Shown here: piece by piece, positions 1 through 64,000 of the stretch
Position numbering within the stretch: the first letter of the stretch is position 1
Layout: each line of letters opens with the position of its first letter
Origin: Epiperipatus broadwayi
Taxonomy: Eukaryota; Animalia; Onychophora
NCBI GenBank assembly: GCA_028023455.1
Contig: JAQFVV010000009.1
Location: 9,238,001-9,302,000, forward strand
Direction: 5' to 3'
Length of the DNA stretch: 64,000 bases
The notes under the pieces: generated by a model
What the model saw: the letters and a program-made list of their open reading frames with translations, nothing else
The model's database searches: none
What the model was told of the DNA's origin: nothing
Translations under genes and position numbers: made by a program

Positions 1-499
1 AGAAGGAACACAGATAATAATTAGTCAATTATGTTATAGAAAATGAGCACTTTTTTAACATAAATATTTATTTTATGATGACAAACTTTATAATAATAAT
101 GTTAAGTTTTTGTGATGCCAATAAAATACACAATCTATTCTTTATAAAAATTGTAAATAGGTTTGAAGTAAATAAGATTAATATTCACTTTATATATTAA
201 TAGATTAAAATATATGAACCTTAATTAACAGATTAAAACCAGATTTGTTTAAATTACTAAATAAAAATATGTACAATGGAATCCCCACATCCATCGCATT
301 TTGTTTCAAGTCATCTAGCAGATGGCAAGAATTAGCAGATAATAGTAAACAATTTTTATAATGTTTTATGTATATTGTTTTGAAATATAAATATACTTGC
401 AGAACAAACATTTAAACATATACATATATGATCAAATACTGATAATGTATAAAAAAATTTAGTCATGTATCACATGACCTAATCTTACTACCCTAACGC

Positions 500-539
500 C
501 TCACTGAAGAGTGCCCAAGCATGAAACCATTGATCTGAG
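500..539 (+). ncRNA. Minimal type I hammerhead ribozyme-like motif (family B, probably degenerate)
   Basis: CTCA-CTGAAGA-GTGC-CCAA-GCAT-GAAA-CCATTG-ATC-TGAG: helix I CUCA/UGAG, core CUGAAGA, helix II GUGC/GCAU, GAAA, NUH triplet AUC; helix III has a C-A mismatch. Confidence 0.6.
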
Positions 540-1938
540 CTCAGGATGTGGTTTCTAGATAGAGATTTTTAAAATGCTTTCTCTTGCTGGAATTTATCAA
601 TGAAAGCTTGTTAGAACAATTAGCATAGCTCAGTGTTTCTTTTTTTACTTATAATATATTTTAATTTAAATATTAGTTCAGTATATTCATTTTCAATAAT
701 TAATAAAAAAAGATAAACCTAAAATCAAGTTGAAACAATTTTTTGTGTGTCAATGAAGAGCAAACAGATTTTTTAAAAAATAAACGGTCTTACTATAAAC
801 AATGAAATTGATTAAAAATGTGTTTTAAATTAGAAGGATACTTCCTCTTTCTACTTTTTTTTTTTTTTCATGTGTCATAGCATCAGCTGGGAAGTGAAAC
901 CGCTAACCCGGGACAATTGCTTATAAGACAAATTTGCTGACCTCTCAACCACCAACGCTTGACTACTTTATCAATGGTGACTTTAAAATACAAAGTGCCA
1001 GAAGCAACTTTCTTTGCTTGTTTGCTTATGCCTATAAATATTTTAATTTCTTTTAAAAAAATATCCACAAATAGTTCAATATATTTAAGAAACTAAATAG
1101 AATGCCAAAATGACTATTTTAGTATAGTAATGTAGACAAAAAAAAATACATTTAAGCACTTATGCAATTACTTTAACATTAAAATTATACATACACACAC
1201 ATTTTTTGAAAATAATAAGTAGATGAAAACTGATGACTGATGTTTAAAAAAATGTAATATATACAAAATATTCTGTTGGTTCATGTCACCAAGTGATTAT
1301 AACAAGAATTAGAAAACTAAAATTTTATTTTAATTATGATTTTTTTTTATTTTTGCTTACTGTTTTTTTTTCAGATAATAAGTGAAATATCAGATATTAT
1401 GGCTTTCATTGTACATGAAAAAAAAAATTGAAGAATAGGCATTAATTTTAAATAGCAAAATGTTTTTAGGATTTTTAGAATTTTAATTTGATTAGAAAAT
1501 TGTAAAATAACAAACTTGATTTTTGATTCATATGTTAATTGGTTAAAGTATTTTTTAGGCTTAATTTAAAAAATTTCAAAAACTAATCTGAATTTTTTCT
1601 AGAATAAAAAAAAAATACTTATATAAGTAGTGATAAATTTAATTGAGTTGACAATCTTTAAGGATAAGCATGAGATTAAAAAGATAAATTGTTTTTTGAA
1701 GGAATTAATAGTTTTTTTTTGGAAAGAAATGTATTTGCTTTTAATAAGGACTGAAGAATGAGTTAATTTATTCTTTATTTACTTTTCCATTTTCTTTTTT
1801 TTTTAAAAAAAAAAAAGATTTCTGTTATATTATTTGTAATTTTTTAAAATCATGTTGGTAATATATAATGTCTAATTTTTTTTTCTGCATTTTTTCAGAT
1901 AAAATATGTTTGTACTACTGTTTTATATTTATTTAACT

Positions 1939-3435
1939 CAGCCATGTACAAGTTGTGGTTCTTTATGACAGTGGGCCGCAGAAGTTTTCTGCCGGTCCAC
2001 GCTAGACTGACAAAAAAGTATGTAATAACAAAATAATATGATTTTAAACTTTTAATTAATATAAACAATTTTTATTTATTTTTTCATTGCATTTTTACCC
2101 GATTAAAAAAAAAGAAACAGAACAAAAACAAAATCTAATCAATCATACACATAAATTAATTTGTTTTTTTTTATTTATCACAGATGTTTAGGGGGGTGGC
2201 AGAATTAAATTTTTTATTATTTTTTCTAAAAAAATTCAAAATTTAAAAAAAAAAAAAATTTATTATACAAATTCCGGTTGTCTTTTGATAGCCAATCACA
2301 GCCGTTTTGTCGGCATTGTTTATGTGTTAAAACAATAAAATGTAACGTTACCAGGCCGCAATTATAAAAATACGATGACTTTTTTGATCTCTTAAATTTT
2401 TTCTATTCCTTCTTTTAATATTTCATTTTTATGTTGTTGTTTTTTTGTTTATATGGCGATTTTGTTTTTGCTTTAACTTTTATTTTTGAAATCAATTTTT
2501 ATTATCTTTTTTTAAAAATAAAAACCAAAAAACAACTTCTGTCTCTAACTTTTACCCCCACCCCAAAATAAAGTAAAATCAAAACTTTTGACTTTTTCAA
2601 GTTCCAGTTGTTTTTTGTTTAAAAATACAGCCACTTTTTTTTGGCCTCTAAGGCGATATAAAACCAATTTTTATTACCTTTTTTTAAAAATAAAAACAAA
2701 CCAAAAGTAACTTTTGTCTCAGTGAAGACAAAGTATTTCTCAACCCACTCCTTCCCAAAAAATTAAAAATAAGATCTTTTTTGGCTTTAACTTTTATTTT
2801 TGAAATCAATTTTTATCACCTTTCTTTAAAAAGAAAAACAACCAAAAAAATTATGTCTCTAACTTTTACAAAGTATTTCTCAATCCACCCCCCTCCCCCA
2901 AATTAAAATAAAATGAAAACTTTAGACTTTTTCAAGTTTCATTTTCCTTTTCTTTTGTTTAAAAATACACCCACTTTCTTTTGGCCTATAAGGCGATATT
3001 TTTTTTGGCTTTATTTGTATACCGCTAATATACTAAAACTTTTATTTTTAAAACCAATTTCTGTTACCTTTTTTAAAAAATAAAAACAAACAAAAATAAC
3101 ATTGGTCCCTATCTTTTGTCTCAGGGAAGACAAAGTATTTCTCATCCCCCCCTTCCAAATAAGATCAAAACTTTTGACTTTTTTAACTTTCGTTGTCTTT
3201 TTTTTTTTTTTTTTAAAGACGGCGACTATATGGTGATTTTTTTTTTTGGCTTTATTTCTATTACGCAATGTCTATTTTGCCAATTTTAAAAAAACTTTTC
3301 CTATTAATTACATTTTTTGATCTTTTCAACACACCAGCACAAAAAAAATTACAATAACATCAAAACTTCACATTTTTACATGTTTCGTTTTATTTTTTCA
3401 GATTTAAAATATGGCAAATTTTTTTTTGGCTGTAA
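1939..3435 (+). mobile_element. Non-autonomous hAT (Buster-type) element, truncated copy
   Basis: 2001-3435 is the reverse complement of ~13570-15050 (e.g. ctagactgacaaaaaagtatgtaataacaaaataat vs ctagactggcaagaaagtttgtaataacaaaataat). Degenerate CAG-start terminus at 1939; internal ~200-bp subrepeats; the other terminus is missing. Confidence 0.75.
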
Positions 3436-3538
3436 TAACTAAATGGGTGGTATGCCTAAGATTTAGAATAAAAAACAATCACCTAGAGAGAAATATCATG
3501 ATACAGTATTGAGATTACTTGCAAAAATATGTAATTTT

Positions 3539-3998
3539 ATGCAAGCGATAGCAAGTTATGTGATATATAACTTGTTTTGTTTTTCATAAATGCACCTTTA
3601 AAGGTTTTTGCAATGATATATATTGCAGAGGCTTTGACTATGTGGTGAAACTGAACTGATATCAGACCCATGTAGCTATCTGGCTAGTTAGGCTGGGTTT
3701 GAAGGCATTACGTGTCTGAAAAATTCATGCTTGCAAACTGATAGGAACTTGTTGCATAAACGCTTGGAGTCAGTGTTTAGATCTAGTTTCTAGCCCTATC
3801 CTTCATTGATGATAGCAAATTAGTTTGAAATCAGCTGATTTGAAGGTGAAACCAACAAAAGAGATAGTGAATTCTGACTCTTTTGACGTTTATGTAAACA
3901 AATATACGCTTGTCGGAGGTTTTGGTAAAGCTCCATCTATTGATCATAAATGCAAGCGATAGCAAGTTACGTGATATATAACATTTTGTTTTTCATAT
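3539..3998. repeat. 411-bp unit bounded by a ~50-bp direct repeat
   Basis: atgcaagcgatagcaagtta(t/c)gtgatatataac...ttgtttttcat at 3539 and again at 3950. Confidence 0.7.
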
Positions 3999-3999
3999 A

Positions 4000-5190
4000 T
4001 ATCTGGGTTTCTTTTTACACAGACTTATTTAACACGATTTTGAAGTTATGCGATTCGTGTTTCACCGGAAGTCGACCTCCGATAATGCGCTATTACTTTA
4101 AATAATAAATTTTGCGCACTTACGTTATATTGAAAGTAATAGCACATTATTGGAATTCTACTTTCATCTTAGTAATTTCAATATTTTCAGTGCTTTATAA
4201 TAGTAAGATTATATGCAATAATGAAATTAAAATCATGATTTCCACATTTTATGTATACACACATTAAAATTTACAAGATTATAATGTAAATTTGTTCAAA
4301 CATTGTGCGTGTTAATTTTGCATTTTAAATCACATTCTGTTTTTGCTTTTTAAAAAAGAACGTAATCAATTATTAATCATTTAGTGTCCACAAGTTTATT
4401 TTTAAAAGGTCAGTAATAGCAGTGGGCACAATTAAAAATTAAAATCTGATTTTTAATTGTAATTAACAATTTAAAAATTACTTACGGGCGACTTGAAATT
4501 AATGTGATGTAAAACGAAATTTGATTTTTAAACGGAATTGAAAATTAAAGGCAAAAATAAGAATTTAATTTTTAGTTGTTAATTTTAATTAAATTTTTCC
4601 CAGCAGTGGTGAATAAATGTTTTTTTATTATCATAAGTCTAAGTTCATAAACAATTAATAAAATCATTGTCGTCGTCAACAGAAAACTATTAACACAACA
4701 TGAGAGTGAACTTGGCGCTAGTTGTATTTCCTCTTGTGAGAATAATTGCTGAGATATTCTTGACTTCGTTTAAGGAGAAGCCAAATACAACACATCACAT
4801 CACATGAGAATCTGATTTTTTACTAGTTTGCAAATGAACGTGCTATTGGGCAAATAGCGATAATAATTAAAACCTGAATAAAAAAATATAAATTACTGTA
4901 CTGTAAATTATGCATGAAAATATATTATTTTGAATAAAATTAAATATTATAGTTAAAAAAAATTTGTCTTGTATCAATTTTTTTCAAATTTGAAATTTTT
5001 TATTAGTCATATTTTTTTTTTGCGTGAATTTTAAAGTAATTTTACGTTGGCGCTTTGCTTTTACACGAATTTTGAAAAATCACAGACCGCATCCCCCCTT
5101 TTTCAATGTAAGTTACGTCTATTTTTGCGCGATTTCGTTTGCGCGTGTTTTCTGAGGAACCTATCTATCACGTAAAACGAGACCCAGGTA
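4000..5190. mobile_element. Tc1/pogo-type non-autonomous element (MITE), copy 1
   Basis: Imperfect TIRs TATCTGGGTTTCTTTTTAC / CGTAAAACGAGACCCAGGTA flanked by TA; homologous in reverse complement to 11626-12789. Confidence 0.75.
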
Positions 5191-6799
5191 TATATATATA
5201 TTAAAAAATACCAATAATAAACAAAAAATATGACAAAGAATGAAAACATACATAATAAAAAAATAATTAAATGTAATAATTTAATATTTTAAACAGCAAT
5301 AAATGTTATTTTTTATTTTTGAATTATATGCATAAACATATTATCATTTCCCCCTAATATCAGTCCAAGCAGAAAGTAAAATTTGTTTTTAATATACATA
5401 GTACAATATATAAACAAGATATAACAAGGCGCCATACATAAAGCAAATTATGAATTAATATGTTAAATTATTAATCTAACCAACTAATGAAAAGTTAATC
5501 GGTCAAAATTCTAACAACTATATATTTATATTTAATAATAAACTTCATTTAATTATTATCATTAATTTCATTTTTCTCATATTTTTTGTGCTCTTTTTGA
5601 TCCTATAAACAGCCTTATATACAAATGCATTAATTTTACCTAGATACTCCAATTATGAAATTGTCATTTATTATATCAATCAATGATATATTATAGTTTT
5701 GGCAGAATATTTTTCCACATGAATAGATTTTTTTAAAATATGAAACAACAGTCACAACTTTGACATTCATCTTTTTTTTTTTTAATTAAATGAAAATATG
5801 GCAACATTATCAATGAAAATCATGCATGGTCATAATTGATTATGAATACAACATTTTCTCAATATTAATTCAATGCAAGTAATTCTAGGCTTACTAGTAT
5901 GCTTTAAAAGTTTGTCAAATTATCCTGGTTTATTATATTTTATTACTATTATTATTTTGTTCCTATTATAGTATAATAATGATTTTATTAAAGAAACAAA
6001 CAAAAAAAAAAGAATTTAAAACTGTGCTGAACTTTGCTAAGATGCATGTAGCACTGATCAAAATAAAAGCTTTATTTTATGTATATGGCATGAGTGACAG
6101 TGATTGTGAAAGTATTTTAGACATTGAAAGATCATATCAAGAAGAGTTTTAGATATATACATTTAGGCGATGAGAACTATTAAATTGTTCTTATCTATTA
6201 CTTAAGTTTTCTATTACAATGGTTTTCCTGCCTATATTACTTTTTTTTGTCATGCCTTAGTAAATTGATGAATTAAAATTTCAATGTACTGTATATAATA
6301 TACAGTAATCTTTCCATAGCTCTGATTTCAGTTATTCATCATTTGAAAAAATATTAAATAAAAAGAAATTAATAAAGAAAGTAATGAAAAACAGTTTTTT
6401 AATTTTCTACATTTTAATTTTTTTAATTCACATTTACTGGGCTTCATGAAAACATCACAAATAAATAATTGATACAATCTTTTTTAATAAAACTTAAATT
6501 TTCTAATTTAAAATACAATCACTTATCTTTTCCAATTCATCATAAGAAATATTGTAAAAAGATTTGTTATCATTTTTTTTTTTTTTTTTAAAAAAAAAAA
6601 GATATTATCTTTTTTAAAAAAAAAAGATACAAAACTTGATAACCTTAAGCTCTTTTTAATTATTCTTTTAATACACCTTAAAAATAATAATGTCATCTTT
6701 TTGAGAATTTTTTATTAAAGGATGCAGAATTTTTTAATATAATTTTTGTTGTTTTTTTTTTCTTCTTGAAGTATGATTTTTTAAAAATATATTATATAT

Positions 6800-6940
6800 A
6801 TATTGACTAGTTGATTACTCAGAAGTTTGTAAAAAGCTTGAGTACCAGAAATGACAGGGGTCAAACTGTGATACATGGACCTTTGAGCTCTATAGTTATC
6901 ATTCTGTTCTTACACTAAACCATATAAGGCAATTATAAAT
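6800..6940 (-). mobile_element. Degenerate tRNA-derived SINE
   Basis: Minus-strand tail ctggtactcaagctttttacaaacttctgag matches the tail of the SINE at 55270-55393 (ctgatactcaagcttcttatgaactcctgag); head similarity is weak. Confidence 0.4.
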
Positions 6941-7113
6941 ATACTTAATATAAATTATGAAAAAGTTTGCATTATAAATATGTGTGTTAAAAATACATAT
7001 AATATATTGTTTGATGTTTTTCATGAATTTCAATATTCTGATAAAACTTAAAATCAAATAACCGACTTTTGTACAAAACAATAAAGTATCATATACTATC
7101 AAACAAAGGTTAC

Positions 7114-7164
7114 CTGCAATAATCGGCAAGTGTGATATTTTCATGTGATATCACAGATCCATGG
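7114..7164 (-). CDS. Candidate internal exon of an unidentified host gene (xHGSVISHENITLADYC)
   Basis: ttttaag| acceptor and AG|GTAACC donor; 51 bp with one open frame (phase 2-2). No homology recognised. Confidence 0.3.
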
Positions 7165-7446
7165 CTTAAAATAAGCTAAAAATAAAAATAAATATATTTA
7201 ATTTTAGAGCAATAACCTACATTGTATTACAATTATGGTATAATCTCAAAGTAAGATCTGAAATGGAAATAATTACTAGTGCAGATAACAATTATAAAAT
7301 TAAAATAAATTATATAAGTCCATCACATTATACCTCATTCTATTGGATTAATTTATTATAGAACTTTAATGCTAAAACTTTGCTTCTTAATATATATATA
7401 TTGTACCACTTCGATCTTCTTTTGATCACCGAGGGCGCCACTAGAT

Positions 7447-9425
7447 CACTAACTATGGAAATAATAGGTTTACAGAAAGTGAACTGCATAAGACAGGAAG
7501 GAATTTGAAAAGTGGAAAGGCAAGAGGTTTAGATGGATGAGCAGCAGAGACGGTAATGAATTTAGGGCATAGGCAAAAGTAAAGATATTATCATGTTTTA
7601 ATAAGATGGCACAGAAGAGTTTTACTGGGTAGTTCAAATAATACAAGAGTAAGATTTATTATTTAAAGGAAAGGATCATAGAAAGTTAAGCAATTATAGA
7701 CCGATAGCAGTAACATCAGTTTTATATAAAGTTTTTTCATATATGGTGGCTGGAAGCATTGCAAAATGGATGAAGAAAATAATATAGTGGGGGAAATGCA
7801 AGGAATTTTAGGTCAGATGGGCATATAGGAGATAGTTAATTTGTAGTTACACCACTTATGGATATGAGTAGAAATTCAGATAGATGGTTATATATGAGTT
7901 TCATAGATGTAGAGAAGGCATATGATAGAGTAAATAAAAATAGATTATGGATAAGTTTAGCAAATTTGGGAATGGATGAAATTTAGTGGCTATTACTAAG
8001 AAATTATATGAAAATAATTACTATAATAATCAATTAGGGGATATAAAATTAGTTAAAGTTAAAAATGAGGTGGAACTAAGGCAATGATGCCCTATGTCAC
8101 CTATTTTGTTTTGGTTGTATTTGAGTAAAATGGAGAAAGCAATAGAAAGACTAGGAAAGAGGGATAGAGATACCGTTAATAGGTGGGAAGGGAGTATATA
8201 TTTTGTCAGGTCTTTTTTTTTTTTGGATAATGTCTTTTTGTGTGCATAAAGAAGAGAAGACATGGAAGTTATGCTGAGGACATGTGCAAGGGTGGGCAAA
8301 GAGATGGGAATTAAATTTAGTGAAGAAAAATCAAAGATAATGATGGTTAATACTGCGGAAAGAGAGGACAAAGAATTTTTATTGGGGGATATAAAATTAC
8401 GTGTGATGAATAGATATAGTTATTTGGGAATCATCTTGAGTAATCAGAAAAATTGCTTGGATGAATCTAAGAAAAAATTGACAAATGAAGCAAAAAAAAG
8501 AAAGGGATTGATAAAGAAATTAACAGTGTTTTCATATAATAAATATGATGTAGCTAGAATTGTATGGAAAGGAGTAGCAGTAGCAGGGTTAAGATATATC
8601 AATGATGCATTATATATTATAAAAGGGTATTAGATTACTTAGAAAAAGTACAAAGGGAAGTAGGAAGACATGCATTAGATGCAGATGTGTGGAGAACAAA
8701 AGAGGTAATTCAAGGAAAAATGGGATGGTCAAGTTTTTATATGAGAGATGCAAAAAGCAAAATGAAAATGTTCAGTAGATTAGAGTTTATAAATAATAAA
8801 AGTATAACCAAAATGGTATTTAATTGGGTTATGAATAAAGGGCAGGCAACAAGATGGGTGAGAAAGATATTACAGTATGCAGAAGTCTGGATAAAGAACT
8901 TATATTAGTTTACTTGTACTTGAGGTGGGATGATTGTGTTAGGAGGATTGTTGAATGTTATAATGGTAAGAAATGGGAAAGAAGAATAGATGTATTAATA
9001 AAGAATAGGAGTTGGAGAGGTTCGAATGTGATCTTTAGCAACTAGGGAATATACACATAAATGGAAAAATATGGGTGATTTAGTCTGAAAGTTATGTAAG
9101 AAAGGCATAGATAATATTAGGCATCTGTTGATTCAATGTAAATGCTTGAAAGCAGAAAGGGTACAAATAATAAAGTTATGGAAGACTAAATATAAACAAA
9201 GTGATTATACAGAAAGTGGATTATTGGTTTTTATTCTGGATTTGGAAACAGATAAGGGGGATTTAGATATAAAGGCCATAAAGTTGACAAAGATTATGTT
9301 GTGGAAATGGGATGGAGCAGGATATAAAGAAACTTACAGTGGGGAATAGAAAGGGAAGATAAAATGGCTAACAGGTTTCTCTGGACATAGTTGCTGAAAG
9401 ATTACTGACTTCATATAAGAAGAAG
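7447..9425 (+). mobile_element. 5'-truncated non-LTR retrotransposon (LINE), RT pseudogene
   Basis: Decayed RT motifs NYRPIAVTSVLYK (~7692), FIDVEKAYDRV (~7900), LRQ*CPMSPILF (~8076), YSYLGIIL (ORF 8262-8633); C-terminal LCKKGIDNIRHLLIQC Zn-like motif; (AAG)3 tail at 9417-9425; many stops and frameshifts. Confidence 0.9.
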
Positions 9426-10609
9426 TCACAGTGCATCACATCACATAAAAAATTTAATTTACGGTGATCCAAAAGTTGATGATAATGAATGCTATCAACT
9501 AGACCCAGGGAGAGAAAGAGATTTTTAACATTGTTCAGACAATTGAAAAAAGAACAGAGAGACGAATGTCAGCCCGAAATAATTTTAAAGTTTATTAAAT
9601 TCAAAAAGTAAATAAATATTAGTCAAACAATATATGAAAGTTTGACCTAGATTTCTTCAGCAGATTTATCAGAGAGTGAACGAAAGTATGGCAATATTAA
9701 ACACCCTGGTAGATAAGTTTGTTTTCTCATCAAAAAATTAAAAGGGATTTGTCTTCCTGCTAGTGATTTATATAAACAAATTCCAGTTTTCCTTTATTTA
9801 GAGATTTCAAAAGAAAATAATATTGCGACAAAACAGCGCAAAGTGATCTTTTCCTATAACCCGATAAAACCTCGGGATTATAAGAGTGTCATTTGTCTGC
9901 AAACACCCATCACTGGCCATGTTAAAGATCACCAAGGGCGATTCCATCAAGAGAAAAAGAAAAGATTACAATATTTCATAATCTAAAATACAAGAAAACA
10001 AAATCTCCACTAAGAAAAACAGAACAATATATTCAATAAACTGCTAGCCAAAAGATTTGCAGTCTGCAGGAAACACAAACCAAGATTGTCTAAATAAATT
10101 ATAATGAAGGAATAAGGGATAGGTGAGTTAAAAGAAAAGTATTAATATTTGCCCAAGCATTTATCAATGGTTAGTAATACAAAAGAGAAATAAACAGTAT
10201 AAACTCTAAATGCACACTACACTCTCTGACAAATAAATTTACAATATGAAGTCTTAAAACTAAGACTCCAATAATAAAATACATAATAAAATAATTAATG
10301 AGTATGCATGACTTTTTATAAAGACAGGTTTCTTTTTAAGATTAAGCTGAGACTATAACATAGAGATTTAAGCCTTGGTTAAAATTAAAAATCTTTTACC
10401 TTGAGGCATAATGTTCTGTACATAGAGTTATTCCAGCAGAGTACACAAAGTTCTTTCTAACTCAAATATATCATGATGATATTTGTTCTCCAGTAATCTG
10501 GCTATAGCATCTGAGACAACTTTTAGGATCAGTATTCAAACTAGATGATTAGGTCATGTTATTGAAGGCCCAATTATGGGCTCTGGGGTTCATCTTTGGG
10601 TTGACTTAC

Positions 10610-10724
10610 CACTGCATATTGTTAAGATTTCTCATGACATATATTTTTGGCATGGCAAATGGATGGTCACTATTAGCACAGTCAATAGTAAATACTATTA
10701 GTAATCCCACTTCAGTGATCCACA
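10610..10724 (-). CDS. Candidate exon (VWITEVGLLIVFTIDCANSDHPFAMPKIYVMRNLNNMQ)
   Basis: Long pyrimidine tract ending gcttag|, canonical GTAAGT donor, 115-bp open frame. Could instead be a decayed TE ORF. Confidence 0.35.
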
Positions 10725-11625
10725 CTAAGCAATTAGTAAATATAAAAATTAGAATCAAAATAAGAAACACAATAATAGAAGCAGAATAATAATCCAGTCA
10801 AAAACCTAGGATTATTTATGTGAACTGTCATCTGTCACCTAATCTTTAGTTAAAAGTTTTGAACAGGATAAATCTCTATCTCCCACTTAATTAAAAACAA
10901 AATCTGACCAAGGCTCTTATCTTATTCAAAATTTTAAAAAAATCTCAGCTTTTAAAAATAGATTAAAACCAACAAAATTAAAAGAAACTTTGCTTGCTTT
11001 TAATTACTGTAATGAAAAAAAAAACATGAGACAAAAGAAAATTATTTTAAGCTAAAATTTTTAAAAAAGTAAAATGACAGAATTTTAAAATATAAATGAA
11101 TATGTGCTTTATTCCACATATTCTTAATACATAAAAAATAATAAAGAAAACTTTTAAATACAACTAACTTTATAAATATAAATGCTAGTTTTAATTTTGC
11201 GATAGTTGCCTTTGAAGCAGATGCTTCATCTGGTTCAACAGCACCATCATGCCATAAAAAAAATAAAAAAATTACATACTATTATAATTTTTTTTTTAAA
11301 TGTTGAAACATTTACCCCCCTCTTAGAAACCCAACTGAATGTTTGACCTGCATCCTGTCTACTGAGCTATCCTATATACTTCAAATTTAACTTCTCACAA
11401 AAAATATTTTATTCTCTTTATTTAACTTTATCTCCATTCTCATAATTATGTAAGCAATTTTTTTAAAAAAAAGTCCCCCCTGCAACTACAATATTCCTTT
11501 AACTCTTTCTTGTGAATCTGTCCTATTTGTCTACTTTAATAATCTTGTTGCTATCTTCTGCAGAATCTTCCATTTTCCAGGAGTTAATAGCTTTAGATAT
11601 TTCACTCATTGAACAATTATGAGTA

Positions 11626-12789
11626 CACTTGGGTCTCTTTTTATGCAGTAGATAGGTTCCACAAAAAACCCACATTAAAAAAACACACAAAAATAGACTT
11701 AACTTACCTTGAAAAATGTGAGATAGGTTCCAAAATTTTCAAAAATCGCATAAAAGCAAAGCAACAACATAAAATTACTTTAAAATTTGCATAAAAAAAT
11801 AAGAAAATAAAGTATGATGTCTAATAAAAAATTTCAAAAATTTGAAAAAAAATTGATACAAGACAAACTTTTTTTATTAAGTATTTAATTTTATTCAAAA
11901 CAATACGTTTTTATGTGTAATTTATTTTACATTTTTTCATATATATTTTAATCATTATCGCTATTTGACAATATGTGGTTTGTTTGTGAATTGATAAGAC
12001 ATCAGATTCGTCATAAGAGGAAATACAATTAGCACCAACTTCACTTTCGTACTGTGTTAATCATTTTCTGTTGACAATGTAATTGGTAATTAAATTTTGA
12101 GTTGATGATTTTACTAATTGTTTATGAAGCTTGCAAGAATGCACTTCCATGAGTGCAATTATATATATGTATATATAATAGCTTCCATGAGTGTGCTAAT
12201 CATTAATGACTAATGGTTAAATTTTCTTTTATAAACATATATACATGGAGAAACTTTTAGACAGAAAAAAGTTACAAGTAAAAATATGTAAAAACTTTTT
12301 AAGTAGAAATTAAAAGTTCTTAACTATTTTTACTTGTAACTTTTTTCTGTCTAAAAGTTTCACCATGTATATATGTATATAAAAGAAAATATAAACATAC
12401 ACATACATAATACAGGCATACAATTATTTAGCTCTCATTGGAATTTAGTTCATAAGTCATGTCGTTAACAAGAAAATTATTTTCCAATTGATTAGAAAGT
12501 TGAAGACTTTCTCGAATCATTTTTGCTGAGAAACAAACAGGTTACACTTCTGTTTCATTATCTTTTTCTAAATCTTCTATGGTATCTAAATTTATTGCCA
12601 AATTTTTTTTCACCAGTTATTTAAAATATGTGAAATTGTGTGTATATAAAACGGGAAAATCCCGATTTTAAATGAAATATGAATTTCTTTATCGCATAAA
12701 AAAAACCTCATAAAAAGATATTAAGAAGAAACATCAATCGCATAACTTCAAAAGCACATTAAAAAAATTCACACAAAGAGACCCAGGTG
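11626..12789. mobile_element. Tc1/pogo-type MITE, copy 2
   Basis: TIRs CACTTGGGTCTCTTT / AAAGAGACCCAGGTG with TA duplication (11624-11625, 12790-12791); inverted homolog of 4000-5190. Confidence 0.85.
12221..12390. repeat. Near-perfect palindrome (~65-bp arms), probable small TA-flanked MITE nested in MITE copy 2
   Basis: catggagaaacttttagacagaaaaaagttacaagtaaaaata ... tatttttacttgtaacttttttctgtctaaaagtttcaccatg; not seen in the sister copy at 4000-5190. Confidence 0.8.
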
Positions 12790-13079
12790 TATTTCTCTTA
12801 AAACAAGAAGCAGCATTTCCAGTCATTTCTACCACATATACCTGAAAACCCTTTTGCTGATCAAAACTCCACATTTTTTGAAAGTATCTCACTTTATTAT
12901 TTATAGTATCAACACTAGTAAATGGAAAGAATTCATCTTCTATAATCTTTTTGAATGTTTTAAATAAGATTGCTCTATAAGTAGCTTCTATTTCTGCTTC
13001 CAAATCATATTCCCTACACTTTCTCCTAACACTTTTCTTAATTTCAAATTCATGTTCAAAACAAACAGTTACTTTAGTC

Positions 13080-15071
13080 CAGTGGTCTTCAACCTTTTCA
13101 CACTTGCGGACCGGCAAAAATAAGGATAAGATTTCATGGACCAATAGAAGTTTACAGATAAATTTTCTTAAAGATGTAACCTGCTTAGCCTTAGATAAAC
13201 ATAATTGTTACAACTGACCAAAACAGCATTCTAGTTATTGTGTATTGTAATGGTGTTGCTTACCTTCACATGCTAAACACTCCTTCTCGAGTTGCACAGT
13301 CATACTGCTACAGAAAATAGTACAATAGCAATCATTCTCACTAATGTGCTTACATTTCTACATTTATTATTTCATTGTTAAAACATGCAAGAATAAAATG
13401 TTATTCACCTAAATGTTGGAAAATATCACAGCTAGTGTAATTACATGACAATGATTATGATAAATGTAATATCTGTATTTAATGTTAAATATACAAGATG
13501 AAGTTATATATATATATATGGAGGTTGTCTTTTGATAATAGTAAGGGCAAAATAGAAATTGCGTAATTAAAATCATTATACAGCCAAAAAAAAGTCACCG
13601 TATTTTAAATCTAAAAAAAATAAAACGAAATGTGTAAAAGTCTGAAGTTTTGATGTTATTGTAATTTTTTTTTTGTGCTGGTGTGTTGAAAGGATCAAAA
13701 AATATAATTAATAGGAAATGTTTTTTTAAAAAATGGCAAAATAGACATCGCGTAATAGAAATAAAGCCAAAAAAAAAATTGCCATATAGTCGCCATCTTT
13801 TACAAAAAAGACAACGAAAGTTGAAAAAGTCAAAAGTTTTGATCTTATTTTAATTGGGGGGGAAGGAAGTGGATTGAGAAATACTTTGACTTCACTGAGA
13901 CAAAAGATAGAGACCAAAGTTATTTTTTGTTTGTTTTTACTTTTTAAAAAAGGTAATAGAAATTGGTTTTAAAAATAAAAGTTTTAGTATTGTAGTGGTA
14001 TACAAATAAAGCCCTCAAAAATATCGCCTTATAGAACAAAAAAAAGTGGGCATATTTTTAAAAAAGAAAATGAAACTTGAAAAAGTCAAAAGTTTTGATC
14101 TTATTTTAATTTGGGGAGGGGGGTGGAGAGGTGGAGTGGATTGAGAAATACTTTGTAAAAATTTGAGAAGATATTTTTTGGTTGTTTTAAGAGGTGGAGT
14201 GGAGAAACTTTGTAAAATTGGAGTTTTTGGTGTTTTTTTTAAAAGGGATAAAAAGTTAAAAATAAAAGTTAAAGAAAAAAGATTATTTAATTTTTGGGGG
14301 AGGGGTTGAGAAATACTTTGTCTTCACTGAGACAAAAGATAGAGACAAAAGTTATTTTTGGTTTGTTTTTATTTTTAAAAAAATGTAATAGAAATTAAAT
14401 AAAGGCAAAAAAGATATTGCTTTATAAGCCAAAAAAAAAAAGTGATCATATTTTTAAACAAGAACAACAACAACAAAAAAAACCTGAAACTTGAAAAAGT
14501 CAAAAGTTTTGATCTTACTTTATTTTGGAGTGGGGTGTATTGAGAAATACTTTGTAAAAGTTAGAGACAGAATTTATTTTTTGGTTTTTATTTTTAAAAA
14601 AAGGTAATAAAAATTGATTTCAAAAATAAAAGTTGAGTCAAAAAAAAAAAACCCCCACTAAAAATGAAATATTAAAAGAAGTAGAAAAAATTTAAGAGAT
14701 CAACAAAAGTCATGTTACATTTTATTGTTTTAACACATAAACAATGCCAACAAGCAGCCATGATTGGCTATCAAAAGACAACCAGAGTTTGTATAATAAA
14801 AAACTTTTTTTTTTGAAATTTTTTAGAAAAATAAAAAAAAATTTAATTCTACCCCCCCCCCCATAAATATCTGTGATAAATAGAAAAACAAATTAATTTA
14901 TGTATGATTGATTAGATTTTGTTTTTGTTCTGTTTCTTTTTTTTTTTAATCGGGTAAAAATGTGATGAAAAAATACATTAAAATTGTTTATATTAATTAA
15001 AAGTTTAAAATCTTATTATTTTGTTATTACAAACTTTCTTGCCAGTCTAGACCAGTGGTTGAAGACCACTG
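13080..15071. mobile_element. Non-autonomous hAT (Buster/Charlie-type) element, complete ends
   Basis: Perfect 15-bp TIR CAGTGGTCTTCAACC (13080-13094) / GGTTGAAGACCACTG (15057-15071); perfect 8-bp TSD CTTTAGTC (13072-13079, 15072-15079) fitting the nnnTAnnn Buster target pattern. Confidence 0.95.
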
Positions 15072-15799
15072 CTTTAGTCAATTTACTTTTAGTTTCTTGT
15101 GGAGACTTCTTTATATTATTTTCTGTCTTTAATTCATATCTTTCTTCTATATTTTGATATGTATTCTCTAATTTTTCCACCACACTATCTATCTGTATCC
15201 AATCTCTGTACATTTCTATCTTTATTTCCACCTTATCTGCTCTAACACTATTTGGTTTTAATTCATCTCTAGTATTGTTTATAATCTCAACTTTCTTTTC
15301 TACTTAACTTTCTTTAGTCAGATATTTTTCTATGATTTCTCCAGCCTGCTTTTTCTCAACTTTTTTCCCTTAATTTCTTGTCTCATTCTTTTCATTTTGG
15401 TTTTGAACTCCTCCAACATTGCTCTATTTTCTTCTATCATTGCCTGCTAACTTTGTTTCATTTCTATAAATCTTGACTTTCATGTCCATCATCATCTTCA
15501 TCATCATCTGTGTCTCACTCACTTTTTCTACTATTTAGGGATTTTTGAAAAAAAAAAGGGCTTTCTTCCGACTGTACTCCCCTATCAATTTCTTCCTTGA
15601 CTTTCATTAACCCCGATATATCTAACTTTTATTCTTAATTTAAATTTTTTCCCTTTAAAATATATAAGTACTTAAAATTTATTTATCTAACACTTTATGT
15701 TGAAAAAAAAAATCCAAAAGAAAAACACTATTCAGCTGTTTATTTAATTACTCATTTGAAAAAGGCTTCTTAATATTTATTTATTTTTATCATAACCCC

Positions 15800-17200
15800 C
15801 ACATAAATAAGTGATCAAGAAGCAACTTTACTCTTAATAATAAATGGTTTAAATCACCAGTGCTTTCATTGCAAAGAGCACAGTAGTCTTATCAGCAATT
15901 GCTCTAAGATATACTGCACACAATATAAAATGAGAGCCATTCTCACCCAACCAATGTCTAAAGAGGAGAAAAATACTATCCAACAAGTCGAATTGGAAAA
16001 TAAAAAAATCTACAACAGATGGCAATTGCAACAAAAATGTTTCACAATCAATCAAAACCAAATAGTGGTTAAAACAAAAGAGTATTCTAATGACTGTATA
16101 ATTCAAAATCCTTCTGCTGGTAAGACACTTGCAACAAGCTCCTTAAATAAAACATCACCAGATATCATGAATACTCTCACTATCTGCCCACTGGAAGTCA
16201 CTATAAACATGTTTCAAGAGAAAACTAGACCACCCTCCCAGGAAAAAAGGAATAAAAAAGTGAAAGATCTGATAATGAATAATAATAACAAAAAAATACC
16301 CCCCAAAACATTTGACTCAATTAAAAAAGTAAAAATTCTGAACAATTCTAAAAACTCTGACATATCATCAGATAAAAAAAACAGACCTAAAGAAGAGGTA
16401 AGTGCTAGTAAGTTATATAATATAACATACAATAAGGCACAAACATTGATGCAAGTGAGATCAGGTGATATAATGGGTGGGTTATCACCCACATTTAAAC
16501 AATAATATAGTACACAATCATGTATACCAAAATTATTTATACTCTGTGCCAATAATCTATGAATTTTTCTATATTTTAATTATATTATGTACTGACTTAA
16601 AACCCTAATATAATGCACTTTAAAAATTCTTTGGAAAGTCTTACATAATGAAATCAATAGTTCTTGCAAGTTTACTATATCATATAAAAAATATACAGAC
16701 TAAAATAAAATTTAATGTCAGAGGATGAAATCCCCCTGAAAAAATTAAACTTCTAACTAAATGATATAATATTGATAGAAACCAAAATTTACAGTAAATT
16801 ACAAATTGACCCATCAGCCAAATTAAATTACAATGAGTTCATAGCTTTCAAAACATCAGACACATGATCAGCAGTAACAAGTATCATCATCAACAAAGTT
16901 TCAACACATTCAAAAATATATATTAACACACATATCCTAATTATCACCCTTCACCATAAAGCAATAATACTAAACATAGCACTTGTATACATCCCTCCAA
17001 TCCCCACTATATATAAATAGACAATTCTAATTCTGAACTCTAAATTTGCGGCCACCCTGCATCCAACTTTAAGAATGGGCAAATAGTTAAAAACTGGAAA
17101 CTTTAAACAAATAGATAATCACTAATAAATGGTACAAGAACATCTACACCTAATTTCTCATCTAAGATTTACTTACTTGTAAGAAAAAGTGAAAATATGA
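15800..17200 (+). mobile_element. 5' part of a LINE: ORF1-like 191-aa frame (15930-16505) plus decayed APE endonuclease
   Basis: Downstream of the ORF, NVRG*NPPEKIKLL..YNID..ETK (~16715-16790) and LNIALVYIPP (~16970-17000) match APE motifs; the RT domain is absent. Confidence 0.6.
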
Positions 17201-17299
17201 TAAAACTATATAGTATATGATTTCATTTGGAGAGAAAAAGAAAATGAAAAATATGTCTTGTATTGAATGAGAAAAGATTATTAATAATATTAGTTTAAA

Positions 17300-18090
17300 T
17301 CCAGCAAATTAAAAAGACATATAATCTAATAATCTGTATCCATATAATAAAAATATTGATTACTTTCAACATAAATATGAAGAACTGTTAAAAGAAAAGA
17401 AATAATTTTGTAAATATTATATATTTCTATAAAACACACTTCTTAAGGCTTCTTTTCAAATTTGTTATTGAATTGCTAAAGAAGGTAAGGCATATACAAT
17501 TGTTGAAATGTTAATAAAATGTTGTATTAGATATAATATCTTGCAAGTTTGATGAAAAAATATAATAAAGAAATTGATGGTAAAACACTCTTTGATACCA
17601 CAATTGCAAGACTAATTAATATCTCACATGGACTGAATGAATTTACAGATGTTGCTGTTTTATCTATTTTGATAACACTGATTGATTACTTTTTAATTCT
17701 ACAATTCAAATAGATATTCTTTTTTGCAAATCTCCTATAGAGAGAATTACTGGAGAAAAATTGTCAAACTTATTAATTGCAAGATTAAACATAAATAACT
17801 TAATATAATATTTATATTTGCATATTTACACAGGTGGAGCAAAATCATTACTGGGTTCAAACAAAGAATGCAATGTCAAAAATAATTGCAATAATCCCAA
17901 ACATTAAATAATGGCATTACTGTCTTCATTGTTACATGCTCATGGTGAAATAAATATTGAAAACATTAAGTGTTTTGAATGATATTCTAATAATTATAAA
18001 TTTCATCAAACCCAAACAATTCAATATTATTTACTATGTAATGTGGTAAATTATCTAACAATCATACAATCTTGCTTTCACATGTGTTTA
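17300..18090 (+). pseudogene. Buster-family hAT transposase fragment
   Basis: KASFQICY*IAKEGKAYTIVEMLIK, GLNEFTDVAVL and YTGGAKSLLGSNK resemble the IAKAGKPHTIGE / LDESTD / CTDGA motifs of ZBED5/SCAND3-like transposases. Confidence 0.7.
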
Positions 18091-18339
18091 AAGTTATATT
18101 TTAAAAAATTAAATTAATTAATTCTAAATGTAAAAACTCATAATTTGATATTAGTATTATTTCATTTATCAAATTTGTCATTTTATTAAATTTTGAATTT
18201 TCTTTCTTGCTGTTCCATATTTTTAAATTATTTATTTTATCACTGTGATTGAATTTCATGCATGCATCTTCACTAAACTTTTCATGAAGTTAAACAGAAT
18301 AATTTTAAGGAAAACTATTAGTTTCCTAAAAAAAAAATG

Positions 18340-19160
18340 TCTTTTTTTCTCTGCAGAACCTTGCTATTATGATAGGCATATATTTACACCCAATATAGAG
18401 ATTCATCTAAATATGACAGTCCAACTCAAGTGCATAAATTTTCCAGTATTACATTCAACTCAAATATATCAAATTTGTTGAGATAACATTTTATTGTTTT
18501 CTTTTCTTCATTAGCAAATGATCTGATTCTGAATTGGATTTTTAATCCAGTCAGAGGAATCATTTTTTTCTGAGAAGTATTTTCTGGTAGTCTTTTTTTT
18601 TTTCAGTTGGGAAATATGTTCTAATAAATATCCAAATTTAATTCATTTTCCATTAGAAACCTATTCAGTTTTCAAAATATTATTCAATATTCATTCTTGC
18701 ATAAGGATCCCACATATTGAATTTTAAAAATAGTGCATTATTTTTTTATTAATTTTAATAATATATAATATTAACTTCATTTAAATTTAAAAAATATAAC
18801 TCGCAAATATGCCATCAATTACACTTTTATCATCTAATTTTGGAGCGTAATATATTTATTTTTATTTCACTTTATAACTAAAAAAATTGGCTCAAGAAGT
18901 TTTCTTACAACAACCATCATGTTTCAACATATGAAAGCAAGATTTGATGATTGTTAGATAATTCACCACATACATAGTAAATAATATTGAATTGTTTGGG
19001 TTTGATGAAATTTATATTATTAGAATGTTAGTGAAAAGGTTTTCAATACTTATTTCACCATAAACATGTAACAATGAAGTCAGTAAGGCCACTATTTAAT
19101 GTTTGGGACTATTGCAATTATTCATGTCATTGCCCTCTTTATTTGAACCTAATAACTGTT
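18340..19160 (-). pseudogene. Buster transposase fragment in inverted orientation
   Basis: 18925-19160 is the reverse complement of 17845-18085; 18340-18720 gives LEHISQLK..DWIKNPI, typical of the Buster C-terminal region. Confidence 0.55.
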
Positions 19161-19269
19161 TATCTTTTTTAAGTCTTGCAGTTTTTTTTTTACTTTAAAA
19201 CAAAATGTTATAATGTCTAAATGATTAAAATTTGAAAAATGTTCTACTTAACTTCAAACATTAAATCTA

Positions 19270-19410
19270 ATGAAAATGATTGGCAAGATTGGTATTAAAC
19301 CACTAAACATCACATGATCACCATTCTTTATGCTTACACAAGCTGTTTACACAGAGGCAAAGCTCTGGCTTGCACCAAGTGGTGATGCTGTAGGGAGAAA
19401 GTTTTTCTCT
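19270..19410. repeat. Fragment of the hammerhead repeat family A (no ribozyme core)
   Basis: gattggtattaaaccactaaacatcacatgatcaccattctttatgcttacacaagctgtttacacagagg matches 23228-23275 and the reverse complement of 32785-32855. Confidence 0.8.
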
Positions 19411-20024
19411 CTAATGAAAACTAAACATATCCAAAAATCTCATTAAAGTAACATTTAACTTAAATTCTAATCTTTTTTTCATAATATAATAATATATTAT
19501 AGAATTTTTTTTATGTATATTAATATTATGAAAATAAAAAAAAGTAATATTATTTATCTATTACAAACTGCTTTTTAGACAGAAATTGAATATAATGCAA
19601 AAGTTGTATGAAAACTCATACATCATAGTCATTTCAAGTAACCACCCAGTATCAATCATCAAATGAATAGCTAGCCATTATTAACTGGACAGTAAAAATT
19701 CCATGACAATCAAAACTGACCACACAGAATGTGGATGTGCTAATTTTTTTTTAAAAAAAAAAGATTGTAAAATTATATAGTTTTTACAATTAGTAATATA
19801 AATCTCTTATATATTCAGTCACAGTATATTTTTTAGAACAATACATATTACAATAGAATGACAGCCTGTTAAGCTAATTGCGCAGACAAAAGCAAAACAC
19901 AATAAATATATTTAAACAGGCAAAATTCTCCATACAGTAGTGCCACTCAGTGCAAACCATAGTAATCAATGAATGGCTTAAGGCTTGTGCATCAAATCCC
20001 TATCTAGTGCCTACTCATCCAATA

Positions 20025-20066
20025 TCCCCAGACTAGTTTCTAGCTTGTGGCTTTCGTCAGTGAGGA
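20025..20066 (-). ncRNA. Intact minimal type I hammerhead ribozyme (family A)
   Basis: Minus strand TCCTCA-CTGACGA-A-AGC-CACAA-GCT-A-GAAA-CTA-GTC-TGGGGA: 6-bp helix I, full catalytic core, 3-bp helix II, palindromic ACTAGT helix III, GUC triplet (predicted cut between 20031 and 20030). Confidence 0.85.
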
Positions 20067-20205
20067 GCCTTGGATTTGAGAGCACTGCATCTAGATCTTA
20101 GGATCTGATGCAACACTCCAGCAGCCACCTTTTATCTCTACTTAACTACAAAACTATGAGAATCCAAGCTCATTAGCTCATATAGATCTGAACTCAGTTC
20201 AGTAC

Positions 20206-23172
20206 TGTACCAGTCAAAACATGTTTATCCATCTAACATGAGCTGGAACTCACAAAATGTACTTCAAATCCAATCAAGTCTGAGATTTAAGTCAGAGACC
20301 AGCCTGGATTCGAACCCACTCTCTACGCCCCAGATCAAATACCTAATGAATAACATAATAGTGATGGCACATGATAATTAATTTTAATCCGGCTGACTAG
20401 CAAAGCTGAGCAAAACAATGAGACATCTATTAACTATGACTAAATTAAAATGTACATAAGCATGGCTGTAATATGTGGAAGTGGAGGAAAAGGAATTCGA
20501 ACTACTCAAATAAGTTAGACAATGAAATATAGTTTAATATAATGACAAATTATTTATATACATTTATAAATTAAGTACATTAGTATATGTGTGAATGAGC
20601 AAGCAGTAGATGATTACATAGTGTCATTCACGGTATTATTTCACATATGCTCTTTATTAGCTAAATGATATATTATAAATAAACACACATCTTTGGTGGG
20701 TCCAATATTAAGATGCCAATCATTATTAGAAAGAAGTTACATAAAATTGCTATTAACGCTTTGGGTTATGGTTCTGAAACGTGGTGACTAACATATGATT
20801 TAGGGGAGCATTCTGAGATTCACTACAGATATAAATACAAACTATTTTCCTGCCATTACGGTCATGAAAATACATAAAATCCATTTGACAATTTATTGAA
20901 AATTATTTTCATTAACATTTACGAGAAGAACGCTTTATTTTTCCCCAAGGCATATAGATACTCTTAAATACAGAAATAAGTTACGATGGTGGGACTGTAT
21001 AAGACTGAAATAAATTTAATTAATAAAATAGAAGTAGTTGGCATTTATATATATTTTAAGCAGAGCGCAATTTTAATATTAGAGCATTAAAACTGGGTCA
21101 TGAAGCAAAAGAAATAAATATATGAAGAAGTTTGTGGTACTGACATTATAACCAAAAAATAACAGGAAAAGTCATGCTTCTGGACGAAAGATGAAGTGGA
21201 TGGGCATAGCGTGTGCCAGACTTAGGGATCACACTAGAGGCCTTTTTATACGAAGAAATGGATGGGCATAGCGTATGCCAGACTTAGGAATCATTGCCAG
21301 TGGCCTTTTTATATGAAGAAAGAATATGCATAGCGTGTGCCAGACTTAGGGATCACCACCAGAGGCATTTTAATATGAAGGTGTGAAAAGAAATCTATGG
21401 GTTCGAACTTGTCGCAACCCTCAGATTAAGACTAGAAGCACGTAATATATTTATATATGAAGATAGGCTAAATGTCAGTAACGCAGTAATGATGCATGTC
21501 ACTAACAACATTGAATAAATTTTACTGCTTTAATATAAATGACCCTTGTTTGAGTACTATAATTTAGACGAATAATATGCTATGCAGTATAATATATATA
21601 GAGAGATTTACATTTCATTTACTTAAAATATACTTGAAGATTTTATTTAGCAAAAGTAACATTAAGATTTACCCCCTTCCCTTACTGTTATTTTAAATAA
21701 ATAAATCCCACCTTCGTTGATTTTACGATAAATGGAATATATAAGTACTTTATTTGATATTTTAAGAGTATGTAAAAATAAAAAGACTGGCAGTTATAAA
21801 AAAATACTATTGGGTCACTCTTTCAAAATTTAAAAAGAACATTTAAAAAGATTTCAAAGCATTAATTAGCTTGAGTTCTGGATTCACCCTGGGTAGAAAA
21901 TCCAGAGTTAAAGAAATACATTTTTATCATAAATAAAATGTTGACTCGAAAAACAATCTGGCGAGTATGTTAATTAATAACGCATTATATTTTTAGGGAC
22001 GTTAATAACCTTGATGCATGAAGGTTTATTTAAAAGAAAGAAAAGATTTTAGGAATTCAACTCATCAGATTGTTTGAGATTGGCAAATTAATAACGAAAA
22101 TAGACATATAAATTCAAGTAATAAATAAATGACCACACCAAAATTAAAGAAAGTTACAGCATATGAGATAGGATTAAATTTGACATATTTAAAAAAAAGG
22201 TAAAATTAAATAACACATTAGAAGAAATCTTCATAGATGAGTTAGGCTAAATTTAGTTTGAGGTGATGGCTTGAAAAGTTACCTTGCAATTTTAAGAGTC
22301 CAATTTAGTAGTGCACATGCACGACAATCGAAATGCAAGTTCTCCTATGGCAGCCAGCTTCTATAAGCACACTAAAGTTCTTAAGTCGGACTTTTACTTT
22401 ACTCTTGGGCAGCAGACTGGTACGGCTGTGGAAGATGATGACCCACCAGGGCCAAGAAGGGTGGTGGATTCATTACTACATTATTTAAGTTTTAAGTGAC
22501 GTGTAATCTGTTTACAATCAGTTCTCTCAATAGTAGCTCTTCTCCTCTGTCTCTCAAAATTCAGCCATTTTATACTTTTTCTTTATCGATTGTTTTTGAA
22601 GATGCAACAGTAAGATAACGTTCAAAAATAAATTCAAATCTATTTCCAGATTAAAAATAGATTTGACAAAATGTTTATAACAAAAGTATCTCTAATCTTA
22701 ATCCCATTTTAAGTAAAAACTTTAATTAAAAACACCTTCCCCAGATTAAAACAACAGTGCTTCCAACCCTTTAATTATTTTTAGACAATTACTGTAGCAT
22801 CTTCCATATTGGATTTTACAAAATATACAGTTTAAAAGAAAAAAAACAAGCAATTTAAAAAGAAAAAGTTTAAAAAATAATGTATAATAAAATATTTAAA
22901 ACATCAACCTTTTGTTAGTAAGTTTTTGCTCCTATATATACATATTTGAGCTGCACCTATGTATTTTAATAAAAAGAATTAATAAGCATAAAATTAATAA
23001 TAATAAAAATGTTAATTTAAAAGTTAAAAACTTATAATTTAGTCGCACATCTCAAATATATATATAAAATATATACATATGACAAAAGGAGCAGGATGGG
23101 AAATAGGGATTTAAACACAGGTTAGTAGGTGGAAACATGAAGCTCAATCTTAAGCTAAGATTGACTGCTTCA
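20206..23172. mobile_element. ~3-kb non-coding TG...CA element (large solo LTR or non-autonomous transposon), copy A
   Basis: Termini TGTACCAGTCAA / TTGACTGCTTCA; 4-bp TSD GTAC (20202-20205, 23173-23176); colinear reverse-complement homolog at 41928-44489. Confidence 0.75.
21190..21380. repeat. 62-bp tandem repeat x3 inside the TG...CA element
   Basis: gcatagcgt(g/a)tgccagacttagg at 21204, 21266 and 21328. Confidence 0.9.
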
Positions 23173-25129
23173 GTACCCATACATTTTGATGTCTTTGGTT
23201 CTATAATAACCAGAGCCACCACTATCCTATTAGACAGGATTGGTATTAAATCACTAAACATCACATGATCACCATTTTATTAAAACAGGCAAAACTCTGC
23301 TTGCACTGAGCGGCACTATTATATGGAGAAATTTGCCTGTTTTAATAACAGTTATGAGCAAGCATAAGAAATGGTGATCATGTGATGTTTAGTGGTAATA
23401 AATATATTTAAAAACTGTATAAAATAATTTTAAATAAGATCTAAATTGCCATTAATTGATACCAAGTAATTATAAAAATTAATTCCATTATATCAAACAG
23501 ATAAACATCTAGAGACAAAACTGCTTATGAATTCAAATTTTGACTAACAAGTTTAATTAATAATTGAAAATAAACTTTATATAGGATATATGACAGCTAA
23601 GAACATCTTTCTGCAATTAAAATTACTAAATACTTCTATATGCTCTTACTTATTAATAAAAACGATTTAACCCAGTTGAGCTTCTTTTAAATATCAATTT
23701 ATCTCACTATCTTTAAATCTCTTAAACGAAATTCCTTGCATAGATTAGTGCAAGTGGCATTCCCTTGTACTCAAAGTCATTGGATGACGTCAGCTCTGAT
23801 TCTTCTTCAACTCTAACTTCTCCTTAATTCTTGAACAATTAATAATTCAATTTTTTTTTTTTTTTAAAGATTTATTCTTGATTTTTTTTAAAATCTGATG
23901 ATAAGTATTAGTAGTGAGTCCTCAAATTGTTATAATATATAAATCAGTTTTTAATTGTTCATAGAGAAGACTTGTCTAGGCATTCAGCCAAATAGAAAAA
24001 AAATTACAGAATGATTAATTATTTAGAGCAAAATAGATATAAGTCATGATGTCAAGTGCTCTATTAAATACTGATTTCACTGCATTTATCTGAAGCTCAA
24101 GTTTCACTATTGTTATTTACTGATGTTTGATTTTAAAAAGTATTTTTTAAAAAAATCAATATTTTATATATGTATAAAAATATTTTTATTTATTCAACAA
24201 TCCACAACCTTCTAATGCTATCAGATAGTTTAAATAGTTATAACAACTTATCTAAAGCAAAGGTTAATCTGAGAGACAGAAAGAACAGACTAAAATTAAT
24301 TTTTAAAGTTAATATTTAAATGTGATTAATATAAAGGTAAAAAAATATATTACTTTCAATGTTTTAAATTTATGTTTACAAAATAGTCTAAAGTTTTACA
24401 CTGAACTAAAATAAATTCTTTAAAAAGATATTTTTAAAATTTCAAAGAATATCTGTTTTCAAATTGTATCATCATTTCATCGTTATTAATAAAAAAAAAA
24501 ACTTTTTTATTGGATCTAATAAATATTTATAATTTTAAAGTTAAATTATCTATCTCAACTGTATGTTAAAATTAAAAAGTAATGATATGTATCGATGTTC
24601 TATAAAAATCTATTAGTATTGATAACAATATTACATAACTCTCATGTGTTGCTTACTCATGTTTCTGAGAATATTATTTTTCATTCTACTTTAAAGTCGT
24701 CTATTGTAAGCTTGAGTAATCAATGGACCCTAGATAATACTGCTACATCAAGAATGAAGTTAGAAATCAGTTTAAGAAAGGAAATATTGTAGCACTAAAT
24801 CCATCTGGTTTTTAATGATTACTCAAGCTTACAGTAGATTGATCTATAATAAGTTGAAGAGAATTGTTCTTGGGGAAACCTATTAGTAGATATTATTTGA
24901 TAAAACAACCTTTTCAATTGTTTCAATGAACTAGGTTTTAAAACTATAATTAAGAATTTATAACAAAAAATATATATATAAGATTACTGCCAAGAAAATC
25001 TATATAAATCTTTTGTTCACTTGTTAATTTATGGTGGTCTTGTTCATAAATTATCAATACTACTAACATAATATCTTTAACAAAGCTATTGCTCCATCAT
25101 TACTTAACCATAATTACACCCATCTAATT

Positions 25130-25720
25130 TAGGCTGAGCTCTCTCGGATGGCTATCGTCCTCACATGCTAATGTACTTAAGTTGAAATTTGATAATACAG
25201 ACAAATTCAACATCTGACATTACATTAAACAACTTTCACTTTCACTTCTACTACTCATCATTTAAAAAACTGCTATTTATAATACTATCTCTAATTCTTG
25301 TTATATTTACTACTACAATATTAAACTTTCATATCTTTTTCATCATACAACTCATCCACTTTGAATCACTAAGGCCATCACAGTCTATTCTTTTTCTCTT
25401 CAATTCTAATAAATAGATTTGCCTCCTTTTCTGATTTAATCATAGTTTTAACATTCCATGTACATTTCTAATATTACTTTTTCATTATAAAGGCTTTGGA
25501 ACTAACGTGTATTCATAAGATAATAAACAATGCTCTTACCAAGGTCCTATTTCATTTATCTTGCATTTTAGTTTAATCTTTCCTAAGTTATACAATTACT
25601 GTTTATTATTATCATATTTAATTTGCACATAACTAACTAAATACAATTATTATATGTATTCATGCTTATATAAATATTTTCATATATCTGCTAATAATTA
25701 AATTTTATCAATACCTATAC
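25130..25720 (-). mobile_element. Decayed 3' fragment of an RTE-like LINE
   Basis: Purine-rich minus strand with RL*WP**FKVDE (cf. RLRWxGHxxRM) and a 3' hairpin gagagctcagcctaaattag; heavily degenerate. Confidence 0.4.
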
Positions 25721-26048
25721 TTAAAATATATATACAGTCTACCCTGACCGCCATTGGTATTATTGTGAATATTGTAAATAGAGTTCTATTTTGATTGGCA
25801 GTTGAGAGTTCTTCCCAGAGATAATTTTCTTTAGAAAAGTGTGTTAAATGTATGAATGATTGTCATGCAAATGAGATATAAAAAGAACTCTTTCTCTCAA
25901 GGGTTATATTAAGTCTCTGCAGCAATAGCAGTTAAGAGGGGAAAAATGCTTCTGATAGTTAATGGCTTCTCTCACAAAAGTGAGAAAGTGCATGCAGAAG
26001 ATATAGATTAAATAGACATCACATGATCGCCCTTTTCTTATGCTAGCA

Positions 26049-28814
26049 CAGAGTTTCCCAACCTGTGGTACGCGAGTTGCTGGTTGGTGGTACATGAAAT
26101 ATAAACAATAATGGCGGACATAAAAAATATAAAAAAATTAAATCATAAAAATATCATAGAAACGTTTTTTCTATAATTCATAAAAATTATTTTAATTAAT
26201 AATATAATTTTTAATTAATAATATTATACAGTAAAGTTGTCAATATGTACAGTCGATGATTGAAAATCCGGCAATCGATATCATTTTTTTGGAGTGCACT
26301 TTTAAATTTAGCCATTAGCCATCAGTAACTTGAGATGTTGCCACTACTGTTGTGATGATGCTGCACTTTCGTCCACTTCATCGCGCAGCTTACAAATGAC
26401 AGGTTACTGTTTGTGATTGTATTGTCTTTGTTTATTAAAATTCATTGATGTCCATATTGATTAACTTTTTTTTTAAATAAGGCTTATTAAATAATTAATT
26501 AATTAAGTAAGCCATGGATCAGTGGGTTTGAACTGGTATGTGCCAAAATCTCAAGCAAAACATGAACAGTAATGTATTGCCAAGTTCTACAAAGGACAGG
26601 TCTGAAAATTCGGTGCAAAACATTGAAATCGTGCAATCTTCAGTTCTTCAAAGAGGTGTTAAGAGAAAATATTGTGATGAATATATAAAATATGGATTTT
26701 TGTATATTGAAGACGAAGACTGTCCTAATCCCAAGTGTGTAGTGTGTGGGGTAATGCTTTCAAATGGATGCATGAAGCCTTCATTTCTTTCGCGACATCT
26801 ACATACAAAACATACGGATTACAAAAACAAAGATTGTGATTTTTTTAAATGTTTAAAAGAGTAAAATAATGTGTCTATTTTATCATCTTACATTCTACCT
26901 GCTAATAAAGATAATGAACATGCAGTAGATGTTAATTATCATATTAGTTACCACATCGCCAAATGTAGTTATAGTCATCAAATAGGAGAATAATTAATTT
27001 TACCTTTGTATAAAGGATGCCATTAACCTTATGATAGACCAAAAATATATCCAAAAAATTAATTGTGTTCCTCTCAAGAAGAATTCACAATATGTCCGAG
27101 GATATCGAGGAGATAGTGATAGAGAGAATAAAAAAAAAGTAAATTTTCTCAATTCAAGTAGATGAGACAACAGACATAACAAACAATGCTGTATTGCTTT
27201 TTATTGCTAGGTACATTAAAGACAATGAATTTGAAGAGAATCTTTTACTTTGTTATTTTCTCTCCACACACACAATGGGTGAAGAAATATTTAAAGCTAT
27301 TGATAATTATTTTATATTGAAAGATATTAGTTGGTCAAACTATTGTGGATTGTGTACTGATGGTGCCAAGTCAATGGTAGGTTTATATATTGGTCTTCAT
27401 GGCCAGGTCTTAAATGTATCTCCTAATGAAATTTGGAGCCACTGCTGTTTCCATAGGCAGAATCTAGTAACAAAGCACCTTCCAGAAGAATTGAAACTCA
27501 TTGTCAATGATGTGGTGAAGATTGTTAAATTTTATAAAGAAAAGTTCCACAAACTCAATAATTTTTAAAGTTATGTGTGAAGACTTGATGAGTCTTCATA
27601 CTTCTCTACTTTTTCATACAGAAGTGAGATGGCTATCACGTGGTAAGGTGCTAACCCATTTATTCAAACTTAGACAAGAAGCACAGGTTTTTTGAAGACA
27701 ATCCTTTTTGGTTTTTTTGAAGACAATCCTTTTGATCTTTCTTTGAAATTGTATGATTTTAATTGGCTTCAGGTGCTTGCATATTTATTTGATATTTTTT
27801 TGCAAATAAATAACTTAAATTTGACACTGCAGAACAACTCGATAACGATCTTTAATGTTAATGATAAAATTGAAAGTATGATTAAGAAATTAGATTTTTG
27901 GAAAAAGTGTATCGAAAACAATCAACTGGAAGTATTCGAAACTCTACATATTTTTTTGTTTGAAAATAAGGTTAGTCTGTCTCAATGTATATGAGAAAAT
28001 ATAATAGCACATTTAACAGGATTAACATTGTCTTTCATGGAATATTTTCCAAAACCCAAAAACACAAATGATAATTGGATTTCAAACCCCTTCTATGAAG
28101 AAAATTTAGAAAAAACTACATCATTATCAATAAAATATAAAGAAAATTTAATAGAATTATTATGTGACAGAACTTTACAAGTAGAATTCAAATGACACAA
28201 TCTAATTAGTTTTTGTAAACATTAAAGAATATGAACAACTTTCTGAAAAAGCTCATAAATTATTATTACTGTTTACTAGTACGGAATTAGTAGAAAGACT
28301 TTTTCTTCATAAATTTTTTTAAAAAATAAGCATCGAAACAAATTGAACGCACCTGTAGACTTAAGGGTACATCTCACATCTTTTGAACCAAATTTCAAAA
28401 AATTATGTTCTTCGAAACAAGCACAAGGATCTCATTAAATTTATTTTATAAAAATATTTGATTATGATAAAATATATTAATTGGTTTTTTATAATTTTGT
28501 GTTTTTATTAAAACCATTTATTAGTAAACGAAATATGACAAAATAGTAGATAAATATGAAAATTTGAACAAACATATACATACATATATGTTACAGTGAA
28601 TTTATAATCGGGCGTAATGTTTAGGCGTGTTTCAATGTAATTTGTCTCTTATGTGATGTGAATACATGGTCACCCAATAATATTTATAATGCAAATAAAA
28701 TAACACACTCGCAATAATAAATTTTACGAAATACAATCATTTTTATGAAGTGGTTCAATTTAGCGTGATGCACTACCAAGTGGTACACAAGCCAAAAAAT
28801 GTTGTGAAATGCTG
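26049..28814 (+). mobile_element. Full-length decayed Buster-family hAT transposon
   Basis: Left end CAGAGTTTCCCAACCTGTGGTACGCG; degenerate right TIR ATGTTGTGAAATGCTG; target TGCTAGCA (26041-26048) echoed as GGCTAGCA (28816-28823, 1-bp offset). Confidence 0.9.
26514..28438 (+). pseudogene. Buster/ZBED5-like transposase pseudogene
   Basis: BED finger [80 protein letters not shown]-terminus QAQGSH*; split by stops and frameshifts into ORFs 26538-26864, 27194-27568 and 27692-27994. Confidence 0.92.
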
Positions 28815-28948
28815 CGGCTAGCACATAACTGTTATTAAAACAGGCAAAACTCTCCATACAGTAGTGCCACTCAGTGCCAACTAGAGTAATCAATGGATGC
28901 CAGAAGGCTTGTACATAAAATCCCCATCTAGTGCCTACTCATCCAATA

Positions 28949-28990
28949 TCCCCAGACTAGTTTCTGACTTGTGGTCTTTGTCAGTGAGGA
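28949..28990 (-). ncRNA. Hammerhead motif, family A (G8 to A core change)
   Basis: TCCTCA-CTGACAA-A-GAC-CACAA-GTC-A-GAAA-CTAGTC-TGGGGA; helix II is GAC/GUC. Confidence 0.7.
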
Positions 28991-29322
28991 GCTTTTGGAT
29001 CTGAGAGCACTGCACCTAGATCTTAGGATCTAATGCAACCCTCCAGCAGCCACCTTTTATCTCTACTTAACTACAAAACTATGAGAATAAAATTTGAAAA
29101 ACACAATAATATTTTCAATCTCAGCTCAATAGCTTATATAATCATATGGGTACTGAACTGAGTTCAGACCTATATAACTATATGAGCTAATGAGCTTGGA
29201 TTGAAAATATTATTGTGTTTTCAATTTTATTCTCATAGTTTTGTAGTTAAGTAGTGATAAAAGGTGCTGGAGTGTTGCATTAGATCCTAAGATCTAGGTG
29301 CAGTGTTCTCAGATCCAAAAGC

Positions 29323-29364
29323 TCCTCACTGACAAAGGCCACAAGCCAGAAACTAGTCTGGGGA
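29323..29364 (+). ncRNA. Hammerhead motif, family A (G8 to A core change)
   Basis: TCCTCA-CTGACAA-A-GGC-CACAA-GCC-A-GAAA-CTAGTC-TGGGGA; helix II is GGC/GCC. Confidence 0.7.
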
Positions 29365-30684
29365 TATTAGATGCACTAGATGGGAATTTTATGCACAAGC
29401 CTTCTGGCATCCATTGATTACTCTGGTTCTCACTGAGTGGCACTACTGTATGAAGAATTTTGCTTGTTTTAGATTAAATAGACTTAATGAAGTTGGGTTT
29501 GTATGTATTAGTGATAATTATAACCAAGTACAATTATTAATGAACTGTGACTGATAGCCATGAGTAAACAAATGTAGTAAACTTAATTTGCTTGTTGTTA
29601 TCCCCAAATTATTATGGGGAAAATAATTATTATTATATCATAATTTTCTTTACATATATATTTTTATTGTTAATTCAGCAAACATAAAAGTGTTTGCTTA
29701 TTTCATTATTAACGTTATGCAATCACAGCTAGATAGAAACTCCTCTGATTACAGCAGTTTATGCAATAGACTACAGATGGTGTAATTAGTGGTTGATGGT
29801 GAGAGGTATATAGTGATTAGAGAGAAAAAAAGATGTCATTACCTAGTCAATATTTAAGGGAGTTTGATATATGTAATCTCTTGTTATAGAACATTTATAT
29901 GGAATATATAGATCACTATATGAGACTTTAGAAGATAAATGGGAAAATAGGCTGAAAACTGGAATAGATGTATTATTAATAGCAAAACAATTCTGTGACC
30001 CTAATATTCCAGAAGATATACCTTATACTGAATTACTAGATAATCCAAACACTTATTTTCAATCAGCAGTAACAAAGAGAATAGCATGTTTATGTTTTTG
30101 AATAAGGAAGCAATTACCCTGAGAGAGCTTTAATTTAGCTTTAAGCAAAACAGTGTGAATTTCACATCATATCTTGAAGACATACTACTAGACCAACTGC
30201 TCTATGGGATGTGGAAGCATAATCTTCAAAAAATCTTGCTTAGCAAAGGTGATTTAGCATTTAAAGCAGCCATCAGAAAGTCATATAGCACACCATGTCA
30301 TGTTGAAAAATGCTTCAGAATTTAAAACAGTTTCAGAAGGGGAAAAAAAAAATCAACAAAGGGTAAATAAAGTTGTAACAGAAAAGTCGCTTAAAAACTC
30401 TGCTAGTAATAGGCCTATATGATATTGTTATGGTAGGGTTGGTCACATGAACATATTTTAAAAATAAAAAACATAAAATATATAGTATTAAAGGCCACTT
30501 AGCTCAGGTGTATATGAAAAAGCTGGATAATGTGAAAATTATGCCGGGCTTTAAATCGAGGGGAGGACATGAATGTAGTAGAGTAGATTAAATACATTTA
30601 AAAATTCAACTAATGGTCAAATTACATTGTTATTTGTGGATTTAAAGTTACAATGGAAATTAACGGGTGAGCAGGATTATGTCA

Positions 30685-30858
30685 CTAAGAAGAAATTAAA
30701 ATTGAAGAAGATAAATGTAGTGGCCACAGATATGAATGGTAATAGAATATACATCTGTGGAAAAGTTTGTTCTAAGAAGAAATTAAAATTGAAGAAGATA
30801 AGTGTAGTGGCCACAGATATGAATGGTAATAGAATATACATCTGTGGACAAGTTTGTT
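30685..30858 (+). repeat. 87-bp in-frame tandem duplication in the Gypsy protease-proximal region
   Basis: KKKLKLKKI(N/S)VVATDMNGNRIYICG(K/Q)VCS twice in ORF 30627-30875; repeat starts at 30685 and 30772. Confidence 0.95.
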
Positions 30859-32454
30859 CCAGTGGTTGTAAATAATAGGAAAAAATTATTGTTGCTTGTA
30901 GTAGAAAGAAATATGATCCTCTCCTGGAACAAAATTGGTTTAAATGGCTGGGAATATGTTTAAAAATAATTAATAAAGTTGGAAACGAAAGTCAGAAATA
31001 AATTTTCCAAATTATTTAAATAGGAAATAGTGTCCTGTTAATATTGAACTATCAAAAGAAGCACAATCAATGCTGTTTAATTAAACCATGCAAAGTCCCC
31101 TTTGTAATTAAAACTAAAGGTGGAATAAACAATAGTGGATATGGTAAAGAAAGGAGTGTTGACACCAGTCGAAGATTCATCGTAGCTTACCCCTGTTGTA
31201 GTTTTAATAAAACTGGATGGAACAATTTGTTTTTGTGGAGATTATTGGATCCCAGTTAACAAATGGATAAATGAAGCTGAATATCCTGTTCTAAATATGC
31301 ATGATGTGTTGGTATCATTACAGAGAGTCATGGTCTTTGCATAAATTGATTTGAAATTAGTGTTCCATCAAATTCCAGTTATTGAGAATCCTACTGAGCA
31401 GTTGACAGTGTGTATTCATGTTGGATTCTTCAGGTACAACAAATTATTTATTTATGGAATCATGGTGGCTTTGTCAAGCAAAAATAGATATGCTATTGCA
31501 GAACATCAAGAGATTGATATGTTACTGCAGAATATAGAGGGAGTTATTCCATGGATGATATTTTGATTATAGCCTGAAGAAAATCTAAAAAACGAGTTAT
31601 GGAGGTAAGCTCTAAGTTAAATAATGTAGAAGCAAAACTGAATATTTCACAAAGTGTTTGGGCAACCTTGGAAATACAAATAAGTTTTTTTAGGGCATAT
31701 GATAAATAAAGGGAAATATCTAAACCTGGAAAAGATTAGAGTAGTGAAAGAAGTGGTTATTCCCAGAAATGTCAAAGAATTTAAAGTCTTTTTGGGACTA
31801 CTTCTAAAAAAGCTTTCTTAAAAGATAAATCACATTAATTATAATTGTTGTATGAGTTATTGCAGAAGGGTCAATGAAGAAAATGGAACAATGAGCATGT
31901 GGCAGCCTTCAGAAAAGCTAAAAAAATTTCTGATGTTACATCAACTTTTAGTACAACATTATAGCAATCTGGAAGTTACACAGAGGTTAAATTCTCCATA
32001 CAGTAGTGCTACTCAATGCAAGCCAGAGTAATCAATGAATGCAAGAAGGTTTGTGCATAAAGACCCCATCTAGTGCCTACTCATCCAAAATCCTTGTGGC
32101 TTTCATTTGTGAGAAGTCCTGGATCTGAGAGCACCTCACAAAGCTTTCAGTCCAAGATGACAACACAAAAATGTTTTCAGTTCAAGCTTATTAGCTTGTA
32201 TAATTGTATAGATCTGAACTCATCAGTATCCATACTTTTAGGTATCTTTGATTCTTTAATAACCACAGTCATCACAATCCTATTAGACTGGATTGATATT
32301 AAATCACTAAACAACAGATTATCATCATTCTTTATGCTTACACACAGAGGCTAAAGTCTTCATAGAATAGTATCACTCAATACAAGCCAGAGTAATCAAT
32401 GGATGCAAGAAGGTTTGTGCATAAAATCCCCATCTGATGTCTACTCATCCAGTA

Positions 32455-32496
32455 TACCCATACTAGTTTCTAGCTTGTGGCTTTCATCAGAGAGGA
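32455..32496 (-). ncRNA. Hammerhead motif, family A (core intact, GUA triplet, weakened helix I)
   Basis: TCCTCT-CTGATGA-AAGCCACAAGCTA-GAAA-CTA-GTA-TGGGTA. Confidence 0.7.
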
Positions 32497-32639
32497 GCCT
32501 TGGATCTGAGAGCAATGCACCTAGATCTTAGGATCTAATACAATCCTCCAGCAGCCACCTTTTACCTTATTAGCTAATTATAAAGCTTCAAGTCACATTA
32601 GATTCGAAGATCTAGGTGCAGTGCTCTCAGATCCAAGGC

Positions 32640-32681
32640 TCCTCACTGATGAAAGCCACAAGCGAGAAACTACCCTGAGGA
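32640..32681 (+). ncRNA. Hammerhead motif, family A (helix III and triplet mutated)
   Basis: TCCTCA-CTGATGA-AAGCCACAAGCGA-GAAA-CTACCC-TGAGGA; perfect helix I. Confidence 0.6.
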
Positions 32682-33079
32682 TATTGGATGAGTAGGCACA
32701 TGATGGGGATTTTATCCACAAACTTCTTGCATTCATTGATTACTCTGCTTGCATTGAGTGTCACTACTGTATGGAGAGTTTAGTCTCTGTGTAAACAGCT
32801 TGTGTAAGCATAAAGAATGGTGATCATGTGGTGTTTAGTGCTTAATACCAATCCTGCCCAATAGGATTATGGTGATTGTAGTTATTAAAGAACCAACGAC
32901 ACCAAAAAGTATGGATGCTGAACTGAGTTCAAATCAATACAACTATACAAACTAATGAGCTTGAATTTTGGTTTTTATTTTGGACTCAAAGCTTTACAGT
33001 TAGCAAATAAAATAAAAGATGGTTGCTGGAGGGTTGCATTACATTCTAAGATCTAGGTATAGTGATCTCAGATCCAAGC

Positions 33080-33121
33080 TGCTCGCTGCTGAAAGCCACA
33101 AATTAGAAACTAGTCTGGGGA
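33080..33121 (+). ncRNA. Degenerate hammerhead motif, family A
   Basis: CTGCTGA-AAGCCACAAATTA-GAAA-CTAGTC-TGGGGA; core A6 and helix II are mutated. Confidence 0.55.
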
Positions 33122-35934
33122 TATTGTATGAATAGGCACTAGATGGGAATTTCAAGCGCAAACTTTCTTGCATCCATTGCACAAACCTCCTTGCATCCAA
33201 TGATTACTCTGGCTTACACTGAGTGGCACTACTATATGAGGAGTTTAGTCTGTGTGTAAACAGCTTGTATAAGCATAAGACTGGTAATCATGTGACATTT
33301 ACTCGTTTAATCTGGAAATTACAAACACTACTGTTGCTTCTGAATATAGAGCTGGGGCTGTTATTGCATATTATTATCATGGTGAAGAGCATTCAATTTC
33401 TTATGCCTCTGGAACATTTTAGTCAACTGAGAAAAATTCTAGTCACCTGGATAAAAAAGCTTTGGCAATAATATTCACAGTAAAGACATTTTACCAGGTT
33501 GTTTATGGTCAGAAGTTTGTAATTTACACTGATCATCGTTCATTGCTGGGAATCTTCCAAAAAAATAAAAACACACCTGATTATGTGAGACAAAGGCTTG
33601 TATGATGGATAAACTTATTGGCAACTTATAACTATGAACTGATCTCTAAACCAGGAAATGAGATTGTGCATGCAGATGCATTATCAAATTTGCCTGTTAG
33701 AGAAGATATGAAACAGGAATAGCATGGAGAACCTAACAGTGAAAAAATTGTGAAGTGGACTTCTAATAATCCTGAACATAGGAAATTGATTAAGTGGATC
33801 CAAGAAGGATGGCCAGAGAAACATCAAAATTTTGTAGCAATGGCAATTTAATATGCATGTCACAATATGTCAATATATAATCGGTGTATATTAAATAGTG
33901 ACTGAATACTGATACCTATAGAGGAACATAACACAGTATAACACCCTGGAGTGGTAAAGATGAAGGCTCTGGCTCATTTTTACATGTAGTGACCTAAAAT
34001 AAATAACATACAAAAAAAAATAAAGAAGTGTTCCAATTGTCAATCTACAGCAGATCTTCCAAAGAAAGCATTCAAGCCATGGTTATAAAACAAAGAAACT
34101 ATAGGAATGTGTTTTCTTGGATTATGCTAGACTGATAAATGAATATCAAATTCTGTTGGTTGTGGATCCATATTTAAATTGGGCCAAATACAAACTAATA
34201 AAAATTGTGAACACGGAGAATTACCATAAAGGCATTACAGGAAGATTTTGCTATCCACAGTTATCCTCGGATTTTGGTATCAGATAATGGGACATTATTT
34301 ACTTCAGAAAGATTTAAAGACTATGTGTTGCACAGAGACTATATGACATGTTCTTCTGCCAACATATCACCCTGCTTCAAACAAACTTGCTGAAAAAGGC
34401 AGAATGAATTTGAAAGCAGCTTTGAAAACTATTAGTATAACTGAATTAAAAGATGCCCTAATAGAAACATAAATTATATCTAGTGCTTCAAAAACTAAAT
34501 CATCTGCTGAATTACTGTTTGGGAGGTAATGATGTATGCATTTATCGAAACTTTGCTGACAGATAGATCACTGAAGGAATAATGGTGGTGAAAAGAATAA
34601 ATCTAATTTAAGAAAATTTGATATTGATGAAGCTGTTTGGGATCAAGATACTGTAAAAAAGATATGGACTGCAGTTATCATAGTTGAAATTGTATCTGAA
34701 GTTATACATGTTTTTAGGTTTAAGAATACATTGGTATAAGAAGGCATATTAATCATTTACATGAAAGATTGATATGCCAATCATATCCAGAAAAAATCCT
34801 ATTACAGTCAATCCTAAATTAGAAAATTTAAATTAGGGCTTAAATGAGAACACGGCTCCTCCCACTCATGATGAAATATTAACTGTTGAACAAGGTGTGG
34901 GAAGCAGTGTCCGAATCAGTAATTGTTATTATCAGAAAAAGGAGATTGAAGTGAAGGCCAAATTAATTATACTCCAAGAAGCTAGAAAATTAGAAAACCA
35001 CCAGACAGATTTAGGAATTATTTTCTAGAATGAGGACTGATACACTGACTGGTGCTAATATCATTATCAATATTGTAAATAAAATATTATTTTGATGTGT
35101 GTAATTAGTGCTGGCAGTTGAGACAATTTCCTACCAAAAATTCATTCTAGAAAAATGTATTAAATGTATGAATATTTGTTACGCAAATGAGATATAAAAA
35201 GAACTCTCTCTCTCTCAAAAGTTATATGAGTCTGTGCAGCAGTAGCAGTTGAGAAGAAAAAAGTGCTCCTGATAGTTAGTTGCTTCTCTCAGAGAAGAGG
35301 GAAAAATACATACAAAAGATATAGTTTAGCGAGATAGAATAAAAATATGTTTAAATGTATTAGTGAAAACTGCAAAATTAAAGGACTGTACAATGGAGAA
35401 AGGTAGTAGACTCATTTTGCGTGCTGTTATCCACAAATTATTATGGAGAAAATATTATTATATCATAATTTTCTTTATGTATATATTATTACTGTTAATT
35501 CAACTTAAGAATAAAGTATATGCTTATATCATTATTACTGTTATGCTATTACATCTGGGTAGAGATCCCCATGAATACAGCACAGTCCAAGCAAATTCTC
35601 ATTCAGGTAACCAACTAATTCTTGGTCAATAAATAGGTATCTAGCTATTTTTAAGTAAAGGGATTTATCTAGGTTATTGTTTTCTCCAGTTTTTCTCTAG
35701 AGGGATATTGGAAAGATGACTGTTTTGCAATGAACTATGTAAACATAAATTTGTATATATCAACAACATATATAATAAATAAATTTGCATAATATTAATT
35801 ATGACATTTTATTTTATTTAAAAAAAGGCATACACAAAATAATTTATTAAGTAGTTTTACGACTATTGCACTAAGAGCAACAATTCAACCTCTTCATAAT
35901 TTCACTCATAAGGTTCTGAAATCAGCTATCTTAA

Positions 35935-36180
35935 TGTATTCTATATAGAGGCTAAGTATTCTATATAGAGGCTATGTACTGTAAACTTGAATAATCAATA
36001 GGTACCTATGAGTAAACATATGAGAGATTGTATGATGTTGTTTGTATAAAGTTTCCTAGTCAATAAAAACAAAGGGCTTACAAGTGTTATAAAATAGAGG
36101 TCTCTAAAATATATAGAAGTTGAACTGTGTCAGATCTATGTAACTATGAAAGTGAGTAAACCTGGATTAAAATCTTAAGG
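35935..36180. repeat. Old degenerate relative of repeat family A with a 19-bp tandem duplication
   Basis: tgaactgtgtcagatctatgtaactatga..ctggattaaaat resembles tgaactgagttcagacctatataactatatgag..ttggattgaaaat (29154-29207); gtattctatatagaggcta occurs twice. Confidence 0.4.
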
Positions 36181-36379
36181 ATTTTTTTAAACATTTTTTA
36201 GTTATTAGCTTGAATAATACAAAGAAGTAAATGCATAAGTGGATTTCCTCCATTTTTGAATCCTAATCTTCACTGTTGAAGGCAAAGGCTTGAATTTTAT
36301 AGTATTATACCATCTGTTATCTAATGATTATTTAAGCTTATAGTAAATGACTCTAAAATAAAATGAAAATAACTGCCAA

Positions 36380-36640
36380 GTTTCAATAATTAATTGATAC
36401 CAGACGGTAGTGAATCATCCAAATCTCCAAACTAATTTCTGATTATAAAGCAAATTCAAATAATCTATAGCAAAACCCATTAATATTAATTGTTAAATCA
36501 ATGTTTAAATCACCCATTAATAATAACAAATGAAATAAAAACTCAATTTTAATGAAGAGCTTATGATGATGAGATAAGACTGATTAGGTTATGAAAGCCA
36601 ATAGAATTAAGATATGATTGTCCTCTTTAATTGATCAATA
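36380..36640 (-). pseudogene. LINE APE endonuclease fragment
   Basis: Minus-strand LLLLMGDLNID (GDFN-type motif) followed by AIDYLNLLYNQK. Confidence 0.5.
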
Positions 36641-37051
36641 AATTGCCTCTATTGTTTGATATTATTTATATTTATATATTTAATTTTTTAATTATTACTA
36701 TGAACAATGATGAAATGGGTGTCAATAAGTACACAAAGAACTGACAATTTTTGATAGTAATGACAATAATTCAGTTTTACTAGACTTTCAACTGTTTAAA
36801 TAATGAATTTTACCCTACACACAATACTGTCCAAAATTTATATGTAGTCATCAAACACTAAGTTAATCCTAACAATACTTTGTTTTTAGACATACACTTA
36901 TATTATTGAAATCAAAATGATAATCATAACTATAGATGTTATTTATGTATTTATATTTTGGGATACTGAAAACTGTAAAAGTAATTTGAATGTTATTAAT
37001 TCATATGAATAATGTAAAATCAATTTTTAGGAAAAAAATATTTAATCAAAT

Positions 37052-39663
37052 TAAGATGACCAACTGTTGTCCTTCTGAAAGTTTTGAACTCCTTTTTTAG
37101 TTGTTATACTCATTTGAAACTTGTTCTCCAAAAGTATACTTATTTGAAACTTGTTCTCCAAAAGTATTCCTTTTGGATCTTTGCACCAGTAAATTTTTTT
37201 TTTCCTTTAGATAATAAAAATTTGGCACCATTTCGCTGGATTACACTGGTCTATAGTTCAAGATTATTCATTAGATGGCAATACAAGTTCAGTTATTCCC
37301 CCATTTTTTTTCATACATAATTGCTGAATGTATGTTCTTTATTTGTCCACAATAGTTTTCATTTTGTTTTAAAATTACATAATTATCTTTTAAATTAGTT
37401 CATTTAAAAAAGTTAAGTGCTTTGAATTATTTAATTTTTGTATCAGAACTTTTACATGATTATGCTGAATATTCAAAAAGTAAGTAATCATATAAAGTTT
37501 CTGGAAACAAATTCTGTGACTCTAATAAGATCATCTAATAATATTCTAACAGTCTATAAATTAATAACATTGATTAAAAATAAAAAATGAGATCAAATTA
37601 TTGAATTATTGATATATAAAAAAAGTCTTGTTTAATCTAATTATTTTTTGAATTTTTGGTATTAATGACAAAAAGCTATTTTAAATATAAATACATTTTG
37701 AATTGCTTTAAATATTTAATTAAAAAATTATTTGTTATATGTTTTTACAATCACGGATGGAGGATTCAAAGAAATGAAAAAATACTTTAATATAAATCAA
37801 AAAGAGTTACATATCAATATTAGAAATAAATAATAATTCATTTATGAAATATACAATTCATAGAGAGAAAATTTTTTCCATAGCAGTGGTTGAAAAGTCT
37901 GCTATCACAAAGTATATCAAGTCAGAAAAACATAAATAACATCTTGATGTTTTCAAACTTCCAAGTTTAAAGTGACCGAAAAATGATTAGAAATTATGAA
38001 AAATATTTTTTCTCTTCACATAATTATCCATAACCACAACTTTAGATATATGGATTGTACTAATAAATTATTGAAAATTTTTTATAACCCTCAATTTTTG
38101 GGCAAGAACTAAATGCAAGTTATTAATAATTATTGTAATGAAAAATTATCACAAGATTTGCAAAATATGTTCATTTGTCTCTGTTTTATCAAATGTATTA
38201 AACCACAAGAGAATAAAATTACATTCAATATTAATGAGATATTTTGATGCTATAACTGGCATTCAATTAAAAATTTAAAATTTAAAATGGATTGAAAGGA
38301 AGCTGTGGAAATTTTGTCAAAGCATTTATTTTGAACCATCAATGAAAATAATCCTAATTTTAAAATTGTGGCACTATCAGCAAATCATACCAAACATGAA
38401 TTTTGGAAGATGCAAGTAAAAGGATAGCAATAATTTACATACAAAATTATAAATATTGTTGAGGAGAAATATATTAGGAATTGGTTTCAATTCACATATA
38501 TTATCAAAGGCCATAAATATAGCTTCCAGTTCCATGTCAACTTAATTATATGGTTTGTGTGGTAGATTTAAAACAATTTTGTGAAGAGGATAATATTGAG
38601 TATGAAAAGCTTCTTGGCAATTCAAAAGATGGTTTGCTTTGATATCAACAATAGAACTCACTCTACAAATTATTTAACTCATATTTCTGAATAAATGACC
38701 TAAAATACAGGAAACATTTTTCAATAATGAGGTATTCTGAAATGATACTTCTTTTTGTGGATAGTCAGGAATACATTTTTTACAAAGTCATACAAGAAAT
38801 AGACTGATAATATTTCAGCAACAGAAGCTAGCATTATTTTAAATAATGTTATTCTACAATATAAGGCAAGATTTCAAAAAGTTTCCTATCCCAAATTATA
38901 AAAATAAATTATTAGTTATGAAAGAATCCAGTCTAAGTATAAAATTTTTTTTTAAAAAAGTTATGATATTTTTAATACATGTTTTCAATTCAGTAAAGAA
39001 TGGACTGTTACTTTAATTCAAATAAACAGTTTCCAGTGAATTCCTTTAAAAAATAAAATAAAATAGACAGATGTTATTACAACAGTTGAATTTATGACAT
39101 GAAACTTAAAAGATATTATTGATGAGAATTTTTTGTTTGAAAAAATAAAAATAAATAGTTTGTTAATTACTGAAAAATTTTAAAAAATGGGTGGATAAAA
39201 AAAATTGATGTTGCTAAAAAAATGGGTATAAATAGTTACCAACTTTAATGATATACTTCTTAAGAAAATCATACTATTACTTAAATTTTTATTGTATTGC
39301 TCCTGCACCAATGCTTCTGTTTGAGTGTTTTCAATTGAAAATGACTATGAAGTAATAATAAATAACAATTATCTGTAAAGATTTTATCATCTGTCATATC
39401 TATAAAATTTAACTAACGTGATGTAAATTGTAGTGAGATTAGCGAATTACTAAAGAAAATGAACAATTACTAAAACAAATACATTCAGTAAAAAATTAGG
39501 AGTCTAAAAAATTAAAAATATTTCAGCATTGTTTAATAAGTAGGTATTTTTAATGATAGCATTTGTAATAATGTTTGTAAGGCCGCTTGTGTTTCACAAG
39601 GCAATACATGATTTTTTTTTACTTACAGTATTCCTTTTTCATTGTAAATAGTTGGTCACCTTA
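37052..39663 (+). mobile_element. Decayed hAT-superfamily (hATm-like) transposon
   Basis: TIRs TAAGATGACCAACT / AGTTGGTCACCTTA (cf. TAGGGTGACC-type ends). Transposase remnants KSEKHK, HNHNFRYMDCTNKLLKIF..ARTKC and KIVALSANHT at ~37830-39450; 30-bp tandem duplication at 37105-37167; no TSD seen. Confidence 0.7.
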
Positions 39664-39679
39664 TTATTTTGTAATCTTA

Positions 39680-39830
39680 AGTAATTTTTCAAACTGAATT
39701 GGCAATACCACTAATCCATGTCAAAATGTGTGACAAGTTTTTGTATGTCTTCATTGTAAAATTCCCCAGTCAGTCACTTTATTTTTTCATCATCTCTCAT
39801 CAAACATTGTGTTGAACATGTATCACAGTA
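39680..39830 (-). pseudogene. Possible mariner transposase C-terminal remnant
   Basis: MRDDEKIK*LTGEFYNEDIQKLVTHFD resembles the mariner C-terminal SDDEVK..FYxxGIQKLVxRYD. Confidence 0.35.
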
Positions 39831-39898
39831 AAAATCTTCAATAAAAATATTTACATTTATATAATACATAAAATTTTTTCCAATGTTGGTAATCTTAC

Positions 39899-40006
39899 TT
39901 GTATTAAATTTCTTCCTGTCATCATTGACCATAAGAGAGATGTCTGCAATTGAAATTGTCGTTTATCTTCGTTGAGTACAAATAAATAAATTGGACAATC
40001 ATCTTC
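39899..40006 (-). CDS. Candidate exon of an unidentified host gene (EDDCPIYLFVLNEDKRQFQLQTSLLWSMMTGRNLIQ)
   Basis: gcttag| acceptor and |GTAAGA donor; 108-bp open frame, in frame with the 40098-40174 exon across a 91-bp GT-AG intron. Confidence 0.55.
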
Positions 40007-40097
40007 CTAAGCAATAAATACAATTAAAAATAAAAATATTAATTACTTTTTTATCTTCAGTTTTTTCAATAGTTTTTGAAAATAATAAATGTATTAC

Positions 40098-40174
40098 CTT
40101 ATCGGCAGAAAGAAAGTTTGTTTCGAGCTTGAGAACATTTTGAAATGCAGCTGAAGGTTTATTGTCCATCATAA
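40098..40174 (-). CDS. Candidate exon (xMMDNKPSAAFQNVLKLETNFLSADK)
   Basis: ttaaatag| acceptor and AAG|GTAATA donor; 77 bp, splices in phase 0 to 39899-40006. Confidence 0.55.
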
Positions 40175-41927
40175 CTATTTAAATATATAGATATTTGATT
40201 GATTATTTTTAAATAAAATATTAGTATATAGTTTCAATAATTTTTTTCTTTTGTTTTATATTAGCATAATGCTTCTGTAATCAAGTGAGAACTTTTTGTT
40301 ATACTGTACTTTTACATCACATAAGCTCTCCGTTACATCTAAGCATATGTTTCTTGTTATACTTATGCAAGTGCAGCAGAGAATAAATTCACTGCTATAT
40401 CTAAACATGTGCACTGGCATTTAAAAATATGATTAAGAAATAAATTCCTTGTTAAATTTACGCAATACATTGAGTGACATGCCCCATAAAACATGAGCAT
40501 TAGGTAAGAGTTATCACATATATGCAAGTGCACTTCATACAATTTGAACTTTATTTTAGTTATTTTTTAATAATTAGTTAAGTTCAAACTGATAGTTGTT
40601 GTTATTATACAAAAAAACTTTAGTAAAAGCACTATATGTTCAATAAATCTGAAAACACTAATCACAAACTTCGCTTTGCTTTTAAAAAAAATAATATATT
40701 TTAGGCAGCAAGTAGTTTTGGAATACTATCATGTAATCTTTAAAAAATATAAAACTACCCAAGCCTAATCTGTTCAATTAAACTGAATATAAAATACCTG
40801 AATGATGGTTAAGTTGATACAAATGTTTAGACCTGAAATTAAAAATAAAATAATCTCCTATCCAGTGGCCAATCAAAACAAACAACCCTAAAATCAACTG
40901 CAACATATCTGGTTAAAGAATCTAGGGTGCAGAATAGCATGATTTATTAATCCAGAATTCTTTCAACATAAGAATACAAATTTAGTCAATATATTGACCC
41001 ATTTATTATATTGTAACATAAAGAAAAGCATTCACAGAATTATGTAAAAACTTCTAACTGAAAACTTGCAATATGTAAGTTTAATAAAATAGTTATCTGC
41101 AAGTTATTAACTAGATGAATGGCAGTGTATTCAATTGTTAGCTGCCTATCAATCGTAAATACATAAAGTAATTTATTTTGATTAATCATAACAGATTTAA
41201 GATTCCAATTATGTATGAAATTTTCTAATAAACCATTGTCATTTGTAATAGTAATAGCAAAAAACTGCTATATGATTTTCTGAGTTGTCTTTCCATTTTT
41301 ATATATGAAATTCCATAATCTACTTTACTTGTCAAAATATCTGACAATTACATCTACCAAATAATTTCTAACTTTATTAATAAATAAATAACTATTATAG
41401 CAAATGATAAAAACTTTTGTATTTCTCTTCAACTGATGGCAGACTGTTATTGTAAAATATATATGGTGAGACTAAGGAAAATGTAATAATTTAATAATAA
41501 AAATAAGATTTTTTTAAATTAAAAAAATGCTTATTATTAATACAATTTATTAATTAATATTTAAAACCTATCACTAAAAGAGAAATTTACCAAAACATAT
41601 TTTTTATAAAAAAAAGTCAACCTTTCAAAGATTCAGAACCACTAAATTGAGTTACTTGTGGCAATTATTAAATTAATGTATTGTGGAATTCAATGTTGAA
41701 TAAAAGATTATGTCTATTTTCTTGTGTATTATTTAAAAAACACTTCTAAATATATAAAAAAATTAATGCAATCCTAATGAATTGAAACCAGTTTTCAAAA
41801 CATAAAGGAAGAGTTAAATATAAGTAAGATTAGCAGACAGCCAAAGTTTTTGTTCAAATGGAGTTAATACACATTGCTATTGGTATTATTCACAAGTCTG
41901 AAATAAAAAAAAAATCTTCCTATGTAT

Positions 41928-44489
41928 TGAAGCAGTCAATCTTAGCCCAAGATTAAACTTCATGGTTCTAACTACTGACCTATATTCATATCCTACATTC
42001 TATCCTGCTCCTTTAGTTGGGTATATATATTTCATGTATATTTCTGTGAAGCGCGCCTCAAAATTATAAATTTTAGCTTTTTGGAATCTAACGATTGCAT
42101 CTTCAAGAACAATGGATAAAGAAAATGTAAAATTTTGTTAGATCGAAGATTAGAGTTTGAGCTAGAAATAAAAAGTGAAAAGCATTCCACAAATACCTGA
42201 GTGTGATATAAAATGGGCTGATTTTAAACACCAAAGGTTAGCTACTATTGAGAAAATTGTGTTAACATAGCCCATGCTGGTTTGAAATTTAAAAATAATG
42301 ATCGAGTAGAAAGCTCATCACCTTACTAGACCCGTGGAAGTCATCTTCTGCTGCCATACCATCCTGCTGCTGAAGAATGAAGTAAAAGCCTGACCTGAGA
42401 ACTTTGGAATGCTGATCGGAAGCTTGCTGTTACCTAAGAACTTGCATGGATCCCTGAATCACCATGCACGAGCTGGACTTTTAAAATGGACTCGAAGAAA
42501 TGTACAAGGTAAATCAGTAGTTCATACCACAACCAGAAAGTAAAGCTATTCTAACTAATCTCAAACCCTATTATCAAGATTTCTCCTAACGTTTTGTTTA
42601 ACTTTCTCTTTCTAATATGTAAAATATAAATTGCTCTCAAATGATTTTTTTTTTGTCTAATCCTATTTCATATGCTCTAACTTTCTTTAACTTTGGTGTG
42701 GTCATTTATTTATATGTATTTATTACTTGATTTTATGTGTCTGTTTTAGTTATTATTAATATGCCAATCTAAAGCAACCTGATGAGCTGAATTTCTAAAA
42801 TCTTTTCTTTCCTCCTTTTAAGTAAATGTCCATAAATTAAGGTTATTAATGTCTTCTTAAAATATAATGTGTGATTAATTAATACGCTCACCAGATTGTT
42901 TTTACAAATCAACATATTATGTTGGTTTTTCTTATAAAATTGTTATTGGTTCAATTCCAAATAGAATGAAGTAATTCTACACGAGGTAAATCCATCACTC
43001 AAACTAATTAACATTTTGAAATCTAAAATGTTATTTAAATTCAGAAAGGCTGACCTTAGTGATAAAATTTCTTTTATTTTCATACTCTTAAAATATCTAA
43101 TGCTAAAATATTATCAGAATCCATGAAAATGGAATTAAATTATTTTAAATACCGGAAAAGGAAGGGGTCAAATTTTAACATATATTTTATTAAATGAAAT
43201 CTACTCTATTCACATATTATAGTGATGTAGTGCATCGTTTGAATAAATTATAGCATTAAAACATGGGGTCATTTATTGTAAAGCAGTAAATCCTATTCAA
43301 TGTCATTAGTGACATTTATCCATACTGCATTACTGACATTCAGCTTATTTTCATGATTATATATATATGTGCTTCCAATCTGGGGTTGCATCAAGATCGA
43401 ACCCATGGATTTTCTTCTCATGTCCTGTCCTATAGGATAGTTGAGTTTCCTAGGACCTTCTTCATATAAAAGGCCTCTGCATGTCAGTGATGTCCACGCC
43501 ATACCTAACCTTCTCTCTAAGCATTGCCCTAAGGGGGTCTTAAATTTCGTTTCCATCCAGAAACACAATCTTATCTTTGATTTCTTGGCCATTATGTTGG
43601 TACCGCCAACTTTTTAGATTATTTCTTTGCTTTATGACCTAATTTTAATGCTGTAATATTAAAATTGCACTCTGCTTAAAAATATATGTAAATGCCGAAT
43701 ATTACCAATTTCATTAATTGTGTTATTTCAGTCTTAGTATGCAATCCCACTGACATAATTTATTATTTCTGTATTTAAGAGTATCTGCCTTGGGGAAAAT
43801 CAAGTGTTTTGTCTTTTAAATGTTAAGTAAAAGGATTTTCAATAAATATTTTGTCATATAATCACTGCAATGGCATGAAAATAGTTTTTCTTATATATGT
43901 AATGAATCTTGAAATGCTCCCCAAAATAATGTTAGTCACTGTGTTTCAGAACCATAAATCAAAGCATTAATAGAAATATTATGTAATCTTTTTAATAAAT
44001 GATTGGCATCTTAATACCATATCCACCAAAGATGTGTGTTAATGTATATATACTATTTAGTTAATAAGAGCATATGAAAATCATCAGCGTGAATCCAAAT
44101 GTCATTATCTACCATTTGGTAGACCACTCAGTCACACACACATTTATGTATATAATTAATTCATTATATTAAACTTTTTATAGTCTAAACTTATTTGAGA
44201 TGTTTGAATTCCCTTTTCTCCACTTCCATGCATACAACCATGCATATGCCTATTGTAGTTAAGTTATAATGTAGTTAATATTAAGTTTCATTGTCTTCTC
44301 CACTCTGCTAGTGGGCCGGACTTTAGAATTCTCATGTGCCATCATTATGTTATTCATTAGGTGTTTAATCAGGGCTTAGGGAATGGGTTCAAATCCAGGT
44401 TGGTCCCTGACCTAAATCTCAGGCTTGACTAAGTTTGAAGTACATTTTACCAGCTCATATTAGATGGATCAACACATTTGACCAGTACA
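41928..44489. mobile_element. TG...CA non-coding element, copy B (inverted relative to 20206-23172)
   Basis: Ends TGAAGCAGTCAATC / TTGACCAGTACA; colinear diverged homology along its length; no TSD retained. Confidence 0.7.
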
Positions 44490-44530
44490 TAGTTTTTTCC
44501 TAAATTTGGCACCCAACATGTGGCACAAAT

Positions 44531-46622
44531 TATAATGGTCGATGGAACCTCCCTAACCTAATCTCCATACAAGGTGCCACCAGTTTGAACCTTGAAAATG
44601 TATGCAGTAGGCACATACACACTGGATAGGTTACTCTTTTATCAAACCAAAAGCCCCAGTCATGAGCTTAGGAAAAAGCTGAACTTAAAATATCATCTGC
44701 CAAAATTCAATTAAATAAAACATTTTATTATAATGCACACATATGTTAAAAGAAAAATTTCTAAAAATTAAATTAACTAGTCAATATATTTGATTTGAAT
44801 TATATGCACAGATGGCAAACCAATTATATAATTCTTTAAGATTGAAAATCTAAAACAAGATTGTTTTGATATAAACGAATTTTAAAAAAGTTGTTAATTA
44901 GTTATTTTAATCTTAGAATGGAAATGATATTCTATATTGACATAATAGCAAACAGGCCCTTGGGCATAAAGTCAGATAAAACAAATTAAAAAATAGTGAT
45001 AAAATTTTGAGTTCCCACTCTAAAGAAAGGCAACCAATAACAATGAAAATAAACGCATGGTCCACAGAGAAAAGTCAAGCCAGACAAGATTGATCCTGGA
45101 ATTTGATAAGAATTCACAAAAATATAAAAAGCTTTGTAGTTGAGATTTAGATTTTGGTTTGCTCATCCTAATTATATCTTATTTAAATATATTTATAAAT
45201 GTATTGCGGATCTCCAAAATGTAGAGATCACACAATAAATTGTTTCCCACATTTACTTGAGCTGAGGTGGCCTCCAGAGTATGATAGTTCCTGGAAACTG
45301 GTACTCCATCTAGAACAATATGAAATGGAAAAAACTTTGAATTGTGTCAAGGACTGCAAAGACGGACTTTACCTACTTTACCTACAGCATTGGAAAGTAT
45401 AAACTTTTGTTTAAATGAAATATGAACATTAACTATATAATACAAACTTTTTTAAGTAGTAATTTTAAACATCATTTAATTTTAAGAGAAATCTTTTACA
45501 TGACTAAAACTTAAATTATTTGTTATATTTTCTTTTAATATGTTTGCTAATATTATCATTTCCATTCTCGTAATTTTTTTTTAATTAATAATTTAAAATA
45601 AGCGTAAATAGCTGCATAGGTTTGTAAGATTATGTTAGTTTAAAGTGTGTTAATTTTGGGCTAATTGTTTCGTAGTTAAATCAGTGCTAGTGGATAGATG
45701 TACGGATGTTTTATGTCAATGTAATTTGAATAGGTGCATTGGATACTTGTTCCCTTGTACTATGTTAACATACAGGGCATAATATCCACCTGAACATATA
45801 GCCCAAAAGTGTAGACATCATGTTGCCAATGTCCGTATATGTATTTCCTGTGCCAGATTTTCTTATACTCTGATTGGGACAGTAACCAGAAAAGACTGCT
45901 ATCCTCTTTTACAGAGCATCTATCTCTTCTATATATATTTCAATAATTTAATTTTTGTATTACCAATTGGGCAGTGGATCGTTCCTGTCTGTTGGTGAAA
46001 TTTATTAATGATCATGGGGAAGATGCTCATTCCTTCCTACCATAATTTTTTATTTCTCAAATGATATCATGCTATAGATATAAATTCCTGTTAGCATGGT
46101 TATGTTATGCTAATAATCTCATTTTGAATTGGTCACTTTGGTATATTAGTAAACTAACGTTGGTTTAAATATGAGATTTTAGCCTAAGGTTAAAAGGGAT
46201 TGGGTTGGTTATATGCGTAATCTATATAGCATATTCACACTTAGTAAAATATTAAAATTGTATTAAATCAATTAGATGCTTCCATCTGGGCATAGAATTC
46301 AAATCAAATATATTCACTGGTTAATTTAATTTTCAGAAATTTTTCTTTTAAGATATGTGTGCATTATAATAAATTGTTTTGTTTAATTAAGTTTTGGCAG
46401 TAATTTATTTTATTAATATTTAAAATTAAGAATTAATTTGAATATACAGTGTGATATTTTAAGCTCAGCTTTTCCCTGAGCTAGTGACTAGGGCTTTCGG
46501 TTTGATAAAAGAGTAACCTCTCTCGTGCGTATCTACCTACTATATAAAATTTTCCAGGTTCAAATGGCCTGGTAGTTCCTTGTATGACAGATTAGGTTAG
46601 GGAGATTCCATCGACCATTATA
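44531..46622. repeat. Pair of ~300-350-bp inverted repeats (44531-44825 and 46270-46622)
   Basis: tataatggtcgatggaacctccctaacctaatc vs gattaggttagggagattccatcgaccattata; contains a B-box-like ccaggttcaaat. Confidence 0.8.
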
Positions 46623-49319
46623 GCCATTTAAAATTTAAAAAATAATACTGTTAAAGTATTTAAGAAAGTTGTAAATGGTATGATAAGTCCGAAATAGTAA
46701 TTAGCAAAACTCTGAACCATTGCTCCCTGGCTATCTTCTGATTTATATCTATTATCCAATAATGAATCATTATCTCAGGTCATAAATGAAAACACAGAAT
46801 TTTATTTTATTGTGAACTAAAAAAGCTACCAAGTTTCTTTTAATAACTTGATTTCCAGCACATGAAATTATTATTATAGTATTTTGAAATCTATAAATAT
46901 TCTATTACATACTTTAGTAATTCACCTGTTACATAAAATGGTGTCCCAAAATGAAGTGTGATATGTCTACATACATGGTAGACAAGAGTGACCAGAAAGC
47001 TCTATATAAGCCAAAGGAACAAATAAGTTATAAAGAATTAGAGTTGGTTATCATAGAAAGACAGTAGAGAAAGAGAAGTAAAAACAGAGCAGCACTAAAA
47101 GGAAAATAATATAAAATAAATCCTAAAAAAATTTCGACTTCTTATATTAGGAAAGTTGAAGTTAGGAATATTTAAATAAGATTAGAAAGGGAGGGTACTA
47201 AGTAAATGATCCAATAATAATATAATAACTGATAAAGTCAGGAAATATTTGATTTATCCTAAAAGAATCCAAATAGCTTGATCAACAACAACAAAAAAAT
47301 AAACCAAAGTGATAACACAGAATATGAATAAACAGGAGATTAGTAATATTGGGAATGTATACAATAAAAAAGACAAAAATGAAGAGTAATACTTACCAAC
47401 ATTTAGTTGGAATATTAAAAGAAAATGAACTGAAACTGAAGTTTCTCTGGTCTATGAATATTTTCTTACTGCAATTAGAGTGTTCCTATGATAAATCAAT
47501 ACTTATTTTATTGATTTTTGTAATGATTAGATGCTGAAAATAATTTAAAGCCTTATGCTTAAACTACTATGAGTTGGTAAAATTCTTAAAATATATATAT
47601 ATAGGGAAAAAATCATAAACTAGTATTGGAATTTATTGTTGATGAAGTCAGAAATGAAATGTGAGATTTAATTGACTTTGTTCTCTTTAAAACTCCTTAT
47701 TAGCTGGAAAATTAAAAAAAAATATGCATTACATATGTTTCTAAATGTCATATAAAATTAACACAATTAAGGATTTAAATTAAATATTTATATGTATTGC
47801 AGAATTTGTGCAAACATGACAAAATTATCAAAAATCTCATATCTGGTACTATAAAAAGATTTTATATTTGTTGGCTAATTAACAAAAGTTTCATACTTAG
47901 TTGTTTAATTCCTGGTCTCATAAAGATATTTGTTGGAAAATTTATCAAAAAAATTCATTCATGGTCTTTTTTTATTATTATTATTTTTGAATACAGCCTA
48001 AAAACAGTAAAATGTTTCCAATGTACCTATATGATATACATCGATTATATTGCATCAGAAATTTACAAAGTTTTCAGGAGAAATATTATAAATCAAACTT
48101 CAACTCATTCAAAAATGACTTTCTTTTGTTATACAATTTTCTATTTTAATTTAGAAAAAATATTGTATGTTATTTTAAAAATATATTTGTAAGAATTTAA
48201 ATTTCTAATATTGATTAAAAAATAGGCAGTTATCAGAATAATGTGTTAAAATAATTTTTTGTAAATGAAATTAAATCTGTCTGTGTCTTAAAGCTAATAG
48301 ATTATTTGAATTAAGTCATTATGTTTACTTAATTCCTATGTTAATTATATTTATGGAATTTAATATTGATAAAAATTTGTCTAGCTACATAAATAATTTT
48401 ATGTAATCCTAAGAGTTGTGAAGCCAGTTAATGAGAGCTAAAGAAAGAATTGAATGCAAGAGAGATAAGAAAAACAGTTAAGTTTTAAAGCTCAAGTGGA
48501 GTTTATATTCATAGCTATTGGAATAATGTACAGTTCTAAAAAGACACGTGGCTAGAACTCTTTAGACCAATACTTTTTAACTATCTCACAAACAATATTT
48601 ACAATCCAATAAAGAATCATTACTTCAAACCATATATGCAAACTATACAAAATTTTATTTTATTGTAATCTAGAAAGTTACAGTTCTTTAAATAATTTGT
48701 TTTCCAATATGTAAGATTATTAATATAGCATTTTTGAAATACATATTTCTGTCTTTTATTGCACAATTTAGCAATCCAATATTAGATATAATTAAGCCAC
48801 ATACAATCCTTAAAATATTCCGTTACTATTTGTATCATATATTCATTGAAATTTCCAAGATCTAGTTAAATTACTTCACTGCTCTCCAATGTCAAATTTG
48901 CTTTGCAAACATAAAATGAATCCATTTTCATTCACTTTACCAGTTCTTACAAGGATAGCCAATCTGACAAATTGATATTAATTAGGATTAATATAAATGG
49001 GTTTGTTTTATGTTGGCAAAGCAAAGTTGACAATAGAGGGCAATGAAGTGATTTAACTAGATTTTGGAAAGTTTATTGGTCCAATAATTAAATACTGTAA
49101 GCATGATATTAATTAGTATTTATAGATAAATGCAATAGGTTGTGTTACTCATTATAAAATAGATATATTGGTGTCACTGAATGATTTATTTATGTTACAA
49201 TTAATAACAATCTGAATAGGGAGCGTGTGTGTATATATATATAACAATAAAAATAATAAATGTAAAGGTAATTAACTACTGTATACAACCTTTCAATTTG
49301 CAGAAATACTTTCAGTTAA

Positions 49320-49501
49320 TTCCTTAATCCTTCTCGACTGCTGTTAGGTTAAAAAATTAATGAAATACTTAATTTCCATTATATTTTTTATCTTTATTGT
49401 TATTATAATATTCCTTAATCCTTCTCGACTGCTGTTAGGTTAAAAAATTAATGAAATACTTAATTTCCATTATATTTTTTATCTTTATTGTTATTATAAT
49501 A
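49320..49501. repeat. Perfect 91-bp tandem duplication
   Basis: ttccttaatccttctcgactgctgttagg...ttattataata begins at 49320 and 49411. Confidence 0.95.
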
Positions 49502-50309
49502 GTTTTTAATTAACAAACATTTTATTTGTATTATATATATATAGAATTGCCTAAAGATTTATTTTAAAAAATTCTGACGTTCTATATACATATATTCATG
49601 AAAAAGATTGTGAGAATATTTTTTTAAGCATTAACCTCATTGTCTTTAATAAATAAATGCTTCGAATAGAAAACCACTTAACTGGTTAACTTCTCATACA
49701 GTAATCAGATTAAAATTAATTTGGTATTTATTTCAAGTAGTAAATTCAAATTGTAGTCTATTTTACTTCTGATATCAATATATAAAATGGTTGACATACA
49801 AAAAAAATTATTCTTAGACTACAGTCATGATATAAATTAAAGAAATGCTACAAAAAATGCAACCATCAACCAAGCTGAAAACAGGCATTACATAATGTAG
49901 TGATTTGAGAATTTGTTAATCAAAAACTATTATAGAGATTTTAATACATTAAAAAGACCTTTACAGTGATGGTGTCACAGTAAGAATGCTAACTTTAGCT
50001 TAATTTAAAACTTGCTAGCAAATTTCTCTCTCTTTTTTTCAATTTGTTAACAAAATATAATTTCAATAATTTTTAAATATTTAATAATTATGGGTATTTC
50101 ATATTTCATTTCTAATAAAGAAAGTACAATATGCTTTATATAAAATAAGATTCTAGACTATTCTTATTTGACTTTATTGCTGATTAAGATATGTTTTTTG
50201 AAACTAGTTCTGTAAACCTAGTATTATCCAGTTTACATTTTAGTAGTTGGTTGTTTTATATATATATATATATATTAAATACTGACTAATGCTATACTAG
50301 TAATAATAA

Positions 50310-50458
50310 ATAAACTAAAAATTCATATATCATTATAATAATAGCCCAAAAAACTAAATTTTACTAAAATTCTTCCACAACCATAGTTGGTATTGTGGAA
50401 AAATTAAAGTTTAGTTTTTTGGCTAGTATTGTAATGTTATAGGAATTTTTATTTTATA
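50310..50458. repeat. Imperfect palindrome (~70-bp arms), MITE-like
   Basis: tagcccaaaaaactaaa..ttccacaacca / tggtattgtggaa..tttagttttttggcta. Confidence 0.7.
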
Positions 50459-52099
50459 TATATATCTTATTTGCTCTAATTTAATGTTATTCTCAATTTT
50501 GGAACAAAAATTATTTAAATTCATAGTTTCACCATTTGCTCTTAATGAGAAATGAAAACTTAATTTCAAAATTCATTCTCCTTCTTTGTTAATTATTTTT
50601 GGGTGTGCTTCATGAAAGGATTTGTAATTCACAAATTTACTTCTCAAATATATTTCTTTCGGGGAAATTATAAAATTGAAACAAAAAAAATATATCATAT
50701 ACTTGTGTATTTTTTAAATCAAATTTTAACTTTCTATCTGAATCCATAAATATATAAATATTTAAATCATTGACATCATCAACACAAGAAAACTACCCAT
50801 GAAAAATATACTGAAAGTGGAGATTTTAAATTAAAACATTTACACTTCTGTTTTAATTCAAACAACCTAATTAGTATTCTACCATGGTAACATTAATGCA
50901 CTTCAAAAATAAAAATTGTGAACTAAAATTGCTAATCTTAAGGAAATTAACAATTTTTATAGACCATTTGATTTAAATCAAATGACAAATTTCTGATTTC
51001 TAAATGCTATGCATAATTAAAATATCTGAAATTGGCATATTACACCAATACATAAATTCAAATTCATAATATATCTACAAATGTATGTATTCGACATAAT
51101 AAAAATTCTTGAATTTGCTATATATGACATTAATGGGTACAATTCATGGAAACAAGGCAAGCATTGCTTCTTCTTACTATAATTACATCTTTGATTATTT
51201 TTTAAAATAATATTTTAATATTTATTATATTTTTTAAGTACATTTTTTTTCATAAAAAATGAAGCATTTTTTATTCTAACTGATCTCTTATTTATACTCA
51301 TTGTTTCCAGAAGGTGTTCTTATAATATTTATTAGCACTAATACAATGTTTTGACTAGTTACACATATAAATGATAGGCTAAAGTTTAAAGATATTTGTA
51401 ATAATCTATAAAATATTTTGTCATAGTAGAAGTTTTTGAATTAAATCCACATAGTATCAGAAAGTTGTGCTAATGTTTTCCAGTCAAAGACTCTAAAGCA
51501 ATTTTGTTTTATGCCCTGAATGAAATACAAATGTTGTTAATTTTATATTTAATAAATTGACTAAGACAAATTAAGAGGAACTTATTTAAAAAGACAATTC
51601 ATAGTGCTTTTAAATATGTATAGCTAAAAACAAAATATCAATGCAAAAATAGGTTTAAGTAAATAAATTTTTGTGTGGTACTTTATTATTAATATTGTTT
51701 GTTAAATTATAATTTTTATGTTTAATGATAGGTAAAAAAAAAATATTTTATTCATTTTTTTTTTTTTTTGCTTTTACTTTTTGCATGTTATAATGTAATA
51801 TCACTTATAGATTTTCTTATATATTTAATTTTTTAAAATTTATATTTTATTTTATTTTTCACTGCATATAACTTTAAGCAAAAGAACAAGTGAATTGTTT
51901 TATTAATAACAATTAACAAATAAATGTATATAAATGTATTGTATTAATTCACAAGAATATGTTTATAAAAAAAATATTTAAAAGTTTATAAAAAAAGAAT
52001 TAATTTAATTTTTAAACAATTTATAAATACTATTTTGTAAATAAATATTATTTTAAAAAAATAACAACTGAATTGCTTCCCCTTTCTTTAATCATACCA

Positions 52100-52400
52100 G
52101 TAAGCTGCTGGAAAACCAACCAATTCTATATAAAGTAAAAATTCTTGTTTTTAATATCCTCAACAATAGGAGTTCATACAATACTTGAAGACAAGAAATA
52201 ATGACTTGAGCTTTAATCCAAAAACTTTTAGTTTTCAAGTGCTACATTCTCAAGTATTACAATTTTGCATCCAATCATATCATTAGAAAGAGGAATTGAC
52301 TTGATTTTGTCAGCAGTTGTCAATCCCAATATTTCAAAACCCACATCAATTAAAAATAGTCCAGCTTAATCTTCTTTGTTGTTGAAAAATTTTTTTGTCA
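52100..52400 (-). pseudogene. Buster-family transposase fragment
   Basis: IDVGFEILGLTTADKIKSIPLSNDMIGCKI matches the Buster MLGEKAAxKIxxIPLSNxTVxRRI block. Confidence 0.55.
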
Positions 52401-52998
52401 TTGTTTTATTGATTCAGAAGTCTTAGATAATGAAGATTTTAATATTTTATTTTGTATAAAATTTTATTTAAATGATTTTTTTTCTGCAATTGTCTTTAAA
52501 TACTTGTTCCAAATGAGAAATATGATATATGTTTGATAGTTTCATAATATTATTACAAATTACACACATTAAACCAGAGCATTTCTATAGATTCAGGCCA
52601 AAAAATAAAATTTGATTTTTTTTTTACTTTTTTATCAATGGGGATTCAGAAATATTTGTTTGGTTTCTCCTAGGTCAAAGAGTTTGGATTATTTACACTT
52701 AAAAAAATTATTAATCATTAAATTAATAATTAATTAGGGATCCTTGAGTAATATTTTTAATTTGTTGTAGACCTAAATTTATAAAAAATTGTTCATAATT
52801 TTTATCATCCAATGAACCTGACTTCATATTCTTTAAAGTAAATCAATAAATTAAAAAAATTCTAATATTTTTAGTAATACTTATTTAACAGGAATCTGTC
52901 TCCTATATCTCCAGATTACATAGATATACAAAATATATATGTGCTTGGCACACAGATAATGAAGTTAGTAAATGCAAATAATATTCTGCAATTTAATG

Positions 52999-53045
52999 AG
53001 CTGAGTACTTTCGGGAGGCTTTATGCTCCCATAATCATCATAGCT
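52999..53045 (-). ncRNA. Degenerate hammerhead motif in the 3' pLTR region of a Penelope fragment
   Basis: AGCT-ATGATGA-TTAT-GGGAG-CATAAAGC-CTCCC-GAAA-GTA-CTC-AGCT: helix I AGCU/AGCU, helix II GGGAG/CUCCC, palindromic AGTACT helix III, CUC triplet; C3 replaced by A. Confidence 0.6.
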
Positions 53046-53099
53046 ACTAAAGTATGGAGAACTATACAAATGTAATATGCAAATTAATGTAAAGTGATT

Positions 53100-53480
53100 A
53101 AAGATACCATTTTCGTGCAAGAGAAAAAAACATGCATTTCATCTGTTGATTGATGTTGGATTGCTTGCTATATAACATGCTTCTTTTACTTTCTGTTTGG
53201 TGTCTTTCAGAACAAAGAACAATTGCTGTAGTTGGTTGGAAAACATGACCAGTGGCCCTTTCATATTCGGCGAAAATTGAATTACCTTCTAGTTTAGTTA
53301 TAGACATATTATAAAGGTATTTGTGCTGTGCTATTCTGGTTGCAATGTTAGTCCTGGTTTCTCCATAATATGAAGCTTGGCAATTATTCCGAGGGCATAC
53401 GATTTTATAAATGACTTGAGATGGTAGTTTAGATGTGATTCTATCTTTGATATACATAAAAGTTTCATATAAATATATTC
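53100..53480 (-). pseudogene. Penelope-like element GIY-YIG endonuclease fragment
   Basis: KDRITSKLPSQVIYKIVCPRNNCQASYYGETRTNIATRIAQHK..SIFAEYERATGHVF in ORF 53098-53589 has the VIY..C..C..YYGET.R..R..QH signature; RT is absent. Confidence 0.85.
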
Positions 53481-55269
53481 CTTTTTGTACAAATAATAAA
53501 CTCCAATGGTAACTATAAGCTATTCTGGAGTTTACTGAACTTAATAAGTAAAATGATATATTTTCTTTTTTTTTGAAATGATGAAACAAAAAAAAAGGTT
53601 GAAAATTTTCTATATTAAAAACAATATATATATATTATCAAATCAACAGTGTTAAATGGGACTCCTGTACCAAATGAAATAATTACTTTTGTGCTACTTT
53701 TAATTTATTAATAGTTAGTAATACTAAAATTATTTTTTTCTTTGTTTTTAAAATAGATTAAATGTATATATTTTTTTTTTTTAAAAAAAAGTTTCCACTT
53801 ATTATATTTGCTAAAATAAATAAAATATTTTATTTAAGAGTTAGCTTTTTTTTTCTTTTATCTGTTTCTGAATGGTGAAATTTATATATGCTTTTAAAAT
53901 TTTAAATATACTTGTACATGTAATATCATATTAATTTTTCTTATTTTATTCATTTCATTGTAGTCATATTAAGGGGGAAAGCATCATATTGTGTATTTGC
54001 AGCAAATTAGTAGAAAATAATCCTTTAATTCACAGTTAACTGCACATGTGTACACATTTATATATCTATGTGCTACTTGAAATTATCACATTATTTGTAT
54101 GTATTTTCAGTTCAGTAAATAATCTAGTTTTTTTATTGATTAAAAAAGTTTTAAATTAATGTGCAATGCTAGAATGTGTGTGTATTATTTTTTCAGTATT
54201 TTAAATTTCTGTAGGTTTACAGATAGCCATTTCTTTATTCAGTTTTTTAAAGAATTAATTATTCAATATTTATGAGAAATAAAAATGTTTTAAATGTAAT
54301 TTTAAAGTTATAAAAATTTAACAACATGAAATTGATAAAAAAAATCTCTGATAAATAATTTTAGTATCAAAACATATTCTTTAGAAGCCCTTTGTAGAAA
54401 ATTTTAATTGCTATAATTTGTTTTATTCAGTTTTAAAATTTAATTATTAAACATTTATGAGAGAAAAAAACATCTACATAAAAGCATTTTCAGCAATTTA
54501 AATTGAGTACTGTTTTGACATTGCATTAAATGAATAATATGTCTATTTTCACTCTGATAAATAGGAAATAAATTTGTGAATGTGTGATATTTTTCCATTT
54601 CAAATTATCTTCATGATCTATATCTTGCACATTAGGAAGCAGTAACAATTCATAAAAGTCAAAGAAAGTTACTTCTTTAATTTCTTTGGTTTTAAACATC
54701 TTAATATTTATTTCAGAGCACATGTCCAGAGATTAAATTTAATGAATTTCCAAAAATATAACATAGATTATTTTATAGCAGTATCTAAAAATCAATTAGT
54801 TTATTTATGTTTTTTTCCCCCTCAAATTACCTGAAAATTATAAATATCAAGATGAATTATAAACTGCCTGATGAATTATAAAATCAACTTAAAATACTGA
54901 GTGATCAAAAATAATGCATTGGAACAATGATATGCATTTGGCAAAATCTCAAAGGATATTATGATTAAACAATCACTAGCATCCTGATAAGTGAGAGGGT
55001 CATAGAAATGAGTACAAAATAACTGGCCATGGGTCCATTTGTAATAACTATCTAGTATAATCATATTTATCTGAATATATTTCAGTAGTGCTTATTTTTC
55101 TCTGCAAAAATACTTTTTGGTCTAAAATTGTAAAAATCTAAGATTTTTTTGCAAGCCTTTAGCTGAGAAATACTGACTTTAATTCATATATTTTAAGTTA
55201 TAACTTAATATAATATATTATATAATTATTTATTTAATAATTTTGTTTGTTCCATGTAAATAAAATAAA

Positions 55270-55393
55270 GGCTAATGGCTTTATTGCTCAGGAGTTCATA
55301 AGAAGCTTGAGTATCAGACCTGCAAGCACCAGAATCGATTCTGGGACTTCCTAATCCCAAAGTTGTATGCTCTATCATTGCGCCAAACCATGC
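55270..55393 (-). mobile_element. tRNA-derived SINE
   Basis: A-box-like TGGCGCAATGATAGAGC and B-box-like CCCAGAATCGATTCTGG on the minus strand; tail shared with 6800-6845. Confidence 0.55.
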
Positions 55394-55721
55394 AGGAATG
55401 TTTCAGGTATTATAATGTAATACAGAGTTTATATTTAAAAAAAAAAAAACACAATTATGTAATATATTAAAGTTTTTGAAATAATTACTCATTAATTCCA
55501 GACAAAAAGTACATAAATATAGAGTACAATGTTTAAAATGTAAGTTGTTTAAAGTGATAAAAAATAATATCATTCAATGTTAAATTTAAGCTCTTTAATT
55601 AAAATAAAATAAAAAGTTTCCAAAAGTTTTCTAAAAGGTAGCCACCTAATGCAAGCTAAAGTAATCAATAGATGCCATAATGTTATGCATTTAATCCTAT
55701 CTAAAGCCTACTCATCCAATA

Positions 55722-55763
55722 TCCTCAGATTAGTTTCTAGCTTATGGCTTTCATCAGTGAGAA
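55722..55763 (-). ncRNA. Hammerhead motif, family A (near intact)
   Basis: TTCTCA-CTGATGA-AAGCCATAAGCTA-GAAA-CTA-ATC-TGAGGA; one mismatch in helix III. Confidence 0.7.
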
Positions 55764-56047
55764 GCCTTAGATCTAAGAGCAGCATATCTAGATCTTTAGT
55801 TGTGTAAGCATAAAAAAAGATAATCATGTGATAGCTTAATAATAATCCTAACCAAAGAATATTGGTTACTATGGTTATTAATAAATCAAAATATACAGAT
55901 ACTGAACTGGATTTCAGATCTGTATGACTAACAAGGAAATTATCTTGAATTGAAAACATTAATTTGTTTTTAATTTGAGCTCACAGGTTTGTGCTGGAGA
56001 GATTCATTAGATCCAAAGATCTAGGTGCATTGTTCTCAGACCCAAGG

Positions 56048-56089
56048 TCCTCACTGATGAAAGCGATAAGCTAGAAACTAGTCAGGGAA
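56048..56089 (+). ncRNA. Hammerhead motif, family A (core intact, helix I weakened)
   Basis: TCCTCA-CTGATGA-AAGCGATAAGCTA-GAAA-CTAGTC-AGGGAA. Confidence 0.7.
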
Positions 56090-59000
56090 TATTGGATGAG
56101 TAGATATTAGATAGGATTAAATGTACAATCTTCTAGCATTTATTGAGTACTATATCCTTCCACTAAATGACCCTATTGAGTAGAAAAAGTAGCTACTTTT
56201 TTAACAGCTTGTGTAAGGATAAGAAATGCTGATCATGTGATGGTTTAATGTTTCTAAAAGTTAATATATTAACACATTTACTGACTATTAAATAGAATAA
56301 ATCTTTATTAGAAAGTAAATTTTCATAAAAATATTTGAGTGAGACAGTTATTTAAAATATTAAATTTATGTTATGGGAGTCAGATGACCAGCCATATGGT
56401 AAATGATTATTTTATTTCTATTTGTTGTTTGCTTTTATGGGAGAGGCATTAACTTTGAAATTTTAATTTCTTGATTCTACAAACTTTACTTACCATGAAA
56501 AAATTTAGGTAATCTTAAATATTTGATGCAACAATTGTAGATGGCTTCTTCAGCAGAAATTTTTATTTTTGACTGTCTGGAGTTAATAAGAACCTGATTA
56601 ATCTTGGAAGATATGGCTAGATTTTGTAATTGTTTAAAAGATTTTGTTTTGCATTTGAAATGGATATTTTATGGCTGATTTTTGTTGCAACGTTTAACTG
56701 TGATAATTATTTGCAATCAAGAATGATTTCTTGGTAATTAGATGACTGTTTAATTGAAAGTAGATTCTTACATGGAAATCTTCTTGATAATTTTTTTAGA
56801 TGTCTATGTAATAGCTGGATTTGATATATATATAGTATGTTAAACATAATCATTTATTAAGATTAGATTGTGGGGCAATTGGTTACAATCCCTCCCCATT
56901 TCCTACTAATCTCTCTATTTTATTAAAAGATATGTAAGTAAAAATTATTTCTATAAAAAGACTAATTTGAATTTTCAAATTTTTAAGTTTTTAGCAGTGC
57001 ATCTCTCATCTCAGCTCTATCATATTGCAGTCATCGCCAGTAGAAAAAGTCAGCCACTTTCTCACACTATATATGCATTTCATGACAACTTCACTCTTCA
57101 AGTGAAACAGAGATATCAAACAGCTAAATCTCCCTGATCATATTGACACTTTATTACCTTTTATTATATCCCTCTCATATAAGATAGGGAACACCTTATG
57201 TATACATTCTAGTTTTATAATTTCATTAATGCACTTCTCATATGAACTCCTTATATCATAACTATCTGGCAGTGCAGAAAATCAGACCATTCCTTTCTCA
57301 TTAAATGTGCCTTTTGTGAACAAAGACAAGATGAGCTTGAACTTGCATTTACTTAAATAAAAATGATTGATTATATATATGTAAGAGAGTAGATTGTGAG
57401 CTTCAGATCTAACATTTTAAAATAAGATTACCATTTATTGGATGAAATAATGTATTACCATAGCTACAATTGTATATTCAAATAAAAAGAAAACTCATAT
57501 AGAAGTGTAAAATTTAAAAAGTGTCCTATTTTTCATAATGAACCAATCAGAATGTTATTTATAATTAATTCACTTAATACAATACTGTATGTGTGTCTTT
57601 TTTTTTTTAAAATCTCTGTACTAATAAATTTTCTTTCCTTTTTTTCTACCATTAGGCTTTATTACATAAGAAAAATAAAATGAAGTATGAGTACTTTATC
57701 ACAATACAATTATGTGAATTTTATAAGTGATACATTTATATGTGCAAAACGATTGGATTATCATAACTAGAATATGTAGAACTTACATGTTCATACAATT
57801 GCCCTAGAGGAGCAAATAAATAGTTTAATTTAAATAACCAAGGTAAAACTGAGATAAAACTGATACTTTGTCATAATATGTATCATTAGAATAAAATGTT
57901 TTTTTATTTGTTACCAACAGCCTAAAAACTTGGAATAGCCTACATTAGTTAGTAGTGATATGGCATCATGAGTGATCATGAGATCTTAGGGTAACAAAAT
58001 TCCACACTTAGTCTTAACATATATATAAGAAAATATAATGCATATCACTATACATACATATATATATATATAGAAATAATAACGTAATAAATGTTCTTAA
58101 ATAATAGAGATGTTAATATAAAAGATTACCTCACTTTCATGGAAACTGTGAGGTCTTAATATCAGTGGGTCAATAATTAAAATAATATAACTTGATAAAA
58201 TAGTCACTTATTAAATTTTTCTTGTTAAGAATCCTCTTTGCACACATACATATTCACATAACTGTGCAAAGCAATCTGAATCAGCATATACTATGCATCA
58301 TAATTTGCTGATGAAGTAAATTCTTCACACAATTCCTAATATAAATAGATATATATGTTAAATGTTTGATCAGAGGAGCAAATAAGCATTTTTAGCATAG
58401 CCAATTGCATATATAATGAAATTAAATATATACATATTATTTTAAATAAAGCAGCATCAATAAAATTCTTATAAATTTGTTCTTACAAAGTATTCACCTC
58501 TGGTATGCAGCAAGCTAAAGAACACATCAGTTGGTCTTATGATTTTGCCATCATATTTTCAAAACATTATGGAGAAATCCTGAATGAAACTTTTCAGTGC
58601 CTTTATACTACATCTACAAAAGGCCAAGAAGTCTTATTTCCTTACAATGAATTGGACAACTCTATGTACAACTTAATTGTAATTAGTTAAACTGCTTTAA
58701 TGAAATAATCTATTTCTATTTTGTAAAATTCAACAGCAGCCCATTGGAATCTGTGTTGTCTCTCAACATCCAGTTCTGGCTTTCTACCTAAAAAATTATT
58801 AAGACATTTAGACTGATTAAGGCAATAACTATTCAACCCAAAAGTTAGTAAAGATTTTATTTCATCCAGTCATGACTAAGTTTTTCAAGCACTAATTACT
58901 AAACAAATTCTTTATACTTATGCATTCAAAGCATTAAAGAACATTCTGTAGATCATCATTTGAATTGATAAGAATCACCACCATACCATAAATCTATGAG

Positions 59001-59472
59001 TTAAAAAGTTCTTGTTTTTGCTTTTAAGCAGTTAAAAATTAAAAATCCTGTCATCATGCCTACATTATATTATAATATTTATTCCATAAACTGGTCACTC
59101 TCTACATATGCATATATATAAACATGTATGCATGTTATGTAAAACAGAATATAAATAATTTACTATAGAGCAATGATCTCTTCAATATTCATCTGCAGAT
59201 GAAAAGTGAAAAAGATTTTATTCATCACAACAGTCAACTTCCATATTTAGCTATTTTTCTTCTTTTTTTTTACGATTTACTTAAAAATAGTAAAATACCT
59301 ATTCACCAATCAATAATCATTTGTCTATCTGCATTGACCGTGAGTCAACTTTTCAAAAATGTTTTAAAGTTTACTTGAAAACTATTAGCCATCTGAAAGA
59401 ATTTACAAGTTTCACCTAAATGCAAATACTGATGATGGTCGTGGTAGGAAACTGCAATAATCAATATACCAA

Positions 59473-59556
59473 AATTCTATTTTCCATTATATATATATAA
59501 AGATTAAGTACTATAATTCTATTTTCCATTATATATATATAAAGATTAAGTACTAT
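59473..59556. repeat. 42-bp perfect tandem duplication
   Basis: aattctattttccattatatatatataaagattaagtactat twice. Confidence 0.9.
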
Positions 59557-62500
59557 ACTGAAAGAAAGTTAGTAACTAATCAAATTAATTCACAGCATTC
59601 CCAAATTGTATTTCATTATATTATAAACTATAAAACCCTTAAAAAAAATATCAGAATAACTCCCCTCACTATAAATTTCATGAAATAAATTCCATTTTAG
59701 GTGAATTAGAGGTTTCTACATAAAAACTGTGGTTGCATACTCATTTTATTGCAAATATGTTAAAATCAGCTAAGTACATAATCATACTATTATATAGAAA
59801 ACCAGACTATCATATTTGGTAGGAAGATTCAGTTGTTTAAACCCTAGATCACATAAAGAATGAAGATTTATTCTGTGAATATATATATATAATGAGAAGA
59901 TTTAGTTTGATATCTTTGTCATTAGTTTGATAACTTTTGAGATTAAAGAGTGCAATTTAAGAGTGCTATGAATTAATTTGATTGATTATATAAATAAAAG
60001 AGGAAAAGAAGAAGAGGGAGAGGAAGGGAAAGAGAGGGATGAAGTAAGAGAGTGAGAGAAGGAAAGAAAGAAAGGGGTAGATAGAGAATATATATAAAAA
60101 AAGAAATTTATTGTGTACTTACTTTGTAAAATATCAATATTTTTCACCTTCTGATTTAATCCTTTATCTTGTAAATATAATTTGGCATCAGTAGTCCAAG
60201 AGTTTTCTACTGTCCTGAGGTATTTGGATTTCTTAAACTGTTCCATAAGTCTCAGTTGAGTTTCATAACTATCTATACTTTCTTTACAGGATGTTAGGAT
60301 ATGAATTATATCATCTACATCATAAATGGAAAGTGAAGGAAGATTATGTGAGTGTAAAGTAGAATACCTGTAAAAATAAAATTATTTTTTTAAAATTATA
60401 ATTTATATTTCATGAATCTTCTTTCTTAGCATACTTAATGCAATCTATCTTTACTTATAGCTTTGTTTAAGTATATTGAGTAGGCAATGGATTGTGAGTT
60501 CAACACAATCAATTCTTGTATAGCATAAAAAATATTGTAAAGGAACGGAAAAGCGCAAACATTAACTTATGATAATGAAATTATTTGCTTAAGTAATGCT
60601 ATGGTAAAGATGATAGCCAAACTATAAAAACCAAAAACAAAACAAAATGCTTTAAGAGATAATTTATTGATGGCTCATGAGACAATACAAGATAATATAA
60701 GGAAAGTTCACTTTTTTATGAGGGATGCAATCAATAAAAAAAAATGTTTAATAAATTTCAATTTATGAATAATAATTAATAAAAATTAAAAAATTTTTTA
60801 AATGGGTTACTTGAAAAAGTGAATAGGCACAAAAAATAATAAAAAATAAAATAAAAAAAGAAGAAAACAATAGAAGTTTGAAATGATTGTGAAAATATAA
60901 ATACATTTTAGAAAGCAATCTATTGGAGTAGAATATATTTATAATAAGTGACATACTGCAGTTATTTAAGACTATGACAAGTATTCTGGATATTAAAGAG
61001 AGTAAACTATTAAACATCACATGATCTTTGTTTACACATTTTCCTATCTATTAACAATCTAATAGCAATTTACTTCCAATCTTCCTATATTTATGCCATT
61101 TAGTGTGAGCTTTAGTAATCAATAGATGCAAATGTATAAGAATTTATTAAGCACTATCATCTGACATCTATTGATTACTAATGCTTACACCAGATGGCAT
61201 AAAAATAGTGAGATTAGAAAAAAAATATTAAAAAGTATGTACAAATAAATATAGATTATTTCAGATTGGGATTAAAAAATATGTGCAGTATTATCAGAAT
61301 GTAAGAATTTGAAGGATTTAAGGGCAAATTTTCAATTTATGAAGTATGAGAAGTTTAGCTGAGAAGATAATGAAGAAAGGATGATACTTGGATTAGAATT
61401 CACTCATAGCTAGGTAAATATGAAGCATTGAATAGAATTTAAAATGTCTATGAAGTAGAATAGGTGTAAGGGATAGAGACTGTTCAAATATAATTCAAAG
61501 AAAGCTAACAGCTTTGAAAAGAGAACGCTACTTAAGCACATAAATTTATTTGGTCTTCTTCATTCAGATAGAAGGACTACTAGACTTATATTAATTATTA
61601 TTATCTAATATATTTTTTTAAAAAGCAATACGTTTTTGTATGAAGTTTAATGAAAGATAAGCATACTTCTTAAAAAAGTCCTCAAAATAATTCAATAAGA
61701 AAATATAAATATTATATATATATATATTGTAATGGTCTTTAGTGGTGAATAAAGATATCACCAAATTATTAAATGATTTCAATTATCATGGATAGTATAA
61801 CTACTAAAACCATAAATTATTTCCTTGTATGCATATGTTTGTAACACATCCGTAAAATTTTGTACATGTAAATAAATTAAAACAAATAAATATAAGTAAT
61901 AATAAAGGAAAATCATATTTCTTCTGTACAGATCAAAACTCCTTGCTATCACCATTTATGCAGGGTTTCATTTATCACTCCATACCCATAGGTCTACTTT
62001 ACCATCATCATAGTTAACATATAATTTATAGAATGTAAACTTTTATTGATAATATCTTGCTTCAAATTAATCTTAATACTCATATGATATAACAGTAAAC
62101 ATGATAAAAGTTTATTAATACAGAACAAACTATCATAAGTATCAATAAACAATTAAAAAGAGGGAAAAAAATTGTCTTAACTTATTTACCTCACTATCAT
62201 TATTCTAAGATATAAATAATAACTAATGTTCATAGAATGATTGAAAAAATTCAGAACATTTCACTTTGACTGCTCTGTAATTATAAATTTTATTATTTGA
62301 TCCAGTAATAAAAAAACACAACTTTACTTAAAATTCCTATTGTATTCATTTAAATATCATTTTATTGTAACTTCTTTCTAATAATAATTATATATCACAG
62401 AATTTATCTTAAAAAAAAAATTATACATGGGTATGCGCAATATGTGAACATATGAATTATGGCTATAACTTCACATATAAGTTAGGTAAAAAAAAACATT

Positions 62501-63066
62501 CTTTAAATTAAAACATTATAACAATGTTTTCATAAATACACATTCTTTACCAGTTTTTACAAATATGCATTGTAATATTGAAATACAAGTATAATGTATA
62601 TACTTAACATAGATTGTAATTAAAGGGGCTTTAAACCCAGACTTTCAAGCACTCTGTAGGGAGCATGAAAATCTGGGTTCAAATCCCCTGTAATTATATA
62701 TATATATTGATTAAAATGAAATTATATAGCTGATTTACACGCACACATATATAGTGATTTGACTTGGGAAATGCCAAATATAAAATAGTAATTAGCAACA
62801 TTATGCTACAAATATTAATTTATGTAGATGAGAATTTTTCATGACTTAACAATATTTCTAACTACACATCTTGATAAAACAATACTTGAACCAAACCTTT
62901 GATTGAATTTGTCATGTTCTAAAGAACAGCAGATCTGCAAAGTTTATCTTTATTTCCTACGATCAGTTATATAACGTTAATTGACTTGAGATATAAATAT
63001 TTCAGCATCTTATATCTTTGATTTTCCAATTCATATGGAGTTACATAATATGTATGATATATACAG

Positions 63067-63212
63067 GGGACCAGATTTGAACTAAGCCAGCCGTATACTC
63101 ATTAAATTATTTTAGAAATAATACACAAAGTTTTAAACTTAATTAGGGACCAAATTTGAACTAAGCCAGCTGTATAGTCATTAAATTATTTTAGAAATAA
63201 TACACAGTTTTA
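63067..63212. repeat. 79-bp tandem duplication
   Basis: gggacca(g/a)atttgaactaagccagc at 63067 and 63146. Confidence 0.9.
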
Positions 63213-64000
63213 ATTAATTTATTACTCAGAATATATAATATTAGCAGATTATTAGTATTTCAACTAATGGTTTGCTGACTAAATTCCACAAATTAACTTA
63301 GTCTTAATCATGCATAGTTCTTTACACGGTTGAACTATAAACAGCATATTTTTATTACAGTATTTTATTTTATTAAATCTTCTTCATTAACATTTCACTA
63401 TAATGCTCTCTTCAGCACATTGCACTGCTCATGCCAATTTTGCAAGCACTGTTCTGCTAGTGCACACATTACACACTGAACTGCTTTCATATTTCTAGAT
63501 AATTAGCATTATTTTCCTTTGTATATATTGTGCATATTATTTTTTTTCTAGAGTGAATCTTCAATATTTTTTATATTAACTAATTTTAAATGCACAGACA
63601 GTTTTTAGTCAATATATAACAATTTCTCCCTTCACTCTAGAAATAGGATAAAGTTGAATTATATATGTAATTTTCTAACCTTGCAGGTTTTCTAATCACT
63701 GTAGATTTTCTAGACAAAAGTCTCTTTTTTTAAAAGAAAAGCCTTTCTTCTTTACATTGCAATTATCTAATTTTACATGTTCATACTCATGCAACTTTAT
63801 TTTTCTTTTATACAGTTTTTAGACAATATATAATAATGTATATTTTTAAAAGCACATAAGTTCTATCTGCATTTGTAATATCATATATGAATGCTTATCA
63901 AAATTTATTTTTAATCATAAAGATTGCCTGATTACCAGTATTCATCTGTTGTTTGATTATGATCATTTTGTTGTATACACCCCTTAATTAATAAATCAAC

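Follow-up and report, generated by a model that had tools for sequence, protein, structure and literature searches.

Family A, an abundant hammerhead-ribozyme repeat of Epiperipatus broadwayi, as a probable non-LTR retrozyme mobilised by Penelope-like elements

Animal non-LTR retrozymes, among them Rtz_331 and Rtz_353 of the axolotl and families of mussel and coral, carry one type I hammerhead ribozyme (HHR) per 150–450-bp non-coding unit of low GC content, form long tandem arrays with target-site duplications (TSDs) longer than 4 bp, reach copy numbers in the tens of thousands and are expressed as circRNA (Cervera and de la Pena 2020, PMC7229834). In those animal HHRs whose cleavage requires a dimer, helix III is 1 bp long and has a palindromic loop (PMC4209133, PMC7229834). 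The HHRs of Penelope-like elements (PLEs; Cervera and de la Pena 2014, PMC4209133; Craig et al. 2021, PMC8557442) have an unpaired nucleotide between A9 and 10.1 as a conserved trait (PMC4209133), and PLE insertions are truncated at the 5' end, form partial tandems, include an inverted copy that lies on the 5' side and is itself 5'-truncated, and have only one end with a tail (PMC8557442). The two systems are connected in vertebrates, where a preprint treats non-LTR retrozymes as non-autonomous derivatives of PLEs, found alongside them and related to the PLE pLTRs (Li, Clavereau and Pollet 2026, 10.64898/2026.07.22.740005). Plant LTR retrozymes (PMC4918200) are non-autonomous and hammerhead-processed with presumed circular RNA intermediates, features probably shared by the family reported here, but they have type III hammerheads in true LTRs, a PBS, a PPT, 4-bp TSDs and Ty3/gypsy machinery, none of which applies to it.

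We analyzed a stretch of 64,000 nt of the E. broadwayi genome (contig JAQFVV010000009.1, positions 9,238,001 to 9,302,000; hereafter the window), in which a preliminary description had reported eight copies of a 42-nt hammerhead within a repeat, family A. A pattern search for the core and helix III recovered all eight at exactly the 42-nt positions described, among nine matches in the window compared to 0.39 ± 0.60 expected (0 of 100 shuffles gave nine). The ninth match, at 50180, is a chance match and not a family A hammerhead. The eight copies are as follows:

20025–20066, minus strand: intact hammerhead, 6-bp helix I, core CUGACGA...GAAA
28949–28990, minus strand: hammerhead with G8>A and a compensated helix II (GAC/GUC)
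29323–29364, plus strand: hammerhead with G8>A
32455–32496, minus strand: hammerhead with a GUA cleavage site and the first helix I pair broken
32640–32681, plus strand: hammerhead with mutations at 16.1 and 16.2 and a disrupted helix II
33080–33121, plus strand: hammerhead with A6>C and helix II broken
55722–55763, minus strand: hammerhead with loop 3 CUAA, which breaks the palindrome
56048–56089, plus strand: hammerhead with an intact core and a weakened helix I

The copy at 20025–20066, previously singled out as intact, is the sole fully intact hammerhead in the window; its 3-bp helix II is flanked by A and A and has the loop 2 CACAA, and its 1-bp helix III carries a CUAG loop, with cleavage predicted after GUC. 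Core positions C3-U4-G5-A6-N7-G8-A9 ... G12-A13-A14 ... N16.1-U-H17 are unchanged in five of the eight copies (20025–20066, 32455–32496, 32640–32681, 55722–55763 and 56048–56089), several of which are damaged elsewhere, in helix I, helix II or positions 16.1/16.2. Altogether, mutations affect the catalytic core, the stem at the cleavage site, helix I or the palindrome of helix III in six of the eight ribozymes. The G8>A change shared by 28949–28990 and 29323–29364 is attributable to CpG decay of C7-G8, and GUA is a permitted hammerhead cleavage site. The arms of the window insertions are 80–89% alike, and the window copies are old relics, mostly inactive, making the window itself ordinary.

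The copies are real, but the simple repeat layout first proposed for them does not hold: they belong to four insertions, three of which are head-to-head inverted pairs, and the hammerheads lie on both strands, with one 440-nt tandem. Arms of family A end at either of two 3' end sites ~55 nt apart, the short E1 at unit position ~113–125 and the long E2 at ~165–176. By these landmarks the family A content of the window reads as follows:

19909..20204, minus strand: insertion 1, a single 5'-truncated arm covering unit positions ~246–456 then 1–122 and ending at E1
28817..29167, minus strand: insertion 2, left (inverted) arm, carrying hammerhead 28949–28990
29145..29471, plus strand: insertion 2, right arm, ending at E1 and carrying hammerhead 29323–29364
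31981..32580, minus strand: left arm of insertion 3, ~1.3 units in tandem with deletions inside, 3' end at E1, hammerhead 32455–32496
32581..33308, plus strand: right arm of insertion 3, ~1.6 units in tandem, 3' end at E2
55638..55798, minus strand: insertion 4, left arm, of a diverged subfamily, hammerhead 55722–55763
55799..56250, plus strand: insertion 4, right arm, ending at E2, hammerhead 56048–56089
23169..23396, both strands: hammerhead-less head-to-head pair of 3'-terminal unit parts only, a heavily 5'-truncated insertion (minus-strand arm 23169–23298; plus-strand arm 23294–23396, ending at E2)
19282..19366, minus strand: isolated fragment of the 3' region, unit positions 102–188, 85% identity (BLAST)
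26013–26050: fragment lacking a hammerhead, recovered when the window was searched by BLAST with the unit consensus

The two arms of insertion 2 are 89% identical, and the right arm of insertion 3 holds the hammerheads 32640–32681 and 33080–33121, both mutated, at a spacing of 440 nt. Insertion 3 is bounded by a TSD at 31966–31980 and 33309–33323 with 14 of 15 positions matching, and insertion 4 by a 10-bp TSD (55628–55637 and 56251–56260); no TSD was found at the other two of the four hammerhead-bearing insertions. Insertion 1, 92–94% identical to the unit consensus by BLAST against the window, adjoins a tRNA-like repeat to which it is unrelated, at that repeat's 3' end. A search of its flanks found no TSD, and a 9-bp candidate was rejected on the grounds that it lies within this neighbouring repeat. 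We also rejected insertion 1 as a foldback or tRNA-headed composite, the adjoining 204 or more nucleotides being an independent repeat with at least 2,614 candidates in the genome at 94–97% identity, which occurs elsewhere without family A.

The unit had been described as non-coding and ~400–440 bp long. Its non-coding nature is borne out by the circular unit consensus, which has no ORF and a longest stop-to-stop frame of 67 aa; its measured size is 440–456 nt, at the upper edge of the animal retrozyme range, and tandem cleavage sites are 440–460 nt apart in 10 of 11 monomers. No LTR, PBS or PPT was found in the unit, and its GC content is 39.5% compared to ~27% in the surrounding window. A Pfam search with the two long ORFs of the window gave nothing. 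In the AT-rich 5.6-Gb genome, pattern searches identified at least 84,000 family A motifs with an intact core, comprising 74,117 of the A...A class and 10,117 of a second, mostly U...A class, with zero matches to the reversed-pattern control of either; an exact family A 30-mer occurs 6,071 times. Contigs from four organisms contain 2,500–11,000 family A pieces each, and the joints between these pieces, scored as 'goes back ~450' and 'opposite strands', correspond to tandem and foldback layouts.

TSDs of 10–15 bp were identified at eight insertions, namely the foldbacks L006, L008, L010, L012, L021 and L022 and window insertions 3 and 4. E1 and E2 together make up 17% of the unit and receive 77% of 103 arm 3' ends, whereas 104 arm 5' starts are spread over the whole unit, a pattern of scattered 5' truncation. 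An apparent 5'-truncation hot spot just upstream of the hammerhead is an ascertainment effect of picking loci for an exact hammerhead; starts were dispersed in a wider sample. Partial head-to-tail tandems are present, with arms of up to 1,019 nt (2.2 units), and the sampled loci include 39 head-to-head pairs. Among the 24 pairs with classifiable ends, 21 combine E1 with E2, three are E1+E1 and none is E2+E2 (binomial P ~1e-4 against 50%). The ~55-nt tail is thus confined to one arm in 21 of the 24, and is longer than the published PLE tail of 30–40 bp. Family A differs from the long tandem arrays of animal retrozymes in consisting mostly of head-to-head foldbacks of at most ~2 units. Its insertion features taken together are the published PLE footprint, on which basis we read the family as PLE-mobilised. 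The E1/E2 asymmetry puts a number on the PLE 'tail' phenomenon and could constrain models of PLE integration.

The hammerhead itself had been interpreted as a minimal type I motif that must dimerise, and its architecture bears this out: helix III is a single A-U pair closed by a palindromic CUAG tetraloop, a 2-bp version being precluded by the forbidden 2-nt loop it would leave. The same combination in axolotl HHR_Amex1 suggests dimer cleavage by analogy, and the palindromic 15.2–16.2/loop 3 region is also found in PLE hammerheads. Helix II, however, is 3–4 bp rather than the 6–8 bp of PLE hammerheads, and the 6-bp helix I extends into a long stem, which is the 'canonical' animal architecture and not the PLE min-HHR. 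No match at the gathering threshold was found with Rfam in the whole window. Positions 1–45 of Hammerhead_1 (RF00163) nevertheless align end to end to exactly 20025–20066 (minus strand), at a score of 13.9 bits against the gathering score of 34; a sub-threshold score is expected because the model penalises short helix II and helix III variants.

Constraint at the RNA level was assessed in 42 copies that had been picked irrespective of an exact hammerhead. Departures from consensus occur in 5.6% of cases at the 12 core positions compared to 8.6% in the flanking stem (Fisher P = 0.02), with a mild ascertainment bias in that copies were located allowing up to six mismatches in a 30-mer. The free N7 position varies at 43% in the same copies. 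Helix I is paired in 90% of cells. The first helix II pair covaries between subfamilies, being A-U in 36 of 64 copies, G-C in 24 and unpaired in four, and is changed on both sides in 47 cells compared to 29.5 ± 4.4 in shuffles. Overall covariation beyond that one pair is slight (0.123 versus 0.114), and related sequences can exceed shuffles without any structure. RNAalifold predicted no consensus structure for the 64 copies; decayed copies break pairs, and we therefore counted the pairs of the named structure instead. The sense monomer folds better than shuffled sequence (−142.8 kcal/mol, z = −4.4), and 11 monomers have a median z of about −3 in sense and −1.45 in antisense. In a constrained fold of the consensus, the hammerhead is predicted at the tip of a ~55-bp imperfect stem built from its flanks. 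Minimum free energy folds of the 53-nt motif monomer gave no hammerhead shape (z −0.7 to +1.4), as expected of a dimer-type motif, and were not counted as evidence either way.

The helix III architecture, insertion layout, unit size, tandems, TSDs and lack of an ORF support the earlier reading of a retrozyme or Penelope-pLTR-like system. We consider it very probable that family A is a high-copy non-autonomous animal non-LTR retrozyme copied by a PLE reverse transcriptase (RT) and GIY-YIG endonuclease. The class is known; the family is a candidate for novelty. Its sequence is unrelated to the published animal retrozymes as far as checked, and a literature text search for the motif returned unrelated primer-type matches only. 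Li, Clavereau and Pollet reached the same conclusion for vertebrates with the aid of phylogeny, whereas here the case that retrozymes ride on Penelope-like machinery comes from insertion anatomy, and the sampled PLE regions yielded no resident pLTR linked to family A by sequence. circRNA expression has been demonstrated for published animal families; for family A, a search of sequencing runs returned none recorded as RNA, and the contigs of the four organisms establish its presence there. It adds to the animal retrozymes a very large, cleanly analysable family of more than 84,000 ribozyme motifs.

By analogy with these published relatives, two neighbouring hammerheads in a multimeric transcript would pair via the helix III palindrome ACUAGU into a double ribozyme and cut after GUC, releasing RNAs one unit long that bear 5'-OH and 2',3'-cyclic phosphate termini. 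These would be circularised by a tRNA ligase of the host, and target-primed reverse transcription would then copy the circular or multimeric RNA from a start at E1 or E2. A circular or multimeric template is our proposed explanation of arms longer than one unit.

PLEs are abundant in the genome (26,099 RT candidates and 10,241 GIY-YIG candidates, with open frames of up to 901 aa). The commonest one sampled has a different hammerhead, a min-HHR whose helix II is 6 bp long and which follows a tRNA-like module. Similarity to family A was absent from 30 loci of this commonest family, found with an RT piece, and from 17 regions downstream of GIY-YIG matches, which are few beside the very large number of PLEs present. 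It is conceivable, if rather unlikely, that family A has no sequence-related autonomous partner and that a PLE enzyme recognises it in trans by RNA structure, via the hammerhead-tipped ~55-bp stem, and not by a 3' sequence held in common. If this were true, the rule of one E1 arm and one E2 arm would reflect a single integration primed twice, once from each nicked DNA strand, at points 55 nt apart on the template, and family A would be a natural reporter of PLE foldback and tail building, the mechanism of which has not been worked out.

In an improbable alternative explanation, family A would be no separate element but the pLTR at the terminus of an autonomous PLE whose copies are heavily 5'-truncated. 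PLE hammerheads do sit in pLTRs close to the 3' terminus, 5' truncation is typical of PLE copies, and few of the many resident PLEs were sampled. Against this, arms of up to 1,019 nt hold only head-to-tail 456-nt units, E2 continues straight into the next position of the unit with no intervening ORF, the 47 sampled PLE 3' regions share no sequence with family A, the commonest PLE has its different hammerhead behind a tRNA-like module, and blastx found no PLE coding remnant beside family A in any of 41 loci or in the window. Based on this absence of an adjoining remnant and on a unit without an RT/GIY-YIG ORF, unlike that of a PLE, we do not class family A as a PLE, only as PLE-mobilised.

The hammerhead could also be a passenger, as was once held for Schistosoma Sm-alpha and newt satellite 2, in a satellite or a SINE-like repeat that owes its spread to LINE machinery or to unequal crossing-over. 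Two T4 runs at the E1 end, a possible Pol III terminator, would suit such a repeat, as would the tandem units and the tRNA-like repeat adjoining the copy at 20025–20066. That neighbour is independent of family A, however, and the unit has neither a poly(A) or microsatellite tail nor an internal tRNA head; dispersed copies with TSDs and 39 head-to-head pairs are products of neither LINE-driven SINEs nor satellites, and we regard this explanation as very improbable. The least credible alternative, a foldback or MITE-type DNA transposon with a chance hammerhead-like string in its inverted arms, would account for most insertions being inverted repeats with TSDs, but a cut-and-paste element would show fixed ends, whereas the unit position of the inner arm junction varies between insertions with few exceptions, the arms are unequal in length with partial tandems and a 55-nt tail on one of them, and over 84,000 motifs have an intact core with compensated helix II variants.

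Returning to family A as a retrozyme, the unpaired A on both sides of the 3-bp helix II noted in the preliminary description is real and family-wide, but its unusualness was overstated. The largest subfamily keeps G-C as the first Watson-Crick pair of helix II (GGC/GCC), and a subfamily of ~10,000 copies has a U opposite the 3' A (U-A); the youngest subfamily, U-GGC...GCC-A, is very uniform. The 5' A corresponds to the additional nucleotide that PLE hammerheads are known to have between A9 and 10.1. A non-Watson-Crick helix II base is likewise known from axolotl HHR_Amex2, which has a U.U mismatch (PMC7229834) where family A has A.A. The A.A, U-A, A-U and G-C variants at this position form a natural series for studying the tolerance of non-Watson-Crick pairs beside G12-A9 and A13-G8.

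Our results support family A as a new family within an established class, the animal non-LTR retrozymes, and as a hammerhead-bearing, non-autonomous element that Penelope-like machinery has spread. The preliminary description had proposed a retrozyme or Penelope-pLTR-like system, and this reading gains support from an insertion footprint of the Penelope-like element (PLE) type and from a non-coding tandem unit with a hammerhead. A window search for the hammerhead core and helix III (CTGANGA, 13 free bases, GAAACTAGTC, at most three mismatches) gave nine matches vs. 0.39 ± 0.60 in shuffled sequences, with none of 100 shuffles reaching nine. All eight copies listed earlier were found again exactly in place, and the ninth match (50180) is without family A context. 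The copy at 20025-20066, previously called intact, is fully so on a core and helix reading. The eight family A copies are as follows:

20031, minus strand: fully intact, the sole such copy in the window
28955, minus strand: G8>A, with a compensated helix II, GAC/GUC
29329, plus strand: G8>A
32461, minus strand: core kept, helix I weakened
32646, plus strand: positions 16.1 and 16.2 lost
33086, plus strand: A6>C
55728, minus strand: loop 3 palindrome broken
56054, plus strand: core kept, helix I weakened

Both strands are occupied: the copies form head-to-head pairs, and two of them lie in direct orientation at a spacing of 440 nt. An Rfam search of the whole window at the gathering threshold gave no match; at a permissive threshold, Hammerhead_1 (RF00163) aligned over its full length to 20025-20066 on the minus strand with 13.9 bits (gathering threshold 34). 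G8>A, which turns CUGACGA into CUGACAA and kills the ribozyme, is found not only in the two window copies but also in unrelated genomic loci (L005, L016). C7-G8 is a CpG when N7 is C; the recurrence of G8>A is accordingly best read as methyl-CpG decay, and ribozymes of the N7=C subfamily contain an intrinsic hot spot for decay. C7>U, a harmless change, may likewise stem from this CpG.

The host genome (5.6 Gb in 18,588 contigs; window GC about 27%) contains 6,071 exact occurrences of a 30-mer of the AGC/GCU variant. The repeat is non-coding, as described earlier, the longest stop-to-stop frame of the circular consensus being 67 aa. Successive cleavage sites lie 440-460 nt apart in 10 of 11 tandem monomers, the units are alignable throughout, and the consensus has 456 nt (39.5% GC).

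Mapping a consensus trimer against the window and 70 genomic loci (L002-L073, excluding L004 and L044) yielded 104 arms. Arm 5' starts are dispersed across the entire unit and some arms exceed one unit, up to 1,019 nt (2.2 units), whereas 77% of 103 3' ends cluster within unit positions 101-180, with a short preferred end, E1, at about 113-125 (...GCCTGTTTTA) and a long one, E2, at about 165-176 (...GGTTTAAC). Both ends could be classified in 24 of 39 head-to-head arm pairs, and these comprised 21 E1+E2, three E1+E1 and no E2+E2 pairs, an excess of E1+E2 over 50% (binomial P about 1e-4), with the tail on either side. TSDs of 10-13 bp were read directly from the flanks of six genomic loci (L006, L008, L010, L012, L021, and L022), and two were identified in the window, none being found at insertions 1 (19909-20204) and 2 (28817-29471):

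31966-31980 / 33309-33323: TSD of insertion 3, 15 bp with one mismatch
55628-55637 / 56251-56260: TSD of insertion 4, 10 bp

As described by Craig et al. (PMC8557442), PLE insertions are strongly truncated at the 5' end, have partial tandems that make up pLTRs, carry on their 5' side an inverted copy that is itself 5'-truncated, and often have an extension ("tail") at one end only. Family A insertions agree with these point for point, the sole difference being tail length, ~55 nt here vs. 30-40 bp in the published PLEs.

PLEs are abundant in the host genome (one RT piece has 26,099 candidates and GIY-YIG 10,241), with open frames of up to 901 aa. One degraded element lies close to the window:

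L043:3800-5850 (G000:C9), 3.8-5.9 kb past the window end: degraded PLE with stop-broken RT and GIY-YIG frames; also at loci L045 and L063

This PLE family, with about 26,000 RT candidates, has at its 3' end a tRNA-like module and, after it, a hammerhead different from that of family A (CUGAAGA, bulged A, 6-bp helix II, GAAAC), which is the "min-HHR" type of PMC4209133. No family A sequence was shared by 30 loci of this PLE or by 17 regions downstream of other GIY-YIG matches, tiny samples relative to the PLE population, and the sampled family A loci have no adjoining remnant of PLE coding sequence. A further cluster (L074, G000:C12394:20942626-20950119) has 901-aa open frames 3,135 nt apart and inverted copies, apparently intact elements; the 700 nt past the ORF are extremely AT-rich and without family A sequence, holding only half a hammerhead-like string (...AUAGUCGAAACG).

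The RNA of the intact copy reads, in order, helix I UCCUCA/UGGGGA, core CUGACGA, A, helix II AGC/GCU with loop CACAA, A, GAAA, helix III A-[CUAG]-U, and C17. Extending helix III to 2 bp would shrink its loop to 2 nt, which the energy model does not allow; helix III is therefore one pair with a palindromic tetraloop, the form reported for animal hammerheads that cleave poorly as monomers but well as dimers (PMC4209133, PMC7229834). The palindromic, dimer-type helix III proposed earlier is thus borne out as a predicted architecture, with ACUAGU computed to be capable of a 6-bp intermolecular helix of about -6 kcal/mol. By analogy with published relatives, family A RNA would self-cleave as a dimer and circularise, and the circular or multimeric RNA may then act as template.

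The preliminary description had also stressed an unpaired A on each side of helix II, which is real and dominant but less strange than claimed. A genome search leaving N7, position 3 of loop 2 and all six bases of helix II free gave 74,117 A...A-flanked motifs, plus 10,117 in which the 5' base is not A but almost always U (reversed-pattern controls gave 0 in every case); the U-type subfamily, U-GGC...GCC-A, is very uniform. PLE hammerheads have a conserved extra nucleotide between A9 and 10.1 (PMC4209133), and the family A 5' A is this nucleotide. With the As set aside, helix II of the largest subfamily starts with G-C. In the ~10,000-copy subfamily the U opposite the 3' A is able to pair, which backs the helix II register given earlier and indicates that A.A is tolerated, not required; axolotl HHR_Amex2 has a U.U mismatch at the helix II base (PMC7229834). 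What remains less usual is the A inserted between 11.1 and G12, for which no precedent was found in the hammerhead literature compared.

The first helix II pair in 64 aligned copies is A-U in 36, G-C in 24 and unpaired in four, with rarer compensated forms (GAC/GUC at 28955; AAC/GUU and AUU/GAU in the genome sample). Over the whole structure, 47 cells are changed on both sides vs. 29.5 ± 4.4 in shuffles (0/500 reach this value); taken overall, covariation scores only 0.123 vs. 0.114. The core is also conserved in excess, the absence of which, together with a failure to cleave, had been named as refuting evidence: in 42 copies, not picked for an exact hammerhead but located with at most six mismatches in a 30-mer and so mildly biased, divergence from consensus is 5.6% at 12 core positions vs. 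8.6% in the flanking stem (Fisher P = 0.02), and 3.8% in loop 2, 4.8% in loop 3 and 43% at N7. When the 154-nt consensus was folded under constraint, the hammerhead flanks paired mutually and helix I ran on into a ~55-bp imperfect stem (-52.6 kcal/mol). For one full monomer the predicted folding energy is -142.8 kcal/mol in sense (z = -4.4, 0/100 shuffles as good) vs. -97.3 kcal/mol in antisense (z = -2.2); in a set of 11 monomers, median z values are about -3 (sense) and -1.45 (antisense), sense being lower in nine.

Comparison of one unit with assembled contigs of four runs from four organisms (at least 80% likeness) matched 2,514-10,942 contigs per run, with joints that either jump 450-458 nt backwards (tandem) or switch strand (foldback). 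This shows that family A and its layouts are common to related organisms. A search of sequencing runs turned up no match recorded as RNA. In the four runs compared, contig depth is highest over the hammerhead and ~60 nt either side, which fits these being the parts most common among subfamilies.

The window copies are old, with 70%-98% identity to the consensus and arm-to-arm identities of 89% (insertion 2), ~81% (insertion 3), and ~80% (insertion 4). Insertion 1 is a single arm abutting an unrelated repeat:

20205-20440, minus strand: tRNA-like repeat with B box GGTTCGAATCC and fixed 3' end ...GGTACA

This repeat, probably a tRNA-derived SINE, is separate and young, its genomic candidates numbering at least 2,614 (94-97% identity), and is present elsewhere without family A. 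Stop-broken LTR-retrotransposon pol fragments (RNase H/RT-like translation) directly flank insertion 3 (33330-33620, 31093-31338, and 34081-34230). Two-copy tandem duplications unrelated to family A are found at 49319-49501 (91 bp x2, 100%), 59473-59557 (42 bp x2, 100%), and 30685-30859 (87 bp x2, 97%), and an otherwise flat skew profile has a local spike at 8001-10000 (GC skew +0.40, AT skew +0.18).
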